From: Nitrospirota bacterium | GTDB lineage: Bacteria > Nitrospirota > UBA9217 | Assembly: GCA_963840455.1 (NCBI GenBank) | Contig: CAWIYV010000004.1 | Coordinates: forward strand, 96,001 to 160,000 | DNA: 64,000 nt | Direction of reading: 5' to 3' | Part shown: positions 1 to 64,000 of the stretch, one piece after another | How positions within the stretch are numbered: position 1 is the stretch's first letter | How the letters are laid out: every line of letters begins with the position of its first letter | Notes under the pieces: model-generated | The model's database searches: none | Told to the model about the DNA's origin: nothing | The model's input: only the letters and a program-made list of their open reading frames with translations | Made by a program: the position numbers and the translations under genes

Positions 1-189
1 GAGGTTGTCGAGCAATGCTACCGGAAGGCCGGCCTCTTCGTCAGCGGCGGGCCGCAAGGGATGGGACAGCTGGAAGCGTACGAGCAGGTAGGAGGACAGG
101 AAACCAACAAGATACATGAGCCCGTACCAGCGGATGGCAAATGGGCCGATCCGGACGGCGACCGGACCGATGTTCGGGAATGGCACCAT
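1..189 (-). CDS. lgt: Prolipoprotein diacylglyceryl transferase, N-terminal part (runs off the window)
   Basis: Manual translation from ATG 189 (GGAGG RBS upstream): [30 protein letters not shown], the typical Lgt N-terminus. Not in the ORF track. Confidence 0.85.
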
Positions 190-236
190 GCTTCGCCTCC
201 TCCGGCGGCAGGGACCGCGCATCCGTCCCTGTCCGT

Positions 237-1079
237 CTAGTTAATCACCAGGTAATCCGCATCTTCGGGCGTAACGCTCTTCAGGTCCGCCTGATCAGGC
301 ATTACCGGCAGGATCACCTGAGTACGGTACCCGGACAGGAGGGACAGCTGCTCCGGAATCCCGCGCCGCCAGGCGTGGCCGACGCCGGCAAGGACCACTG
401 CCTTTTTACCCGCGTTCTCCTTCATGAAGGCTATCAGGTTCACGGCCATGGATTTGTCCCAGACCATCTGAGCCTCGCAGAAATGCAGGAACGATTTCCC
501 GTCGCCCTGGTCATGGTCGGCATAGGCCTTCCTGATGAATGCCATGTAGCTCCTGTCGATGGTGCAGCTGATGCCAGCCGGGAGTTTCTGCCGCTCGGCG
601 TCGCTCAATGCCGAAAAACCGCGCCGGGCAATGGCGGTGGCGATCTCATCCGGGATGTTCAGCCCGGCGATCGGAATGCCGTGCTCACGAGCATAGAGGA
701 AGATATCCTCATAGAGCGTCCAGCGCAGGCTCCAGTTCCGGTAATAGACCGGCACGAACCGGTCCACCGGCATGACGCCCTGCGTCCAGGCATCGAGGTC
801 TTTCTGGTCGCTCTGCCGGAACATCTCCATGCCGATGATCATCGGCGTATCCGACTCGTGGAGCGCCCTGATGATCTCGAGTTCGATCGCGTGATGCCGC
901 GGGTCGCCGTGGATCTCCCCGATCACGATCACGTCGCTTCGCACGGCGTCCTGCATCATGGCGTCGAAGGTCACCGTCTTCCGGTCGCTTATACGTATCA
1001 AATTGTCGTGCCCTATTGCCGTCACGACGGCGAACAGGACGGCAAATGCGGCGGTCATCCCGTAGAATACAGTCTTCAT
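237..1079 (-). CDS. ChaN-family (haem/iron uptake, Cofac_haem_bdg) exported protein
   Basis: Signal peptide; VIGEIHG, IGMEMF, AQMVWD and LAGVGH motifs. Confidence 0.8.
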
Positions 1080-1428
1080 GATCCCATTGTGACGCGCCGA
1101 ACGGCCCTTGTCAAGACATCCCGCCGGTACGGCTGGCAGAAGGAAGTACCGTGCTGCCCTGTCTTTCCATCACGCTCCTCCACCCTCCCGTGGAAATAAT
1201 CTGCGAGCAACCTATCGTCAAAATACTCATGATGAGGTCTGACACGAAGCTTTCCCGCGGCGCTCACATTCCTTCCATCCACCTGCAAAAAGACGCCCTT
1301 CCTCCCGACAGAAGATCTTCACTACCCGCGCCATGCGGAGAGATTTTCTGATATAGTACATAATACCGGTAACACTGGCAACGGTCCCCCGTGCCGTAGA
1401 ACACGATACCGCCGGAGGCGGTCCCAGG

Positions 1429-3324
1429 ATGGTGGTGATGAGAATGAAAAGCCTGCTTGACGCTCTTTTCTCCCGGCAGCGGCCGCTCACGATGGGCCAT
1501 TTTGTCCTGCTCTCCGTTGTTTTCTCGGAGCTCTTCACCGCTGCCGCGAACACGGTCCACAGCTACCTCTGGTACGGCGCCTTCTCACCGTCCCTGCTGA
1601 TGATCGGCGCGGTCGACGCGCTGTTCATCCCCCTGATCGTCGCCCCCATCGTTCTCTATTTTATGAGATATACCGCCGAGCTGAGCCACGCGAACGCGCA
1701 GCTGCGGCAGGAGATCGCGAACCGCAGGCAGGCGGAACAGGCCGTGCTGGAGCGCAAGGCGGAGCTCGAGTCGTCCAACGCGCTGCTGCTGACGGAGATG
1801 GTCGAACGGCGGCGGGCCGAACAGGAGGTCGCCAGGACGGCGAAGCATTTCCAATCGCTCATCGAGAACGGGCTCGACATCATCACCGTCCTGAGCAGCG
1901 AGGGAACGATACAATACGAAAGCCCGTCCGTCGAGCGGGTCCTGGGGTACCGGCCGGCGGAGCTGATCGGCGTCAACGCCTTCGACCTTGTCCATCCCAC
2001 CGATCTCGCCGCCACCAGCGAGATCTTCCGCAACGCGGTACAGGACCCGGGGCGGAACGACAGCGCCGAATTCCGGCTCCGTCACAGGGACGGTTCCTGG
2101 AGGATCCTCGAGGTCATGGGGAAGAGCGTGGCGACGGACGACGGCAGCGTGAACATCATCATCAACTCCCGGGACATCACCGACCGGAAGAGACTGGAGG
2201 AGGACCTGATCCGGGCTCAGAAGCTGGAGTCCCTGGGCATCCTTGCGGGCGGCATTGCCCACGACTTCAACAACCTGCTGGCCGGCATCGTGGGGAACCT
2301 ATCCCTGTCGATGCTCGACATCGACCCGGCGAGCGTCGCCTACAAGCGGCTGGAGGTCGCCGAGCGGGCCTCGCTCCGCGCGCAGAGCCTCACGCAGCAG
2401 CTGCTGACCTTTTCCCGGGGAGGCGCCCCCGTCAAGAAGATCATTGCCGTCGGCCCGGTGGTCCGGGAAGCGGTGGAGTTCTCCCTGCGTGGCTCCGGAG
2501 TCACCTGTGCGGTCGAGCTGCCCCCTGATCTCCGGCCGATCATGGCGGACGCGGGACAGATCGCCCAGGTGATCAACAACCTGGTGATCAACGCCGACCA
2601 GGCCATGCCGATAGGCGGCGCCATCACGGTGCGCGCGGAGAACGACGATTCGGCGCACCAAAAGGTTCCCGCGCTCAAGCAGGGCAGGTACATCCGCCTG
2701 TCCGTGCGCGATAGCGGGATCGGCATTCCCCGGGAGCACATCGACAAGATCTTCGACCCCTACTACACCACGAAGCAGAAAGGGAGCGGCCTGGGCCTCG
2801 CGGTCACCTACTCCATTATCCGGAAGCACGATGGCCACATCACCGTGGAGTCCGCGCCCGGCGCGGGCACGACCTTCACCGTCTACCTGCCCGCCTGCGA
2901 CGATCTACCGGCCGAGGCGCGTGCCGACGAGGGGGGGATCGCACGGGGCAAGGGTACGATCCTGGTCATGGACGACGAGCCCGAGTTGCGGGAAACCGTC
3001 GGCACGATGCTGCGGCGGCTCGGGTATACCGTGGAGCTTGTCGAGAACGGGGCAAAGGCAGTTGAGCGGTATCGCGAAGCGCTGCGGAAGAACAGACCCT
3101 TCGACGCGGTCATCATGGACCTGACCGTGCCCGGCGGCATGGGCGGCAGGGAAGCCATGGCCAGGCTGCAGGAACTGGACCCCGGCGTCAGGGCGATCGT
3201 GTCCAGCGGCTACGCCAACGACCCGGTCATGGCCAACTACGCAGAGTACGGGTTCAAAGGAGTGGCGGCCAAGCCGTTCAACCTCAAGCAGCTGGGCGAT
3301 TCGGTCGCGGCGGCGCTGAAGTAG
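1429..3324 (+). CDS. Membrane PAS hybrid sensor histidine kinase / receiver
   Basis: TM segments, PAS domain, H-box IAHDFNN, N/G1/F/G2 boxes, C-terminal REC (ILVMDD, IMDLT, AKPF). Confidence 0.95.
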   Translation: MVVMRMKSLLDALFSRQRPLTMGHFVLLSVVFSELFTAAANTVHSYLWYGAFSPSLLMIGAVDALFIPLIVAPIVLYFMRYTAELSHANAQLRQEIANRRQAEQAVLERKAELESSNALLLTEMVERRRAEQEVARTAKHFQSLIENGLDIITVLSSEGTIQYESPSVERVLGYRPAELIGVNAFDLVHPTDLAATSEIFRNAVQDPGRNDSAEFRLRHRDGSWRILEVMGKSVATDDGSVNIIINSRDITDRKRLEEDLIRAQKLESLGILAGGIAHDFNNLLAGIVGNLSLSMLDIDPASVAYKRLEVAERASLRAQSLTQQLLTFSRGGAPVKKIIAVGPVVREAVEFSLRGSGVTCAVELPPDLRPIMADAGQIAQVINNLVINADQAMPIGGAITVRAENDDSAHQKVPALKQGRYIRLSVRDSGIGIPREHIDKIFDPYYTTKQKGSGLGLAVTYSIIRKHDGHITVESAPGAGTTFTVYLPACDDLPAEARADEGGIARGKGTILVMDDEPELRETVGTMLRRLGYTVELVENGAKAVERYREALRKNRPFDAVIMDLTVPGGMGGREAMARLQELDPGVRAIVSSGYANDPVMANYAEYGFKGVAAKPFNLKQLGDSVAAALK

Positions 3325-3476
3325 ACCTCGCGGGCGGAAGCAAGGCAAACCTTGCCCTGGGGAAATGGGGAAGTGTGGAAAAATGGATAATAGGTCTTCT
3401 TGAATTTTTCCCCTTTCGCCCTTCCTTCCCCCTTTCTCCTCCAAAGGTCCGTCGTTGCCGAAACGAGGGATAACCC

Positions 3477-3986
3477 ATGCCCACTTCCATTGATAAAAAA
3501 CTTGCCGCTGTCTGCGGGCTCTTCTGCCCGGCCTGTACGGTATATATCGGGACCCGGGAGGACCCAGAAAGACTGAAGGCGCTTGCGAGCCGCATGGGGC
3601 GCACGGTCGAAGAACTAAGATGTAATGGATGCCGCACGGAAAAGAGATGCTTTTACTGCCAGAGCGTCTGCACCATGGCGAAATGCGCCGCTGATAAGGG
3701 CGTGGATTTTTGCGGCCAGTGCCCGGAATATCCCTGCAGCGACCTGAGGACCTTTCAGGCCGCGATGCCGCACCGGATCGAGCTATGGAAATGGCAGGAA
3801 CGGATCAAGGAGGCCGGATACGAGACCTGGTATGCCGAAATGACCGGGCACTTTTCCTGCCGAACATGCGGGACGGTTAACTCAGCGTACGATCTGAAAT
3901 GTCGGAAGTGCGGCGAAGAACCAAGTTGCGATTACGTGCGGATGCATAAAGAGGAGATCACGCAGCGATCGAGGAACATGAGATGA
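3477..3986 (+). CDS. DUF3795-like Cys-rich protein
   Basis: CGLFCPAC, CNGC and FCGQCPEYPC pattern. Confidence 0.8.
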   Translation: MPTSIDKKLAAVCGLFCPACTVYIGTREDPERLKALASRMGRTVEELRCNGCRTEKRCFYCQSVCTMAKCAADKGVDFCGQCPEYPCSDLRTFQAAMPHRIELWKWQERIKEAGYETWYAEMTGHFSCRTCGTVNSAYDLKCRKCGEEPSCDYVRMHKEEITQRSRNMR

Positions 3987-4069
3987 GGGGCAACGGAGGA
4001 AGCAACCTCCCCTCCGAATTCTTTCCAGCTTTCCAGGTTTGACCCTCATCAACTCGACCCACATCAACC

Positions 4070-5572
4070 ATGGCAAATGTGAAAAATTACGCGATAAGGG
4101 CCGCGATCATCATCGTCGGGACCTACCTCGCGCTTCTGGTTCCCGACCAACAGGCCCCTGTTCAGCTGCCTGATCCCGCTGCGACAGCGAGGCAGCCGTT
4201 CGCGTGGAACGAGGACGTTTTCTGGAAATCGCTGGAAGCGCGGTATCGGGAACTGCGGACAACGTCCTGCGAGAGCCGCAGGCAGGCCGTTACGACATCC
4301 GTCCTCCGGGTGCAGGCACTCCTCCGCGGCATTCAGGAAAAGAGCCTGAATCCGAGCGCGCCGGAATTGGGTGAGCTCGAACGGCGGATGTTCGAGATCG
4401 CGCCCCTCGTCGGCGGATGCAGCCGGGAACTGGCAGCGTACGTCCATGCCAGGGAGGACCTGCGCATTGCCGTCAAGAAGCAGTCGGAGCATTGGGACAT
4501 GAGGTCCGATGCGGCGCGGACCACCCTGTACCGGCTGCTGTACGGTACCCGTGCCGCGGTCGAGGAGGCCATGCTGCAGATGCCCGGCGTCGCCTCGATA
4601 CCCGCGCTCGTCAACGGTGTTGTCGAGCCTTCCCAGACCCCGGGGGAGGAGGTGCATGGGGTAACGATCCACAGCGGAGACCTGCTGGTGTCCCGGGGCA
4701 GCGTTCCTACGTCCGCATTGATCGCGCGCGGCAATGACTTTCCGGGAAATTTCTCCCACGTTGCCCTGGTGTACGTTGAACCGAAGACGCACCGTGCCCG
4801 GATCGTCGAAGCCCTCAGCGGGCAAGGTGTTGTCGTGTCATCCCTGGACGAGTACGCGAAAGACGCGAAGTTCCGGATCATGGTCCTCCGTCCCCGGGCC
4901 GATCTCCCGCAGATGCTGCAGGACCCGATGCTCCCCCATAAGGCCGCGGAACGGGCGTATAACAATGCCACAGAAAAACATATTCCCTATGATTTCGAGA
5001 TGAACTATCACGATCACGCGAAGCTGTTCTGCTCCGAAGTGGCTTCCGCGGCGTACGAAGCGTACGGAGTAAATCTCTGGATGGGCATTTCGCACCTGTC
5101 TTCGCCCGGCCTCCGTCGATGGCTTTCCGGCCTCGGCGCGAAGCATTTCGAGACCCAGGAGCCGTCCGATCTGGAGTATGATCCGCAGCTCCGGGTCGTC
5201 GCTGAGTGGCGCAACCTGGAAACGCTCAGAAAGGACCGTCTTGACAATGCCGTGACCGAGGTGATGCTCGAGGGCGCGGAGCAAGGAGAGGAACTTTCCT
5301 ATCATTGGTACCTGCTGCCGTTGACGCGTCTTGCGAAGGCATACAGCGTGGCGTTCAATTGGTTCGGGAAGGTCGGCCCAGTCCCGGAAGGGATGTCCGC
5401 CGCCACATCGCTGCGTACCCTTGCGTACATGCACAGGCATGAGCGTATCTACAAGATACTGGAGATGAAAACCGGGCAATTCACGGCGCAACACGGCTAT
5501 GAGCCCCCGTACTGGGAGCTGCTGAAACTGGCGCGGAGCGCAATATCCGGGGAAGAGGGACGTGGGAAATAG
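4070..5572 (+). CDS. YiiX/YebB-like permuted NlpC/P60 cysteine hydrolase
   Basis: SGDLLVSRG, FSHVAL (His) before YD..LFCSE (Cys): the permuted papain-like order. Confidence 0.8.
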   Translation: MANVKNYAIRAAIIIVGTYLALLVPDQQAPVQLPDPAATARQPFAWNEDVFWKSLEARYRELRTTSCESRRQAVTTSVLRVQALLRGIQEKSLNPSAPELGELERRMFEIAPLVGGCSRELAAYVHAREDLRIAVKKQSEHWDMRSDAARTTLYRLLYGTRAAVEEAMLQMPGVASIPALVNGVVEPSQTPGEEVHGVTIHSGDLLVSRGSVPTSALIARGNDFPGNFSHVALVYVEPKTHRARIVEALSGQGVVVSSLDEYAKDAKFRIMVLRPRADLPQMLQDPMLPHKAAERAYNNATEKHIPYDFEMNYHDHAKLFCSEVASAAYEAYGVNLWMGISHLSSPGLRRWLSGLGAKHFETQEPSDLEYDPQLRVVAEWRNLETLRKDRLDNAVTEVMLEGAEQGEELSYHWYLLPLTRLAKAYSVAFNWFGKVGPVPEGMSAATSLRTLAYMHRHERIYKILEMKTGQFTAQHGYEPPYWELLKLARSAISGEEGRGK

Positions 5573-5701
5573 TCGGAAAGGAAACCGGAGGATGTTCTTC
5601 CACACCACAGAAGGGTACCCTGTTTTTGTCTCGAAAGCGTTTTGCCAGGGGTATAATAAAGGCCCGGCTGAATGCGTACAATTCCCGAAAGGAGGACATC
5701 C

Positions 5702-6226
5702 ATGAAAGCACTTATCATCAGCGCAGACGGCTACGAAGACTCGGAGCTTCTCGTTCCCTATTATCGATTCCTCGAGGAAGGCATCGAAACGGACATCGCA
5801 TCAATGACGAAAGGTCCCCTCAAGGGGAAGCACGGATATGAAGTGGAGGCAACGAAAACGCTGGCCGACATTGCACCCGATGATTACGACATCCTGCTCT
5901 TGCCCGGCGGCAGGGCCCCGGGCGTGGTGCGGAAGGAGCGGACGGCCGCGGAGATCGCGAAAGATTTCTTCACGAAGGGCAAGCCCGTTGCGGCCATCTG
6001 CCACGGTCCGCAGATCCTTATAACCGCTGGACTCCTGAAAGGGAGACGTGCCACCTGTTATCGGACCGTTGCGGACGAGCTCAAGGCGTCGGGTGCCCTG
6101 TATGAGGACCAGCCGGTGGTCGTCGACGGCAACCTCGTGACCTCCCGCCAGCCTTCGGACCTTCCGGCGTTCATGCGGGAGGTCATGAAGATGGTCAGGG
6201 ACCGGGCTGGCAAGAGCGCGGCATGA
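5702..6226 (+). CDS. PfpI/DJ-1 family protein
   Basis: GYEDSE, LPGG and AICHGP motifs; AGGAGG RBS before ATG 5702. Confidence 0.92.
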   Translation: MKALIISADGYEDSELLVPYYRFLEEGIETDIASMTKGPLKGKHGYEVEATKTLADIAPDDYDILLLPGGRAPGVVRKERTAAEIAKDFFTKGKPVAAICHGPQILITAGLLKGRRATCYRTVADELKASGALYEDQPVVVDGNLVTSRQPSDLPAFMREVMKMVRDRAGKSAA

Positions 6227-6306
6227 ACGGTAGATCTGCTGTTTCAATGGTAGGTTGGATCAAGCAAAACGCAACCCTGGGGCTTCTGTCATCTTCCATC
6301 TCATTT

Positions 6307-6730
6307 CGTCACCTTTCTTGCTTGCCCGAAGAAAGGTGACACAAAGAATGCACCCGGCGAACATTCTGATCCGGCATTCTCGGTCGTCATCGGTACATTT
6401 TAGAAACTCGCCCGAAAGTGGTAAGAGTGGGCTCAGGCAGTCTAAAATGTTTAACCCTCTGACTCGGTCGACTGCCGGGAATGTTCGCATGGGACTTCTC
6501 AAGTCTTTGCCGTACCCAAACCCCGCACGTCCACGGAGCGGCCCTATACATTTTCTGGGGCACCCGTCTTGGCCAAAGGAAGCATCCCGAAGGGCGACGC
6601 GTACTGTCTGAGGCCGAAGGCCGAGTTTACGCGGTCGAGCTGACGTGGCCTTAGACGGGTCAGAAAATGTATTCAGGCCGCGAAGGAGATGTGCAAAAAA
6701 ACCAAGCATCCTGACCATCAGCGAAAGTCC
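6307..6730 (+). repeat. Large structured repeat family A, full copy (module 1 + module 2 + linker)
   Basis: GTCACCTTTCTTGCTTGCCCGAAGAAAGGTGAC ... CTGTCTGAGGCCGAAGGCCGAGTTT ... GCAAAAAAACCAAGCATC; homologous to 7672, 8835, 12901, 18044 and 37895. Confidence 0.9.
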
Positions 6731-6782
6731 CGTTCTTTACATCATCCTTTCTTTTGTCACCTGAATGTATCTTCTCCAGATA

Positions 6783-7553
6783 CTACGTGGGGAACACGAC
6801 ACCGGACAAGCGTGCGCACTCTGAAAGATACTTGTCCTGGACAGCCGGGTCCGCGGCAGCCGGGTGACAGCTCCGGGGTTGCTGATGAGAGAAATATCTT
6901 CCCGAGACCAGGGCTTCCTTCTCCTGGCTCACCGCCAGCCACACCTGCGTCCGCGACCCTTCCTCGATGCTGACGGGAGCTCCCCGTCCTCCCATCTTCG
7001 TGGCTGCCCAGCCGGGGTCCACGGCATTGGACAATACGTCGGGCCATTTGCGGGCAACGGCAAAGGCAAGGATGACGTTGTGCAGCTTCGTATCCGAGTA
7101 GGCGCCCGATCCGGCACAAGGCCGTCTGCTCCACGTGAGGTCGTTCAATGTGGCGTCGCCGCTTCGATGGAGACCAGAGCTTGTATAGACCAGGCGTTGA
7201 GGCCTCCTGATCAGACAGGTCAGGATATAGGGGGCCAGCGAGTTCACAACGAACATCTCCGGCAGGCCGTCGACGGTCAGGCTGCAGTAGGAATCGCCGT
7301 AGACGCCGGCATTATGGATCACGGCATCGATCGGTCCGACTTCGTTCACCTGGTCGGCAAGGGTCCTCGTTTCTGCGATAATTGCAAGATCGCCCACAAT
7401 GGCGGTCATTGCGCCTGGAACTTTTAAAAGCGCCTCATCTGCCCGATCCCTATTGCGGCCATGCAGCACAACCTGGTGGCCCTGGCTGACCAGCATCCGC
7501 GCCTCCATGAGACCGAGACCGTCAGAAGAGCCTGTAATGAATATTTGTGCCAT
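6783..7553 (-). CDS. SDR family NAD(P)-dependent oxidoreductase
   Basis: ITGSSDGLG, HNAG and YSDTK motifs. Confidence 0.92.
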   Translation of the reverse strand: MAQIFITGSSDGLGLMEARMLVSQGHQVVLHGRNRDRADEALLKVPGAMTAIVGDLAIIAETRTLADQVNEVGPIDAVIHNAGVYGDSYCSLTVDGLPEMFVVNSLAPYILTCLIRRPQRLVYTSSGLHRSGDATLNDLTWSRRPCAGSGAYSDTKLHNVILAFAVARKWPDVLSNAVDPGWAATKMGGRGAPVSIEEGSRTQVWLAVSQEKEALVSGRYFSHQQPRSCHPAAADPAVQDKYLSECARLSGVVFPT

Positions 7554-7617
7554 GGAAAATTCTCCGTACCTGCTTGATTATAGCGCGGGCAATGGGCAGC
7601 GGAAAGCCGAGAAAGCA

Positions 7618-7648
7618 GTAGGTTGGGTTAAACGATGCGCAACCCAAC
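7618..7648 (+). repeat. GTAG-type REP-like palindrome
   Basis: GTAGGTTGGGTT-AAACGATGCGC-AACCCAAC hairpin preceded by GTAG. Confidence 0.55.
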
Positions 7649-7671
7649 AGCTTCTAATCTTCATCTCTTTT

Positions 7672-8197
7672 CGTCACCTTTCTTGCTTGCCCGAAGAAAG
7701 GTGACGCCAAAGAAGGGCACCCGGCGAAAATCCTTCACGGCATGCTTGGTCGTCCTCGGTACATTTCGGAAACTCGCCCTGCGGGCTCAGACAATCCGAA
7801 ATGTTTAACCCTCGTCCTCGGTCGCCTGCCTAGATTTTCGCATGGGGTATACCCCAAACCCCGCACGTCCCTGGAGCGGCCCTATGAATTTTCTGGGCAC
7901 CCGTCTTGGCCTAAGTCAGCGTCCCGGAGGGCGCTGCGCACTGTCTGAGGCCGAAGGCCGAGTTTGCGCGAGCGAGCTGACGTGGCCTTAGTCGGGTCAG
8001 AAAATTCATTCAGGGTGCGAAGGGGATATGCAAAAAAACCAAGCATCTTGATCATCAGAGAAGGGCACCCGACGAAAATTCTTCACGGCATGCTCAGTCG
8101 TCCTCGGTACATTTCGGAAACTTGCCCTTCGGGCTTCGGACATCCGAAATGCTTAACCCTCGTCCTCGGTCGTCCGCCTAAATTTTCGTATGGGGTA
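7672..8197 (+). repeat. Repeat family A: full copy followed head-to-tail by a second module 1
   Basis: 7672-8058 is a full unit; 8059-8197 repeats AGAAGGGCACCC...TTTTCGTATGGGGTA. Confidence 0.9.
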
Positions 8198-8255
8198 GCC
8201 TAAGAGCGAAAGCAACACGCATGAAGGCAAGAAAGATATGCTGTGGCGAAAACGT

Positions 8256-8708
8256 TCAATGCTTGCCGACGATCTGAAGGGTCCTGGAGTCGCGTTTGCC
8301 CTGGTAATACTTGTCGAGGACGCGGCCGAAGACCGACTGGGGACCGGATACAACCTCGAAGAGCGTCATGGACGATTGCAGTTTCCAGTCGTCGGGGTGG
8401 CCGAAGATATCCGAAGCCGATCGTCCCTGGATGGCCAGGACCGCTTCCGCGCACTCCAGGAGTCGCGGTCCGAGAACAGGGTGGGCAAGGTAGTGCCGCG
8501 CTTCTTCAAGGCTCTTGATGGAATACCGTCGCGTCGTGGGGCTGTGCCCCAAGCCCTCGACCTGCGGGAAGATATACCACATCCAGTGCGAGCGCTTCAG
8601 GCCGTCACGCAGCTCAGCAAGAGCGCGGTCGTAGATCCCTTCCTGCGCGTTGGTGAAGCGGCTCAGATCGAATGGATCACCGCGATCCGAAGTATTGGCT
8701 CTTTGCAT
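8256..8708 (-). CDS. DUF1810 family protein
   Basis: DPFDLSRF, KRSHWMWYIFPQ and KLQSSMTLF motifs. Confidence 0.9.
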   Translation of the reverse strand: MQRANTSDRGDPFDLSRFTNAQEGIYDRALAELRDGLKRSHWMWYIFPQVEGLGHSPTTRRYSIKSLEEARHYLAHPVLGPRLLECAEAVLAIQGRSASDIFGHPDDWKLQSSMTLFEVVSGPQSVFGRVLDKYYQGKRDSRTLQIVGKH

Positions 8709-8794
8709 CGTTAGGCCCACTGCCCTGCGAGAATAGGATACCAATATTTAAGCCTGACTCTCGAAGGTCCATACGGTTATCTGTAGGGAGCTTC

Positions 8795-9026
8795 AACATC
8801 AGCGAAAGTCTCTACCTTTACATCCTCTTTTCTTTTGTTACCTTTCTTGCTTGCCCGAAGAAAGGTAACCGAAAGAAGGGCACCCGGCGACCATTCTGGT
8901 CCGTCATGCTCGGTCGTCTTCGGTACATTTTAGAAACTCGCCCGAAAGTGGTAAGAGTGGGCTCAGACAGTCTAAATTGTTTAACCCTCGGACTAGGTCA
9001 CCTACCGGGAATGTTCGCATGGGACT
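8795..9026 (+). repeat. Repeat family A: linker + module 1
   Basis: CATCAGCGAAAGTC linker, then GTTACCTTTCTTGCTTGCCCGAAGAAAGGTAAC...GCATGGGACT. Confidence 0.88.
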
Positions 9027-9075
9027 CCTCCATACTTTACCCTGTACCCTGTCCCCGTGTCTCCGTGTCTCCGCG

Positions 9076-10485
9076 TCACCGTGTCTGCAGTTTGGGCGTG
9101 ATGTTCTGGTTCAGCCGGAACAGGTTTGTCGGATCGTAGCGGGCCTTGATCGCCACCAGCCGTTCCCACGCCGGTCCCGGGTATGCCTCGTGGATCCGTG
9201 CCTCGCCGTCCCTACCCAGAAAATTAACGTAAGTTCCCGATTCACCCTGTCGCAGCGCCGCAAGGAAGCCCGTTACCCAGGCTTCGTGCTTTTCCGCCTC
9301 CTCAAGATGATCGTACACCGCGCCGACCGCGGCCAGGATCCTTCTCCCGCGGTGGCTGAAGGCGGTCGCTTCGACAGGCACGCGCGCCATTGCTCCTCCG
9401 AGCACCCGGATCTGCGCCACGGCGAGAGGCGCGGTCGAGGCCCGCAGTTGTTCAAGGATCATCTGTGCCGTACCGCGGCCGACGGTGTCCCTGAATACCG
9501 TGCGGGCGGACTCTCCGACCGGATGGGGGCCGCCCTCGGTCAATGTGTAAATCTCCGGATAGCGCATCGCCCGCACCATATCGGCGAGCGGTACGGCTAG
9601 TCTCCTGAACGGGGCTATGACACGTTCCCCTTGTTCGATGGGGCCGGCATAGGCCATCATTGCCATTATGATGAGTTTGCCATACGCCTCCTTGGGCAGA
9701 AAGGGCATCGGGGGCGCGATCATGACATTGGCGATGACCGACAGTTCGTCGGCTGCTGCCTCCGCCTCTACTACGAGCGACGCGATCACCTCGGCCGTCG
9801 CCGGCAGGACCAGCATACCGCCCATGACCATGCCGATGTCATGGAGCCGGAACCGGAAACGGGTGGCAACGCCGAAGTTGCCGCCGCCCCCGCGGATGGC
9901 CCAGAAAAGATCGGGGTGCGTCGAAGCATCGGCGCGGACGAGCCGGCCGTCAGCGGTCACGATATCAGCGGCAAGAAGGCTGTCGATCGTGAGGCCGTGC
10001 TTGCGGACAAGATACCCGATGCCGCCCCCGAGCGTGAGCCCCCCGATCCCGACCGATCCCGTGTCGCCGAACCCGGTTGCGAGGCCGTAGGCATCGGCTT
10101 GGGCCGTGTATTCAGCCGCTGTCAGCCCGGTCTGGACCCAGGCAGTCCGCCCTGCAGCGTCGATCTCGAGCGCCCGCAGAGCGGAAAGGTCGAGCACGAT
10201 CCCGCCTTCCGATGTACCGTGGCCCGCAAGGCTGTGGCCGCCGCTGCGGACGGCAAGCTCCAGCCCGGCTTCAGCGGCCAGCAATACGACGCGGCTGACA
10301 TCGTTCTCTTCAGCGGCCCGGACGATGACCCGCGGCCTGCGATCGACCCACCCGTAAAAGACCGTGCGCGCCTGTTCGTACTCCCCGTCTTCCGGCGCTA
10401 TCACCCGGCCTTTGACCGCGGAACGAAGCTTTGCTATGAGGATACGTTCATCCATATTAATCACGACTATCGCGTTCTTGAACAT
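9076..10485 (-). CDS. FAD-binding oxidoreductase (FAD_binding_4 + BBE)
   Basis: RSGGHS, GGGGNFGV, YVNF and KARYDPTNLF motifs. Confidence 0.93.
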   Translation of the reverse strand: MFKNAIVVINMDERILIAKLRSAVKGRVIAPEDGEYEQARTVFYGWVDRRPRVIVRAAEENDVSRVVLLAAEAGLELAVRSGGHSLAGHGTSEGGIVLDLSALRALEIDAAGRTAWVQTGLTAAEYTAQADAYGLATGFGDTGSVGIGGLTLGGGIGYLVRKHGLTIDSLLAADIVTADGRLVRADASTHPDLFWAIRGGGGNFGVATRFRFRLHDIGMVMGGMLVLPATAEVIASLVVEAEAAADELSVIANVMIAPPMPFLPKEAYGKLIIMAMMAYAGPIEQGERVIAPFRRLAVPLADMVRAMRYPEIYTLTEGGPHPVGESARTVFRDTVGRGTAQMILEQLRASTAPLAVAQIRVLGGAMARVPVEATAFSHRGRRILAAVGAVYDHLEEAEKHEAWVTGFLAALRQGESGTYVNFLGRDGEARIHEAYPGPAWERLVAIKARYDPTNLFRLNQNITPKLQTR

Positions 10486-10524
10486 ATTATAACATTGGTG
10501 TGACGGTTTACAGGGGAATCGCCA

Positions 10525-10634
10525 TGCGGAGACATCGAAGTAGCTTATATCCGAGGGAGTTCTAAGAAGGGAAAAGCTCTTTCAGGAGTATGAGCAGGCG
10601 ATGGTGTGGAAGGGCCGGAAGGAGCACTAACTAC
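10525..10634 (+). pseudogene. Degenerate 3' fragment of an SprT-like zinc metalloprotease gene
   Basis: Shares GAAGGGAAAAGCTCTTTCAGGAGTATGAG.AGGCGATGG with 24264-24443; contains a stop and indels. Confidence 0.6.
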
Positions 10635-10775
10635 TTTTCTAATCAGGGATGGACCTAAGCAGGAAATGTCAATACCGAAGCCTAACCCCATACGGTCTTA
10701 TTCTATGCGGAGAGGGCGGCAAAGGAGGCAAAGATAGCAGCGAAAGCGGCTATTTGCAACAAAAGAGAGCTGACC

Positions 10776-11633
10776 CTAAAGATTCAGGTTCATGCTGATG
10801 CTTGCGAGAATCGCGAAGATGACGAGGTCCGCGCATACGTGCGCAAGCCAGGGAGCCACCATGCCACGGCTTTTGCGGCGGATATGGCCGAGCATGATGC
10901 CGTAGATGAAGGCCATGCCAAAGCCCCATACCCCTTTCGGGAACCCCTGAAGAAAGTGCAGCGCGCCGAACAGGCCCGCCTGAAGAAGAAGCGAGAGAGC
11001 GCCGGGACCAAAGGCGCTGTCCGTTGACTGCATCACGATGCCGCGGAAGGCGGTCTCTTCCATGGCGGCGTTCAGGAAAGCGAATCCCAGGCCCAGGAAG
11101 GGATAGGTCCAGAACGGGACGGCCGGAATATAGGCGAGATGGCGGGAGAGATCAGGGCGCAGCGCGTAATTCCAGAGATACAGGGCTATGCCCGATAGTA
11201 CCGCTGTTGCCGCCACGAGGACCAGGATGCCCTTTCCGAGCTGACCCGGCCGCAGCCACGAGAGGGCCGAGCGGAGCTTCGGGACAAGGAGCGCGATCGG
11301 GAAATAGACGATGAGCGGGATGAGAAGTTTGTAAGGCCAGTTGCGGAACAGAGGAGACACGAGGGGCGCTGTTGTTACTGCGAGGAAGAAGAGGGAAAGG
11401 CTAAGCGCCTGCCTGCTGCTGACAAAGAATGAGGCGAGCATCAGAAGAACGAAGAAACCTGCTGTCCCGACGCCCGCTCCCGGCGTTGCTACGGCAACAA
11501 AAAAGGCAGCCAGGGAGATGACGATGATCAAGCTCCCGGATAAGGACGACTTCTCAGGCGGCTCGATGTATTGACTGAACATGGGAGGACGACTTTCTGG
11601 AGAATGAAAACATTTTTCTGCATCCCGGTTCAA
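10776..11633 (-). CDS. CPBP (CAAX/Abi) intramembrane metalloprotease
   Basis: Multi-TM; EETAFRG, FGALH and AHVCAD motifs. Confidence 0.9.
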   Translation of the reverse strand: MNRDAEKCFHSPESRPPMFSQYIEPPEKSSLSGSLIIVISLAAFFVAVATPGAGVGTAGFFVLLMLASFFVSSRQALSLSLFFLAVTTAPLVSPLFRNWPYKLLIPLIVYFPIALLVPKLRSALSWLRPGQLGKGILVLVAATAVLSGIALYLWNYALRPDLSRHLAYIPAVPFWTYPFLGLGFAFLNAAMEETAFRGIVMQSTDSAFGPGALSLLLQAGLFGALHFLQGFPKGVWGFGMAFIYGIMLGHIRRKSRGMVAPWLAHVCADLVIFAILASISMNLNL

Positions 11634-11786
11634 AGGTCTGTGCAGGCATGCATTGCCGCCCTGTTTACAAGTTTACTCGAGCACCGCAGCACTTCCCCTC
11701 GCCCGAAAAAACGGGCTCGGCCGTGTCTTCCTGGCTTGGTGGTGGCATTGGCCGGGACCGCTTTCGCATGCTTGTGCACAGACCTG

Positions 11787-11893
11787 TTGAAGCTCCCAAA
11801 AGCAAACTGCATGGAGCTTCGATCCTCAGGGTAGTCTTTATTCTAGTCGCTCGCTGAGCCCAAACTGCGGGGCTGAGCTCGCTCCTGGATTCA
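11787..11893 (+). mobile_element. ~110 bp two-hairpin MITE (family B), copy 1
   Basis: TTGAAGCTCCC...CGATCCTCAGGG...CGCTCGCT...GCTCGCTCCTGGATTCA; seven copies in the window. Confidence 0.75.
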
Positions 11894-11937
11894 CGGGATG
11901 CAGGGGCCCCTGGAAAGTCAGAGGCATTGGTCTTTTA

Positions 11938-12385
11938 TCCAAGCCCCGCATGTCCCCGGCGCGGCCCTATGAAATTCCTGGGCCCCCGTCTTGGCCTAAG
12001 GCAGCGTCCCGCAGGGCGAACGCGCATGTCTGAGGCCGAAGGCCGAGTTTGCGCGGGCGAGCGGACGTAGATTAAGGGTCAGGAATCCAGGAGCGAGCCT
12101 ATTCCGCGTGCCTTACTGCGGGATCGGCGAGCGATTAGAATGATAAAACTTCCCTACGGATCTGAGATTCCCTGGAGCATGCTGCAGGGAACGTCAATTT
12201 CATTCAGGACGCGAAGGGGATATGCAAAAAATGAAATAATATACCCACTCACGTTTAACCCTCTTCCTCGGTCGCCTGCCTGGATTTGCTCCCAAGTGCA
12301 AACGGTAGTGGAGCTTTGATCCTCAAGGTTGTATGTTTATCCTAAACGCTCGCTATGCGCTCGCTCCTGGATTTTCGCATGGGAC
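11938..12385 (+). repeat. Repeat family A module 2 and partial module 1, each interrupted by a family B copy (12083-12197 inverted; 12286-12373 deleted form)
   Basis: GGGTCAGGAAT|B(rc)|TTCATTCAGG and GCCTGGATT|B|TTCGCATGGG; removing B restores the intact A sequence. Confidence 0.8.
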
Positions 12386-12419
12386 TGCAGAATCGATACA
12401 GCCTGATAGCCCGGCGCCA

Positions 12420-12857
12420 CTATGCCGCAGCGCTTCCTTTCCCCAGCATTCCCGTTGACGACTCAACATAGCGAGTAAAGTTGTTGAGAATGGCTTGCCA
12501 CCCTCCCCGCTGCACTTCGATGGGATTTGTTTGTTCACTATCAAACGTTACGCGGACCCTGACGCCGCTCGGGCTATCGGCAAACTCGACCTGCGCCGCA
12601 CGGTCGCCGAAGGAATACTCGATCAGCTCGTGCTCCACGATCTTTGTGTAAGTCCCGGCGAAATCAAATCCCATACTGCCGTCCTTTGCCTCCATCCGTG
12701 AGGAGAAGGTACCGCCCACGCGCAGATCCACAGTGGCCTTGGTCGTGTGCCAATCAGCCGATGCGGCATTCCACTGTATAATATCCTCCGGTGTCGTATA
12801 GGCGGCCCAGACCTGTTCGATGGGCGCCTTGACTATGGTTTCAACGGTGATCTTCAT
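12420..12857 (-). CDS. SRPBCC/AHSA1 family protein
   Basis: APIEQVW, DLRVGG, MEAKDGSMGFDF and GWQAIL motifs; GAGGAGG RBS. Confidence 0.9.
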   Translation of the reverse strand: MKITVETIVKAPIEQVWAAYTTPEDIIQWNAASADWHTTKATVDLRVGGTFSSRMEAKDGSMGFDFAGTYTKIVEHELIEYSFGDRAAQVEFADSPSGVRVRVTFDSEQTNPIEVQRGGWQAILNNFTRYVESSTGMLGKGSAAA

Positions 12858-12900
12858 AGTGTGCCTCCTCTTGAATAGCAACTAATATCAATCTTTTATT

Positions 12901-13094
12901 TTGTCACCTTTCTTGCTTGCCCGAAGAAAGGTGACCCAAAGAATGCACCCGGCGAACATTCTGATCCGACATCCTCGGTCGTCCTCGGTACATTTTAGAA
13001 ACTCGCCCGCTAATGGTTTGAGTGGGCTCAGACAGTCTAAAATGTTTTACCCTCGTACTCGGTCGCCTGCCGGGAATGTCCGCATGGGACTTCT
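12901..13094 (+). repeat. Repeat family A module 1
   Basis: Near-identical to 6307-6500. Confidence 0.88.
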
Positions 13095-13169
13095 TAATAC
13101 TGATTCCTTCCACCTGCCTCGCGCGACGGGGCCTCCATCCTTATTCTCCGCTTACTTTGTCGCGCCGGG

Positions 13170-13652
13170 TCAGCCCTTATATGCCCGCTCGAGCGTCTTG
13201 ATGTCGAACTTCTTCATCTTGAGGAACGCCTCGGTCACCCGGGCAAGCCGCTCCCCGTTCTTGTCCTTCATCATTTTGTCCATGGCCGCCGGAACGATCT
13301 GCCACGATAGGCCGTACTTGTCCTTGAGCCAGCCGCACTGCTCCGCTTCCGGTACCGCCGAGAGCCTCTCCCAGTAGTAATCGATCTCCTTCTGGGTCTT
13401 GCAGCGGATGATGAACGAGATCGATTCGTTGAATTTGAAGAGCGGCCCGGCCGAGAGCAGCATGAACTCCTGCCCCATGAGGTCGATCGTGACGATCTCC
13501 ACCGTGCCGGACGGCGTGTTATTGAGCGTCGTTGTGCTCTTGATCTTCGACTTGGGGAACAGGTCGGTGTAGAATTCAGCCGCCTCCCTGGCCTCCTTGT
13601 CGAACCAGAGATGGGTCGTGATCTTATGGGTCATTATGGGTTTCTTCGTCAT
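13170..13652 (-). CDS. VOC family (PhnB / 3-demethylubiquinone-9 3-MT-like) protein
   Basis: HLWFD, FNESISF and CGWLKDKYGLSWQIVP motifs. Confidence 0.92.
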   Translation of the reverse strand: MTKKPIMTHKITTHLWFDKEAREAAEFYTDLFPKSKIKSTTTLNNTPSGTVEIVTIDLMGQEFMLLSAGPLFKFNESISFIIRCKTQKEIDYYWERLSAVPEAEQCGWLKDKYGLSWQIVPAAMDKMMKDKNGERLARVTEAFLKMKKFDIKTLERAYKG

Positions 13653-13693
13653 GTTCGTTCGCCTCCTTCTTTCTGCCGCCTTCCCTACTGCAA

Positions 13694-13809
13694 TTGAAGC
13701 TCCCTGTAGCAAGCTGCAGGGAATCTTCGATCCTTAAGGAAGTATCGTTATACTAATCGCTCGCTAACCCAGCGGCAAGCTACGGGGAATGCGCTCGCTC
13801 CTCGATTCA
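13694..13809 (+). mobile_element. Family B MITE, full copy
   Basis: TTGAAGCTCCCTGTAGCAAGCTGCAGGG ... CCCAGCGGCAAGCTACGGGGAATGCGCTCGCTCCTCGATTCA. Confidence 0.75.
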
Positions 13810-14091
13810 TCACAGCTTTCTGCAGGGATCTTAAATATAGTATACCACTGGAGGGCCGGCTTACCTGTGGATCTTCCCGCGGGGGACAGGACGGAGCATG
13901 CATCCGCGGGAATGTATGAGAAGTCAATGGCGCAGGAGAGTCGGAAGGAGCAATGACGGGAGAATATCATGATGTCAGGAAATCATGTCTGACCCGCTAC
14001 GATAAAAAAACATCTTGTTGTATTGTTGCGCATATTGTAATATATGCCCAAACGTATAAAGTCGGCCCGGGAGGGCCAACCAAGGAGGATC

Positions 14092-14481
14092 ATGATGGAT
14101 TCAAAGAAATTTTTGTTCGTGCTGTCCCATGCGAAGTCAAATCTCAAGGAAGTGATCGTCATGCTGAAGATCATTTCCAATATGAAGGCATTCGAAGACG
14201 ATGTAGAGATAGCGGTATTCCTCGTCGGAGAAGGCGTCGAGCTTGCAAAAAAGGGAGTGGGAAAGACCATGACCATGGAGCTGGAAGGCAATCAGGTCAA
14301 CGTCGGCGAGCTGCTGGACATGATGCCCGACTTTAATGTGAAGTTCTACGTTTGCCACGCCTTCATGCCGTTGCATAACGTTCTCAAGGAAGACCTGATC
14401 GAAGGGGCCGAGATGAAAGGAAGTTCCTACCTCGGCGAGCTGCTCCTGGCCGGCTACACTCCTTTTCCGATGGCCATGTAG
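14092..14481 (+). CDS. DsrE-family protein
   Basis: VFLVGEGVEL and FYVC motifs; AAGGAGG RBS. Confidence 0.75.
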   Translation: MMDSKKFLFVLSHAKSNLKEVIVMLKIISNMKAFEDDVEIAVFLVGEGVELAKKGVGKTMTMELEGNQVNVGELLDMMPDFNVKFYVCHAFMPLHNVLKEDLIEGAEMKGSSYLGELLLAGYTPFPMAM

Positions 14482-14509
14482 AAACCAGCTATCCCTGCAG
14501 TGTCAGGCG

Positions 14510-14703
14510 TTGAAGCTCCCTGCAGCAAGCTGCAGGGAATCTCCGATCCTCAGGGTAGAACTATATTATTCTCATCGCTCGCTCCTGGATTGAAGCTCCC
14601 TGAAGATAACGGCATGGAGCTTCGATCCTCAAGGTACCTCTTTATCCTCATCGCTCGCTAACCCCGCAGCAAACTGCGGGGAATGCGCTCGCTCCTGGAT
14701 TCA
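14510..14703 (+). mobile_element. Family B MITE, head-to-tail tandem pair
   Basis: Junction CTCCTGGATT-GAAGCTCCC at ~14590. Confidence 0.75.
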
Positions 14704-14705
14704 TA

Positions 14706-14733
14706 AAGGCCGGAGAGACATTCCGGCTTTTCT
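14706..14733 (+). terminator. Probable intrinsic terminator hairpin
   Basis: AAGGCCGGA-GAGACAT-TCCGGCTTTTCTT between convergent genes. Confidence 0.55.
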
Positions 14734-14809
14734 TGTCTGCGCTTTTTCTCCGGTTGCGACGTCTTCTTACTTCATCTGTAATCAGCATGGGGTCACCCAT
14801 TTGAAGGCT

Positions 14810-15721
14810 CTAGATTGAACAAACGCCCGTTGCGGAATCGCACGCTGCAGCACTGACCGTTGGCAGGAGAAAATAGCCGTTGCCTGCTTCACGCTTCCGG
14901 ATCATCCGCTTGTTCAACAGCGAGTCGATCGCGTTCTTCAGTTCGTCATTGGTAAGGTCGAAGGTCATCTGGATCTCGATCGGCGCCGCGGAACCATACT
15001 TGGTTATGAACGCCATGATCGTCTCTTCATTGGCCGCGACCGGATGTTCCTGGATCTCTCCGCCCGACAGATGCCCGATCAGCGCCTTGAACTCCTCATA
15101 CCGTTTGTATCCTCGGATCGTCATCTCCCTCTCCCCATATTTCAGCAGGAATGAAGGAAAGCCTCGCGCCCCGTACCTGGCCGTGACCGCAAGGTCCTGC
15201 TCAAAGGCTCGTTGCGCAGGACCATGGGTAAAGTCATCGAGGAAACGGGCAATATCAAGCCCGACCTCCGATGCCAGTTCCAGCAGGATCTCGGTCTTGT
15301 TCGTTTGCCTGGCCTCGGCAGCCGAAGCTTCCCGGATGCGCCGAAGGAACTTGTTTGCGAGCTTCTGATCCTGAATTTGTGCGGCCTTATAGGCGATGTT
15401 CTGCGGATACGTTGAGGGATGCTCCCGGGAAAAGAGCTTGAAGCCCTCGCTCCTCACCGGCATGCCGTGACGTTCGGACGCATCCACCCAATGTTTGGCA
15501 ATGTTCCTGTTGGAGCGGTCAGGGTCGCCGCCGATGTCATTATAGCTGTCATAGAATGACGTGATGTCCTGGACCAGCCCGCCCATGATGTAGCCGATAT
15601 TTATTTGTTCACCGAACCTGGTTTCGAGCTTTCGGAGCACCGGTTCGCTGCCCCAGCACCAGGTACAAACAGGATCGGTAAATTCGGTGATCTCTATCAT
15701 CTTATTGTTTGTTGTATTCAT
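14810..15721 (-). CDS. DsbA-family (SpxH/YjbH-like) thioredoxin-fold protein
   Basis: FTDPVCTWCWG, GFPSF and a C-terminal CDSATGVC. Confidence 0.85.
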   Translation of the reverse strand: MNTTNNKMIEITEFTDPVCTWCWGSEPVLRKLETRFGEQINIGYIMGGLVQDITSFYDSYNDIGGDPDRSNRNIAKHWVDASERHGMPVRSEGFKLFSREHPSTYPQNIAYKAAQIQDQKLANKFLRRIREASAAEARQTNKTEILLELASEVGLDIARFLDDFTHGPAQRAFEQDLAVTARYGARGFPSFLLKYGEREMTIRGYKRYEEFKALIGHLSGGEIQEHPVAANEETIMAFITKYGSAAPIEIQMTFDLTNDELKNAIDSLLNKRMIRKREAGNGYFLLPTVSAAACDSATGVCSI

Positions 15722-15898
15722 GACGGATCATACCTCTTAGACGTACCTCGGTCACCCCGGGGGCGGCGTCGAGTTGATCAAACGGCTACTTCTGTTGATT
15801 AACGTATAGCACTCCTCCGCCATGCCAAAAGATGGCGATTGAGTTCCGCTCCATGGTACAATTAAAGCAGGATAACAGTTCACTAAGGAGGTGTCGCC

Positions 15899-16429
15899 AT
15901 GAAAAAGACCCTATTGTTCATTGTCGTGATCCTGTCTGCCTTCGCGTTCGGTTCATCGGCCTTCGCAGGAGAAAAGATGGGAGCGCCTGTTGCTCATTCC
16001 AAGGACTTTGATCGGATGAAAGGGCTGGTGGGCGTATGGGAAGGAAAGGCGGATATGGGAAAAGGCGTGGAGCAGTTCAAGGTTACCTATGAACTGACGT
16101 CCGCGGGCAACGCCATCGTGGAGAAGTTCGCGGCCGGCCAACCCCATGAGATGGTCACGATGTACCATGACTATAACGGGAAGCTTGTTCTGACCCACTA
16201 CTGTTCGCTCGGGAACCAGCCCCACATGGAGCTCACGACATCCGGGGATGGCGCCATGCTGTTCGCCCTGTCGGAAAAAGCGCCGAACCTTGTCTCGCTG
16301 CAGGAGACGCACATGCACGCCCATGGCATCGTCATCGACGGCAAGAACAGTATGACGCAGACCTGGACGCTCTATGACAAGGGAGCGAAGGTGAACGAGG
16401 TGTCGGTTAAGTTGATACGCGTAATGTAA
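15899..16429 (+). CDS. Exported hypothetical protein (lipocalin-like beta-barrel)
   Basis: Signal peptide; LVGVWEG, THYCSLGNQP and HMH; AAGGAGG RBS. Confidence 0.7.
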   Translation: MKKTLLFIVVILSAFAFGSSAFAGEKMGAPVAHSKDFDRMKGLVGVWEGKADMGKGVEQFKVTYELTSAGNAIVEKFAAGQPHEMVTMYHDYNGKLVLTHYCSLGNQPHMELTTSGDGAMLFALSEKAPNLVSLQETHMHAHGIVIDGKNSMTQTWTLYDKGAKVNEVSVKLIRVM

Positions 16430-16498
16430 CAGAGACGCCGCAGGAAGCGGCGCACCTGGTCCGGGATTGCCGAGATCCAGGCCGGCGATCGAGGGGAC

Positions 16499-17092
16499 AT
16501 GAGAAAAATAATCGTCTTATCAATGATCACCTTAGATGGAGTAATGCAAGCACCTGGTGGACCTAAGGAAGATACGTCAGGCCGTTTCAAATATGGCGGT
16601 TGGGTTGCACCTTATGGTGACGAAGTTTATGGCAAGGTCATGGAAAAACAGATGAAACCTGCAGATCTTCTTTTGGGCAGAAAAACATTTGAGATTTTTG
16701 CCTCCTACTGGCCAGAGCATGAAAATGGATGGCCGGGCATCAATGATGTCACAAAATACGTCATGTCCAAGACCAAGAAAAAGTCAGATTGGAAAAACTC
16801 GGTTTTCCTCAAAAACCTGGCAGATATCAAAAAGCTCAAACATTCAAAAGGTTCTGACATTAAAGTCTGGGGCAGCGGTAAACTTATTCAGCTGTTGCTG
16901 AAGAATGATCTCGTGGACGAACTCTGGCTCAATATTCACCCGTTGACTCTTGGTAAAGGAAAAAAGTTGTTTGACAATGGCGCGATCCCGGCAGCATTTA
17001 CATTAATAGAGAGTACTGTTACAACAAGTGGAGTGATTATTGCCAATTACAAGCGAGCTGGAAAAGTCAAGACAGGTACTGTTGGAGCTTAA
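16499..17092 (+). CDS. Dihydrofolate reductase family (RibD C-terminal) protein; AT-rich
   Basis: ITLDGVMQAPGG, LLGRKT, GSGKL and LGKGKKLF motifs. Confidence 0.9.
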   Translation: MRKIIVLSMITLDGVMQAPGGPKEDTSGRFKYGGWVAPYGDEVYGKVMEKQMKPADLLLGRKTFEIFASYWPEHENGWPGINDVTKYVMSKTKKKSDWKNSVFLKNLADIKKLKHSKGSDIKVWGSGKLIQLLLKNDLVDELWLNIHPLTLGKGKKLFDNGAIPAAFTLIESTVTTSGVIIANYKRAGKVKTGTVGA

Positions 17093-17172
17093 GGCGGCTA
17101 ACCTATTAATATTTTCCCAGATACGCTGATGTCTTCACCAGGCGTTCTACAAACGCCTCATTTTCTCTGTCA

Positions 17173-17292
17173 AATGTAAAGACTTGATCCTATAGGTTTT
17201 ACTTCATGAACCACTTGGCAGATCAACAAGTCATCAATTCAAGTCTGACCCCCGACAGTCCTACCCAGATTCAAGTCTGACCCGATACGTCC
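17173..17292. repeat. TGACCC-core cassette-boundary repeat (family C), partial copy plus extra cores
   Basis: CTTCATGAACCACTTGGCAGATCAACAAGTCATCAATTCAAGTCTGACCCCCGACAGTCC, matching 20012, 25738 and 26688. Confidence 0.85.
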
Positions 17293-17316
17293 GCACTAAG
17301 AGGTCCGGGCATACCG

Positions 17317-17844
17317 CTAGCCGACCTTGCCAGGATGTTCGCGCCGAACCATCTGGATAACCTCGTCCAGTTTCTGCAAAAAGCTTGACCTGTCGCGGCT
17401 GGAGAAGGGTGCCGGCCCCCCGGTGATCTCGCCGTTCCCACGCAGTTCTGCAAGCAGGTTACGGGTTGCGACCGCATCTCCGATATTTTCCTCGGTGAAG
17501 GCCTTCCCCGTATGGCCGATCGCGTACGCACCAGCTTTGATGCATCGGCTCGCGAGGAGAACATCAGCCGTGACCACGATGTCGAGGGGAGTGATATTGG
17601 CAACGATCCAGTTGTCGGCCTCATCGAGCCCATCGCCGACAACGTGAAGTACGATCCCATCCTCGGTGGGCACGCGCATCCAGGAGTTGGCCACCAGGGT
17701 GACACCTATAGCATACCTGGCTGCGACCCGGTAGACCTCTTGCTTCACCGGGCATGCGTCGGCATCTACGAAAATATTCAGCAATCGATATCCTTGTTTG
17801 ACAAACTCAGAAGGATCCAGTGAGGTTGTCTCCAGCCGATCCAT
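17317..17844 (-). CDS. YaiI/YqxD (DUF188) family protein
   Basis: IFVDADACPVK, ADNWI, VVTAD and GGPAPF motifs; start codon uncertain. Confidence 0.9.
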   Translation of the reverse strand: MDRLETTSLDPSEFVKQGYRLLNIFVDADACPVKQEVYRVAARYAIGVTLVANSWMRVPTEDGIVLHVVGDGLDEADNWIVANITPLDIVVTADVLLASRCIKAGAYAIGHTGKAFTEENIGDAVATRNLLAELRGNGEITGGPAPFSSRDRSSFLQKLDEVIQMVRREHPGKVG

Positions 17845-17846
17845 CG

Positions 17847-17954
17847 TTGAAGCTCCCGCCAGCAACGGCATGGAGCTTCGATCCTCAGGGTAGTAATTTA
17901 TTCTAATCGCTCGCTAACCCCGGTTACGGGGAATGCACTCGCTCCTCGATTCAA
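17847..17954 (+). mobile_element. Family B MITE copy
   Basis: TTGAAGCTCCC...GCACTCGCTCCTCGATTCAA. Confidence 0.75.
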
Positions 17955-18043
17955 TTGTTGGGTCTTCTGACTTTCGTGTGGGCATGCAAAGTGTTTTTAA
18001 AGAATAATATGCTGAATTATCAGGCCTCAGACGACCTTCCAGC

Positions 18044-18430
18044 CACCTTTCTTGCTTGCCCGAAGAAAGGTGGAGCCAAAGAAGGGCACCCGGCGACCAT
18101 TCTGATCCGTCATGCTCGGTCGTCCTCAGTACATTTCAGAAACTCGGGCTTCGCCCTCAGACAGTCTGAAATGTTTAACCCTCGGACTCGGCCGCATGAC
18201 GGGAATGATCGCATGGGTGGAGGTCAACGGCTTTACAAGCTTTTACCCAAACCCCGCATGTCCCCGGAGCGGCCCTATGAATTTTCTGGGCACCCGTCTT
18301 GGCCAAAGGCAGCGTCCCGCAGGGCGCTGCGCACTGTCTGAGGCCGAAGGCCGAGTTTGCGCGGGCGAGCGGACGTGGCCTTAGTCGGGTCAGAAAATTC
18401 ATTCAGGACACGAAGGGGATATGCAAAAAA
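18044..18430 (+). repeat. Repeat family A full copy
   Basis: Modules 1 and 2 as at 6307 and 7672. Confidence 0.9.
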
Positions 18431-18486
18431 AGTTACATGGGCGAATATTACCCACACAAAACCCGGAAGATCGCAATTTTTTTGAT

Positions 18487-19389
18487 CTAGTCAAGCGCCC
18501 CATGTTCTTTTGCAGTCTTGATCCAGTGTTCGGCCAGTTCGGCAGGATCTGCGCCCACACCACGGCCAAGGTGCAGCGCCAATCCCATCAATAATTCCGA
18601 TGCCTTGCGGAGATCGGTGACATTGTCCAGGGTGCCAAATGATCCTTGAGCTTTCAAAAGGAGGAGATCGTGATGCTGGCGAGAAAAAGCTGTGGAATCC
18701 TGTAAGCCATCCGCGAACACAGGGATCATCAACAGGTCGATCCACTCGGGACCAAGCCGGTCCTGCAATTGTTCTGGCTCTTCTCTGCCCATCTCTCGCC
18801 AGAGACGCAAGGTCTGCCGGTCACCCGATCCGGCCAAGCCACTTTCCAGCAGAAAGGCGAAAGCGCTGTCAGCTAAACGTTGCATCAGTTCGAGATACTC
18901 ATCCTGAGCAACTTCGAAGCGCTTCGCGGCCTGTGCTTCAATGTAGGCGGCAACACTCAATCGAGGCAGATCTAAAACTTCCGGACACCCTTCTATACAG
19001 GGGAAATCACTCCCTTGGTACAGGTAGTAAAGCTCCTCGCCCTGCCTTTGGCGGCCAAGAGGATACAACCGGCAGGCCAATGGGCGCCGCGAATGCACGG
19101 TGCAGCCGAGATCAGGTGCATACTGGCTACATGCCGGCTGCTGTCTCCAGCCGGGTGCACCATCAAAACGCAACTGGATGCCACCAAAATCGCAGTAACG
19201 ATCGCGAAACACCCTCGGTGTCATTCCTTTTGCTTCAGCCATACACGCCAGTTCCCACGGGTTCAACCAGACAGTTTTGCCATGACAGCAGGTGCCTGAA
19301 CGTGAACAGGTAAGCGGCAGAATATCAGTAAGGGTGAGTTTTGTCGTGACCGACATTGCGGGTTTTCCTTTTGTCTTCCCTTTGTTCAA
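18487..19389 (-). CDS. YkgJ-family (CxxCxxCC-type) cysteine cluster protein
   Basis: CSRSGTCC, CSQY, CTVH and RPLACRLYP motifs. Confidence 0.85.
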   Translation of the reverse strand: MNKGKTKGKPAMSVTTKLTLTDILPLTCSRSGTCCHGKTVWLNPWELACMAEAKGMTPRVFRDRYCDFGGIQLRFDGAPGWRQQPACSQYAPDLGCTVHSRRPLACRLYPLGRQRQGEELYYLYQGSDFPCIEGCPEVLDLPRLSVAAYIEAQAAKRFEVAQDEYLELMQRLADSAFAFLLESGLAGSGDRQTLRLWREMGREEPEQLQDRLGPEWIDLLMIPVFADGLQDSTAFSRQHHDLLLLKAQGSFGTLDNVTDLRKASELLMGLALHLGRGVGADPAELAEHWIKTAKEHGALD

Positions 19390-19401
19390 TTTCTCTCCTG
19401 C

Positions 19402-20028
19402 TCATCGGACTTCCGGCTGAGGCTGGGTCCTCTGCGGCTTGCGGAAAGCGCGGATGATCATGGGAACGACGAGCATCGCGGCAAGAACGATCCACATCGT
19501 TGTGTCGGGATCGCGGATGTACTGGTTCAGATGCAACGTCGCGACCGCAATGACCGCGTAATACAGCATGTCCCCGGCGATCGCAAAGAGCCAGCCCATG
19601 AGGAAGCCATGTCCCGCTGCCATCGCCGATGCCCGCCCGGTCATCGGGTCCACGCCAAAAGAGATCATAACGAGCGAAATGGGGCCTGCACCGGTGCCGC
19701 TTAAGTGTTGCGCGCTCCTGGCCGCTGCAGCCTTCATCCGTGCGCTGAGGCGGGCGAGGAAGGTCACCTTCCCCGCCACCCATGCGAGCAGTCGAAGGAC
19801 CGGCTCGAACGCGAGCGCGAGCAGAATGTCGGAGATCAGGTAGAGACCCGCGGTCACGGGCCAGACCAGCCCCTTATCACGAGCGAGCAAAACGCCGGCC
19901 GGGATCCCGCCGCCGACAGGGATGAGGAAGAGCATCAATACGGAGAGCATGGGGGATACTAACAAAACAGACAGGCAAAGGCAATCGAAGAAAGAGTATC
20001 GGACAAGTAGTAGCGTGTGATCGAACAA
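19402..20028 (-). CDS. Hypothetical membrane protein
   Basis: Multi-TM; IPVGGGIPAG and FGVDPMTG; true start uncertain (possibly ~19950). Confidence 0.7.
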   Translation of the reverse strand: MFDHTLLLVRYSFFDCLCLSVLLVSPMLSVLMLFLIPVGGGIPAGVLLARDKGLVWPVTAGLYLISDILLALAFEPVLRLLAWVAGKVTFLARLSARMKAAAARSAQHLSGTGAGPISLVMISFGVDPMTGRASAMAAGHGFLMGWLFAIAGDMLYYAVIAVATLHLNQYIRDPDTTMWIVLAAMLVVPMIIRAFRKPQRTQPQPEVR

Positions 20029-20115
20029 CTACAGATCCACGTCTGACCCCAAACGCTTCATGACTCACTTGGCAGATTAACAAGTCATCAAGTCAAGTCT
20101 GACCCTCGACAGTCC
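20012..20115. repeat. Family C repeat, full ~104 bp copy
   Basis: AGCGTGTGATCGAACAACTACAGAT..TCTGACCCCAAACGCTTCATG...TCAAGTCTGACCCTCGACAGTCC. Confidence 0.9.
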
Positions 20116-20127
20116 TTATTAGTTCAT

Positions 20128-20568
20128 CTATAGTTCTTTCACTTCCACTCGGGCTTGAGTCCATGTATGCCGGCAATTCTTGCAACTCATATGATCCGTG
20201 TAACCCGTTCTCATGACCGGGACGATTACTTCTTTTTCAATAGTCCTGATGATCTGACCTTTTGCATTTTTCACACGCTCAGTCAGCTTCTTCGTCTTAG
20301 TACCTTTTTCCCGTCCATTCTGTACAGAAGATTCTAGTTTAGCAACGAACCAATAGCTGCATGACGGACAACGCAAAGTCTGCCCCCAATAATAATACCC
20401 TGCTGAAATGAGTGCGCACGCAGCACCGATTAGTTCCGCGATCCGTATTTTTGACCCCGCGTCCCCGGGAGGAAGTCCATGGAAATACCGCCATGCTAAA
20501 TTGACACCGAAAAGCGCCGGAAGAATGATAAAGAGCAGCCAACGCACACCAGGACGCATTTTGTTCAT
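20128..20568 (-). CDS. Hypothetical 2-TM protein with split zinc ribbon
   Basis: Two TM helices, CPSC ... CKNC; overlaps the upstream gene's stop. Confidence 0.7.
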   Translation of the reverse strand: MNKMRPGVRWLLFIILPALFGVNLAWRYFHGLPPGDAGSKIRIAELIGAACALISAGYYYWGQTLRCPSCSYWFVAKLESSVQNGREKGTKTKKLTERVKNAKGQIIRTIEKEVIVPVMRTGYTDHMSCKNCRHTWTQARVEVKEL

Positions 20569-21323
20569 AGGTCATTTCCTCCATCCAGCGTATTTGCTTT
20601 CTTAATCAAAAACGTCGACGGTTGTATACTAGCCGCCGCTATATCCCACAAAAGAATATGTTTTCGAAACAACTGACTGAATTCATCCTCGAATCTTTCC
20701 AGATATTGAGCCACCTTCTTGAAGGTTATGATCGATTCACCATCAGGACCCGGTTGCAGATAAATAACCTTAATGTCCGTCCTGATATTTTCGATCGAGA
20801 TACACGATATGGCATCTGATACTCGTTTCCGATCCTTTGTATAGAGATAGTCTTCGATCTCCTTTTGGGCGCGCATCGTAATGAATCCAAGGTCCTGTAA
20901 CATCACCATAAGATGGTAATACTTCTTTTTTTGTATTGTCGCTTTAAACACCGGCACCAATTGAAAAAGGATGTCCTGGAATCTCATGTTGGATGCGCTG
21001 ATGAGATAGGCGTCTTGTTTCTCCCTACGAGATCCCAGGTCGGTCTTCAATTCGACAAAATACGCAGTATGTAGGTCCCTGCTAAACAGCACATAATCTA
21101 CATTCACGGTTCTCTGCGATCCGGGATCATCAATGAGTGGAAATTCAGGGATGATGCATTCTGCAAGGGAGGATGCAGGTGCGATATATTCCTCCAGAAG
21201 GCCTTTCAAATAGAGCGAGAAGAAAATATCGGCGCGTCTTTCCAGCTGATATTTGGGAAGATTCCGCCAACGCGTGAGGTTATTGAATATCGTATCGAGC
21301 ATTCCAGTAGTTCCGCCCTGCAT
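20565..21323 (-). CDS. Putative PD-(D/E)XK nuclease-fold protein
   Basis: PEFP, VDYVLF, FVELKTD and KQDAY fit E..D..(D/E)xK; conserved-looking WRNLPKYQLERRADIFF N-terminus. Confidence 0.6.
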   Translation of the reverse strand: MQGGTTGMLDTIFNNLTRWRNLPKYQLERRADIFFSLYLKGLLEEYIAPASSLAECIIPEFPLIDDPGSQRTVNVDYVLFSRDLHTAYFVELKTDLGSRREKQDAYLISASNMRFQDILFQLVPVFKATIQKKKYYHLMVMLQDLGFITMRAQKEIEDYLYTKDRKRVSDAISCISIENIRTDIKVIYLQPGPDGESIITFKKVAQYLERFEDEFSQLFRKHILLWDIAAASIQPSTFLIKKANTLDGGNDL

Positions 21324-21359
21324 ATGTTATCCTTCCAGTCATCGCCTACGTGATTCTTG

Positions 21360-22601
21360 CTATATTTCTAGGATCTGTCCGTCCGGCACTACCCGTACAT
21401 TGTGAAATAGATCGGAATACTCGTGTCCAAATTCTGTATGGATGGGAATAAGCTGTTTCGGTTTCAAAGCCGCTTCGAACACCTGTAGATCTTCAGTTGT
21501 CGCATGGCCGCTCGTATGCGCGTAAATGAAGTTAACATCCTTATCCTGACGGTATGCAGAAAGCTTGTCAGCACCTGCGAGACCGCTCCCTGCGCTATCG
21601 ACATATCCGAGCCATTGCGAATATATAACGTTCACAGGCTTCTTACCCTTAAATCGTTCGATGAGATTCGCCCGCGATGCCTTGATCAGATAAAGATAAT
21701 TCGAAGGATATTCCTTGAGCTCTTCACGCCGAACACGGTACTGATAGACCTTCCTTCGAAAACCTGCGAACACGGAAGGATGTTCTCTCATGACCTTGTC
21801 GTGTGCGTGGTCAGCATAGACACGCAGGTTATCCCACCCGATCGACGGGGTATGGCAGGAAACGCTTTGGACACATTCCAGAACCCAAGTGGTATACAGA
21901 TCCAGTACGAGTGTCTTGCCAGCCCTTTTGCAGGCATTGTACGCTGAAACGATCCGATCAATGTTCTGCGACGATGAGATCAGGAAGGATATGTTCTCCT
22001 GCGACCTGATCGTCATATATATCATGTCCTCGACCGCGCGTTCTGTCGAATACTCGGTATTGTCCCTGCGGATCATCGTGCCTTCCATCAGGAGCACATC
22101 GATGTCTTTCGGCGGCTTCTCTGTTAGTTTATCGAATAGTATCGATTTTCTCCCATGGGAACGGAAATCTCCACTGTAGAAAATCCTCTTGTTCTCGGCC
22201 TCCACCAGGAACGCATAGGCATCAACTGCAGAGTGGTCCATAAGATAAGGCGTAATGCTGAAGTCTCCGATCCGAATAGGCGTCCATTTTTCAAAGAACC
22301 GGAACGGGTTCCCCAGCGGGCCCATGCCGAGGAATATGCGGGTCACATCGATTAGCTGTTTCGCCAAAGCACCGATATAGACTGGTACAGCTTTGTCAAG
22401 AATATCGAGGAGTCCATAATGATCCTGATGAGGGTGACTGATGATCACCGCGTCGGGCTTCAAGGACAGGATATTTGCATTATCGCGCTCATCATTGCTC
22501 AACGGTCGACCCATATCGAGAAGCAGTGTTGTCTCACCGGATGTTAGTTGAATGCAGGTACCTCCGATTTCATGGGCACCCCGATGTATTACAATTCTCA
22601 T
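21360..22601 (-). CDS. MBL-fold beta-CASP (short RNase J-like) nuclease
   Basis: HEIGGTC, SHPHQDH, DHS, SGD, MEGT, HTSGHA and PIHTE motifs. Confidence 0.88.
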   Translation of the reverse strand: MRIVIHRGAHEIGGTCIQLTSGETTLLLDMGRPLSNDERDNANILSLKPDAVIISHPHQDHYGLLDILDKAVPVYIGALAKQLIDVTRIFLGMGPLGNPFRFFEKWTPIRIGDFSITPYLMDHSAVDAYAFLVEAENKRIFYSGDFRSHGRKSILFDKLTEKPPKDIDVLLMEGTMIRRDNTEYSTERAVEDMIYMTIRSQENISFLISSSQNIDRIVSAYNACKRAGKTLVLDLYTTWVLECVQSVSCHTPSIGWDNLRVYADHAHDKVMREHPSVFAGFRRKVYQYRVRREELKEYPSNYLYLIKASRANLIERFKGKKPVNVIYSQWLGYVDSAGSGLAGADKLSAYRQDKDVNFIYAHTSGHATTEDLQVFEAALKPKQLIPIHTEFGHEYSDLFHNVRVVPDGQILEI

Positions 22602-22758
22602 ACTTTTCTCAATTCGGGTGCTGTCTGCGGACAGACTAAATACTGAGAACTACGCTAAGTGAGGATTAGGATGACATGGGAATGCCAAGATACAGAAGTT
22701 TCCTATTGCCATGAGAGTACTATAACTAGGATGAAATGGCAATTGAAGAAACAAATCG

Positions 22759-24168
22759 TGTCAAGCCCAAGCAGAAATGTCGTATTCTTACCAAAGCAGA
22801 AATGTCCTGTTTTAAGAGGTGCTGGACACTGCTGTCTTTTCTTTCTGATCGAGGTTAAGGGGCGCTCTCCACGGATGTGCCCCTGCCGGCTTTCCCCTAT
22901 CCCAAGTCTTGTGCAGCTTCAGCGACTCCCTACGTTCTTTTTCCGGCCGGGCAGTAATCTTCTGAAACCTCAAGCGTTGCCCATTATGCAGAATCCGCAT
23001 TGAACCATCCGTCCGCTCTTCCACCAACACCTTCTTAGCCCGGATATTGTCTTTGATCTGATAGAGCTTCTTGTCATGAGCAATGGTGAAGTCATTGCGC
23101 AATGCCCGCACGGTCCGAATGGACAATATCCGTTCCAACTCCCTGCGATCTGTAAACGGTCGGTGGAGATCCGTGTCCTTCGCCGGAGATACCCGATATC
23201 TCTGATTGTAGCCAGGCAAGTAGGTTTCCAAAAACGCATTCCCCTCGTCTTTACTTCTGATGCCTGCTAGCCGCATTTCTTTTATCACCCGGTCCTGAAA
23301 TGTCCCGAATAACCGCTCCACCCGCCCCTTGGCTTGCGGAGAATAGGCATGGATCACCGTCACGCCGAGTTCCTGAAGGCTTCTTTCGAACTGGCTCATG
23401 AGCTGTCGGCCTTCAAGCTGGTCTTCGATCGTCTGATACTGAACCGGCGCTTTATAGGTCGAATGGCGGTCTAAATACACGCTCTGAGGAATGCCGTACT
23501 GCCTGATATATCCTTTGAAGCTGTCCATGGCTGGAAGCGTACCTTCGTAATCATAGAACCTGGCGTATACTTCACCGGTGGCATCGTCCACGTATCCCAT
23601 CAGTACGCAGACCGGGCCGCGGCCCTCAAACCAGTCGTGGTGGGAACCGTCCAACTGCACCATGGCGCCCCGGCATGCTTTCCGTTCCCGCCACTGCCGG
23701 TGCGGCCGCCTCTTGCGCTGCCGGTACGGCAACCCTGCCTCAAGAAACCAGGTCCGCAGGGTCTCAACGCTTACCTTGATGCAGTTCTTCTCCCGAAGCT
23801 TTTCGCTCGCGAGGGTAGGACCAAACTCATGGTAGCGTTCGCGGCAAAGTTCGATTACCGTGTCTTTGACCGTCTCCGCTATCTGGTTGTTGGGCTTCCT
23901 CCCCCGAGCACAATGGCAAACCCCGGCATCGCCTTCCCTCCTGACACGCCGAATGATCCGCTGCAGCTGTCGAAGGCATAAACCAGCCATATCTGCCGCC
24001 TCTGCTTGGGTTATCCTTTTCTCTACGGCTTTACGAACAAGATGTAACCGCTTTGCTTCCTTCATGCTCATCGTGATAATGCCTCTCCCCATCGTGCCCT
24101 CCCTTGACGGAAGGACAATACGACATTTCTGCCTGGGAGAAATACGACATTATCACTTTGGAAGAACA
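22759..24168 (-). mobile_element. IS1202-family (ex-ISNCY) insertion sequence with 16 bp target duplication
   Basis: Ends TGT...ACA; repeated subterminal GCAGAAATGTC/GACATTTCTGC; direct repeat TTGAAGAAACAAATCG at 22743-22758 and 24169-24184. Confidence 0.9.
22812..24092 (-). CDS. IS1202-family DDE transposase
   Basis: N-terminal HTH; QLDGSHHDWF, YLDRHS and SPQAKGRVER motifs. Confidence 0.93.
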   Translation of the reverse strand: MGRGIITMSMKEAKRLHLVRKAVEKRITQAEAADMAGLCLRQLQRIIRRVRREGDAGVCHCARGRKPNNQIAETVKDTVIELCRERYHEFGPTLASEKLREKNCIKVSVETLRTWFLEAGLPYRQRKRRPHRQWRERKACRGAMVQLDGSHHDWFEGRGPVCVLMGYVDDATGEVYARFYDYEGTLPAMDSFKGYIRQYGIPQSVYLDRHSTYKAPVQYQTIEDQLEGRQLMSQFERSLQELGVTVIHAYSPQAKGRVERLFGTFQDRVIKEMRLAGIRSKDEGNAFLETYLPGYNQRYRVSPAKDTDLHRPFTDRRELERILSIRTVRALRNDFTIAHDKKLYQIKDNIRAKKVLVEERTDGSMRILHNGQRLRFQKITARPEKERRESLKLHKTWDRGKPAGAHPWRAPLNLDQKEKTAVSSTS

Positions 24169-24263
24169 TTGAAGAAACAAATCGGCCGGAGAGATTTTCT
24201 CTCCGGCCATATAGATTAAGCAATGATAAGAATCTCAATCTTTAAGTCTGATCCCATACGACC

Positions 24264-24443
24264 TCGGGCGTGCCGGCTTGCTATGTCGCGTTCGTCGTCT
24301 ATCACGAGATGCTGAACGCCGACATAGGGGTTACACTGCGGGGAAAACGAAGGAGCGTGCATCCGAAGGAGTTCAGGAGAAGGGAAAAGCTCTTTCAGGA
24401 GTATGAGAAGGCGATGGCGTGGGAGGGTGGGCAGGCGCAATAA
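24264..24443 (+). pseudogene. Orphan 3' fragment of an SprT-like/zincin gene
   Basis: Manual translation SGVPACYVAFVVYHEMLNAD...SVHPKEFRRREKLFQEYEKAMAWEGGQAQ*; no start codon; begins just after AAGTCTGATCCC. Confidence 0.65.
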
Positions 24444-24495
24444 CTACAGATTCATATTTTACCCAGGCACCCAACAGGAGCTAACAGCCAACATT

Positions 24496-25341
24496 TCATC
24501 TTTTCAGGCCTGACCCGCTACCGTCATTGAAGCTGTCATCCGTGAGATCAAAAATGTCCATGGAAGACATATCAATGGTAATAGTAATATCATCACTCGA
24601 ATCTCCAGTGCATCCTGCGGGAACAATGTAGAATGGATGTGCTGGATTGGTTAGAACAGCATCTATAAGTTGCTCATCTAATCCGATGCGCAACAAATAA
24701 CCCTTTCGATCCTCTTCCCAATGTGCGTTGTCAAACATGAAATCGAGGACCGATGGCTCTTGCTCTAGTATCGGTTCAAGTTTCAGTAGTTCGTCAGATG
24801 AATAATAACTAGCTGGATGTTGGTCGTGCTTCCTATTGTTGCAAGTTGAGCACAAAGCTACCAAATTACCGGGGACTAAGTGCCCGCCCAGAACGACGGG
24901 AATATGATGATCAATTTCTAGCCACATTGAAGATCCACATTTAAAGCATCGATTGTTAAAGAGAGAAAAGAATTTGTTTTTGTAATGACAGGCGATTACC
25001 GGAAATTGATAGTGTCTCCAAAAGTCAGACTTCTCTTTGCTTCTTAGCCGCTTCATTTCTTCCACTGTCATGGTCGTCAGTGCTGCAGCACGCAGCATTT
25101 CACGTGGATTTATGATCTTTTCTTCCCGAACACCAAAGTATGCTGCAACATCACGGGTGATTTCACCGCTCGGCAGCTCAATGACCGAAACAATCCTTTC
25201 AATCTTGAATGCTCGTCTGGCTTGCTGCATGTGACAGAAGGCCATTATGAAATATGGCTTTTCTACGACAACATCAGAGATAAGTCTTTCTGAGGTTTCA
25301 CTACCTCCGCCGTCGCGATATTTAATTATGAGATTACTCAT
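24496..25341 (-). CDS. WYL-like domain fused to an HNH endonuclease
   Basis: N-terminal IKYRD..ETSER..AFCH..RAFKIERI (WYL-like); CFKC..IDHHIP..GG..NLVALCSTCNNRK (HNH). Confidence 0.8.
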   Translation of the reverse strand: MSNLIIKYRDGGGSETSERLISDVVVEKPYFIMAFCHMQQARRAFKIERIVSVIELPSGEITRDVAAYFGVREEKIINPREMLRAAALTTMTVEEMKRLRSKEKSDFWRHYQFPVIACHYKNKFFSLFNNRCFKCGSSMWLEIDHHIPVVLGGHLVPGNLVALCSTCNNRKHDQHPASYYSSDELLKLEPILEQEPSVLDFMFDNAHWEEDRKGYLLRIGLDEQLIDAVLTNPAHPFYIVPAGCTGDSSDDITITIDMSSMDIFDLTDDSFNDGSGSGLKR

Positions 25342-25449
25342 TAGGCGGTCATAAAGGGCAAGGCGTCATATGCTACAGAGTGTCAACGCATCAATATGGA
25401 TAGCGGACAATAGACAAATCAACAACTCAAGCCTGACCCCAAACCGTCC

Positions 25450-25840
25450 CTGCAGCCTTCATTCGTGCGCTGAGGCGGGCGAGGAACGGGACCTTCCTCG
25501 TCACCCATGCGAGAAGTCGAAGGACCGGTTCGAACGCGAGCGCGAGCAGGATGTCGGAGATCAGATAGAGACCCGCGGTCACGGGCCATGCCAGCCCCTC
25601 ATCACGAGCGAGCAAAACGCCGGCCGGGATCCCGCCGCCGACAGGGATGAGGAAGAGCATCAATACGGAGAGCATGGGGGATACTAACAAAACAGACAGG
25701 CAAAGGCAATCGAAGAAAGAGTTTCGGACAAGTAGTCGCGTGTGATCGAACAACTACAGATTCAAGTGCGACCCCAAACGCTTCATGAACCACTTGGCAG
25801 ATCAACAAGTCATCAAGTCAGGTCTGATCCGCGACAGTCC
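25450..25840 (-). pseudogene. 391 bp duplicate of 19725-20115 (5' half of the membrane protein gene plus a family C repeat), truncated at a TGACCC core
   Basis: Collinear high identity; homology stops at TCAAGCCTGACCCCAAACCGTCC (25427-25449). Confidence 0.85.
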
Positions 25841-25863
25841 TCGACAGTCAAAGGTCGTCATAA

Positions 25864-26556
25864 TCAGAAGCCGTGATTACGAAGCCAGTTGGACAAAGAG
25901 CTATTCGGGCTATGTGGTTTTGAATTATACGCTTCGCACAAAGAGGTGTAGAGATTATCGTACCATTGCTTTACCTCTTGATGGTAATTGGGGTCGCGTT
26001 CATCGATAGCGGAGTTTAACCAATTTCTAACTTGGATTTCTTCGGGCCACTCTCCATTGTAGCTTGGCAATCGTCCAAGTTGTCGATAACAAATTTTACA
26101 AATAGCAAACGACTCTTGCCATGCTGCAATATTATCAGTAATATTCCAATCTTTTGAACATTGGCGATATATTTGTTTATATTTTTTATCAAAATCGAGA
26201 TTTGAATCGACAATTGATTGTACATGTCCATCCTTTACTATTGCTAATAGCAGTCCGTTAATCGAATTATGAATCGCTGTTTCAATGTTGTTAGCTTTTT
26301 TGTCACCCTCTACAGCGAGCCAGCCAAACCAACCACCGCGGTACGATTGACTGACTTTTTTTGCTTTACTACTATCTAGAATCATCATCACTTTTCGTCC
26401 ATAGCGTGGCCCCGCAAGTATTTCCAATGATAATACGATACCAGTATTGACTATTGATTCTGCATCAAGACGAACGACATATTTACCATCAGTAAGAATG
26501 TCTGTGTGATTTGAAGACCCCTGCCGTGTTTCGCTCATATGGTCCTCCAAGATCAT
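25864..26556 (-). CDS. Hypothetical protein (AT-rich)
   Basis: 230 aa ORF flanked by family C repeats; no recognisable motif. Confidence 0.65.
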   Translation of the reverse strand: MILEDHMSETRQGSSNHTDILTDGKYVVRLDAESIVNTGIVLSLEILAGPRYGRKVMMILDSSKAKKVSQSYRGGWFGWLAVEGDKKANNIETAIHNSINGLLLAIVKDGHVQSIVDSNLDFDKKYKQIYRQCSKDWNITDNIAAWQESFAICKICYRQLGRLPSYNGEWPEEIQVRNWLNSAIDERDPNYHQEVKQWYDNLYTSLCEAYNSKPHSPNSSLSNWLRNHGF

Positions 26557-26610
26557 AGATAGAACTAAAACTTATCTCAAAATCGCTTTAGAAGCTCTTA
26601 GCGTAATTTG

Positions 26611-26890
26611 AGGGGCAAGTCTTGTATTGTGCAATTTTGCTACAAATGCATGAGGAAAGACTTGACCCTAATGAAGGGATAGGTCATAGCGTGTGATCGA
26701 GCAACTACAGATTCAAGTGTGCCCCCAAACCCTTCATGAACCACTTGGCAGATCAATATGTCATCAAATCAAGTCTGGCCCTCGACAGTCCAAGGACCTG
26801 GAAGACCCCAGAATGTAACCTTGGCCCTCTAACGTCCACTTGAGAACGATCAACATCTCATAAACTCAAGCCTGACCAACTTCCATTCCA
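26611..26890. repeat. Family C repeat (26688-26791) with an inverted core pair and an extra core
   Basis: GGGGCAAGTCTTG / AAGACTTGACCCT inverted pair; full repeat; TCAAGCCTGACC at ~26866. Confidence 0.85.
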
Positions 26891-26897
26891 CAAAGAC

Positions 26898-27773
26898 CTA
26901 ATGCAAGACCCGATCCAATAAGATTGCGAAAGCGTGATGATTAAGCAACAATTTATAATCCGCGCATAGCGCCAACTCCCTATGAAGATTATCACGTGTG
27001 TGCGAATCAAGGCTTAGTCCTCTTTCTCGAAAATACCAAGCTAAAAGTGCTATAAGGTCGTGGCCGTGGATATGGAATTTGTGGTCAGTCTTCAACCTTT
27101 TCCTCAGCTGATCCACTTCTTGTAAAAACTCATTCTTCTGAGAATACCTTCTATTTTTTGATAAGAAGCGATCTATGTAATCATCGGCGTCGAAAGATAT
27201 CTTCCACCCCTCGAGTTTCATGCAAACGGGTTTATCAAGCCAGTCCATATACCAACCCAAAGTGTGATTCGCCATCCTCAGGAGAAAGAGTTCACTTAGC
27301 GTACTGGCTATTGTTATCAGGATAGTACCAATAGGCCAATCACTACGCCCATAGTATACTGTGATCAGTTTTTCGAGAATGGCACTCTCAAACAAGTAGG
27401 CTTCCATGCACGCGAAGTCAGTGTATACAAGACAGGGTTTTTCTAAGATATCACCTAGAACATGGCTAAAGTCCGCGTCTACAAAGCAAGTGATCTGCTT
27501 AGCATGCTTTCCAAAGCGCTCTTCAACTATGAATGATAAGTAGATCACGCGTCCCCGGTTGTTGCCCTTTAGCCCCATGCGCAGAACTTCTTCTTCAGGA
27601 ATCTCAACTGTGGCTATTTCATAGACACCAGCCGATGCCACGCCGACCGTGCGGAAGAACCAGCGAATTATTGCCGCGTCAAAAGAGCCCTCAACATAGA
27701 CATCTCTACGTATCGGATGTCGTTCATATAGAAAACACAATTCACTTAACTTACGTCTGGGTATTGTACTCAT
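26898..27773 (-). CDS. DUF4435/TOPRIM-like protein (PARIS AriB-like)
   Basis: VYVEGSFD, FVDADF, YTD..MEAYL and IHGHDL motifs; 2 bp downstream of the ATPase. Confidence 0.72.
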   Translation of the reverse strand: MSTIPRRKLSELCFLYERHPIRRDVYVEGSFDAAIIRWFFRTVGVASAGVYEIATVEIPEEEVLRMGLKGNNRGRVIYLSFIVEERFGKHAKQITCFVDADFSHVLGDILEKPCLVYTDFACMEAYLFESAILEKLITVYYGRSDWPIGTILITIASTLSELFLLRMANHTLGWYMDWLDKPVCMKLEGWKISFDADDYIDRFLSKNRRYSQKNEFLQEVDQLRKRLKTDHKFHIHGHDLIALLAWYFRERGLSLDSHTRDNLHRELALCADYKLLLNHHAFAILLDRVLH

Positions 27774-27775
27774 GG

Positions 27776-29122
27776 CTAGTTCTCTGAGGCTTTTATATTC
27801 TCTAGCGGCGCAACATAATCTCGATATTGAGAGAGTATCTCGATTGAATGAGTTGCCAGCATTATTTGAAAGGCAGTACCTGACAGGCAAGTCGTCAAGG
27901 CTGGAATAAGTCTACGCTGCCACTCTACATTTAAAGAAATCTCTGGCTCATCAATAATAAGGATTGTCCCTTCTCGCCGTGCACTAATCGCATTACAGAG
28001 AAGCAGCAGAAGCTGTTTTTCACCTGAAGATAAAACGGCAGGATTCAACTGATTGCCTTTGTCGGATTTCAATACAAGTCCCTCGTCTAAATGGATCGTG
28101 GCATTCTTATGAGCATAGAATTCATTGAGGAGTGATACAAAGCTCTCCATGACTCTCTGTAATTCCTGCAATGCGTCTAGGCGCGCCTTATGTCCTTCTA
28201 GATATGGCCCAAGGACTGTTCTCAGAATACTTAAGCGTTGCGAACCCGCATCTGCTAAAGGACCAGTGAGCATGGCGATGTCGAGTTCTGGCGTAAGTCC
28301 AAATTTTGCAAATGTGGCATTTCTTTGCCCCAGCCGTTCAAGATCTGCTATTAAGTTTTTCAGCGTTTCTCCCGCTTGTGCCCCGGGCTCACTACCATAA
28401 GTCACTACGCGCTGAATAATATCTTTATAGATTGAATGCACTGATGTGTAGCCTACATTTGTGCCTGATAAAGCTTGTTTCCGAAACCACTCTACCGCTC
28501 CTTCTATTGACATCCTAAGTTGTATATCTGTACTTGTCGCTTTCTCCTCCTCACCCTTTATAACGATGCGTCCCTCTTCAATTTCGCTAAGCAAGCTTCG
28601 ATGCATGGCATATCGTCTTTCCTCACTCCGGCCTTCGAGTCTTCTTGTATCTCGCAAATAATGAAATGTGATCCCCAAATCATTTAACAATTGGCAAAGC
28701 CTTTCGTATTCTTTGTCTTCCTTCTTTTTTGTCTTATCAGGGATCCAAGTCCATTTGGCGATTTCTTTCTTATCCTTACTCAATGTAATATCATATGGGC
28801 CAGGGTCCGGACTCTTAGCTCTACTCGCAGAAATAGTAAGGCCTGAAGTTAACTTAATATCAAATCGAGAAAAAGGAATTTCTCCGATATATGATCTGTG
28901 ACCGCCAAAAGGCTCTGGATTCATCAGATGATAGATAAGATTTAAGAGTGTTGTTTTACCAGCACCATTTTCTCCATACAAAAGAAGCAGCTTTCCCGAT
29001 TCGGGTCCTGGTGTCGTCGCCGCAGTGAGACGATATGTGAAAGTGTTGAAAAGATCTTCTACATAGATTTGGTCAATTAAAGAAATCTTAGTTCTTTCGT
29101 CTACTTTGATCGTATTTGCCAT
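27776..29122 (-). CDS. ABC-type AAA_15/AAA_21 ATPase (PARIS AriA-like)
   Basis: GENGAGKT, LSSGEKQ, IIDEPEISL and ATHS motifs with a long insertion. Confidence 0.85.
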   Translation of the reverse strand: MANTIKVDERTKISLIDQIYVEDLFNTFTYRLTAATTPGPESGKLLLLYGENGAGKTTLLNLIYHLMNPEPFGGHRSYIGEIPFSRFDIKLTSGLTISASRAKSPDPGPYDITLSKDKKEIAKWTWIPDKTKKKEDKEYERLCQLLNDLGITFHYLRDTRRLEGRSEERRYAMHRSLLSEIEEGRIVIKGEEEKATSTDIQLRMSIEGAVEWFRKQALSGTNVGYTSVHSIYKDIIQRVVTYGSEPGAQAGETLKNLIADLERLGQRNATFAKFGLTPELDIAMLTGPLADAGSQRLSILRTVLGPYLEGHKARLDALQELQRVMESFVSLLNEFYAHKNATIHLDEGLVLKSDKGNQLNPAVLSSGEKQLLLLLCNAISARREGTILIIDEPEISLNVEWQRRLIPALTTCLSGTAFQIMLATHSIEILSQYRDYVAPLENIKASEN

Positions 29123-29326
29123 TGTGGCCTCCAATTCCCGGCAGGGAAATTTCTTTAAAGGCTGCAGACTCAATCGTTTAGCTGTCTTTGAGCGAACGCA
29201 ATGCCACCTTTGAATGGGTTGTTACTTAGGAACATTTAGGGCCAGATCTCTTTTTTTTGCAGATGCCTATTAGCGCTCTTGCTTAGGTTCGGACATCTTT
29301 GGGTACGTTGTTTTTACCTGCGCTTT

Positions 29327-29470
29327 CCTGCCGTTCTCCTGCCTGCCTTCCGCTTTCTCCCCGCTTTTGTCTTCGCCGCCCTCTTCTTTGCTTTCTTCTT
29401 CTTCGCCTTCTTCTTCGGCGCATGCCAGTTCCGCGGGATCGGCTGCAGCATGCTGATGCGGTTGCCCTCG
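29327..29470 (-). repeat. Third copy of the VOC gene 3' end
   Basis: Encodes EGNRISMLQPIPRNWHAPKKKAKKK...; matches 32297-32440. Confidence 0.9.
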
Positions 29471-29473
29471 TGC

Positions 29474-29947
29474 TTACTGGAGTTTGGTCAATATCAGATC
29501 CCAGCGTTCCAGCCACTGCTGGCTTCCTTCTGTAAAACAGTTTTGGACATCCGACCAATATGCAATAAATTTATAGACCTCTTCATCATTGCTATGAATC
29601 ATTTTAAGAGCGTCCACCGGAAGGACAAAGAACGCGTGCTTATCAAACCAATAAGCCACAATGAAATCACTTGAATTCTTCTCATTCGGCGTCACGGTAA
29701 AATGGACAGCATTTCGATTCGTTCGATCCGTAACTACATTCTGACGAGTCTTTACTTCAATCTTAATTTGTGAAATATCATGGTTGCTGTCTAAACGCTG
29801 TAAAACCAAATCGCAACCTGTTTCAGTATAATTCTTAAACAATGTCCAGCCCGGCTTATCTTGCATTCGCATGGCCAAGTTTAAGAGAACTGCGCCTTCA
29901 CCAACCTCCTGCAATAACGCCTTCAAATTTTGCGATAACTGCGCCAT
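29474..29947 (-). CDS. Small PD-(D/E)XK endonuclease-like protein
   Basis: GEGAV, GCDLV, KIEVKTRQ and DFIV motifs; AT-rich. Confidence 0.7.
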   Translation of the reverse strand: MAQLSQNLKALLQEVGEGAVLLNLAMRMQDKPGWTLFKNYTETGCDLVLQRLDSNHDISQIKIEVKTRQNVVTDRTNRNAVHFTVTPNEKNSSDFIVAYWFDKHAFFVLPVDALKMIHSNDEEVYKFIAYWSDVQNCFTEGSQQWLERWDLILTKLQ

Positions 29948-30087
29948 CCCGCCCCCCCCCACGAAACCTTTAGGGTACCAGCCCGGGGTCAGTACCAGCC
30001 CAGGGTCATGCTTAATTATTGAGATTCGGGTCGGTTGTAGGTCAAGTTCCAGAATTCACCTTCTCACCCGCCAGGCCTACCCCATCC

Positions 30088-30915
30088 TCACATCCTCCAC
30101 TCGATCTTCGGCGCATTCCTGGGCACCAGCCGCTGGTACCGGTACTTCGGATATCCCGCCATCAGGACGCCATGGACAGCGTTGTCCGCGGGGACCTTCA
30201 GGGCCTCCCGGAGCGGCTGCCATTGGAGCAGTCCCACCATGACGAAACCGGCCCAGCAGGCACCGAGGCCGAACGTGGGCGCTGCAAGGTCGAAGTAAGC
30301 GAGCGCCGAGGTGCAGTCAACGGCGCCCAGTCCGTAGGCCTTCGGCGCATGGGCAAAGACGAGCACCGGGGCCCCGCGGGTGACGCCGTCTGCCCCGATC
30401 TCCCAGTCCGCCACGACGCGGTCGAGACGGTAGCTCAGCGCTATCGGGGCCTTTGCCTTTACCAGCTCCCGCATGTGATCAACGACCATGCCGGCCAGCT
30501 TCTTCACCTCGTCGCGGGAATTGACGACGAGCCAGCTTACGAGCTGGCTGTTCCCGCCGGTGGGCGCGTACCGCGCAATCTCGATCAGCTTCTGGAGCTT
30601 CTCCTGCTCAACGCGCTTGTCCTGATACGTGCGGATGGAGCGGCGGGAGCGGAGGAACTGCTCGGCCTGTGCAGGCGACAGGCTGAGCGCCCGGTCGAGT
30701 GTAGGGAAGTCCTCGTGCTTCAGCATCGAATGGGTGAACGCACCGTGCGGACAGACGGCGACGCAGTGGCCGCACCGGATGCATCGCTCCGCCGCGTCCG
30801 GCGTCGGCACCGGTGTCGAGGAGGCATCCTTCATCGCGATGATCTTGATGGGGCATTCGGCAACGCAGATGCCGTCCCGTTTGCATTTCTTATCGTCGAT
30901 CGTAAACAGGCTCAT
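30088..30915 (-). CDS. Nitroreductase with N-terminal 2x[4Fe-4S] ferredoxin domain
   Basis: CKRDGICVAECP, CIRCGHCVAVCP, RRSIR and APTGGN motifs. Confidence 0.92.
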   Translation of the reverse strand: MSLFTIDDKKCKRDGICVAECPIKIIAMKDASSTPVPTPDAAERCIRCGHCVAVCPHGAFTHSMLKHEDFPTLDRALSLSPAQAEQFLRSRRSIRTYQDKRVEQEKLQKLIEIARYAPTGGNSQLVSWLVVNSRDEVKKLAGMVVDHMRELVKAKAPIALSYRLDRVVADWEIGADGVTRGAPVLVFAHAPKAYGLGAVDCTSALAYFDLAAPTFGLGACWAGFVMVGLLQWQPLREALKVPADNAVHGVLMAGYPKYRYQRLVPRNAPKIEWRM

Positions 30916-30987
30916 GAAGCCTCCTTGAAGCCCCGGGAGCGAACCCCTGCGGGTCAGGTCTTTACCGTTAGTATTATCCTCGTTTTA

Positions 30988-31128
30988 CTGCCGTTCTCCT
31001 TACTGCCTTCCGCTTTTTTCCCGCTTTTGTCTTCGCCGCCTTCTTCTTTGTTATCTTCTTCTTTGCCTTCTTCTTCGGCGCATGCCAGTTCCGTGGAATG
31101 GGCTGCAGCATGCTGACGCGGTTGCCCT
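30988..31128 (-). repeat. Second copy of the VOC gene 3' end
   Basis: AGGGCAACCGCGTCAGCATGCTGCAGCCC...; matches 32298-32438. Confidence 0.9.
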
Positions 31129-31158
31129 GCTAAACGGTGAGACCTGCCCTCAGCATTC

Positions 31159-32136
31159 CTAATATATTTTTTCCATCTCCTCGCGCTTTGTGTAGGGAAC
31201 AATATCGAGAACTTCGCTGTTCCGGAATACCAATGCGAGCTTCGGCACTTCTTTTCCGCCTTCTACGTAACCGAACCCCCAGACGGTAATTACACCGGCA
31301 GGCCGCAGCATGGTCCATCGATGCTCGGACGTGGTGTTCAAGAACCCTTTCATACCGAAGATCGTAAAATCCACTCCCGTCGGCATCATCACGAAGATCC
31401 CGCCAAGCGTTTTCACAGCCACCATCAGCGGAGTACCTTTATTCAATTGCTTCAATTTCAGCTCCGACTCTTGAAACGCGGCAGGTGATAAATAGGCGCT
31501 GCTATAGGAACCACTGGTGATCGGCGTTTTTTCAGCAGTGATCCCGGCGGGGTCCGGTTCAGTAAAAGGCAGCGCCTGAACGTCCTTTACTCGTATGTCC
31601 CTGAGGTAGATCTGCGTATTCACCACACCCGGGTCGCGTACGGACCCGATATTCGGCGCCTTGCTCGCCTGAAGCTTTTTGTATTCGTCCTGAGAGATAA
31701 GACTGGCTTCGGTCCTCAATATATATTTCGGTACGAGATTAATTTCGCCCCAGATATATCCGAAAACATGGGAACCATACACCGTGTCCCCCGACCGGCC
31801 GATAAGAGAGCCAAATTTATAATAGGCCTGCTCAATTCCACCGGACATGCTCTGGATCCATCCGTCCGATTTTGTTACCAAAGCGACTGTCCTGCTTCCC
31901 TGCTGGATCGGGAACACAGCCCACTTGAGACCCGTCGCGTCCGGGGAATCGCCGGGTTTTAATTTAAGGAGTAACGGCTCTGCCCTGCTAAAAGCATCTT
32001 TAGAAGCGGATTCGGCAAAAAGTTCGCGTTTCATATCCTCGATTGCACGTTGTTGCTTCGAGGCACAGCCCGAAACGACGGTGTGCGCTAGAATAAGAGC
32101 GCAAAAGAGCAGAACTATATTATATCTGAGGTTCAT
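31159..32136 (-). CDS. Hypothetical lipoprotein
   Basis: Signal peptide with lipobox VSGC; 325 aa. Confidence 0.7.
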   Translation of the reverse strand: MNLRYNIVLLFCALILAHTVVSGCASKQQRAIEDMKRELFAESASKDAFSRAEPLLLKLKPGDSPDATGLKWAVFPIQQGSRTVALVTKSDGWIQSMSGGIEQAYYKFGSLIGRSGDTVYGSHVFGYIWGEINLVPKYILRTEASLISQDEYKKLQASKAPNIGSVRDPGVVNTQIYLRDIRVKDVQALPFTEPDPAGITAEKTPITSGSYSSAYLSPAAFQESELKLKQLNKGTPLMVAVKTLGGIFVMMPTGVDFTIFGMKGFLNTTSEHRWTMLRPAGVITVWGFGYVEGGKEVPKLALVFRNSEVLDIVPYTKREEMEKIY

Positions 32137-32286
32137 ATTGATCTCCTACCGTTAACGATGAATGAGACTTAAGATATATCGATGAGCGATAACTACACGG
32201 GAGTCCCGGTAGCAAATCTGTACTGTTTATATGGCCGGTCGTGGGCCAGGCCCGTAATCCTGGATTGATTCTTCATAGTGTTTCTA

Positions 32287-32788
32287 CTACCGCCTCCCTG
32301 CCGTTTTCCTGCCTGCCTTCCGCTTTTTCCCCGCTTTTGTCTTCGCCGCCTTCTTCTTTGCTATCTTCTTCTTCGCCTTTTTCTTCGGTGCATGCCAGTT
32401 CCGCGGGATGGGCTGCAGCATGCTGACGCGGTTGCCCTCGGGGTCCATGAACGAGACATAGCTTCCCACGCCGGGGATCTCCATGGGTTCACCGAGCACG
32501 CTTCCCGCCGGCCTCCGCGACCTTTGCGATCGCCTTCCTGATATCGTCCACCGCGATGACGATGGACGGATACTGCGCAGGCCAATCGGGTCGTTTCGGG
32601 TAGAACCCGCCGTTGATCGCGCCGGGCCTCTTCGGCCCCTTCTCCCCGGTCTCGACGGTGGTCGCGAGGACGTAGCTGCCCATCTCCTCGCCGAGCATCT
32701 CTGTCTGCCAGCCGAAGGCGGACCGGTAGAACTTCGCCATGCGCTCGCGGTCCTCGAACGGCATCTCAAAGTGAACGACAGGATCCAT
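32287..32788 (-). CDS. VOC/glyoxalase protein with Lys/Ala-rich tail; 1-nt frameshift at ~32501
   Basis: MDPVVHFEM..PGAINGG..AGGK|VLGEPMEIPGVG..DPEGNR, joined across two ORFs. Confidence 0.85.
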
Positions 32789-32902
32789 GGTGTGACCTCC
32801 AGTTTTGTAAGTATGAATTAAGAAGTAAGAACGTAAGGAAAGAAGAAGTTACTTCTTTCTTCGCTTTTGCAAGTGAGACAGACATTTCCGCAACGGCAAC
32901 GG

Positions 32903-33325
32903 CTACCGTCCCGCACCAATGAGCGCCAGGAACTCCTCCGGTGTCATGACCGGGAGCCGGTCAGTCCTGTAATCCGCCTTATTCCGGGTGATCAGGCAGT
33001 CGGCCTTGACGTGGAGCGCTGAATAATACTGCACCGCGTCCTCAAAGTCCTTGAAGGTCGAGACGAGTGAAAGGTCGATCACCTTTTCATCAACTGCAGC
33101 GACCCGAAAGACGATCCTCAGTTTTTCAAGAACCCGCATCGCCTTCTCCCGCTTCAATTCTCTCGACAAGAGATAGAACATCGTCGGGAAGCTCTGCGCT
33201 GAGAGATACCCCTGGAGCTTCTTTTCTTCGATCAGGGAGAACAGCCGGGCCGCAGGGCTGTAATGCGGATCCCGCTTCAGGAATATGTCGAGGATGACGT
33301 TGATATCGCAGAGAACACTTTTCAC
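32903..33325 (-). CDS. PIN-domain toxin (VapC-like)
   Basis: LCDINVILD, DFEDAVQ and ITRNKAD motifs; GTG start overlaps the antitoxin stop. Confidence 0.88.
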   Translation of the reverse strand: MKSVLCDINVILDIFLKRDPHYSPAARLFSLIEEKKLQGYLSAQSFPTMFYLLSRELKREKAMRVLEKLRIVFRVAAVDEKVIDLSLVSTFKDFEDAVQYYSALHVKADCLITRNKADYRTDRLPVMTPEEFLALIGAGR

Positions 33326-33576
33326 CGATACTTCTCCGCGAGATGTTTCCGGTATCGCTCGCGCAGCTGCGCGGCATCCTGTTTGCCTGAAAGCACTCCA
33401 GCGACCTCGTACAGGACCGGTGATTCCCTCACCTCGTGCGTTCCCTGGTCTGCAACGGCCTTGAAATAGTCCTCTACCATACGAGACAGGCTGACACCCT
33501 TCGAGCTCGCAGTTTTTTTTGCCTTCCGAATGACGGTCTCTTTCAGCCGCAGGGTAAGTTTTGTGGTCATGAACAT
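33322..33576 (-). CDS. DUF6364-type RHH antitoxin
   Basis: MTTKLTLRL..AK..GVSLSRMVEDY..EKY, upstream of the PIN gene. Confidence 0.82.
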   Translation of the reverse strand: MFMTTKLTLRLKETVIRKAKKTASSKGVSLSRMVEDYFKAVADQGTHEVRESPVLYEVAGVLSGKQDAAQLRERYRKHLAEKYR

Positions 33577-33649
33577 CCCTCCAAAATGAGACGTACATAT
33601 GATAATATTATGTACGTCACCTGTCAAGTGCTTTCGTTGCTGTAAATAA

Positions 33650-33679
33650 GAAGGCCGGAGATATCATCTCCGGCCTTCG
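33650..33679 (-). terminator. Hairpin terminator
   Basis: GAAGGCCGGAGAT-ATC-ATCTCCGGCCTTC, with a T-rich tail on the - strand. Confidence 0.6.
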
Positions 33680-33699
33680 CTCATTCGCACTATAACGTA

Positions 33700-33809
33700 T
33701 CACTCTTCCTTCAATATCCTCCACAGGCTCGTCCGCGAGATGCCGAGCATCTCTGCTGCCTTGGAACGGTTCCCGCCGAAGAGGCCCGGCACCCGTTCCG
33801 CGTACTCCT
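33700..33809 (-). repeat. Duplicated 3' end (Fis-HTH) of the 34712-36043 regulator gene
   Basis: Matches 34712-34821 ([25 protein letters not shown]). Confidence 0.9.
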
Positions 33810-33813
33810 CTCA

Positions 33814-34677
33814 TTACCCTACGATGCGCGTGTGGCCGTGGGCATGTACCACGCGGACCATCTCCACCCTGCGGTCACGTGAAGCACGCCGGATATTGTA
33901 GATCATGAAGGGCTGGAACAGGGACCAGGTCACGGGCGAACTGATCGCGTCCTTCGGACACTTCATTTCACAGGATAAGCAGAGGATGCAGTTGCGCTCC
34001 CAGGAGGGATGGCCGTTCTTGTCCCCGCTGATGTTCCGTGTCGGGCAAAGCTTCATGCAGAGACCGCAGGCATTGCACTTTGCATGGTCCACACCGAACA
34101 GCCTGCTGTACATCTGCCTGACAAAGAGGCGGTTCACGAGAAAACGTTCCAGGCGATAGACCGTGTGCGTCGGCCCGTCGTATTCCGCTTTTCGATATTC
34201 CTTGCCGCCAAGGCAGGCCGTGATCTCGCGTCCGTACACCTCGGCCCGCGCAATCTCGTCGGGCTTCGGATGGTCTGGAGAAAAAAGATATCCCCGTTTC
34301 AGATAGCCGAAAAAGTAATCGGCGCCAAAATACCGGCTGTAGCCAATTTCCTTGCCGCCTTTCCGTTCCAGGGCGCGCCGGACGATGTTGCCCGCGTCGC
34401 CGCAGTCCGTCCCGTACACGACGTAGACGAAGAACGGTTTCCCCAGGAGATCGGGAATGCTGTTGAGATGATCGGTTACGATGAAGGGAGGACGAAAATA
34501 ATATACCGGCGTGCCGAGCCCCAGGACGTCATACGTGCCGGGGTCGGGCGCCGGTCCGTCCTTCAGATTGTGGAGGTCAACGACGTGTTCTGCGGCTCGA
34601 AGACCCTTCGCGATCGATTCGGCTATGCGGCTTGTCGTCCCGCCCTGGGAATAGTATATGAGAAGGCATTTGGACAT
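33814..34677 (-). CDS. EFR1-family flavodoxin-ferredoxin protein
   Basis: YYSQGGTT, GTPVY, CNACGLCMKLCP and CILCLSCEMKCP motifs. Confidence 0.88.
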   Translation of the reverse strand: MSKCLLIYYSQGGTTSRIAESIAKGLRAAEHVVDLHNLKDGPAPDPGTYDVLGLGTPVYYFRPPFIVTDHLNSIPDLLGKPFFVYVVYGTDCGDAGNIVRRALERKGGKEIGYSRYFGADYFFGYLKRGYLFSPDHPKPDEIARAEVYGREITACLGGKEYRKAEYDGPTHTVYRLERFLVNRLFVRQMYSRLFGVDHAKCNACGLCMKLCPTRNISGDKNGHPSWERNCILCLSCEMKCPKDAISSPVTWSLFQPFMIYNIRRASRDRRVEMVRVVHAHGHTRIVG

Positions 34678-34711
34678 GATCGTAACCTCCTGTTCCCCCT
34701 GTGTCTAGCTC

Positions 34712-36043
34712 CTACTCTTCCTTCAATATCCTCCACAGGCTCGTCCGCGAGATGCCAAGCATCTCTGCGGCCTTGGAACGGTTCCCGCCGTACAGCTCAA
34801 GCACTTTTTCGGCATACTCCTTGTTCAGCTCATCCATGGTCCGGACCTTGGACGGATCGAGGGTCTCGATCTGGAACACCGACATGCTCTGCGGTAGGCT
34901 TTCCGGCGTAATGACGCTGCCTTTTTCCAGGATGATGGCGCGCTCGACGATGTTCTCGAGCTCCCGTACGTTCCCGGGATAGCTGTAGTTCCCGAGCACG
35001 GCCATGGCCTCTTTCGAAAAACTGGTGATCTTCTTGTTCGACCGGGGCAGGTGCTTCTTCAGGAAGTAGGCGGCCAGCGGTTCGACATCGTCGCGGCGCT
35101 CACGCAGCGGCGGGATGAAGATCTCCATCACGTTCAGGCGGTAATACAGGTCCTCGCGGAACTTTCCCGTGCTGATGAGGCCCCGCACGTCCTGGTTCGT
35201 TGCCGCGATGAACCGCACGTCCACGTGGATCGGCCGGGTCCCGCCGACGCGGTAGAACTCGCCCTCCTCGATCACCTTGAGCAGCTTGGCCTGCAGATTC
35301 GGCGCCATCTCGGCGATCTCGTCCAGGAACAGCGTGCCCGTATCGGCGATCTCCACGAGCCCCTGCTTGGTCTTGACCGCGCCCGTGAACGCGCCCCGTT
35401 CGTGTCCGAACAGCTCGCTCGCGAGCAGCTCCTCGGTCAAGGTGGCGCAGTTGATGGACAGGAACGGTTTGTCCTGCCGCCGGCTGGTGAAATGAACGAT
35501 CTTCGCGAGCAGGCTCTTGCCCACGCCGGTCTCGCCGGTGAAGAAGATGTTGCTCTCCGAGCCCTTGATGCTCTCGATGGTCTCGAGGATCTGCTTCATG
35601 GGGACGCTCTTGGCGATGATGGACACTTTCTTGTCCATGCCCAGATAGGTCTTGAGGGCGATGTTCTCGCGGATCAGCCCCTTCCGGTCACGGATCTTCC
35701 CGACCTTGAGCAGGAGCTCGTCGAGGTCAAAGGGCTTCGTCAGGTACTCAATGGCCCCCTTTTTCATCGCCTCGATGGCCGAGCCGATGCTGCCGTACCC
35801 GGTCACGATGATGACTTCCAGCTCGGGCGTCTTCTCCCTGACCCGCTCCAGGAGCTCGAGCCCGCTCATGCCCGGCATCTTGATGTCCGCGATGAGCAGG
35901 TCGAAGGAGTCCGACTCGGCCTTCCGCAGAGCATCGATGCCGTTCGTCGCGCTCTCGACGGCATACCCTTCTTTTTTGAGGGTATTGACGAGATGCTTGA
36001 CCGTGATCTCTTCGTCTTCCGCTATGAGTATCTTGAATGCCAT
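34712..36043 (-). CDS. Sigma54-dependent response regulator (NtrC/ZraR type)
   Basis: [24 protein letters not shown], Fis HTH. Confidence 0.96.
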
Positions 36044-36170
36044 GGCTTCACCTGTATGACGAAAGGATGCTGAACGTAAGAGGGAAGGAATATCGGCATC
36101 TTCGGCCGTTCTGCTTACCTTCTCACCATCTCCCGGTCACCGTATCCCCGCATCGATCTGTCTGCGTTTC

Positions 36171-37793
36171 TTAACTTCCCGGCCCGTCCCCGAGGGATTC
36201 AGTCGGGGATGTCCCCGTGTCCATGAATTGCTTTACCGGCAGCGTGATCGTGAACATTGTGCCCTTTCCTTCTTCGCTCGCCACCGTGATCTCGCCGTGA
36301 TGCTTCTTGATGATATTGAAGACGATCGCCAGCCCCAGCCCGGTCCCCTTGTCCTTGGTAGTGTAGAACGGTTCGAAGATCTTGTCCAGGGCGTCCTTCG
36401 GCATGCCTTTGCCCGTATCGGCCACAACGGCCACGACCGCGTCATCCGACGAACGGATAGAGACCTTGATCTCTCCCCGCCCGTCCATGGCGTCGGAGGC
36501 GTTCAGAAAGAGGTTGATGAAGACCTGTTCCAGCTGGTCCGGATCCGCCTGGAGCACTGCGCCACGGGTTGCCGGTTCCAGGAAAAAAGCTATCCGCTCC
36601 ATGCTGCCCCGCATGCGGACCTGGATGCCCCGGACCAGATCGTTCATATCCACATCGCGGAGCTGCGGCTCGCGGCCCCGGGCGAACTCGAGCAGGTCCC
36701 CCACGATCTTCTTGACCCGCACGGTCTGGCCCAGGATGTCTCCCATCACGTCCTTCATGGCAGGCGGGCAGTTGTCCCCTGCCTCGCGGGCAAGGACCTG
36801 GGTCGAGAGATAGATGTTGTTCAGCGGGTTGTTCAGCTCATGGGCCACGCCGGCAGCCAGGGTACCGATGGCCGCGAGCTTCTTGCTCTGGAGCAGCTCC
36901 TGGTTCTTCCGTTCGATCTCCGCTTCCCGGGCCGCCAGCTCGTCCTCCATGTGATCGAACTTCCGGATGAGGATCCCGACCTCGTCATTTCCCCACCTCT
37001 GCTCCGGCGCGGCCACGTGAGGGAAGGACCCCTTGCCGGTCCGGTCCACAACATCGATGAGGAGGCCGAGGCGGCCCACGATGTTCCGGGTGATGAAGAA
37101 GAGCATGGTGATGCCCGTGACCAGGAAGAGCGGGAACACGACCAGGATCGCGATCTGGGACATCCTGATCGCCGACTCGACCTTCTGCCGGGCTCGGTCG
37201 TCCAGATCCCGGGAAAGGTTGATGATGTCCTCGCCGGTTTTCCTGAGATCGTTGATATCGCTGTCAAGCTCCCGGAGGCCCATGATGAGCTCGTGCCGTG
37301 CAGGCAGATGGAAGACTGTCGATAAAAATTCGGAGGCCTGGCGGGGCCGTTCATAGAAGGCCGATTCGATGAGCGGGAAGAACTGGGCATACTGCCGGTG
37401 GCCGCGCTGAAAAATCAGCAGGGCGCGGGTCAGTTCTTCCAGTCGCGACTCGATGGCATCAAATCGGGTCCGGTAGCGGCTGACCAGCGCCTGCAGCGAC
37501 TGCTGGGACCCCCTCCGTTCGGAGGGGACCATGCCGGCCAGGTTCACATCGAGCTCGTCGAGGTAGCGATGGATGTTTGCGGACTCTTCGCGTGATTTTG
37601 AGGGGCTGTAGAGAAAAAAGTTCTTTTCGTGCCGGCGGAGCTGGAGGGACTTGGTGCGGACCGTGTCCGTCAGTTCCAGGAACCGGATCTCGCTCTTGAT
37701 CCTGACGACGTTGACATATTCGAACGTTGCAAGGACCGCGATGATCGCGGCGCTGAGGATGAAGCTGAGGGCTATTTTTTTCTTGAGGGACAT
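36171..37793 (-). CDS. Membrane sensor histidine kinase
   Basis: Two TM, LRRHEKNF sensor, HAMP-like segment, AHELNNPL, G boxes. Confidence 0.93.
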   Translation of the reverse strand: MSLKKKIALSFILSAAIIAVLATFEYVNVVRIKSEIRFLELTDTVRTKSLQLRRHEKNFFLYSPSKSREESANIHRYLDELDVNLAGMVPSERRGSQQSLQALVSRYRTRFDAIESRLEELTRALLIFQRGHRQYAQFFPLIESAFYERPRQASEFLSTVFHLPARHELIMGLRELDSDINDLRKTGEDIINLSRDLDDRARQKVESAIRMSQIAILVVFPLFLVTGITMLFFITRNIVGRLGLLIDVVDRTGKGSFPHVAAPEQRWGNDEVGILIRKFDHMEDELAAREAEIERKNQELLQSKKLAAIGTLAAGVAHELNNPLNNIYLSTQVLAREAGDNCPPAMKDVMGDILGQTVRVKKIVGDLLEFARGREPQLRDVDMNDLVRGIQVRMRGSMERIAFFLEPATRGAVLQADPDQLEQVFINLFLNASDAMDGRGEIKVSIRSSDDAVVAVVADTGKGMPKDALDKIFEPFYTTKDKGTGLGLAIVFNIIKKHHGEITVASEEGKGTMFTITLPVKQFMDTGTSPTESLGDGPGS

Positions 37794-37894
37794 GGGGTCA
37801 CGTGGATGCACATGGTAGCATATCTCTGGCCGGTGTGCAATCCAAAGAATTAAGGAGTTTCCCTTCTTGCGTAAAATACTCAAAGGAGTCAGTT

Positions 37895-38313
37895 TTTCGG
37901 TATCCCCTTCGCGTCCTTACTGATTTCTTGACCGTCTACGGCCACGTCCGCTCGCCGCGCAAACTCGGCTCCGACCTCAGACTGCGCGTTCGCGTGCGGG
38001 ACGCTGCCTAGGCTAAGGGGTGAGAAGAGATCCAAAGGGCCGCTCCGGGGACATGCGGGGTTTAGGGAACTGCTGACCCAGCCGTCCCATGTGACAATCA
38101 GGCAGACAACCGAGGACGAGGATTAGACATTTTAGACTGTCTGAGCCGACGGCGAGCTTTCTAAAAAGACCAAGGACAGACCGATCTGCCGTATGGATTT
38201 TCGCCGGGTGCTCTTCTTTTGGTCACCTTTCTTCGGGCAAGCAAGAAAGGTGACAAAGGAGCGTATGATTAAAGACCCGGATCTTCGCTGATGTTCAAGA
38301 TGCTTGGTTTTCT
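37895..38313 (-). repeat. Repeat family A, diverged inverted full copy plus linker
   Basis: Reverse complement of modules 1 and 2; TTCGCTGATG..GATGCTTGGTTTT linker at ~38284-38311. Confidence 0.85.
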
Positions 38314-38527
38314 GGGCAGCTCAGTGCGACGCTGTGCTAATGCCTGTCCGTTGTTGTTGTTATCGTCATCATTGGCTGCTGGGCAGCGCTTCCCCTGCGG
38401 ACGCGCTGCTTTGGGTCCGTTCGCATCCCCAGCCCGTGCGGAGAATGCAATACGCACAGTCGTCGCGACCGAGCCGCCCGGCGCAGGGGTACGTCAAAAT
38501 GCAGTTAGCCATGCACTGCATATGACC

Positions 38528-38560
38528 AAACAAAAAACCGAAGGATTGCTCCTTCGGTTT
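38528..38560 (-). terminator. Intrinsic terminator of the TauE/USP operon
   Basis: AAACCGAAGGA-GCAA-TCCTTCGGTTTTTTGTTT on the - strand. Confidence 0.8.
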
Positions 38561-38578
38561 GTTCGCTGTTCTCTCTCG

Positions 38579-39436
38579 CTATGACTTTGCGACCAGCACC
38601 GGGCAGGGCGCATGGCCGATGACCTTTTCGGTGACGCTGCCCATGAGCAGCCTGCGGAGCCCCGTCCTGCCGTGGGAACCCACGACGATCATGTTCACGC
38701 CCTCGTCCTTCGCCAGCTTCACGATGGCCTCGAAGGCTTCGGACTCGCCGACATAGGTCTCCGCTTTGACGCCCGCGGCCTCGGCCTGTTTCCTCACCGC
38801 GGCGGTATATTCCTTGGCCTTCCTGACCATGTCGTCCACGGCCTGCGGCGCTTCGGCGTAGAACTCGGTCGGCACGTCCACGACGGACACCACCACGAGC
38901 GAGCCGCCGTAGGCCTTCGCAAAATCGATGGCCTTGTTGATCGCGATGGAGCTGAACTTCGACCCGTCGGTGGCGACCAGGATTTTATTCCACCCCAGCA
39001 CCGAACCGGCGGGTACCACGAGCACATCGCACTGCGTATGGCCGATCACGCGGGCGGTGACGCTGCCTACGAGGGCGCGGTCGAACTTTTTGAGGCCCCG
39101 CCGGCCCATGACGATGACGCCGCAGTTTTCGGCGTCGGCCAGGTCGATGATGCGCTCGTAGGTCTCGCCCTCTTCGCACACGGTCTTGATCAGGACCCGT
39201 TCGGCCTGGGCAAGCTTCTCCGCTTCGCGGAGCGCCTCCTCGCAGGGCTTTGCCAGCGAGGCCCGCACATCTCCCTTGACGCCGGTGAGATCGAGATCTC
39301 CGGTAAAAGGCGGGATCACCGAGGTGACCGTGATCCAGCACTTTTCGTCAACAGCAAGCCGGAACGCCTGCAGAAGCGCGTTCCGGCTCGATTCAGAACC
39401 ATCGATTGCGACCAGGATCTTCCTATACTTCCCCAT
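38579..39436 (-). CDS. Tandem universal stress protein
   Basis: Two USP domains (ILVAIDGS..GSVT; ILVATDGS..GSHG..GSVTEKV). Confidence 0.95.
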   Translation of the reverse strand: MGKYRKILVAIDGSESSRNALLQAFRLAVDEKCWITVTSVIPPFTGDLDLTGVKGDVRASLAKPCEEALREAEKLAQAERVLIKTVCEEGETYERIIDLADAENCGVIVMGRRGLKKFDRALVGSVTARVIGHTQCDVLVVPAGSVLGWNKILVATDGSKFSSIAINKAIDFAKAYGGSLVVVSVVDVPTEFYAEAPQAVDDMVRKAKEYTAAVRKQAEAAGVKAETYVGESEAFEAIVKLAKDEGVNMIVVGSHGRTGLRRLLMGSVTEKVIGHAPCPVLVAKS

Positions 39437-40505
39437 GCTCCAGCGCCCCCGCGGCATGCTGCAGTTTTTCCGCCTGCTTGCCCTGCCACATCGCACGCAG
39501 GACGATGAAAGCGCCGAGCAGCAATGCGAAGATCATTATAGCAAAGCTGGAGGTCTTGAGCAACTTCACCGTGCTGTCGCCGAGCTTGTCGATAAGTCCA
39601 AGCTGGGACAGGTAGACAGGGACCATCAGACCGCGGCTGAAGAGCACGATCACCATGATCAAGCCCATGACGACCTTGATCATGAAGGGCTTCACGTAGG
39701 TCGTGCCGATGGCGCCGAGCTGGATCCCGAAGAGCGAGCCTGCCAGGATGATCATGGCGAGCCGGATGTCGACCATGCCGTGGAGCGCATACTTGAGCGA
39801 TCCGCCAAGGCCCATGACAAAGGCGATCACCAGCTCCGTGGCCGAGGCCATGAGGCTCGGCGCGCCGAGGACATAGATCATGGAAGGAACTCCGACGAAA
39901 CCGCCCACGGCGATCGTGGCAGCCATCATGCCGGTAGCAAAACCAAGGGGAATCGTGAACAGGATGGACACCCGCGCATTGATGCTCTTGAAGTAGACCA
40001 TGGTGCCGGGAATGTTGATGGACTGGATCCACTTCGCGAGCTTGCCGGCCTTTTCTTCCGTATTGGCATTGCCGGACCTATAGGTCTTCCAGGCATCATA
40101 GAGGACAAAGCCGCCGACCGTTGCAAGGATCACGACAAAGGCCACGCTGACATAGAGGTTGGAGCCTGCGTCGCCGAAGGTCGTCTTGATCTTTTCCTGA
40201 ATGCCGGCTCCGTACAGGACCCCCGCTTCGGCGGACACGCCGAGAACGATGCCGAGCTTCACGTCAACCTGGCCGTACTTGAAGCGCTTGAGGGCGCCCA
40301 CGAGCGCCTTGGGGAACTTGTGGCACATATTGCTCGCCACGGCCATGAGGCCCGGAACGCCGAGGCTCATCATGCCGGGCGTCAGCACAAAGGCGCCGCC
40401 GGAGCCTATGAAGCCGCTGACCAGGCCGCCCACGAACCCCACGCCGAAGAGGTAGAGGATCGTTATTGCATCGAGATTGATGAAACCAGCCGCGATGTCA
40501 TGCAT
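39423..40505 (-). CDS. TauE/SafE (TSUP) family exporter
   Basis: GFIGSGGAFVLTP and AVGGFVGVP motifs; multi-TM. Confidence 0.92.
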   Translation of the reverse strand: MHDIAAGFINLDAITILYLFGVGFVGGLVSGFIGSGGAFVLTPGMMSLGVPGLMAVASNMCHKFPKALVGALKRFKYGQVDVKLGIVLGVSAEAGVLYGAGIQEKIKTTFGDAGSNLYVSVAFVVILATVGGFVLYDAWKTYRSGNANTEEKAGKLAKWIQSINIPGTMVYFKSINARVSILFTIPLGFATGMMAATIAVGGFVGVPSMIYVLGAPSLMASATELVIAFVMGLGGSLKYALHGMVDIRLAMIILAGSLFGIQLGAIGTTYVKPFMIKVVMGLIMVIVLFSRGLMVPVYLSQLGLIDKLGDSTVKLLKTSSFAIMIFALLLGAFIVLRAMWQGKQAEKLQHAAGALEHGEV

Positions 40506-40506
40506 G

Positions 40507-40758
40507 TTACTTTACCTCCCTTTTCTTCCGTGCGGCCTCGACGCCGAGGACGGTCCAGAAATCGCCGGTGAAGTTCCCGTGGACGAACGAAAATACGAAT
40601 GCCGTGATGATGGGCAGGAACGCGTACCAGCCGCCCTTGCCGAAGATGATATTCACCTCGTCCTGCCTGGCCAGCAGGAGCGCGTACAGGGCGATGGAGA
40701 TGAGCCCCATGACGAACATCTTGCCGACCGGTTTCTTCTTTGCGTTGCCTGTTGCCAT
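40507..40758 (-). CDS. Small 2-TM conserved hypothetical protein
   Basis: AAGGAGG RBS; FSFVHGNFTGDFWTVLG; tight operon spacing. Confidence 0.8.
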   Translation of the reverse strand: MATGNAKKKPVGKMFVMGLISIALYALLLARQDEVNIIFGKGGWYAFLPIITAFVFSFVHGNFTGDFWTVLGVEAARKKREVK

Positions 40759-40836
40759 GATAATTCCTCCTTACCGTAATGTATTGAAGTGGTATTTGAG
40801 CTGTTCTGAATTAAGTTGTTTCTTGATCCTTGTCTT

Positions 40837-41337
40837 TCACACCCCCGCTGCATCGGATACGACCACGAGCGGGCACCTGAGGTTCTTCCATAATTCCGTA
40901 AGCACGCCGTCCTTCTTTTTGCAGTCCGCGTCGAGGCTCTTCGGCGATTCGACGACGACGAAGAGGACATCGTGCTTGCCGTTGGTATAATCGATGATCT
41001 CCTGTTTCATGCAGCCGGACCGTTCGATCACCTGGTAGGGGACACCGGCGGTCTTCAGTTCGGAGGTATAACCTTCCAGGAGCGTATCGGCCCGGCTCCC
41101 GGTCCCCGGCGCGGCGACCAGGAGGATATCGAGGCTGGCGTTGATCCGAAGCGAAGCGTTCAGTGCGTAGCGGAAGGTCTTGCTGTCCTGGTGCCCTTCC
41201 TTCAGCGCGAGCAGGACGCGGCGTTCGCGCTTGAAGAGCGAGACAGCCGCTTCAGCCTGCCCCTCTTCGGCGAAGGTGACCGCCGCCATCGCGTCCTCCA
41301 CCTGCTTCATCATCTTTTTGAACTTGTTCGTATCCAT
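40837..41337 (-). CDS. USP-like protein with an N-terminal AxxFAEEG motif
   Basis: RVLLAL..YAL..LDILLV..CPLVVV (degenerate USP fold). Confidence 0.7.
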   Translation of the reverse strand: MDTNKFKKMMKQVEDAMAAVTFAEEGQAEAAVSLFKRERRVLLALKEGHQDSKTFRYALNASLRINASLDILLVAAPGTGSRADTLLEGYTSELKTAGVPYQVIERSGCMKQEIIDYTNGKHDVLFVVVESPKSLDADCKKKDGVLTELWKNLRCPLVVVSDAAGV

Positions 41338-41374
41338 TCCTGTCCCTTTCGGTTCCGTAGACCTGCTTCCGGTC

Positions 41375-41554
41375 CTAATCGACCCTCAGCGTCGGCCGGG
41401 CTGCGGTCCGCTTGGAATCGCGGAGCGACGGACGGTCTGACTTCCGGAGCTCGTTCTTCTCGTTCATGAGCTGACGGGCTGTCTCGAACTCACCCTCTTC
41501 GGCAAAGGCTGCTGCTGCGAACGTGGTTTCCAGTTTCTTGAATATGTTCTTCAT
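41375..41554 (-). CDS. 59-aa small protein (AAAFAEEGE motif); not in the ORF track
   Basis: MKNIFKKLETTFAAAAFAEEGEFETARQLMNEKNELRKSDRPSLRDSKRTAARPTLRVD*; TAAGGAGG RBS; first ORF after the sigma54 promoter. Confidence 0.8.
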   Translation of the reverse strand: MKNIFKKLETTFAAAAFAEEGEFETARQLMNEKNELRKSDRPSLRDSKRTAARPTLRVD

Positions 41555-41623
41555 GGCTATTTCCTCCTTACGATATAAAGATGAGAACCCTTCAGGTCTC
41601 TGTCCTGTTCTGCTATTATGTAT

Positions 41624-41640
41624 TACAATGAACGTGCCAA
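41624..41640 (-). promoter_or_regulatory. Sigma54 (-24/-12) promoter
   Basis: TTGGCACGTTCATTGTA (consensus TGGCAC-N5-TTGC, one mismatch). Confidence 0.75.
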
Positions 41641-41704
41641 AATGAAAATCAATAATAACTATTTGATATCATGGTATATTTTAAATATCACGGTCATGCA
41701 TCAA

Positions 41705-41820
41705 GTGTTCGCATCTATTTTAAATTGCAACAGTAAAATCAACTTCTGTATCAAGATATTGATATATAATGGTAATTTTAATTGTTGCAGTAAAAATGGA
41801 AACGTTGTAAAATGCAACCT
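41705..41820. promoter_or_regulatory. Probable IHF site and enhancer-binding-protein sites
   Basis: TATCAAGATATTG (41749-41761) fits WATCAANNNNTTR; imperfect palindrome GTTGTAAAATGCAAC (~41804-41818) and TGTTGCA/TGCAACA half-sites. Confidence 0.55.
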
Positions 41821-41843
41821 TACTACAGATAAATGGTGCATTT

Positions 41844-43838
41844 ATGAAATTCTTTAAATCATCGGAAAATTCTCTGCAGGACAAAGACCTGGAAGACCTG
41901 CGCAGGAGGCTCGCGGAAGCGCGCCTGCCTGGCGCGGTGGAAAAGATCGCGGGCCAGGAAATGGACATCCTGTCCAAGGTCAGCCCTGCCTCTGCCGAGT
42001 TCACCATCGGCCTCACCTACATCGATTACCTTCTTTCCCTCCCCTGGAACATAAAGACCGAGGACAACCTGGATATCGGCCGCGCCGAGAAGATCCTGAA
42101 CGAGAACCACTACGGCCTGGACCGCATCAAGGAACGCGTGCTGGAGCATCTCGCGGTCAAGGTCCTCAGGATGAACCGGCAGGCCCGCGTCCTCATCGTC
42201 GATGACGAGGAGATCGCCCGGAAGAACCTTTCCCACGTGTTAGCCAAGGAACAGTATTACGTCGTCACGGCACCGGATGCGGAACACGGGCTCGGGGAAC
42301 TGGAGCGTTCGGAGTTCGATGTCGTGCTCACCGACCTCAAGATGGGCAAGGTGAGCGGCATGGACCTCCTGGAAACGGTCCGCCGAAAGCACCCGGAGAC
42401 GCGGGTCATCATCGTGACCGGCTACGCGACGGTCCCGTCGGCCATCGAGGCCATGAAGAAAGGGGCGTTCCACTACATCACTAAACCCTACAAACTCGAC
42501 GAAGTGCGGGACACCGTAAAGCAGGCACTGGAAAAAAGGGCCCTCCGTGCAAGCAGCCGGGGGACCGTGCTCTGCTTCGCGGGCCCACCCGGGACCGGCA
42601 AGACATCCCTCGGCAGGTCCATCGCTTTGGCGCTGGGCAGGAAGTTCGCGCGCATTTCCCTCGGCGGGATGAAGGACGAGGCGGACATCCGGGGTCACCG
42701 GCGGACCTACGTCGGCGCCCGGCCGGGCAGGATCATCGAGGAGATCCGGCGCGTCGAGTCGGCCAACCCGGTGATCATGCTCGACGAGCTGGACAAGATC
42801 GGCCAGGACTTCAAAGGCGACCCGGCGTCGGCGCTCCTGGAGGTCCTGGACCCGGAGCAGAACCGCGCCTTCGTGGACCACTACCTGGACGCGCCCTTCG
42901 ACCTTTCGAGCGTCATGTTCATTGTGACCGCGAACGTACTGGAGGGGATCCCGGCGCCGCTGCGCGACCGCATGGAGGTCATCGAGTTTTCGGGCTACAC
43001 GCAGGAGGAGAAGGCGCAAATCGCCGCGCGGTATCTGGTCCCCAAGCAGGTCCGTGACAAGGGGCTGTCGCCGGACCAGGTCGTGTTCACCGCTGATGCC
43101 GTGGACATGATCATCCACGAGCACACCCACGAGGCGGGCATCCGGAACCTGGAACGGAAGCTCGCGACGGTCTGCCGCAAGATCGCCAAGGGATCGCTCG
43201 CCGAGAAGGGCCGCCGCACGGTCAGGGTGGACAAGGAGGCCGTGGAGAGCTATCTCGGGCGGCGGAAGTACCATCATGACGTTGTGGAGGAGCACGACCG
43301 GGTGGGCGTCGCAACCGGCCTGGTGCGCACCGAGACCGGCGGCGACATCATATTCGTGGAAGCGGCGAAAATGAAGGGCAGGAAGGAACTGATCATCACG
43401 GGCTCGCTCGGCGACGTGATGCGCGAGTCCGCCCAGGCGGCGCTGTCGTACATCCGGAGCAATGCCGGGGCCTTCGGAATCGCCGACGATTTCTTCGAGA
43501 ACCAGGACATTCATATCCATGTGCCATCGGGCGCGGTCCAGAAGGACGGCCCCTCGGCGGGCATCACCATCGCCATGGCCGCTCTTTCCCTGCTGACCGG
43601 CCGCCCGGCCAAACGGGACGTGGCGCTCTCCGGCGAGATCACGCTCACCGGCCGGGTCCTGCCCGTGGCCGGGATCCGGGAGAAGGTGCTTGCGGCAAAG
43701 CGGGCGCGGGTCACGACGGTCGTCTTCCCTGCGAAGAACCGGGCCGACGTGGAGGAACTTCCCGAGAGCATCCGGCAGGGCATCACCATCCGTCTTGTCG
43801 ACACCGTGTCCGAGGTTGCGGACATCGTGCTGGTTTGA
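41844..43838 (+). CDS. lon: Lon (S16) AAA+ protease lacking the N domain, with an inserted REC domain
   Basis: LPW..HYGL..KERVLEHLAV | REC | GPPGTGKT, RGHRRTYVG, LDELDK, HIHVP, DGPSAG, EKVLAA. Confidence 0.92.
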   Translation: MKFFKSSENSLQDKDLEDLRRRLAEARLPGAVEKIAGQEMDILSKVSPASAEFTIGLTYIDYLLSLPWNIKTEDNLDIGRAEKILNENHYGLDRIKERVLEHLAVKVLRMNRQARVLIVDDEEIARKNLSHVLAKEQYYVVTAPDAEHGLGELERSEFDVVLTDLKMGKVSGMDLLETVRRKHPETRVIIVTGYATVPSAIEAMKKGAFHYITKPYKLDEVRDTVKQALEKRALRASSRGTVLCFAGPPGTGKTSLGRSIALALGRKFARISLGGMKDEADIRGHRRTYVGARPGRIIEEIRRVESANPVIMLDELDKIGQDFKGDPASALLEVLDPEQNRAFVDHYLDAPFDLSSVMFIVTANVLEGIPAPLRDRMEVIEFSGYTQEEKAQIAARYLVPKQVRDKGLSPDQVVFTADAVDMIIHEHTHEAGIRNLERKLATVCRKIAKGSLAEKGRRTVRVDKEAVESYLGRRKYHHDVVEEHDRVGVATGLVRTETGGDIIFVEAAKMKGRKELIITGSLGDVMRESAQAALSYIRSNAGAFGIADDFFENQDIHIHVPSGAVQKDGPSAGITIAMAALSLLTGRPAKRDVALSGEITLTGRVLPVAGIREKVLAAKRARVTTVVFPAKNRADVEELPESIRQGITIRLVDTVSEVADIVLV

Positions 43839-43955
43839 TGAGCAATAGCTTTGACACTGATGACACTGGGTAAAGCTATGAAACATCCTGACCTCCGTAA
43901 ATGCCCTCTCAGTGTCCTCAGTGTCGGTAGGTAACTTTCAAATCTGATCTAGACC

Positions 43956-45540
43956 ATGAAAATATTCCAGCAGAGCATACGCCAGAAGGTCCGGCTCGGC
44001 TACTTCGCCGTGGTCGTCATGATCCTCGGGCTCTCCGCCTTTACGTTCTTCGAGCTCGACTTCCTCGAAAAGAAGGTCATGTCGGGCGAGGCCATCTCCG
44101 AGTTCTTCGACACCACCCTCGAGATCCGGCGGTTCGAGAAGAACTATGTCCTTTACGAGCAGCGGTCGGACTACGACGAGAACCTCCAGTACGTGAACCG
44201 CGCCGGCGAGCTGTTCGACGCCAACATTGCCGGCTTCGCCGCGGTGGCGATGCCCGACCAGATCATCGGCCTCCGGGACTCCCTCCAGCGGTACAAGTCC
44301 CTGATGGAGCAGTACGAAAAGATCATCCGGCGCCAGAAGCACCGGCCGACCGGCATCTGACAGTGCCATCAAGGTCAAGCTTGCCGGGGATATCCGCAAA
44401 ACGGGAAAGGACATCATCACGGTCACCGAGGAGATGTCGAGAGCGGAGAGAAAGAGCCTCCAGACCCTCCTCGCAAGCTCCCGGCGGGTCCTCATCATAT
44501 CCATATCCCTGCTGATCGTCCTGGTCATCATCATCGGACAGGTCCTGGCAAAGATGGTCGTGAAGCCTTTGAAGCTCATGGAACGGAACATGGAGGTCAT
44601 TGCCGAGGGGAGGTTCGAGAGCATCCGCATCGATTCGAAGGACCGCGAGGTCCTTTCCCTCACCCGGGCGTTCAACAAGATGCTGCGGGAGCTGGAGCTC
44701 CGCCAGCGCCACCTCGTCCAGTCCGAGAAGCTCGCATCCCTCGGTACGCTCCTCTCCGGCGTCGCCCACGAGCTGAACAACCCCCTCTCGAACATCTCCT
44801 CATCCAGCCAGATCCTTGCCGAGGAGATGCAGGAAATCCAAGGGCCATCCCCGGCTGAACCTCTCGGGGCCAAGGGGGTCAAGGGTCAAGGGACACCACC
44901 AGCAGCACCATTCCTTGATCCGGCATACGCCATGGAACTGGTGGCCCAGATCAACGAGCAGACGGACCGGGCGAGGAATATCGTGCGGTCGCTCCTCGAG
45001 TTCTCGCGGGACAAGGAGTTCAAGAACGGGCAGCTGCCGCTCAGGACGCTCTTTGAAGAAACCATCCGCTTCGTCAAGGGACAGCTCCCCCCCTCAGTGT
45101 CCGTCACGCTGGACATCCCCGACGAACTTGTCATTACCGCGGACAAACAGCGCATCCAGCAGGCATTCCTCAACCTGATCAAGAACGGCATCGATGCGAT
45201 CTCCGGTGAAGGCTCGATCGCCATCAGGGCGAGGATGCACCATGCCATCGACAAGGCGGGTGATGACACGGGGATCTACAACTACCTGAAGTACCGCGGC
45301 AAGTGCACGCTTGAGGACGACACGGTGGACATCGAGATCCGGGACACGGGCGAGGGCATCCGCGTAGACCTGCTGCCGAAGGTCTTCGACCCATTCTTCA
45401 CGACCAAGGACGTGGGAAAAGGGTCCGGCCTCGGGCTCTTCATCGTCCACGAGATCATCGAGGAGCACGACGGCTGCATCGCCGTGGACAGTGAGCCGGG
45501 CAAGGGCACAACCTTCCTGATCAGATTGCCCGTGAAATGA
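43956..45540 (+). CDS. Sensor histidine kinase, split by a 1-nt frameshift at ~44320
   Basis: LEIRRFEKNY sensor (paralogous to 36171), HAMP, AHELNNPL, G boxes; removing one A from GAAAAG joins the frames. Confidence 0.85.
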
Positions 45541-45597
45541 AAAGACCGACACGGAGACGCGGGGACAGGGGGACTCGGAGAAAAGGTAAAACGGCGG

Positions 45598-45740
45598 GAA
45601 CACGAATGACACTAATGTACAAATGACACGAATAGACCCCTTGAACTTCTGGGGTCTGAAGCAATACCAAATGCTGTATCTTTAATGCTGTTCCTCAGGA
45701 GTTCATTCGTGCTATTCGTCCATTCGTGCTATTCGTGTTA
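45598..45740. repeat. CACGAAT inverted-arm element (family D), empty
   Basis: GAACACGAATGACACTAATGTACAAATGACACGAAT ... ATTCGTGCTATTCGTCCATTCGTGCTATTCGTGTT. Confidence 0.8.
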
Positions 45741-45792
45741 CTGATGTGTATTGCTCTTCGATTCACATCATCTGCAAAAGGAAGAACTGAAC

Positions 45793-47154
45793 ATGGACAA
45801 TCACGCAAAACTATTGATCATCGACGACGAGCGGGTGGCGCTCAAGAACCTCGAGCATGTGATGAAGAAAGAAGGCTACGAGGTCACAGCGACGCAGAGC
45901 GGCCAGAACGCGCTCAAGCTCCTGGAGGAGCAGCAGTTCGACGTCGTGCTGACGGACCTCAAGATGGAGAAAGTGGACGGTCTCCAGGTCCTGAGGCGTT
46001 GCCGTGAGCTCTACCCCGACACCGAGGTGATCATGATCACCGGCTTCGCCACGCTCCAGTCAGCCGTGGACGCCATGAAGCACGGCGCCTTCTACTATAT
46101 CGCCAAGCCCTTCAAGCTCGATGAGGTGCGCAAGGTCGTGAAGGAGGCCGTGCACAAGGTGGTCCTCAAGCGGGAGAACCGCCACCTCCGCGAACAGCTC
46201 GAAAGCTACCAGGGCAAGGTGAAGATCATCACCCAGGACCCGGCCATGCAGAAGCTCCTCGACGTGGCCCGCCAGGTGGCGCCCGTGGACACCAACATCC
46301 TGGTCTCCGGCGAGAGCGGCACCGGCAAGGAGCTTTTCGCGCGGTACCTCCATATGAACAGCGCCCGGGCCGCGGGCCCGTTCTTCGCCATCAACTGCGG
46401 CGCCTTCACCGAGGAACTGCTGACCAACGAGCTCTTCGGTCACGAGAAGGGGTCGTTCACCGGCGCAGCGCACATGAAGAGAGGCCTGATCGAGATGGCC
46501 TCGGGCGGCACCCTCTTCCTCGACGAGGTCACCGAGATGCCGACGTCCATGCAGGTGAAGCTCCTGCGGGTCATCCAGGAGCGGGAAATGCTGCGCGTCG
46601 GCGGCACCGAGCCGGTGAAGGTCGATGTGCGGCTGGTTGCCGCGACGAACCTGGACGTCCAGGAGGCGGTCAGGACCGGCGCCTTCCGGCAGGACCTCTA
46701 CTTCCGGCTGAACGTGGTCTCGCTCCGCATCCCGCCCCTCTCGGCGAGGAAGGACGACATCCCCCTGCTCTCCTATTTTTTCCTGAAAAAATACGCGACA
46801 CTGATGAAAAAGCCGGTGACCGAGATATCGGACGAGGTGGTCTCCCTGCTCATGAACTACGACTTCCCGGGCAACGTCCGGGAGCTGGAGAACATCATCG
46901 AGCGCGGCGTGGCGCTCGCGAACGGGAGCACCATCGAGCTGGCCCATCTGCCCGAGGACCTGAAGGAGCTGAGCATCAAGACCTTCCGGAAGAAGGAAGG
47001 CAAGATCCCCTCGCTGGATGAGCAGGAAGAATCCTACATCAAGTGGGTCTTGAACGAATCGGGCGGCAACAAGACCCTCGCCGCCCAGGTCCTCGGCATC
47101 GACCGCGTCTCGCTCTGGCGGAAGCTCAAGAAGTACGGGCTGGCGGAGGAATAA
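45793..47154 (+). CDS. Sigma54-dependent response regulator
   Basis: REC, GESGTGKE, GSFTGA, PGNVREL, Fis HTH. Confidence 0.96.
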   Translation: MDNHAKLLIIDDERVALKNLEHVMKKEGYEVTATQSGQNALKLLEEQQFDVVLTDLKMEKVDGLQVLRRCRELYPDTEVIMITGFATLQSAVDAMKHGAFYYIAKPFKLDEVRKVVKEAVHKVVLKRENRHLREQLESYQGKVKIITQDPAMQKLLDVARQVAPVDTNILVSGESGTGKELFARYLHMNSARAAGPFFAINCGAFTEELLTNELFGHEKGSFTGAAHMKRGLIEMASGGTLFLDEVTEMPTSMQVKLLRVIQEREMLRVGGTEPVKVDVRLVAATNLDVQEAVRTGAFRQDLYFRLNVVSLRIPPLSARKDDIPLLSYFFLKKYATLMKKPVTEISDEVVSLLMNYDFPGNVRELENIIERGVALANGSTIELAHLPEDLKELSIKTFRKKEGKIPSLDEQEESYIKWVLNESGGNKTLAAQVLGIDRVSLWRKLKKYGLAEE

Positions 47155-47276
47155 TCGGCCTGATGGACCCGGCAGGATGCCGCCGCTCAGCCCCGGGTAG
47201 GCGCACTGCACATCCAACAAAATGATCGAGCTGGTCCAGGCGTTCAAATTACTGCACATCACACAGAGAAAGGGAA

Positions 47277-47729
47277 ATGATCATGTCCACAAACGCCGTC
47301 AGACTACACCGTGTACTTCGTGCGGCGCCCGAAAGAGTCTATCGGGCATTTCTCGATGCCGACGCAATGGCTAAATGGCTTCCTCCGAATGGGTTCACCG
47401 GCAAGGTCCACCATGTTGACGCCAAAGTCGGCGGCACCTATAAGATGTCGTTCACGAACTTCTCGACAGGCCATAGCCACTCCTTTGGCGGAAAGTACCT
47501 TGAACTGGTTCCCCATGAACGCATCCGCCACACGGACAGGTTCGACGACCCCAACCTGCCCGGGGAAATGCTGACAACTGTTTCCCTAAGGCGGGTATCC
47601 GTCGGAACTGAGCTGGACATCGTGCAGGAAGGGATCCCCGAAGCCATCCCGCCAGAGGCCTGCTACCTCGGCTGGCAGGAATCGCTCACTTTGCTTGCGC
47701 AGCTTGTCGAGGCAGAGATCCCAGGGTGA
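47277..47729 (+). CDS. SRPBCC/AHSA1 family protein (cassette)
   Basis: APERVYRAF, WLPPNG and CYLGWQESL motifs. Confidence 0.9.
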   Translation: MIMSTNAVRLHRVLRAAPERVYRAFLDADAMAKWLPPNGFTGKVHHVDAKVGGTYKMSFTNFSTGHSHSFGGKYLELVPHERIRHTDRFDDPNLPGEMLTTVSLRRVSVGTELDIVQEGIPEAIPPEACYLGWQESLTLLAQLVEAEIPG

Positions 47730-47738
47730 CAAGGGTAC

Positions 47739-47805
47739 GCCTAACCCATCGTTCAACCCGGACCCAGGCGCAAGCGCCTGGTCCGGTCAAATTCTTCCGT
47801 TCAGT
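47739..47805 (+). other. Integron attC-like site
   Basis: GCCTAAC-CCATC-GTTCAACC..hairpin..GGTCAAAT..CGTTCAG (degenerate R'). Confidence 0.7.
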
Positions 47806-47850
47806 TGCCCATTGCTGGGCCACCCCCTGACCAATAAGCGAGGAATCTAA

Positions 47851-48498
47851 ATGTCAAAACTCCGCGTCCAAAGCTTTGCGATCTCAATCGACGGCTACGG
47901 TGCCGGGCCGGACCAGGACCTCCAGAATCCGCTCGGCGTCAGGGGCCCTGAGTTGATGGAGTGGTTCTTCCACACACGCCTTTGGCGGAAGATGCATGGC
48001 AATGACGATGGTGAGACGGGAGTCGATAACGGAATTGCGGAGCAAGGCTTTGCCGGTATCGGCGCCTGGATCCTTGGACGCAACATGTTCGGGCCTGTCC
48101 GGGGCCCGTGGCCGGACGAGAGTTGGAAAGGTTGGTGGGGCGACGAGCCGCCCTATCACACTCCTGTCTTCGTGCTGACCCATCACCCGCGGGCGCCGCT
48201 CAGGATGGCGGGCGGCACGGAGTTTCGGTTCGTCACCGAGGGTATTCACTCCGCTCTGCAGCAGGCAACGGATGCGGCAGGCGGCCGCGACATCAGGCTC
48301 GGCGGCGGCGTATCCACGATCCGGCAGTATCTGCGCGCCGCCCTGATTGACGAACTGCATCTTGCTATCTCGCCTGTCCTGCTCGGTTCCGGGGAGCATC
48401 TCTTGAACGGCATCGATATGCGTGCTTTGGGCTACGAATGCGCAAAGTACGTCGCGGGCGAACGTGCGGCCCACGTCTTTCTGCGCAAGCGCGCGTGA
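47851..48498 (+). CDS. Dihydrofolate reductase family (RibD-C) protein (cassette)
   Basis: ISIDGYGAGP, ILGRNMF, GGGVST and VLLGSG motifs. Confidence 0.9.
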   Translation: MSKLRVQSFAISIDGYGAGPDQDLQNPLGVRGPELMEWFFHTRLWRKMHGNDDGETGVDNGIAEQGFAGIGAWILGRNMFGPVRGPWPDESWKGWWGDEPPYHTPVFVLTHHPRAPLRMAGGTEFRFVTEGIHSALQQATDAAGGRDIRLGGGVSTIRQYLRAALIDELHLAISPVLLGSGEHLLNGIDMRALGYECAKYVAGERAAHVFLRKRA

Positions 48499-48595
48499 CC
48501 CGTCCGGCTCGCTCCGTGGGCAAGCTCATCCCTCATTCTAGCGGGACGCGTTAAAGCGCGCACCTTAATTCAAATGTTCTGTGAGAGAAAAATAC

Positions 48596-49024
48596 ATGAA
48601 AGAGACATTGAAGCCGGGGATTGAGTCAGAATTCACGTTCCGGATCCCAGGATCAAAAACGGTACCCGCGCTCTATCCCGAATCAGCCGAGTTTCAGGCA
48701 ATGCCGGAAGTCTTCGCAACCGGATACTTGGTTGGATTTCTGGAATGGGCCTGCATCAAAGCGGTCAATCCGCATCTGAATTGGCCCCAGGAGCAAACCG
48801 TAGGCACGCACATCGATGTGAGCCATATCGCCGCAACCCCGGTCGGGTTTGACGTTACCGCCAAGGTCAAGCTGATCGAAGTCGACGGTAGAAAACTGGT
48901 GTTCGAGGTCGAAGCACATGACGGCGTCGACGTGATTTCGAAGGGCACCCATGAGCGGTACGTCATCAACAAGGACAAGTTCAACTTTAAAATGAAAGAG
49001 AAGGCCGACAAGAAGCTCACATAA
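48596..49024 (+). CDS. Fluoroacetyl-CoA thioesterase (FlK)-like hotdog protein (cassette)
   Basis: VFATG..LEWAC, TVGTHIDVSH and GTHER motifs; stop codon lies in the attC TAAC. Confidence 0.88.
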   Translation: MKETLKPGIESEFTFRIPGSKTVPALYPESAEFQAMPEVFATGYLVGFLEWACIKAVNPHLNWPQEQTVGTHIDVSHIAATPVGFDVTAKVKLIEVDGRKLVFEVEAHDGVDVISKGTHERYVINKDKFNFKMKEKADKKLT

Positions 49025-49142
49025 CAAGCTGTTGTTGCTGACCATCACGCTTGCATTCCTGCCTGTGGGGCTGAAGTCGGATCAAGTGCATTGGGCGAAT
49101 ACGGGCAGGCAAGCACGCCGGCAGCTAAACGCTACGTTAGGC
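49019..49142 (+). other. Integron attC site
   Basis: ACATAAC ... GCTTGC..CCTGCC / GGCAGGCAAGC ... GTTAGGC imperfect palindrome. Confidence 0.75.
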
Positions 49143-49166
49143 CCTGGAAGTACAGAGGAGAGCACG

Positions 49167-49511
49167 ATGAGCAACGAACAGGTGGCACCTGAGACGAAAG
49201 GTGTTACGGTGAAGTTACTTGCAACGGTTGACCTTGGCCCTGAGATCGAGGGCATGGCAGGGCGCCAACTTCGAATGCGTATGGTGACCATCGAGCCTGG
49301 AGGCGTCTTCGGCCCGATTCACGACCATAAAGACAGACCAGGCACCGTCTACATACTGCAAGGAACGATCACTGACCATCGAAATGGAGTCGCTACGGAC
49401 TATGGGCCGGGAGTGGGCTGGCCCGAGGATAGGAACACCACACACTGGCTTGAGAACAGAGGAACGATTCCGGCGGTGGAGATCTCGGTCGATATAGTCA
49501 GGCAAGAGTAA
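49167..49511 (+). CDS. Cupin domain protein (cassette)
   Basis: IEPGG..HDH..PG..YILQG..HW; GAGGAG RBS just after the attC. Confidence 0.85.
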   Translation: MSNEQVAPETKGVTVKLLATVDLGPEIEGMAGRQLRMRMVTIEPGGVFGPIHDHKDRPGTVYILQGTITDHRNGVATDYGPGVGWPEDRNTTHWLENRGTIPAVEISVDIVRQE

Positions 49512-49766
49512 GCTCAGGCCCGACCGCCCTTATCTATGACCCAGAGCAAACAAGGAAGAAGCAGGAAGATCGATTACAGGCCGGACTATCGTTAGGACGG
49601 CACGCAAGCATGCTTGCGCTTTCGTACTCTTTTTAAGAATAGCAGGCCTCAAAGGTCCAAGTCGCATTGATAAATCGAATAGAAGAGCGAACCCCGTCGC
49701 AATGATCCCACCCACGCCGTCGAGAGGGCTGCTGAGAAACGCGCTTCTCAAGGCGACATTCTCCCC

Positions 49767-52700
49767 TCAGTACTCCCTCCACAGGTCCAGTGTCGTCCTC
49801 GAAGGACGGAACCCGAATGCCCGGAGCGCTTCCGCATAGGCGCTTCCGAGCGCGGGCTCGCCGTTGATCTCTTCCACGCTGATCTTCGTCAGCGGCCGGA
49901 ACTCCCGCCCCAAAAGGTCCTTGAAGAAAGCGAAGTACTCATGAAGATGCGGATCGTCTGGCTGAACGCGGATGTCCAGGGCTTTGCCGAGCCGTTTCGA
50001 GGCCAGCACCAGCCTGCTGCCGTGATAGACGAGGTATGTTGACGCGATCCGCGGCGGCAGCTGCTGCCGGAGCGGCTCCAGGGCCAGTCCGCAGAGCGAT
50101 ACGGGGTCCGTCGCGGACAGCCAATAGACCGCGTCCTCGGGCAGCGGCTCCTTCAACAGGCGGAAGGCCTCGGGGGAGATGAACTGCAGCCCCCGGACAT
50201 CACGGAAGAACCAGCCGGACAGCACCTCGCCGGAAAGCTCCATCAACCGGAGGGTCCTGAAGACCTCCCGCCACTGGAGCAGCGGCAGTTCGTTCGTCAG
50301 AAGCTCCCGGAACAGCACCCCGTAGCGCCGAAGCAGCTGCCGCACGCGGTCCTTCACCAGTTCATCCCGGGCGATGACATCCTGTTGCCCTATCTCCTCG
50401 GTATCGATCCTCTGCCAGTTGCCTTCCAGAGGACGCGATACCTTCCACCGGTTGAATCCCGACCGCCTCGACTGCGAAACCGGACCATCCGACACCGCCC
50501 GAGCGTTGAATCCCGTCACGATCCCCTTCCGTATCGTGCGGAACGAGTCGGTTGTGACATGCCCTTCCCAGGCCTGCTGCCACAGGATGTCCGCCGCCGC
50601 CGCGCTGTCCAGGTGAGCAGCATCCGCGATCTCGAGCAGGCCGTACCTGCCGCGCCGGTCCGGCAGCAGCCGGTCGAGCTCCGTTCGCGGCGATCCTTCG
50701 CTCTCCCCGGCTGGAGCGTGGAACAGATCGAGGTCCTGCCGGAATGCCAGGCTCAGCCGCTCCTTGCCGCTCCCGAACCAGATAAGATCGCTCTCCGCCA
50801 TGAGACGGTCAAGCCATTCGCCACGGTAGGGTTGCATGCGCGCGGGCAGGATGCTCTCCTCCCAGTTGGGCGCCGGCGCAGGCCAGCCAAAGAGCTGTTC
50901 GACGTGCTGCTGAAGATCTTCCATGCTCTCGCCGCGGTGAAGCACGCCCTGGAACAGGGCAAGGAAAAGAGGAAGCTGTTCGATCGCCACGGCCTCGAAG
51001 ATTGGCTGGCGCCAGCGCCTCGCCATCCTGAGCAGCATCTCAAGGTTCCTGCTGTCGCAGAGCTCCTCTTCAATGCTTGCTTCGCTGAACCGGTCCATCA
51101 CCAGCACGTGCTCCTCGACCAGTTCCTCGATCGCCTGCTCCACGCGTTCATCAGGCAGACCGAGCAATGACCTGACGCGGGACCGCCCGATCGGACCGTA
51201 GTAGGAAAGCCAGCTTGACAGGAGGTCGGCAAGGCCGGGCCGCTCTTCAGCTTCTTCCCGCGACCGGTGCTGTGAGGCCTTGATGAACTGCTCCACCTGT
51301 CTCCGGACCGTTGCAGCATTTCCCGAAGACGCAACAGGCGTGAAGCTCACGTCCTCGAGGCGCAGACCCATTCCTTCGAGCACCGGGGGGACATTCTCCA
51401 GCGCAGCAAGCAGCCGGAACGCCGCTCCCTCCCAGGACATCCAGAGCAGCTTCGCGTCCTGCTCGTCAAGCCACGCAGGGCCGTCACCGCCATCGCGGGC
51501 GATCGCCTGGGCCAGGTCTATCCACTCCGGCTCAGGGACCATGATCCGCTCCTTGATCCAGTCGAGGAGCTCGATCGGTGATGACGGCGCGTAGCCCGGC
51601 GCTGTTCGCTTCAATTTCAGGTCAAGGAGCGCAATGACCTCGGCCGGCACCTTCGGCCTGAGGTGCGACGAAAAGAGCAGCTCGCGGATCAGCTCGGGCC
51701 GGAGACCCGACTCTTTCGCCAGAAGCGGCGTATCGTCGGCATACATGGCGGCGTTCGTCTGCTTCCAGACCAGGCCGGCGGCGAAGGGCGAGGCCGCTGC
51801 TGTTCTGCACTCGGAAAGGATTATCTCACGGTCATCGATCTCATCGAGCAGCTGCTTCAGGCGCTCGAGATCAAACTCGTCCCGGAGGCAGGTGCGCCAG
51901 GTCTCGATAAGAATAGGAAAGTCCGCAGCAGGCCGGACCGCTTCGAGCAGCCGCTTGGAGCGGAGCCGCATCAGCCAGAGCGGCATTCTGCGCTTGAAGC
52001 TCGTCTTGGGCAGGAGCAGCGCCCGTTCGGCGTTCTCCCGGAACCGTGCGCCGAAGAACCCCGTCTGCTCCAGCTTCTTCCGGAGCAGGCCTTCGACGTT
52101 CGCCGAGGTCACGAGCGGGAAAAGGTCTCCGGCGGTCAGGTCGTGCGGCAGCATGAGGGACAGGGCATCGTCGTTCATGATGATCTGGAGCGGATACCGA
52201 TACTTCTCCTCCCAGGCGGCCGAGAGCGCCAGGCCGAATGGCCGGTTCACCCTGCCTCCCCAGAGCGTGTGGAGGATCACCTGCTTTGTTTCTGCATGCC
52301 CTGCGGGCTCGCTCACCTGTTCGATCAAAAGATGATGGCGGTGCGGCAGCTTCGCACCCGTGGCCTCGTGCTGCCGCTTGAGATAGCTGATGAGCCCATC
52401 GGCGGCCTCGCTTTCCAGCGAGTAGCGGTCTGCTGAGTTCCTTCCGGAACTCATCGCTTTCGAGACGGCTGTCGGCGTGCTCCAAAAAGAGGCCGATCCG
52501 CTCGGAGAGATGGAAGTCGCGGTTCTGCTCCTCTGCCCGCCAGAAGGGAAAGATGCCCTGCCCTCCCCGCGACGGAGTGACCAGCACATCGTTATGGGTG
52601 ATGTCCTCGATCCGCCAGAGCTGGGACCCCAGCGTGAAGGTCTCGCCGATGGAGCGCTCCCACACGAACTCCTCGTCCAGTTCCCCGATCTTGGCCTTTC

Positions 52701-54249
52701 CGTCCTTCAGCCGAAGGTCGAAGTAGCCCCGCTCCGGGATCGTTCCCCCGGAGCTATAGAGGAGGAAGCGTGCCTCGTCGCGCGCCTGGACCGTATTGTC
52801 CACGCGGTCGATCGAGACGCGCGGCTTGAGCTCCCGGAGCCGCGAGTCCGCGTATCTGCCGGAAAGCATCTCGAGCACCAGGTCGTACTGCCGCCGCGGC
52901 AGCTCGTGATAGGGAAAGCTTGATCTAAGGAACGCGTACAGGTCATCGATGTTCCAGGTTTCCATGGCCGTCATGGACAGGATGACCTGAGCCAGCACAT
53001 CCAGGGGCTGCTCAACGATCCGCACCTCCTCGATGTCCTGCTCCTCCACGGCCCGCGCCATCACCGCGGCATTCACCAGGTCCGCGCCGTGAAGGGGGAA
53101 CAACAGCCCTCTGCTTGTCCCTCCCACCGCGTGTCCTGAGCGGCCGATCCGCTGGAGCGTCGACGAGACCGATCGCGGCGTCTGGATCAGGACCACCTGG
53201 TCGAGGCTTCCGATGTCGATGCCAAGCTCCAGGGAGTTCGTGGCCACGATGGCCTTGAGCTCGCCTCGCTTCAGCTTCTCTTCCACGGCCAGCCGGATCT
53301 CGCGCGACAGCGAACCGTGGTGCGCATAGGCAATGTCCGTTGGTTCGTTCTCGTTCAGGAACCGGGTGACCTTCTCGGTGGTCCGCCTGCTGATGGCGAA
53401 GAAGAGCGTGGAGGAATGTTCCGCGATGATCTTCTTGAAGGCCCGGGTCAGGGCCGGCCAGACGCCGTCATCGCCGCCGGCACCACCCGCGTCTGCTGGC
53501 AGGGACACGGTCAGTTCATAATCCTTCGGAGCGCGGGAGCGGATGATCGTGACGGGCCGCTTCTCGTAATGGCTGTCCGCTCCCCTGCCGGTCCTCGTGA
53601 ACCCGCCGACAAACGATGCCACCCGTTCCAGTGGATTGACCGTGGCAGAGAGCGCCACGCGCTGGAACTCGCCGCAGAGCGGGACGAGCCTGTCCACGGC
53701 CGTGATGAGGTGCGTGCCCCGCTTGTTGTCCACCACAGCATGGATCTCGTCGAGGATGACCGTGGCGATGCCGGTGAGCATGGTCCTGCCGCTCTTTGAG
53801 GAGAGGAGCAGGTTCAGGGACTCCGGGGTCGTGATCAGGATCTCCGGGGGCTTCCGGATCATCCTGCGCCGCTCCTCGCCGGGCGTGTCTCCGCTCCGCG
53901 TCTGGACCGTGATCGCGGGGAAGGCCGCGCCCGCCTGTTCGAAATGGGCCTTGAGGTCGGCAAGCGGCCTCAACAGGTTCCTGCGCACGTCGTTGTTCAA
54001 CGCCTTGAGCGGAGAGACGTAAAGCACCCGCACCCTGCCGCGGGGCCATGCGCCGGTGACCAGCTGGTTCAGGGACCAGAGGAAGGCGGCAAGGGTCTTG
54101 CCGCTTCCCGTCGGTGCGGTCACCAGCACATGCTTCCCGGCCGCGATCTCCGGCCAGGTCTTCAGCTGGATGTCCGTGGGCTCGCCGATGGCCGCGGAGA
54201 ACCAGGAGCGGATGAGGGGATGGAATATCGAGAGTCCGTCAGATGCCAT
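49767..54249 (-). CDS. Lhr-like DEAD/DEAH helicase, frameshifted at ~52430
   Basis: APTGSGKT, DEIH, SAT, QRIGRSGH; Lhr-type C-terminus in the 49767-52589 frame. Confidence 0.88.
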
Positions 54250-54603
54250 AGGGGCCTCATGCGAAGGTAAACATCTTCACTTTATCACCTATTAAAAACA
54301 TAGCCCCCGGCGAAGAGAAAAGCAAGGGGAAGGATGGGCAGATCTTTAGTCGCCTTTTGAAGAAACTGTGGTATTTCCGAAGGCACCCGTTTCTGCACTA
54401 GAAGTGCATCGTAGTGCGCAGTTATGTCAGAAGGGATATCAGCCATCGGTATTGGCAAGAAGTGCCCATCTATCCGAAAAAGCGTGTTAGACAGTTAGCA
54501 AAATAACTGATAATGTCCTAATTCGGACAATTCATATGACGCCAGCGTCCCGATTTTGATATAATGTGACAACTGTACAATTACTTGTTATCTGTAGGAG
54601 AAT

Positions 54604-56232
54604 TTGAAACACATGCGCATCTTCTTGATAACAGCCGCTTGGGTGTTAACAATAATAACATCAGCGTTTTCATCGGATATGAAAGACGCCTATCGACCCG
54701 CAGGTCAGGAATATCCGCAAATCATCCAGAGCTCTGATTATGCAACTATTAAGGCAATAGAAGCGTTATATGCTGAAATCGCGGATTCTATCTCGAAGTG
54801 CAACGGCTTGAGGCCGCGACCTCCGTTGGCGTTCTGTAGCCGAGGCATTTCCTCGGTCGGCTGTTTAGCAGATATTCAATCCGGGCTATTTGCTCGGATG
54901 TGATTGTACGGAAGTCGGTTCCCTTTGGCAAGTACCAGCGAATGAGGCCATTAGCGTTCTCATTCGTGCCCCGCTGCCCAGGACGCATAGGGCCGAGCAA
55001 AGTAGCATCTGATTCCCAGTCTGGCCGAGAGCGCCTCGTGTTTGGCATTCTCGGTCCCGTTGTCCAGCGTGAGGGTCTGGCGCCCTTTGGCCGGAAGCTT
55101 CTTGAGCCGATCGATGACTACCTGATTCGTCTCGTCAGCGCCCTTTCTGGACAGCTTGGTGATGAGGACAAGGCGACTCTTACGTTCGACCAGGGTGTTG
55201 AGTGCTGCTTTACTCTTTCGGGAGATGAGGCTGTCATCCCTCCCAGTGACCGTACTGGCGACGGCTCTCTACGGACTTCGGTCGGGTATCAATCGGAATC
55301 CTATTGGGAATCGTGGTTTTTCTCACTTTTCTGCCGATGCTCTTGTTCTTCCGCTTTTTGTGGGCTCGGCGCAGCAACTGGATCATCTCCAGACGATCTG
55401 GATTCTGGGGATGATAGATGTACTGATAGATGGCCTCGTGGTTGATGGATTCTCCCGGATGGTCAAGCCGGATCCTCCCAGAGATCTGCTCCGGGGACCA
55501 TCCCTTAGCGAGGCCGGCCTTTACATACTGCCGGATAAGGTCGTTTTTCAGACGCTCGTGCTTATTGGCCTCCGTCTTTCGCTCGCAGGCCCGAGCGTGT
55601 GCCCGACAGGGAACATAACGTCGCCGCTCCGGTGGAGAGTTGCGGTTGAGCTCCCGCGAGATAGTGCTTTTGTCTCGGCCGCACAGCTTTTGCAATATCG
55701 CCGAGGCTGGAACCTCCTGAGAGCAAGTTGGCGATGATCTCTCTTTCCTCTTGGCTCAGGTGCTTATAGGGTTTTGGCATAGACACTTAGAGTAGCATGG
55801 CTACCCCAAGTGTTAAGGCACTTGAAGCGCTATATGAACTCGCGAATCATCAAAATCGGGAAAGACTTGAAATATTGCAGAGCGAGTGATGAATCAATTA
55901 TTTTGAAATCCGAGAATGATTCTCAGAAGGCAGTTCTCATTATGTTCCCCGATAAAGGAACAGTCACAATAGGCAACCACCATTACCGCGATCACAATAC
56001 GGTGATTCTGTTTACCACACTGAAAAAAGTACTTGCCGCTCTATCAATGAAAACTTCCTGTTCCGGTGTTCAGGCCGATCAATTTTCTACGCGTGGCTAC
56101 AAGAAAAGGACAATATTCGGTTTTGACTTTGGGCCGAATATTGTCGAACTCGATTCGCTATCGAATGGACCGCATAGTGAAGAGCGTGTCTACGTACTTG
56201 ACATCGTGACTCGGAAGGAATCGTTTTTCTAA
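54604..56232 (+). pseudogene. Exported hypothetical gene apparently interrupted by IS30 (54604-54794 plus ~55827-56232)
   Basis: Signal-peptide ORF with a GGAG RBS runs into the IS; AT-rich coding sequence resumes after it. Confidence 0.55.
54795..55826 (-). mobile_element. IS30-family element with a multiply frameshifted transposase
   Basis: YKHLSQEER, STISREL, WSPEQI, GHWEG, RGTNENANGLIR and RPRKCLGYRTP across four ORFs; GTTGCACTT-like ends. Confidence 0.88.
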
Positions 56233-56249
56233 GATGATTTAGTCATCAA

Positions 56250-56309
56250 AGATAACAACCGGGTCGAGCCCGACGCGCATAAGGCGCGCGTCTCACCCGG
56301 GCGTTACAG
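56250..56309 (+). other. Short attC-like site
   Basis: GATAAC-AA-CCGGGTCGAG..GCGC..GCGC..CTCACCCGG-GC-GTTAC, with an extrahelical base. Confidence 0.65.
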
Positions 56310-56381
56310 ACAAAAAATGGCGGCCTCATCGGCCGCCGTTCGCATTTCCCTTCGTACATCCTTCTATGATATAGAGAGAGC

Positions 56382-57134
56382 CTACTTCCCGAACACCTTC
56401 TTCAGCAGGTCCGTGACCTGCGCCACCGGGTCCTTCCGGATCTTCTTCTCCTCCTGCCCCAGCATGAAGAACAGCCCGTCCAGCGCCTTGCTCGTCACGT
56501 GGTGGTCCAGGTCAAGGGACTCGTCCTTGATGAGCCTGCTCTTCTTCGCCTTGTCCACGAGCTGCTGGTAGGCCTTAGTGACGCCCACTTCCATGACGGC
56601 CTTCGACACCGTCGGCTTGAAGAGGCCATAGAGTTTGTCGTAGGTCTTGGACCGCATGTATTCCGTGGCAGCCGTGTCGCCGCCCTTCAGGATGTTGAGG
56701 GCGTCCACGATGGTCATCTCCTTGATGGCCCCGATAAAGATGTCCTTTGCCGGCGGCGCGGCCTTCTCGGCTGCCCGGTTCATGGTCAGGATGAACTCAT
56801 CGACCTGCTTGCCGAGCCCGATCTTCCGAAGCGGCTTCTCCACCTTCTGGACCTTCTCAGGCAGCGGGATCTTGATGGCCGGGTTCTTGAAAAAGCCGTC
56901 GGTCTGGGACACGGTCTTGACCGCATTCTGCGATCCGACCGTGAGCGCCTCCTTCAGGCCCGCGGCGACCGTCTCCTTATCGAGGCCCTTGCCCTGCGCG
57001 GGACCTTCCGTTGATGACGATCTATCCTTGTCCTTCTTGCCGGCAAGGTCCTTCACCTTGTCCAGAAGGTTTGCGCCGGCAATGCCGCTGCCCAGCAGGA
57101 ACACCGTGGTGATGCCGATCAGAATCTTCTTCAT
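56382..57134 (-). CDS. DUF4197 exported protein
   Basis: GLKEAL, MNRAAE and EEKKIRKDP motifs. Confidence 0.9.
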   Translation of the reverse strand: MKKILIGITTVFLLGSGIAGANLLDKVKDLAGKKDKDRSSSTEGPAQGKGLDKETVAAGLKEALTVGSQNAVKTVSQTDGFFKNPAIKIPLPEKVQKVEKPLRKIGLGKQVDEFILTMNRAAEKAAPPAKDIFIGAIKEMTIVDALNILKGGDTAATEYMRSKTYDKLYGLFKPTVSKAVMEVGVTKAYQQLVDKAKKSRLIKDESLDLDHHVTSKALDGLFFMLGQEEKKIRKDPVAQVTDLLKKVFGK

Positions 57135-57185
57135 GGAGACCTCCTCAGCCGAAGCTGATACGGATGCTTCATACTCTGTTATTTT

Positions 57186-57264
57186 TCATTGCGGGCGACC
57201 GGAGGAGCGCGGCAATCTCGCAGTCAATACGAGATTGCTTCGTCGCTTCGCTCCTCGCAATGAC
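57186..57264. repeat. TCATTGCG..GCAATC/GATTGC..CGCAATGAC palindromic REP-like element
   Basis: Nested inverted repeats, intergenic. Confidence 0.7.
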
Positions 57265-57354
57265 GTGCCGACAAGAACAAGTTAATACTCTTGCATCAAA
57301 AAAACGGCGGCCTCATCGGCCGCCGTCGTGGTTATCATCCATTCATTTCGTCGA

Positions 57355-57687
57355 TCAATGGCAGCCCTTGCAGGGCTGGTTCTTCTTGGTGATGGTCACT
57401 ACATGCCCTTTGCCGCCGTCCATGTTCTTGATGTCATGGCACTGGTTGCAATGGAACTTGAGCCCCATCTCGGTGCGGTGCTTCTGGTGCGGGAACTTCC
57501 TCCCTTTACCTGTGACGTACGTGTCATAGTCATGGCAGCTGAAGCACGGCACAGCATCCTTCAGGGCAACGATCTTCACCGGCGCTTCTTCTCCCTGTTT
57601 CTTGTGCTGGGCCTTGCCGACCAGGTCCTTGCCGCAACCAACGGTGAACAGCGCCACCAGCAGCATCGGGATCGCGATCTTCCTCAT
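57355..57687 (-). CDS. Small triheme cytochrome c lipoprotein (c7/c3-like)
   Basis: Lipobox TVGC; CFSCH, FPHQKH, CNQCH, CKGCH. Confidence 0.85.
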   Translation of the reverse strand: MRKIAIPMLLVALFTVGCGKDLVGKAQHKKQGEEAPVKIVALKDAVPCFSCHDYDTYVTGKGRKFPHQKHRTEMGLKFHCNQCHDIKNMDGGKGHVVTITKKNQPCKGCH

Positions 57688-57689
57688 GG

Positions 57690-58403
57690 CTATTTGTTCT
57701 CCTTCTTGGATTTTGGCCCGAAGAGGTAGTCGTACTCCGCCGGGTGGTGGTGCTTCAGCTTCTCGATGCTCATCTTGCCGGTCAGCCACATCCAGTTCAT
57801 GGGGAAGACATCGGACCGGAGGTGCTCCATGTAGAAGTGGATGATCAGGATGAACACGATCGCCAGGAGCGCCTCGTCGCTGTGCATGATGAAGAGCACG
57901 TCCCAGGCCCAGCCGAGGGTGAACGTCGGGAACAGGGCGGACACGGTCACCGGGAAGGCGAGGAAGAAACCAGAGGTCCCGATGATGAACATACCCCAGT
58001 ATACTGCCCAGTAGTCGAACTTCTGGAGGTACGAGAACTTTCCGAAGTAGGGCCGCTCGTTCCGGAGGCCGAGATAGTACATGAAGTTGTGGACCATGTC
58101 CACCACGTCCTTCGGCATCGGGATGATCGTCAGCCGGAGGTCGCGCTTCCGCGCCAGGTTGAGCAGGTAGAACTGGTGGTAGATGAAGTCCAGCAGCATG
58201 GTGATGCCCGCCACACGGTGGATGATGCCGGCCATCTTCGGCCCGCCCCAGACACTGATCCAGGCGCTGGACGGCTCGACGTAGGCGTACTTGAGCCCCC
58301 AGCCCGTGAAGGACAGGAGCAGGAACGTCGTGAACATGATGATATGCTGGATCCGGGCGGAAAGGTCGAACCGCTCGATCTCCTGCGGTATGTTCTTATC
58401 CAT
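57690..58403 (-). CDS. Diheme cytochrome b (FdnI/HydC type; CbcB-like)
   Basis: RIQH, IHR, KFSYLQKFDYWAVYWG, MHSDEALLA and IHFY motifs. Confidence 0.88.
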   Translation of the reverse strand: MDKNIPQEIERFDLSARIQHIIMFTTFLLLSFTGWGLKYAYVEPSSAWISVWGGPKMAGIIHRVAGITMLLDFIYHQFYLLNLARKRDLRLTIIPMPKDVVDMVHNFMYYLGLRNERPYFGKFSYLQKFDYWAVYWGMFIIGTSGFFLAFPVTVSALFPTFTLGWAWDVLFIMHSDEALLAIVFILIIHFYMEHLRSDVFPMNWMWLTGKMSIEKLKHHHPAEYDYLFGPKSKKENK

Positions 58404-59322
58404 GATGGTCCCCCTTCCTGAACAGACGGTCGCGGATGTCCGCGAAGATATCGAGGAGCACGTGGATGATGATGAACATGAACGTGCCCACCGTAAGGAT
58501 GATCAGGCCGATCTCGGCGAAGTGCGCGATCGGGTGGAGCGGCTTGTGCGTGATGGCCGCAACGAACTTGTCCGTGGCGCCCGGATGGCACTTGCCGCAG
58601 GTCTTCTTCTTGTTCTCGCCGTAGACCGGTGACTTCGGGTCCTTGGCGCTCAGGATGCCGTGCGAACCGTGGCAGCTGGCGCATGACGGCGCGCCGGTGT
58701 GGCCGAGCTTCAGCTTCCTGCCGTGGAAGCTCTCGAGATAGCGCTCCATCACAAGGGGAGAGAAACCGTACTTTTCGGCCATGAGCTTCTCTTCATGGCA
58801 CTTGCCGCAGGTCTCAACGATATTAAAGAGGTAGACCTTGGATTCCTTGCTCGGCCGCGCCTGGATGTAATGCGGCGAGCCATGGCAGCTCGTGCAGACC
58901 GGCCCGTCCGAGGACTTTTTGACCATGACGTTCCGGCCGTGGACGCTGGCCTTATAGGCGTTGTAGGGGTCGGGATGGCAGCTCACGCACGCGGCCTGGG
59001 CCACGGGATCTACCTTGCTCTTCGGGGATATGGCGTTCGCCAGTTCCTGCACTGTCTTGTCCACCGGGGCTGTGGGGCCCTTGTGCGGCTGGGCCGTAAA
59101 GCTCAGGTGGCAGTCCACGCAGTTGAAGCTTCCATGGACCGACTTAGAGAACTTCTCAGCGTCCACGTTGAGATTCACGAGGACGCCTTTCTCCTTCTCC
59201 ACGCTCCCCTGCATCGATGCATGACATGCGAGGCACGCCTTCGCATCAGGTGCCGCGTTCGCGGCGGGAACGAGGACCAAGGAGCACAGCAACAGCATCA
59301 ACGCACCTTGCCAGATCCTCAT
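58396..59322 (-). CDS. Heptaheme cytochrome c with C-terminal TM (CbcA-like)
   Basis: Seven CxxCH motifs: CLACH, CVDCH, CVSCH, CTSCH, CGKCH, CASCH, CGKCH. Confidence 0.9.
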   Translation of the reverse strand: MRIWQGALMLLLCSLVLVPAANAAPDAKACLACHASMQGSVEKEKGVLVNLNVDAEKFSKSVHGSFNCVDCHLSFTAQPHKGPTAPVDKTVQELANAISPKSKVDPVAQAACVSCHPDPYNAYKASVHGRNVMVKKSSDGPVCTSCHGSPHYIQARPSKESKVYLFNIVETCGKCHEEKLMAEKYGFSPLVMERYLESFHGRKLKLGHTGAPSCASCHGSHGILSAKDPKSPVYGENKKKTCGKCHPGATDKFVAAITHKPLHPIAHFAEIGLIILTVGTFMFIIIHVLLDIFADIRDRLFRKGDHHG

Positions 59323-59526
59323 ACAATCTCCTTTCAGCACTATAAATAATTCTTATATTGATATTTGCCGGGTGTGTTCAGGAAGTCCCGCAGCAGCGGG
59401 CCGGCATCGATCCGGAAATAACAAGCCCAGACATTATCATACGGAAGGTTTTTTGGCAAGCGGATTTTGCAAAATCAGGGCTGAGGAAGGAGCGGTTTTT
59501 TGCAACTCATCGGGAACGGCAAGACA

Positions 59527-59647
59527 GAACACGAATGACACGAATGGACGAATTTCACGAATAAAGGCCGAGTGTATTATCAACAAACAAACGTCAGGTA
59601 TTTATCTTCATTCGTGCCATTCGTGGGTTATTCGTGACATTCGTGTT
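59527..59647. repeat. Family D element, empty
   Basis: GAACACGAATGACACGAATGGACGAATTTCACGAAT ... ATTCGTGCCATTCGTGGGTTATTCGTGACATTCGTGTT. Confidence 0.8.
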
Positions 59648-59655
59648 ATTGCTCT

Positions 59656-60426
59656 TTATTTCCGCTTGGATCGGTTGTTTTTGCCATAATAGACCGTGAC
59701 GAGGTACAGGCCGCGTGCCGGCGCGATCCTGCCTGCTGCCGACCGATCACGGGACCTGAGCATGCGCTTGACGTCAGCGCGAGAAAATCTACCAAGCCCA
59801 ACCTCGGTAAGCGTGCCGACGATGTTCCTCGCCATGTGCATCAGGAAGGCGTCTGCCTCCAGCGTGAATTCGACGAGATCGCCTTTCTTTTTGATCGTGA
59901 GCGCCTTCAATGTTCTGACGGGGGTCTTCGCGCTGCAGCCGGCGCTCCGGAAGGCGGAGAAATCATGTTTCCCCACCAGGACCTCTCCCGCACGCTTCAT
60001 CGCCGCGAGGTTCAGCTTCCGGTCCACGTGCCATGCGTGATTTCGGCGGAGCGCAGAAGGTGCCCTCCTCGCGAGGATGAGATACTGGTACTGTTTTCCT
60101 TTGGCGCTGAACCGGGCGTGAAAATCAGGCGTGGCCTCTTCCGAGGAAAGGACGCGGATATCTGCCGGAAGCAGGCTGTTCAGGGCGGGCGCCCAGGCCT
60201 CTGCCGGGATGCGGCTCTCCGTCGGGAAGTTGGCCACGTGCCCCCGGGCGTGCACCCCCGCGTCGGTCCTGCCGGACGACACGGTCCTTATGTCCTCCTT
60301 CGTGAGCTTCCGGAGGGCCTCTTCGAGCGCGTCCTGGATGGTCGGCATGCCGCTCCCCTGCTGGGACTGCCAGCCGTGGTAGTTCGTGCCGTCGTATTCG
60401 AGGACTAATTTGATATTTCGAGCCAT
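59656..60426 (-). CDS. truA: tRNA pseudouridine(38-40) synthase
   Basis: YDGTNYHGWQ, GRTDAGVHA, FHARF, HDFSAF and GLYL motifs. Confidence 0.97.
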   Translation of the reverse strand: MARNIKLVLEYDGTNYHGWQSQQGSGMPTIQDALEEALRKLTKEDIRTVSSGRTDAGVHARGHVANFPTESRIPAEAWAPALNSLLPADIRVLSSEEATPDFHARFSAKGKQYQYLILARRAPSALRRNHAWHVDRKLNLAAMKRAGEVLVGKHDFSAFRSAGCSAKTPVRTLKALTIKKKGDLVEFTLEADAFLMHMARNIVGTLTEVGLGRFSRADVKRMLRSRDRSAAGRIAPARGLYLVTVYYGKNNRSKRK

Positions 60427-60435
60427 GAAGATTAT

Positions 60436-60557
60436 TTACCTCAGAGAACGCAGAGCCCGCAGAGTTTTAATCTTGAATTCGGAATTCTTAAATCTGAATT
60501 CTTGATTTTAATCTTAAATCTTTTTTTCTCAGCGGTCTCTGCGACCTCTGCGGTGAA
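60436..60557. repeat. CGCAGAG inverted-arm element
   Basis: ACCTCAGAGAACGCAGAGCCCGCAGAG ... CTCAGCGGTCTCTGCGACCTCTGCGGT. Confidence 0.75.
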
Positions 60558-60564
60558 ACAGCAG

Positions 60565-61266
<702 letters not shown>

Positions 61267-61300
61267 GTTCGTTACAAAATAATCTGAAAGCAAGACCTTG

Positions 61301-61389
61301 GAACCGCGAAGGCGCCAAGGTCGCCAAGGAATGAAAAAGCAGAACAAAGATGCACGCTGTTCTTCGCGTCCTTCGCGTCTTTGCGGTAG
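61301..61389. repeat. CGCSAAG inverted-arm element
   Basis: AACCGCGAAGGCGCCAAGGTCGCCAAG ... CTTCGCGTCCTTCGCGTCTTTGCGGT. Confidence 0.75.
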
Positions 61390-61404
61390 AAATTTCCCCG
61401 GATG

Positions 61405-62175
61405 TTATGTATGTCCATGTTCCTTCCCGAGATACGCCTCGATCACCGACGGGTCCTGCTGTATGTCCTTCGGCGCTCCCTCGGCGATCTTGACACCGTG
61501 GTCCAGTACCACCACGCGATCGGAGATGCCCATGACGACCCTCATATCATGCTCGATCAGGATGATGGCCACGCCATTGTCCCGGATCCGGCGGATCAGG
61601 GCCATGAGCTCCTGCGTCTCCTGGGGGTTCATGCCCGCCGCGGGCTCGTCCAGCAGCAGGAGGTGCGGTTCGGTGCCGAGGGCGCGGGCGATCTCGAGCC
61701 GCCGCTGGTCGCCGTAAGAAAGGTTCGCCGCCATGGCATCGTGCTTCGCCTCGAGCCCCGCGAACTTCAGGATGTCCATGGCGCGATAACCCATGCCGCG
61801 CTCTTCCTGCTTCACCTTAGCGGGACGGATGACGGCGCCGAAGAATCCCGCCTTGGTGCGGCAGTGGGCCGCCACCATCACGTTCTCCAGGCACGTCATG
61901 CCGCCGAAGAGCCGGATGTTCTGGAAGGTGCGCGCCACACCCAGGGCCGTGATGTCATGGGGCGCCATGGTCGTCACATCGCGGTCAGTGAAGACCACCC
62001 TCCCCTGCGTGGGCCGGTAGATGCCGGTGATGCAGTTGAAGAACGTGGTCTTGCCGGCGCCGTTCGGGCCAATGATGCTCACGATGCGCTCGCGCTCGAC
62101 GCGGACATCAATGCCTTCGAGGGCCTTCAGGCCGCCGAAGTGCTTGGTGAGGTTTTTGGTTTCCAGTAAGAGCAT
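61405..62175 (-). CDS. livG: Branched-chain amino acid ABC transporter ATPase
   Basis: GPNGAGKTT, RTFQNIRLF, LSYGDQR and DEPAAG motifs. Confidence 0.93.
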   Translation of the reverse strand: MLLLETKNLTKHFGGLKALEGIDVRVERERIVSIIGPNGAGKTTFFNCITGIYRPTQGRVVFTDRDVTTMAPHDITALGVARTFQNIRLFGGMTCLENVMVAAHCRTKAGFFGAVIRPAKVKQEERGMGYRAMDILKFAGLEAKHDAMAANLSYGDQRRLEIARALGTEPHLLLLDEPAAGMNPQETQELMALIRRIRDNGVAIILIEHDMRVVMGISDRVVVLDHGVKIAEGAPKDIQQDPSVIEAYLGKEHGHT

Positions 62176-62199
62176 AGGATCAAATATTAAAAACTACTT

Positions 62200-62884
62200 G
62201 AACACGAATGTCACGAATGGACGAATTGCACGAATAAGAGCATGACAAATACTTGGTTGAGTATTAAGGGAGCAGACAGCTAAAACGAAAATACCACCTG
62301 AACACGAATGGCATGGACAAATTTCACGAATAACATCCGATTATAAAATGGCGGGCTTTGGCTCTTATTCGTGCCATTCGAGAGTTATTCGTGACATTCG
62401 TGACAAGATATCTCTCGTCGGCTTTAACTGAGTGTTGCTCAACCTCTAGTTCACGATCCGCCGAACCTCTACCTTCTTACCTCCGAAATTGATCAGCAGC
62501 CCGAGTTTAAGGCCCGAGGCCTTAAGATAAGACAGTACTTGGCTTTCAAAGATCTTGTTCAATTCCGATACCGCCTTAAACTCAAGCAGGATCTTAGCGT
62601 CTGCGACCGAGTCGAGACGATACTCGCCAATCCTTTCGCCTTTATACATTACGGCCACGATCCTTTGTCTGTCTACCGATACACCTTGATCGGTAAGATC
62701 CCGCTCCATAGCCTCCTCATAGATCTTTTCAGAGTATCCAGGGCCGAGAATATTATGGACCTCATAACAGGCTTGAACGATCTTGTAGGACCACTCTTTA
62801 TGAATGATCCCATCCGGATCATCGCTTTTCTTTCTGTCTTGCGCCGTCATTCGTGACATTCGTCCATTCGTGTCATTCGTGTTA
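62200..62884. mobile_element. Putative GxxExxY-containing element bounded by CACGAAT inverted arms
   Basis: Arm 62200-62236 is the near reverse complement of 62848-62884; an inner empty element lies at 62300-62404. Confidence 0.6.
62446..62850 (-). CDS. GxxExxY protein (PD-(D/E)XK-like)
   Basis: VHNILGPGYSEKIYEEA, YRLD, LLEFKAV, QVLSYL and GLLINFG motifs; start at 62850 or 62928. Confidence 0.93.
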   Translation of the reverse strand: MTAQDRKKSDDPDGIIHKEWSYKIVQACYEVHNILGPGYSEKIYEEAMERDLTDQGVSVDRQRIVAVMYKGERIGEYRLDSVADAKILLEFKAVSELNKIFESQVLSYLKASGLKLGLLINFGGKKVEVRRIVN

Positions 62885-62935
62885 CGCCTTGTCCATTGTC
62901 CTGATGCTTCTTCATTCGTGTTCAGCATTACAGTT

Positions 62936-64000
62936 TCACTTGCTCGTCTTCGCCGTTCCCAAAAGCCCCTGGGGACGGAAGATCATCATCAGCACGAGCG
63001 CGACGCCGAAGCCGAGCATGCGGTAGTCGGCAAAATCGCGGAACACCTCGGGCAGCGTGATCAGGAGGAACGCCCCGAGGATGATGCCCGGGATGCTCCC
63101 CATCCCGCCGAGCACGACCATGCAGAGGATCATGACGGACTCGAAGAAGGTGAAGCTTTCGGGCGAGACAAAGGCCATCTTCGCCGCGAAGAACACCCCG
63201 GTCATCCCCGCCCATGCCGAGGCGATGACGAAGGCCAGCAGTTTCAGCCGGAAGGTGTTGATGCCCATGGCCTCGGCGGCGATCTCGTCCTCGCGGATGG
63301 CGACCCACGCCCTGCCGATGCGCGACACCATGAGCCGGTTCATCGCGAAGACGGTGATGATGGCGATGACGAGGATAAGGTAGTAGTAATCGAGGGGCTT
63401 GGAGAAGACGTGTCCGAAGAGGGACGGCCTGTTGATGCGTGAGATGCCGTTTGGACCTCCCGTTACGCTGTCCGAATTGTTCAGCACGATGCGCGTGATC
63501 TCGCCCAGGCCCAGCGTCACAATGGCGAAATAGTCACCGCGCAGTTTCAGCGTCGAAAGGCCGATCAGGAGCGCCATGAAGGCGGCCGAGGCGGCTCCGG
63601 CAACCAGGCCGGGCCAGAAGGGAAGCCCGAACCGCGTTGAGAGGATGGCGTAGGTGTACGCGCCGATGGCGTAGAACGCCACGTACCCGAGGTTCAGGAG
63701 GCCCGTCTGTCCCACCACGAGGTTCAGGCCCAGGGCAAGGACGGCGTACATGGCCGTGAGGGTCAGCACATCGCGGTAGTAATCGTTCTGGAAGAAGGGA
63801 ATGACGAACAGGAGGACAATGAACAGGGAGAGAACAAGTGGCGAACGGGTCCGCGAGAGGAGGCCACCTGCAGCGGAGCGGATTCCCGAGGCCTTGTACA
63901 TCATTGCCTTGAAGGTCCGGGAAACGGCATCGGCCTTCAGCAGGCCCCGGAGCGCCACACCCGCCAGCACGACCAGAACGACCTGGACCGCCCGCCACGG
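62936..64000 (-). CDS. livM: Branched-chain amino acid ABC transporter permease (5' end outside the window)
   Basis: GLNLVVGQTGLLNLG, LRGDYFAIVTLG, AIREDE and VLGGMGS motifs. Confidence 0.93.
   Translation of the reverse strand, partial: PWRAVQVVLVVLAGVALRGLLKADAVSRTFKAMMYKASGIRSAAGGLLSRTRSPLVLSLFIVLLFVIPFFQNDYYRDVLTLTAMYAVLALGLNLVVGQTGLLNLGYVAFYAIGAYTYAILSTRFGLPFWPGLVAGAASAAFMALLIGLSTLKLRGDYFAIVTLGLGEITRIVLNNSDSVTGGPNGISRINRPSLFGHVFSKPLDYYYLILVIAIITVFAMNRLMVSRIGRAWVAIREDEIAAEAMGINTFRLKLLAFVIASAWAGMTGVFFAAKMAFVSPESFTFFESVMILCMVVLGGMGSIPGIILGAFLLITLPEVFRDFADYRMLGFGVALVLMMIFRPQGLLGTAKTSK

Follow-up and report, generated by a model that had tools for sequence, protein, structure and literature searches.

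Repeat copies in the window

The window (the whole 64,000-nucleotide stretch of Nitrospirota DNA that was analysed) contains a repeat, family A, that is assembled from three modules, the hairpin H0 (33 nt, six copies), M1 (about 132 nt, seven copies) and M2 (about 185 nt, five copies), as listed in Table 1. The 25-nt centre of H0 is found six times in the window versus 0 times in 100 shuffles. The copies given in a preliminary description of this DNA all exist, their starts being off by 1-2 bases. We note that the segment between 6 and 19 kb has a cassette-like look, with single small genes and repeats between them.

Table 1. Family A modules, copies and element ends in the window
Feature	Position	Strand	Details
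H0	6308-6340, 7673-7705, 8837-8869, 12903-12935, 18042-18074 (+); 38222-38254 (-)	+/-	from 25-nt centre matches
M1, full	6348-6493, 7715-7846, 8063-8194, 8878-9023, 12943-13088, 18084-18217 (+); 38086-38213 (-)	+/-	covariance model
M2	6516-6700, 7854-8037, 18247-18430 (+); 37893-38065 (-); interrupted, from 11939	+/-	profile search
Linker, 3' of M2	6701-6735, 8038-8062
Linker, 5' of H0	8797-8836, 38255-38313
Short-arm copy	6279-6762	+	left arm, H0, M1, M2, linker
Short-arm copy	7644-8194	+	left arm, H0, M1, M2, partial linker
Copy without M2	8797-9023	+	linker fragment, left arm, H0, M1
Broken mosaic	11613-12400	+	M2 from 11939, 3' part of M1 from 12254
Copy without M2	12903-13088	+	H0, M1
Complete 514-bp MITE	17960-18473	+	left TIR, left arm, H0, M1, M2, right arm, right TIR
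Target-site duplication, left, 8 bp	17952-17959	.	CAATTGTT; 7/8 identical to 18474-18481
Left TIR, 23 nt	17960-17982	+	identity 17/23 to left and 19/23 to right end of the 1378-bp ISL3-family IS
H0 of complete MITE	18042-18074	+	25-nt centre match
M1 of complete MITE	18084-18217	+	covariance model, 147.8 bits
M2 of complete MITE	18247-18430	+	profile; = C4:114247-114430
Right TIR, 23 nt	18451-18473	-	identity 20/23 to IS right end; C11 sister copy 21/23
Target-site duplication, right, 8 bp	18474-18481	.	CAATTTTT
Inverted short-arm copy	37893-38313	-	M2, M1, H0, left arm and linker

The copies differ considerably in completeness. On the 3' side of its linker the copy at 6279-6762 has a truncated second left arm and an H0 stub, and a scan with the end matrix described below found no 23-nt TIR there; that at 7644-8194 ends in a second M1 (8063-8194) without H0, and the H0 at 8837-8869 is the GTTACC/GGTAAC variant. 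The mosaic at 11613-12400 starts (11613) with the upstream module that precedes M2 in another MITE subfamily, and is broken up by an unrelated repeat, B, of about 115 nt (11787-11893 and further pieces). The co-varying stem pairs quoted in the preliminary description are all present in the copies; the third M2 variant, ATGAAATTCCTG / CAGGAATTTCAT, is split by an unrelated repeat inserted at about 12069, across which its 3' half had been read. The linker does occur on both sides, 3' of M2 and 5' of H0, and the head-to-tail multimers that it had been taken to imply are partly right, the linker consisting of the element's arm sequence, which comes after M2 and before H0.

Within the window a TIR pair surrounds one copy only (17960-18473); the six others have short arms with GGnTCTT-like tips only, and we infer a MITE origin for these because they are homologous to complete copies. 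In the 4.03-Mb genome, nhmmer gives 32 M1 and 40 M2 matches that merge into 48 loci, all of them intergenic, and M1 is followed by M2 in 14 of the 48.

Relationship to an ISL3-family insertion sequence

The PF01610 profile matches this genome in two places, at 241.2 bits (cut-off 23) over profile positions 1-239 of 240, and nowhere else. The matches correspond to two 1378-bp IS copies, 99.9 % identical and with a transposase of 383 aa, both of which (2/2) are flanked by a perfect 8-bp duplication and have ends that begin GG. An 8-bp duplication and inverted repeats starting GG characterize the ISL3 family, and the 1378-bp IS is a member of this family by its PF01610 domain, duplication and GG ends.

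A position matrix for element ends was seeded from the two IS ends and then iterated, and finds 24 sites of at least 18 bits versus two in reversed- or complemented-sequence controls; it was used, also to locate the TIR pair at 17960-18473, instead of a looser regular expression, whose 355 sites were mostly noise. Seven of the 48 loci lie within a TIR pair, the ends being 327-760 bp apart, and the flanking 8-mers match at 6-7 of 8 positions in all seven. Three of these seven contain H0-M1-M2, in elements of 514, 516 and 526 bp with flanking 8-mers matching 7/8 each, and one is a sister copy of the complete element in the window (C11:347643-348158), the third being at C8:79079-79604. Among 73 loci scanned in other genomes there are 10 distinct TIR pairs around modules, and for the nine that are measurable the 8-mers match 8/8 (three pairs), 7/8 (three), 6/8 (one), 4/8 (one) and 3/8 (one). 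The best-kept copies, with H0-M1-M2 between 23-nt TIRs, number three in this genome and ten in relatives, and complete copies in this and other genomes are 502-582 bp long. Insertion duplicates 8 bp of an AT-rich target.

An exact empty site is found at G003:C428, which has a single GTTATTTT where G000:C8 has a 526-bp element between GTTATTCT and GTTATTGT. At the syntenic site in G001:C67 the block 17852-18474 is missing, between two genes about 20 nt apart, and one GAATTGTT only is present; the missing block of about 620 nt also includes a B repeat, so that this comparison is not a clean single insertion. A third comparison, at G000:C11:295577-296117, where relatives lack about 2 kb including a neighbouring gene, is not a clean empty-site test.

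Family A was first described as mobile, and its TIRs, 8-bp duplications and empty sites in relatives bear this out. The same features, present in well-preserved copies, indicate a derivative of a double-strand cut-or-copy transposon, that is, a MITE: the elements are small and multicopy and lack a transposase gene, their TIRs are IS-like, their duplication has the length of that of the IS, and sites are seen both filled and empty. Family A is thus probably the non-coding core of a mosaic family of MITEs with ISL3-type ends in uncultured Nitrospirota, and these MITEs are selfish DNA of an already established type, not a novel RNA gene. As judged from sequence, the ISL3 transposase would move the elements in trans, and the shorter and mosaic forms that dominate the window, such as solo H0-M1, M2 behind a different upstream module, and the abutted arms seen as 'linker', may have arisen later as copies decayed, received insertions of other repeats or recombined with one another. 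M1, M2 and H0 are absent from the IS and from 14 ISL3 loci in 10 genomes, and we therefore reject derivation of the core from the transposase element itself.

Distribution and possible independence of the modules

BLAST detects the element in 18 of the 24 same-family genomes and in one of 16 outside the family; with the M1 model, matches come from 22 of 27 genomes within the family and from six of 123 in the rest of the phylum. A degenerate pattern scan gave, among 80 matches listed, seven loci from Nitrospirae/Nitrospirota records (five records); L011, L037, L045, L071 and L082 were kept for the alignments, the other pattern-scan loci being chance matches in GC-rich genomes. PF01610 has no match in the element-rich genomes G021 (10 contigs, 100 % complete), G003 and G113. 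About 20 H0-M1 units that lack M2 occur in genome G052, a member of a different family; in these units the H0 loop, M1 internal loops and apical core are kept and the stems are changed. Neither PF01610 nor PF01797 matches in G052, and H0-M1 may therefore spread or persist independently of ISL3. Solo H0-M1 and solo M2 units without long TIRs also occur. A rather doubtful extension is that ISL3 MITEs captured an ancient, independent structured module, comprising H0-M1 and possibly M2 as well, that has a putative protein or RNA partner reading its conserved loops and is kept in at least two Nitrospirota families; it would then confer some advantage on its carrier, for example higher transposition, tolerance in operons or an RNA useful to the host, and be a bacterial counterpart to the functional RNA cores of eukaryotic SINEs.

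The preliminary description had raised the idea of an ssDNA mobile element. On such a reading the modules would be hairpin DNA read as folded single strands (as in REP/REPIN-RAYT, IS200/IS605 ends or attC) and the ISL3 ends would be secondary. Such an element could account for the bulges retained in imperfect hairpins, for the solo units without long TIRs, for the H0-M1 units of G052 without ISL3 and for the cassette-like look of the window at 6-19 kb, but we regard it as highly improbable, the 23-nt ISL3-like TIRs, 8-bp duplications of complete copies and empty sites being the signature of a double-strand transposon derivative. PF07282 (TnpB) has 0 matches in this genome, and PF01797 (Y1 transposase) matches two places, both with an in-frame stop and with flanks that are not family A; six Y1 loci from five genomes are without M1, M2, H0 and B, and G052, as noted, is without a Y1 match. 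The modules, at 132-185 nt, also exceed the sizes of REP and attC sequences. To our knowledge, IS200/IS605-type elements insert without target duplication, and hence make no 8-bp duplication. Integron attC sites, which came into consideration because of the cassette-like genes at 6-19 kb, are short, imperfect palindromes carrying R/L boxes that lie at cassette ends and have an IntI integrase in the vicinity; they are not known to have TIRs and 8-bp duplications. Two specific candidates of this kind were rejected, namely REP/REPIN with RAYT, none of these Y1 loci being flanked by modules, and derivatives of IS200/IS605-type ends (PATE, omega/right-end RNA), given the lack of PF07282 matches and the presence of 8-bp duplications.

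Fold, covariation and strand symmetry

Within the TIR-bounded element M1 is predicted to form a long hairpin and M2 a branched hairpin, and the fold is kept by compensatory change in both, as had been proposed. Changes on both sides are seen in 19 of 35 M1 pairs, giving 104 covariation cells versus 27.8 ± 4.1 when shuffled (0/500 reach this value) and 9-27 with slid partners, and in 18 of 51 M2 pairs, giving 78 cells versus 20.1 ± 3.5 (0/500) and 7-12 respectively, where cells count sequences rather than events and the shuffle control ignores the relatedness of copies. Subfamilies of copies have the same paired changes in common. Three to four standard pair types occur at M1 columns 18/129, 32/121 and 69/77 and at M2 columns 39/161 and 95/122. 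Terminal loops vary freely, as the preliminary description stated for loops in general, whereas conservation at internal loops and junctions equals that of the stems, with mean column identities for paired and unpaired positions of 0.88 versus 0.90 in M1 and 0.91 versus 0.91 in M2. Across copies the modules retain their bulges (including a bulged A), a single G.T pair each and asymmetric internal loops, and the large internal loops hold direct rather than inverted repeats that are retained across copies and families.

Paired changes could also be mutational in a MITE whose fold is not selected, arising by template switching in quasi-palindromes and being inherited by subfamilies. The limits of the cell and shuffle counts noted above and the paired changes common to subfamilies fit this, as does the strand symmetry described below, which is what a DNA-level process would be expected to give. 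However, copying from arm to arm should perfect the palindromes, yet the bulged A, G.T pairs and asymmetric loops are retained, and several pairs show three to four standard pair types, so that we think this explanation quite improbable.

The conserved G.T pair is a wobble on the plus strand only, in 33 of 42 M1 rows and 30 of 32 M2 rows; the other wobble pairs, counted on the plus versus the minus strand, number 17 versus 36 in M1 and 34 versus 30 in M2. The extent to which pairing is preserved is similar for the two strands. The two modules share a core in opposite orientations, as first described: M1 and the reverse complement of M2 align over 32 nt with a score of 40, versus 18.9 ± 3.1 (maximum 29) for shuffles, and positions 51-86 of the M1 model also match four M2 copies on their minus strand. 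An origin of M1 from all of M2 by inversion and divergence was rejected, the alignment covering the 32-nt core only. What is selected is most likely the ability of the element to fold as DNA, because pairing is strand-symmetric and the same core is inverted in the two modules; the conserved loops would be putative sites for a transposition or host protein, placed symmetrically in the two halves. Alternatively, the selected form might be read-through RNA transcribed in either direction.

Less likely is a dedicated RNA gene; a large structured ncRNA had been one of the two readings offered in the preliminary description. If H0-M1 and M2 were structured ncRNA genes with functions of their own, captured and multiplied by an ISL3 MITE that served as their vehicle, the combination of co-varying stems with constant internal loops and junctions would be expected, as would the conserved plus-strand wobble, the retention in G052 of the H0 loop, M1 internal loops and apical core with changed stems where no ISL3 gene was found, and a weak promoter-like site at 17979-18008 that points into the core of the complete copy. 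We nevertheless consider this unlikely, as the remaining plus-strand wobbles show no excess, the same core lies on opposite strands of M1 and M2, there is no bias in gene orientation, and neither promoter- nor terminator-like sites exceed shuffles. By neighbour orientation the 48 loci fall into classes of 16, 12, 10 and 10 (crude ORF calls), and at 6200-9100 the promoter-like sites number three versus 1.6 ± 1.3 in shuffles and the terminator-like sites one versus 3.0 ± 1.8. On these same grounds a cis-regulatory element or terminator was rejected. At 18459-18433, on the minus strand, there is one hairpin with a T run that resembles a terminator. Rfam 15 gave 0 matches at the gathering threshold in the whole window, and below threshold (E up to 10) those at 6200-9100 are at chance level, the best (E = 0.5) being to a eukaryotic snoRNA model; nor was a named family found in the literature searched, in agreement with the preliminary description.

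Comparison with known elements

REPs are about 20-40 nt long and are tied to RAYT (Y1) transposases. The REP/BIME/REPIN sequences of Proteobacteria resemble family A in forming mosaic intergenic arrays of structured modules, in variable combination and orientation, that are insertion targets for other elements, but none of the Y1 loci inspected for family A has modules in its flanks, and the ends of complete copies are of the DDE type, with 8-bp duplications beside them. The IS-derived bacterial MITEs Nezha, Chunjie and Correia/nemis, as described in excerpts of PMC3184786 and PMC10969869, are likewise non-coding, multicopy and intergenic, with TIRs like those of a resident IS, a duplication as long as that of the IS, sites that are filled in some relatives and empty in others, and a predicted fold that is stable. 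Compared with the MITEs in these excerpts, family A lies near the upper limit of size; its core is built from three distinct structured modules that have no relation to the IS, instead of from a simple fold-back of the ends; its modules also occur solo and in other combinations; and its parent is an ISL3-family element. The bcr1 repeat of the Bacillus cereus group (Klevan et al., 2007, as cited in the excerpt of PMC3184786) is likewise mobile and intergenic, measures about 155 bp, is flanked by direct repeats and, according to that excerpt, has two independent stem-loops with compensatory base-pair changes, as in family A; it differs in that it is reported to be transcribed and to have 5-bp flanking repeats, whereas family A is known from DNA sequence and has an 8-bp duplication, a matching IS and three modules.

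Family A accounts for a conspicuous share of the intergenic DNA of these uncultured, sulfur-cycling Nitrospirota, and points to active or recent ISL3-type transposition in them, including insertion between genes about 20 nt apart. It also offers a caution for RNA discovery, in that a repeat with strong covariation, conserved loops and no match in Rfam would be accepted by most ncRNA screens, whereas here these features belong to transposon cargo with strand-symmetric pairing. The question of why selfish DNA keeps an elaborate fold has in family A a tractable case, with H0-M1 present, its stems changed, in a second family that lacks the transposase. Family A and the B repeat, of which there are about 300 copies, lie at many contig ends in related assemblies, and these repeats probably limit the contiguity of those assemblies.

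Modules and ends of the family A element

The family A repeat is present where the preliminary description had placed it, and the stem variants quoted there occur in the sequence. Its modules are H0, a 33 nt hairpin whose 25 nt centre occurs six times in the window and not at all in 100 shuffles; M1, a long hairpin of ~132 nt, of which a covariance model finds seven full copies in the window; and M2, a branched hairpin of ~185 nt, with four full copies and one interrupted copy in the window by profile. The core reported as common to M1 and M2 in opposite orientations is borne out by alignment (M1 aligned with reverse-complemented M2 matches over 32 nt with a score of 40, compared with 18.9 ± 3.1 in shuffles) and by the M1 model, which also matches four M2 copies on their minus strand. 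Rfam contains no match to the repeat, and the statement that it belongs to no named family holds for that database. The window corresponds to C4:96001-160000 of the source genome G000 (4.03 Mb, 14 contigs), in which profile searches yielded 32 matches for M1 and 40 for M2. Once merged, these make up 48 loci; M1 is followed by M2 at 14 of them, the remainder being single modules or fragments. All 48 are intergenic relative to gene boundaries that are crude ORF picks.

When the copy at about position 18000 is compared with its closest sister on contig C11, the homology extends well past H0-M1-M2 and stops at inverted 23 nt termini. The genome also contains two copies, 99.9 % identical, of a 1378 bp insertion sequence (IS) with a 383-residue open frame encoding an ISL3-family transposase (PF01610, 241 bits), and close relatives of this IS (86–93 % identity) are found in genomes G002 and G011. 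The right end of the repeat-bearing elements is identical to the IS at 20–21 of 23 positions; the left end matches the IS left end at 17 and the IS right end at 19. A position matrix made from the IS ends finds 24 sites of ≥18 bits in G000 and two in reversed/complemented controls, and pairs of such ends enclose seven of the 48 loci. Three of the seven contain H0-M1-M2 (514, 516 and 526 bp), each with flanking 8-mers that agree at 7/8 positions. Among 73 loci in other genomes there are ten distinct end pairs around modules, spaced 502–668 bp apart, and the flanking 8-mers of the nine measurable pairs agree at 8/8 (three), 7/8 (three), 6/8, 4/8 and 3/8 positions.

Two elements have counterparts in relatives that lack them. 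The 526 bp element on G000 contig C8 is flanked by GTTATTCT and GTTATTGT, and genome G003 (contig C428) has one GTTATTTT at the exact position of the element. The segment 17852–18474 of the window is absent from genome G001 (contig C67), where its two flanking genes stand about 20 nt apart; the missing block includes a copy of another repeat besides family A. Because of the IS-like ends, the duplications and the absence from relatives, we identify the complete family A copies as MITEs, these features being the ones that define MITEs mobilized by a DDE enzyme. The preliminary description, which offered a structured ncRNA or an ssDNA mobile element, was correct as to mobility; the terminal inverted repeats, 8 bp duplications and empty sites are not those expected of a hairpin element that moves as a single strand. 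As for the rival idea of a single-strand system that recognizes the hairpins, there is no TnpB match in G000, and Y1 transposase matches occur at two places, both with stops and neither flanked by modules. Modules are absent from six Y1 loci in five genomes and from 14 ISL3 loci, and therefore the core derives from neither the IS nor a RAYT system. We note that one Y1 remnant, on contig C14, is flanked by another repeat of ~110 nt with about 20 copies in G000.

We found no published account of such elements in Nitrospirota, the matching literature being general work on MITEs. Passages in reviews (PMC3184786, PMC10969869) report IS-like ends, flanking direct repeats, stable folds and both filled and empty sites for bacterial MITEs, and mention bcr1, a Bacillus repeat with two stem-loops maintained through compensatory changes.

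Covariation and strand symmetry

The fold was analysed in alignments that drew on the window and on seven other genomes (42 sequences of M1, 32 of M2), and RNAalifold agrees with our own structures on the main helices. Both partners have changed in 19 of 35 M1 pairs and 18 of 51 M2 pairs. Cells with changes on both sides number 104 in M1 and 78 in M2, as against 27.8 ± 4.1 and 20.1 ± 3.5 in shuffles (none of 500 reaching the observed count for either module) and 9–27 and 7–12 when partners are slid by 1–3 columns, although these cells are not independent events, since the copies fall into subfamilies. Despite this structure, three or four different kinds of standard pair occur at several of the paired positions, and the proportion of cells forming a standard pair is 93.4 % in M1 and 94.2 % in M2. 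The claim that loops vary freely applies to the terminal loops; internal loops and junctions are kept, as are a bulged A and, in each module, one G.T pair, and column conservation is equal at unpaired and paired positions. Arm-to-arm correction of a purely mutational kind is an unlikely rival explanation for the compensated stems.

With the conserved G.T pair excluded, M1 has 17 plus-strand wobble pairs and 36 A.C combinations, the latter equivalent to wobble pairs in a minus-strand fold; the corresponding figures for M2 are 34 and 30. Plus-strand wobble is thus not in excess, and no single folding strand is singled out. A captured RNA gene is a less likely source of the maintained fold; promoter- and terminator-like sites show no excess over shuffles, and the four classes of neighbouring-gene orientation contain 16, 12, 10 and 10 of the 48 loci by the crude ORF calls. 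Three observations (pairing that is symmetrical between strands, a shared core that is inverted between the two halves, and insertion without orientation bias) lead us to favour selection on the fold that would operate on the DNA itself, or on transcripts in both directions, though we give this less weight than mobilization in trans. In the mechanism that we propose, the ends, duplications, empty sites and compensated stems are observed; the resident ISL3 transposase would move complete copies in trans, and decay, nesting and recombination would generate the mosaic forms.

Distribution and age of the core

Within its taxonomic family the element is present in 18 of 24 genomes by BLAST and in 22 of 27 by the M1 model, a home-made one with rough E-values; beyond the family the counts are one of 16 by BLAST and, elsewhere in the phylum, six of 123 by the model. 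Nitrospirae/Nitrospirota MAG records carry copies (loci L011, L037, L045, L071 and L082). In the 2.1 Mb genome G052, from another Nitrospirota family, about 20 H0-M1 units occur that lack M2. These units retain the loop of H0, the internal loops of M1 (a short direct repeat being shared by the two arms) and the apical core; their H0 and M1 stems are changed and still pair. Neither PF01610 nor PF01797 has a match in G052, and G021, G003 and G113, which are rich in complete elements, have no PF01610 match, an absence that is weak evidence because the assemblies of relatives are fragmented. The core would thus predate its present vehicle or be conserved more widely than it, and the conserved loops of H0-M1 suggest a putative sequence-specific partner.

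Mosaic forms and neighbouring sequences

The 23 nt ends are missing from the majority of copies, six of the seven in the window among them; these copies have short arms with tips that resemble only the first 7–8 bases of the ends. The linker, previously placed after M2 and before M1, does come after M2 and continues into the left arm before H0; it is the arm sequence of the element. A second MITE subfamily, with related ends of its own, carries M2 behind a different upstream module of ~230 nt. The G003 locus syntenic to 5670–8724 lacks the short-chain dehydrogenase (SDR) gene together with the A copies on either side of it and retains an M1 3′ remnant, which suggests recombination between copies; gene gain or loss may come about in this way.

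Family B, a two-hairpin repeat of ~115 nt unrelated to family A, has 300 profile matches in G000 (247 near full length), and every genome of the genus contains dozens of copies. It has inserted within M1, M2 and the module upstream of M2, at points adjoining CCTG(G/T)(A)TT-like sequence. Four further direct repeats (162, 300, 108 and 70 nt) are unrelated to A and B.

Features of the window and related loci (window coordinates unless a contig is named)
Feature	Location	Remarks
IS copies	G000:C7:250049-251426; C11:167657-169034	Outside window; each with perfect 8 bp duplication
Y1 (IS200-like) remnants	G000:C10:393728-394087; C14:236761-237003	Outside window; each with in-frame TAG
G052 H0-M1 units	Loci L219-L232	About 185 nt; own further conserved flanking pieces
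Linker, M2 side into left arm before H0	6701-6762; 8797-8836; 38255-38313	
Linker	8038-8062	Fused directly to second M1
SDR gene	6783-7553	Between two direct A copies
G003 counterpart of 5672-8744	G003:C307 (L190)	DJ-1 to DUF1810 208 nt, M1 3′ remnant between
B copies	11787-11893; 13693-13812; 14510-14590 (partial); 14590-14704; 17846-17954	
B inverted pieces	Within 12069-12374	
Direct repeat, 162 nt	29309-29470; 30969-31130; 32279-32440	3 copies, 86-91 % identity
Direct repeat, 300 nt	19725-20024; 25450-25749	2 copies, 95 %
Direct repeat, 108 nt	33702-33809; 34714-34821	2 copies, 88 %
Direct repeat, 70 nt	10565-10634; 24378-24447	2 copies, 89 %
Genes, first part	6200-19400	DJ-1/PfpI, SDR, DUF1810, BBE-type oxidase, CAAX protease, AHSA1
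Genes, remainder	6200-19400	PhnB-like, DsrE, DsbA-like, RibD_C, DUF188
HTH_32 protein gene	22812-24092	
HNH endonuclease gene	24496-25341	
AAA_21/AAA_15 ATPase gene	27776-29173	
PIN-domain gene	32903-33598	

Between 6200 and 19400, A and B repeats lie between small genes that stand singly and have unrelated functions, a cassette-like layout. From 20100 to 33600 the third-position G+C is low (0.35–0.49 in several ORFs, 0.7–0.9 elsewhere) and several ORFs have no Pfam match; this segment resembles DNA acquired from elsewhere, perhaps a defence island.

Follow-up and report, generated by a model that had tools for sequence, protein, structure and literature searches.

The window analyzed here is a stretch of 64,000 nucleotides from the genome of a Nitrospirota bacterium (G000; G001, G004, G021, and G066 are comparison genomes), and it contains a variable island of anti-phage and accessory genes between two conserved flanks (Table 1). 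In a crude ORF call, all ORFs of at least 60 aa from 17317 to 29962 lie on the - strand, so the - strand gene run from 17317 given in a preliminary description holds apart from two short + frames at 17955-18490. The AT richness of the cargo reported there is also evident, with a GC content of 0.41-0.50 over 20-30 kb versus 0.58 for the genome. PARIS defence systems pair an AriA ABC ATPase with an AriB DUF4435/TOPRIM protein. Within the PARIS-like pair, the AriA-like ABC ATPase matches AAA_21 at 76.9 bits and AriA at 87 bits, and the AriB-like protein matches AriB weakly (27.6 bits, E 7e-7) and nothing in Pfam at E <= 0.01. Three same-genus genomes carry the SprT-like gene at full length (~232 aa), the G001 ortholog matching PF10263 at 30.9 bits; in G000 the N-terminal part of the gene is missing altogether. 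At the same two flanks, G021, from another genus, carries wholly different co-oriented defence cargo: GmrSD, Schlafen/AlbA_2, PIN, and Gp49/HTH instead of the PARIS-like pair and WYL-HNH of G000.

Table 1. Repeats, genes, and flanks of the island (positions counted from the first letter of the window)
Position	Strand	Feature	Remarks
10669..10699	-	Degenerate repeat GGGGTTAGGCTTCG	Profile E = 9.9; then a third SprT-like 3' remnant, 10515-10634, + strand
13968..14002	-	Repeat, tail TTTCCTGACAT, core 13983-13995	Then another SprT-like 3' remnant; collinear with G021
17202..17292	-	Truncated repeat (core 17271-17283) joined to half repeat A (core 17239-17251)	Between convergent DUF188 and RibD_C genes
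17317..20028	-	Conserved flank	Small membrane protein, CxxCxxCC protein, other repeat families, DUF188
20001..20118	-	Repeat A, direct dimer of repeats	Outer end GGACTGTCGA; upstream of small membrane protein gene
20037-20049	-	Repeat A, second core	Tail ATCTGTAGTTGTT
20093-20105	-	Repeat A, first core	Tail CTTGATGACTTGTT
20128..22601	-	Three-gene cargo block without motif inside	146-aa ORF, 252-aa ORF, beta-CASP/MBL-fold nuclease
22766..24137	-	ISNCY-family insertion sequence	377.6 bits, cut-off 250; 21-nt inverted ends; no relation to motif
24226..24266	-	Repeat, tail AAGATTGAGATTC, core 24242-24254	Outer end cuts SprT-like remnant; intrinsic-terminator-like hairpin 24183-24209 comes after it
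24267..24440	+	SprT-like (HEMLH) gene, C-terminal 58 codons	Remnant
24439..24464	-	Degenerate repeat GGGTAAAATATGA ATCTGTAGTTATT	Abuts stop codon of SprT-like remnant
24489..24530	-	Repeat, tail AAAGATGAAATGTT, core 24504-24516	Encodes last residues and stop of WYL-HNH
24496..25341	-	WYL-HNH nuclease gene	HNH 41.3 bits; WYL weak; weak PDC-M01B matches
25413..25453	-	Repeat, core 25427-25439	Outer GGAC = 3' junction of 391-nt duplicate
25726..25844	-	Repeat A, copy 2	Heads 391-nt duplicate 25450-25840
26677..26794	-	Repeat A, copy 3	Upstream of 230-aa ORF, unknown family (25864-26556)
26848..26888	-	Weaker repeat TGGTCAGGCTTGA, core 26866-26878	Profile E = 1.2; starts about 10-20 nt past stop of AriB-like gene
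26898..29173	-	PARIS-like pair	AriA-like 27776-29173; AriB-like 26898-27890
29994..30027	+	Weak inverted copy GGGTCATGCTTAATTATTGAGATTC	Profile E = 6; repeat itself at 30003-30027; preceded by tandem 17-nt duplication spanning its outer end; nitroreductase-side edge of low-GC block
30088..30915	-	Conserved flank, other side	Ferredoxin-nitroreductase gene; protein 92% identical to G021

The island is punctuated by a repeated motif, which on the gene (-) strand reads (A)GGAC-N6-GGGTCAGACTTGA followed by a variable tail of ~15 nt. Allowing <=2 mismatches, TCAAGYCTGACCC matches the window 19 times, against 3.26 +/- 1.86 in 100 shuffles, none of which reached 19; 14 of these matches lie on the + strand, from 13983 to 26878. 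Only 5 exact matches occur in the 4.03-Mb genome, and 4 of them are inside the window, so the recurrence that first drew attention to the motif is a strong enrichment. A profile search (E < 0.05) found about 32 copies across several accessory regions of the genome, a count that is partly circular because the profile was built from hand-picked copies. The 12 window copies, 8 of which belong to the repeat-A family, are all on the - strand, in the same direction as the genes. The other 20 (12 on - and 8 on +, unrelated to GC skew) occur in either orientation and on either side of neighboring genes. The variant GGGGTCAG is present in copies 17251, 20049, and 25439, and the remaining window copies carry GGGTCAG, GGATCAG, or GGGCCAG. 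Most of the lone cores listed earlier are indeed motif copies, but those at 26900 (GGGTCTTGC, end of the DUF4435-type gene) and 10770 (end of the CPBP gene) do not match the profile, and what stands at 26656 (GGGTCAAGTCT) is another kind of piece, inverted in part. Of three cargo genes said to end in the motif, only WYL-HNH does so; the one other gene truly ending inside a motif is the truncated copy of the small membrane protein gene. Nor does the motif delimit each cargo gene, as had been proposed, since two three-gene blocks (20128-22601 and 26898-29962) have none inside.

Repeat A had been described as a two-core repeat of ~104 bp with three copies and a half copy, and this holds with a measured length of ~115 nt (20001-20115, 25726-25840, and 26677-26791; half copy 17147-17261). 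The four copies are 86-95% identical and confined to this locus in blastn. Their homology begins exactly at GGACTGTCG (that is, ..CAGTCC), the stop noticed from the outset, and copy 2 ends ...GCTGCAG/GGACGGTTTGGGGTCAGG (junction at the slash), abutting the next motif. The 391-nt duplicate (19725-20115 and 25450-25840; 93.6% identical across 392 nt) takes in the initial ~100 codons of the gene for the small membrane protein and begins beside a core, as previously stated, its 3' junction lying at the outer GGAC of the repeat at 25413..25453. Could these duplicates be mis-joined repeats? The assembly is in 14 contigs, and repeats often break the assemblies of relatives, with G004 cores at contig ends. 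Such an artefact is nevertheless scarcely credible, since copies diverging to 86-95% identity, and to 93.6% in the long duplicate, are not a collapsed repeat, and an independent genome has the same dimer-plus-gene arrangement with a truncated second copy. We therefore treat the duplicates as real. In G021 the same dimer and leader precede the orthologous small membrane protein gene; G001 has the same DUF188/RibD_C gene pair without the repeat.

The identity of the motif becomes apparent in related Nitrospirota genomes, where it forms both inverted terminal repeats (TIRs) of 1.0-kb units, each encoding a Y1 (HUH) transposase with a predicted C-terminal HTH domain. At locus L021 of these relatives, a gene at 5362-6297 encodes a 311-aa protein that matches Y1_Tnp at 52.9 bits (cut-off 23), Bac_DnaA_C at 19.3 bits (E 0.0012, under the 31.5 cut-off), and REP_Tyr_transpos at 69.5 bits (under the cut-off of 80). 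By eye, it contains an HLH (HUH) motif and Y-x-H-x-N-P-V. Identical inverted copies of CGTATGGGGTCAGACTTGAATCTGTAGTTATT at 5298(+) and 6324(-) flank the gene, and the same layout, with lineage-specific tails, is seen at L022/L040, L033, and L060; every relative's TIR contains GGGGTCAG. Described TIRYTs, whose TIRs share a GGGGWSAS box and for which the accessible text of the two sources gives no known enzyme activity and leaves functional tests to be done (PMC3733652; PMC6006769), are mostly of subclass 2.1 (20 of 26; Quentin et al. 2018, PMC6006769), in which the Y1 enzyme has a C-terminal HTH extension (Bac_DnaA_C, HTH_23, or HTH_28). Judged by its sequence, the motif fits this TIRYT/TIRtron repeat class, GGGGTCAG agreeing with GGGGWSAS. 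The early guess of a Y1/HUH RAYT-like transposase was thus right, because the motif of the relatives bounds Y1 units of this class. The statement that none is encoded here was right as well: homologs at E <= 1e-10 occur in 43 of 60 family genomes and not in G000, and the window and the assembled genome contain no intact gene. G000 retains TIRYT remains, as fragments or genes with stops, at C11:830467 (with an upstream TIR), C7:13762, C14:8030, and C14:236722 (TIR at 237175), as well as an IS200-like gene, likewise broken, at C10:393728. With an assembly in 14 contigs, a gap may still conceal an intact TIRYT.

That the motif is mainly regulatory, as a site for an HTH protein or a mobile promoter or terminator with selection on expression producing the co-orientation, is very improbable. 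The upstream TIR tail in TIRtrons does hold, on a by-eye reading, a TTGACA-N17-TATCAT promoter-like pair before the TIRYT start, terminator-like hairpins come after TIRs with a AAGATTGAGAT tail, and two genera share repeat A, leader included, upstream of the gene for the membrane protein. However, none of 29 promoter-like sites between 17000 and 30200 falls in a gene-strand TIR tail, copies elsewhere take either orientation to neighboring genes, and Rfam gave no family match.

Every duplicated or truncated segment examined begins or ends at the outer (GGAC-N6-GGGTCAG) end of a TIR. L021 contains a 600-bp tandem of a TIR plus the 5' part of TIRYT; in the window, the duplicate is joined at 25450/GGAC and the SprT-like gene is cut at 24260. 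In G021, a GGGTCAGGTCT element cuts a membrane gene copy of 16 codons, and a TIR directly adjoins the stop of DUF188. G000/G021 homology stops at the outer end of repeat A. Short tandem duplications of 8-17 nt lie just outside many TIRs. An all-against-all comparison of the flanks of TIR copies (profile E < 1.5) gave 23 in-register pairs, of which 20 begin at -13 to 0, counted from the core, and 3 at -66/-67, the outer end of the dimer; similarity extends 22 to 380 nt on the inner side and in no pair on the outer side. The prediction that breakpoints would fall at the motif is borne out at its outer end, both inside this genome and in the comparison of two genera, in a small set of about 6 independent events. 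A fixed outer stop with inner-only similarity is compatible with past breakage and joining directed specifically to the repeat ends. Homology ending at a terminus is typical of any mobile or duplicated element and alone is no proof of TIRYT action, and homologous recombination between repeat copies could have been the source of some duplications.

How much of this pattern would an ordinary defence-island hotspot produce? Cargo would be swapped by homologous recombination in the flanks after horizontal transfer, TIRs would be passive REP-like insertions, and duplications would come from recombination or replication slippage between repeat copies. Such an account is rather unlikely. It is consistent with the conserved flanks (nitroreductase; small membrane protein and DUF188) around different low-GC cargo in G000 and G021, and flank proteins are 87-92% identical to those of G021 versus 58-70% for two core proteins, suggesting exchange of the region. 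The region is also crowded by the unrelated ISNCY element and hundreds of repeat copies of other families, and TIR families come as singles, dimers, or clusters according to the accessible text of PMC3733652 and PMC6006769. But in three genomes the truncations of unrelated genes (SprT-like, membrane protein, TIRYT) all fall no more than a few nucleotides from one and the same TIR position, and passive insertion explains neither this nor why similarity never passes the TIR outer end.

We consider it probable that the window motifs are orphan TIRs of TIRtrons, ~1.0-kb units encoding a TIRYT (a RAYT-like Y1/HUH enzyme with a predicted C-terminal DnaA_C-like HTH), in a variable anti-phage island, and that the array is a relic rather than a working capture platform. 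The TIRs would stand as singles and direct dimers of two TIR subtypes in an island between conserved genes. To judge from the junction positions, the outer TIR end may have been where a former TIRYT nicked DNA and rejoined it. Such joining would have yielded TIR copies and partial duplications of a TIR with its inner flank, and may also have deleted DNA beside the TIR end, leaving TIRs against the stop codons of retained genes. Co-orientation in the window would then be due partly to segmental duplication, given the 8 of 12 copies in the repeat-A family, and partly to end-directed joining; that of about 8 independent copies with the window genes is not accounted for by the relic model alone.

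Co-orientation, seen in 12 of 12 window copies, speaks for gene capture, in which the motif would be a recombination site and a Y1/HUH enzyme acting in trans would insert the motif with adjacent genes next to a motif already in place, on its outer side, stacking modules in a manner likened to integron cassettes or to one-ended, ISCR/IS91-like mobilization. In the window and in two other genomes, segments made of a TIR with a variable inner flank stop precisely where the next TIR has its outer end, the outer limit being fixed and the inner extent variable (22-380 nt) between TIR loci. Two facing TIRs bracket the cargo block 20116-30002, their outer ends forming its limits, and at the same pair of flanks G021 likewise has TIR-like copies facing each other, around other cargo. 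The 8-17 nt tandem duplications, moreover, look like traces of repeated joining. We nevertheless regard gene capture as unlikely. No cargo module with motif-defined ends was found in a second context, the two three-gene blocks lack an internal motif, the 8.3-kb island of G021 holds a single degenerate copy inside, and copies outside the window stand in both orientations relative to neighboring genes. By comparison with G001 and G066, the DUF188 arrangement of G021 is more simply read as a deletion than that of G000 as an insertion; G000 is without an intact enzyme, and TIR-rich relatives show no comparable array of the exact core. The junction pattern does not demonstrate a dedicated cassette-stacking system, and the idea that the motif captures and stacks gene-sized units stays hypothetical because of the unbounded genes, the mixed orientations elsewhere, the motif-poor G021 island, and the missing second-context module. 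The original integron-like reading is thus supported in part, namely in the lack of attC and integrase, the Y1-linked site, and the breakpoints at the outer end of the motif.

As probable relics of TIRtrons, the repeats can be set beside several known systems. With TIRtrons/TIRYTs as presented in the accessible text of Di Nocera et al. 2013 (PMC3733652) and PMC6006769, they share a RAYT-like Y1/HUH gene, long non-hairpin inverted repeats, the GGGGWSAS box (here GGGGTCAG), and dispersal in moderate numbers as single, dimeric, and clustered copies; the putative C-terminal HTH of the relatives' enzyme would be a further likeness. Four features are not described for TIRtrons in that text: the repeats here are orphans with only decayed TIRYT genes left, more than a third of the copies are co-oriented in one defence/accessory island, duplication and truncation junctions map to the outer repeat end, and direct dimers combine two TIR subtypes.

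REP/REPIN-RAYT systems likewise place one Y1 gene between inverted short repeats, also found in intergenic regions and mostly downstream of genes, with a repeat variant for each enzyme lineage. They differ in their palindromic hairpins with a GTAG/CGTC tag, in copy numbers of hundreds rather than tens, and in that the relatives here carry several diverged enzyme genes per genome. A REP/REPIN identity of the repeats was ruled out, as 6 of 6 folded as DNA no better than shuffles (z -0.77 to +0.49) and there is no terminal GTAG or CGTC tag by a hairpin; the NCBIfam REP-associated tyrosine transposase was rejected at its 69.5 bits. IS200/IS605 was also ruled out, by units with 25-32-nt inverted ends, no hairpins, and a 311-aa enzyme with a putative extra domain.

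The array resembles integrons and CALINs in its co-oriented, promoter-poor, diverse small modules split by a recurring site with no adjacent recombinase. Unlike them, it has no IntI and no R''/R' boxes or fold, its site skips genes, and the associated enzyme class is a HUH nuclease rather than a tyrosine recombinase. The absence of attC and integrase noted initially is confirmed: two RYYYAAC ... GTTRRRY box pairs occur in 17173-30000 versus 1.8 +/- 1.9 in shuffles, none complementary; none of 34 window ORFs scanned is an integrase; and no match in the genome exceeds the 265-bit cut-off of IntI TIGR02249, the best being a split fragment at C7:125148 (135.6 bits), with a 68-aa fragment at C4:217289, outside the window. 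In IS91/ISCR elements the enzyme belongs to the Y2 type, and its gene sits beside the captured genes. It too is an HUH enzyme, and a fixed end with a variable co-mobilized flank would give the fixed-outer/variable-inner pattern; with no ori/ter ends or tetranucleotide target identified here, the likeness is an analogy only. Finally, as in defence-island hotspots, the same flanking gene pair encloses different anti-phage or toxin-antitoxin cargo in two genera, and, unlike in the usual hotspots, the edges of this island coincide with facing TIR copies.

The recurring motif noted in the preliminary description is real and above chance: TCAAGYCTGACCC is matched 19 times in the window with at most 2 mismatches, compared to 3.26 ± 1.86 times in 100 shuffles, none of which reached 19. 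Fourteen of these matches fall on the + strand from 13983 to 26878, and four of the five exact matches in the 4.03-Mb genome fall in the window. The ~115-nt two-core repeat is likewise present in three copies plus a half copy, and a genome-wide search yielded no copies beyond these four. Read on the gene strand (-), the unit is (A)GGAC-N6-GGGTCAGACTTGA with a ~15-nt tail that takes several forms (ATCTGTAGTTATT, CTTGATGACTTGTT, AAGATTGAGAT, AAAGATGAAATGTT, or TTTCCTGACAT), and homology between copies starts precisely at GGAC, the CAGTCC of the earlier account. The - strand carries the genes from 17317 to 29962, with window genes taken as crude ORF picks; GC content across 20 to 30 kb is 0.41 to 0.50 versus 0.58 for the genome. 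Three cores listed earlier did not survive sequence inspection and the motif profile: those placed at gene ends at 26900 and 10770 are no true motif copies, and the one at 26656 is a different piece, partly inverted.

The identity of the motif was revealed by loci in related genomes, where a 125-nt repeat query had weak matches in 3 of 40 other genomes. At L021, a locus of a same-genus genome, a 311-aa gene lies between two inverted, identical copies of CGTATGGGGTCAGACTTGAATCTGTAGTTATT ~1.0 kb apart. Its product matches Y1_Tnp (52.9 bits; cutoff, 23), weakly Bac_DnaA_C, and the NCBI model of REP-associated tyrosine transposases at 69.5 bits, under the cutoff of 80. The same layout is repeated at L022/L040, L033, and L060, with a conserved core and lineage-specific tails. 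Di Nocera et al. (2013) named RAYT-like genes with long terminal inverted repeats (TIRs) TIRYTs and the units TIRtrons; GGGGWSAS is common to many TIRYT repeats, and TIR families of moderate abundance occur as singles, dimers, or clusters (PMC3733652). GGGGTCAG matches this box. Y1 subclass 2.1, whose members have Bac_DnaA_C or HTH domains at the C terminus, takes 20 of 26 described TIRYTs (Quentin et al., 2018; PMC6006769). As far as the sections consulted of these two papers go, neither the 2013 description of TIRYTs and their repeats nor the 2018 classification assigns them an activity, target, or biological role (PMC3733652, PMC6006769). We conclude with high confidence that the motif is a TIRYT terminal repeat, with the GGAC side as its outer end and the tail side as its inner one.

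Other identities of the motif were rejected. Since none of six DNA folds showed a hairpin (z scores of -0.77 to +0.49), the repeats are not classical REPs, and ~32 copies in a few clusters do not amount to genome-wide REP behavior. An integron reading fails as well, with no IntI above the cutoff and no attC-like boxes or fold. The preliminary description, which had reported neither attC nor an integrase, was right on both: nothing in the genome exceeds the TIGR02249 cutoff, and RYYYAAC...GTTRRRY pairs between 17173 and 30000 number 2 against 1.8 expected, none with complementary boxes. Among the 34 window ORFs scanned, the ISNCY transposase is the only recombinase; no Rfam family or tRNA gene was found in the window, and a promoter search of its TIR tails gave no matches. 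The best integron integrase match of the genome is a fragment of a TIGR02249-type gene on contig C7, encoding a tyrosine recombinase (135.6 bits over model positions 8 to 146, plus a C-terminal piece); this gene is split, with an inserted ORF and one copy of an abundant repeat breaking it up, and is unlinked to the window's motif.

A motif profile built from 36 hand-chosen copies detected 32 copies in the genome at E < 0.05, counts that are partly circular because we chose the profile copies ourselves. Twelve lie in the window, every one on the - strand. The other 20 (12 on -, 8 on +) are oriented without relation to neighboring genes or GC skew, so that replication direction as the determinant of orientation is unsupported; their regions abound in accessory and hypothetical genes, with DndB/SNF2/HNH, an RHS protein, and an IS110 element. 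Exact cores number 12 in this genome, 19 in G004, 11 in G005, and at most 6 in each of the other genomes. No TIRYT homolog was found in the window's genome at E ≤ 1e-10, compared to 43 positives among 60 family genomes (up to 20 matches each), and its own TIRYT genes are only remnants or genes with stops.

Coordinates of repeats, remnants, and associated genes (no prefix, window; C, contigs of the window's genome; L, loci of the genomes compared)
Feature	Position	Remark
Two-core repeat, ~115 nt	20001-20115; 25726-25840; 26677-26791	
Half copy of the two-core repeat	17147-17261	
Duplicate, 391 nt	19725-20115; 25450-25840	93.6% identity over 392 nt
Inverted CGTATGGGGTCAGACTTGAATCTGTAGTTATT copies	L021 5298 (+); 6324 (-)	
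TIR clusters outside the window	C10:124-139 kb; C11:325-347 and 832-872 kb; C14:9, 56-60, and 231-243 kb	
TIRYT remnant	C11:830467	25 codons, TIR upstream
TIRYT remnants	C7:13762; C14:8030	
TIRYT remnant	C14:236722	Adjoins TIR
Broken IS200-type gene	C10:393728	
SprT-like remnant	24267-24440	TIR at 24254-24260
Shorter SprT-like remnants	10515-10634; 13880-13957	Beside other TIRs
Tandem 8- to 17-nt repeats	L023 ~8490-8521; L051 ~3330-3360; L053 ~3212; L057 ~2951; L060 ~1251; L024 ~9960-10000; 25840-25852; 29977-30009	
TIR plus terminator-like hairpin	C14:56477-56514 / 59986-60021; C10:131130 / 137000; 24183-24260	
RHS-repeat protein gene	C14:231514-236160 (L046 3515-8161)	TIRs at C14:231305 and 237175
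Integron-integrase-like gene	C7:124449-126383 (L047 4449-6383)	
DUF188 (YaiI/YqxD) gene	17317-17871	
GAATCCAGGAGCGAGC family in the window	11787-11893; 12078-12210; 13682-13813; 14510-14704; 17846-17953	
Two further families, 130-150 nt	11932-12231 / 18240-18430; 12945-13098 / 18086-18217	
162-nt repeat	29309-29470; 30969-31130; 32279-32440	86-91% identity
160-aa ORF	32287-32769	

Several other features accompany these repeats. A 1548-aa RHS-repeat protein is encoded between two TIRs, beside a decayed TIRYT gene. A strong terminator-like hairpin (GGCCGGAGAG...CTCTCCGGCC or GAGCCGCGGCA...TGCCGTGGCTC, each with a T run) comes 20 to 200 nt after TIRs with a AAGATTGAGAT or CTTATTGACTTGTT tail; pairs of such sites have 145 to 252 nt in common, and the segments may represent MITE-like derivatives or small units that are transcribed. 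Another ~115-nt family (GAATCCAGGAGCGAGC...CCCCGCAG-TTTG-CTGCGGGG...GAAGCTCCCTGCAG...GGGAGCTTCAAC) has two hairpins and hundreds of copies on all large contigs, often in tandem, and looks like a classical REP/MITE family. The two families of 130 to 150 nt, with dozens of copies genome-wide at 72 to 94% identity, are insertions that separate the CxxCxxCC gene from the DUF188 gene; in the related genome G001 the two genes adjoin. The 162-nt repeat forms the 3' end of the 160-aa ORF, coding for ...GNRVSMLQP and a lysine-rich tail; its two extra copies start directly after the stops of the PD-(D/E)XK-like gene and a 325-aa ORF, with no TIR there.

The outer TIR end is the stop point of every definable duplicated or truncated segment. 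At L021, a 600-bp tandem copy of the TIR and the first ~180 TIRYT codons is joined to AGGAC of the full unit; in the window, the 391-nt duplicate ends with ...GCTGCAG|GGACGGTTTGGGGTCAGG, immediately abutting the next motif. A SprT-like gene that is complete (~232 aa) in three genomes of the genus is reduced in the window to its last 58 codons, cut ~6 nt or less from a TIR, and its N-terminal part is absent throughout the genome; the remaining peptide had been considered as a TIRYT C terminus, which was rejected on recognizing it as the end of the SprT-like gene. In G021, a genome of another genus, a second TIR dimer plus leader retains 16 membrane-protein codons followed by a GGGTCAGGTCT element, the DUF188 stop codon abuts a TIR, and similarity to the window's genome upstream of the membrane protein gene stops at the outer end of the TIR dimer. 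When the flanks of TIR copies with profile E < 1.5 were compared all against all, 23 in-register pairs emerged: similarity starts at -13 to 0 relative to the core in 20 and at -66/-67, the outer end of the dimer, in 3, reaches 22 to 380 nt on the inner side, and extends outward in none. Altogether, rearrangement junctions from ~6 independent events, spread over three genomes and two genera, fall within a few nucleotides of the repeat's outer edge, a clustering that suggests a cutting position for the enzyme and makes the locus a testable hint on where a TIRYT would cut. In several genomes, 2 to 3 tandem copies of the local 8- to 17-nt sequence precede many TIRs, just outside or spanning the outer end, and may be a trace left by the joining reaction; the units vary by locus (e.g., GGGACCGCCT, GTAGTTAC, GGGGACGATT, and GGGACATTAT), and some include the TIR's first GGGTCA.

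The island holds a PARIS-like pair (AriA, 87 bits; AriB, 27.6 bits), a WYL-HNH nuclease, a weakly matching PD-(D/E)XK-like protein, a beta-CASP/MBL nuclease block, an ISNCY element, and ORFs without a family match. Its flanks are common to G021 (nitroreductase, 92% identical; membrane protein, 87%; DUF188, 92%; PhnB-like and AHSA1 proteins, 87 to 91%). Between nitroreductase and membrane protein, G021 has 8.3 kb of different, likewise co-oriented cargo (Gp49/HTH, GmrSD, Schlafen/AlbA_2, PIN, and DUF6933), with one degenerate TIR and inward-facing TIR-like copies at both edges. The window's locus shows that a defense-island hotspot can have such repeats at its edges and inside. Since two core proteins of these genomes are only 58 to 70% identical, the common region may have been exchanged, judging from protein identities. 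The DUF188 protein, which just 15 of 64 genomes of the family have (76 to 94% identity), resembles genus g17 (92 to 94%) more than the closest genome of its own genus (88%). Two core proteins show the opposite, which suggests horizontal exchange of the block. The DUF188 gene adjoins RibD_C in G001, G066, and the window's genome; since this junction is common to all three and G001 has no TIR there, the arrangement in G021 is most simply explained by a deletion adjoining a TIR, and a candidate insertion at 14002-17289 of the window relative to G021 was rejected. Same-genus synteny is of little use, with a kinase ortholog only 57 to 70% identical and fragmented assemblies, and the FAD/BBE flank was not found in 5 genomes. 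Only 1 of 80 public contigs with the small-membrane-protein locus (L087) has a TIR or leader, so the hotspot comparison draws on two genomes; four sequencing runs contained only the ISNCY element and short pieces of relatives' DNA rather than the window's organism.

In the most likely history, TIRYTs were formerly active in this lineage: they would have spread TIR copies and produced end-specific duplications and adjacent deletions within an already variable island, and their genes would later have decayed. The preliminary description had instead proposed integron-like capture, a motif-directed gathering of gene modules. This proposal agrees with the facing TIRs at both edges of the island and with one-sided similarity at TIRs, but no cargo module turned up in two contexts with its ends set by TIRs, some module boundaries lack the motif, and no intact enzyme gene was found in the genome; we regard capture of this kind as quite improbable. 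That the repeats are passive passengers of an ordinary hotspot is rather unlikely too; if end-directed joining is not real, the locus would be a variable island of the ordinary kind, strewn with what is left of an extinct transposase system.

Beyond the history of formerly active TIRYTs, a bolder reading, in our view distinctly doubtful, is that TIRs serve in one-ended mobilization and as landing sites, facing or stacked TIRs building and reshuffling defense islands. The Y1/HUH enzyme would start at the outer end of a TIR and carry along an inner-side segment of variable length, anywhere between tens of bases and several genes, which would be joined at the outer end of another TIR. If such end-directed joining is real, TIR elements would be an unrecognized force shaping accessory and anti-phage regions, and the enigmatic TIRYT/RAYT-like enzymes would gain a role in island assembly. 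The TIRYT class itself is published, and the repeats of the window belong to it; one-ended mobilization by its members, if true, would parallel gene capture by integrons or ISCR elements, with an HUH enzyme as the driver.
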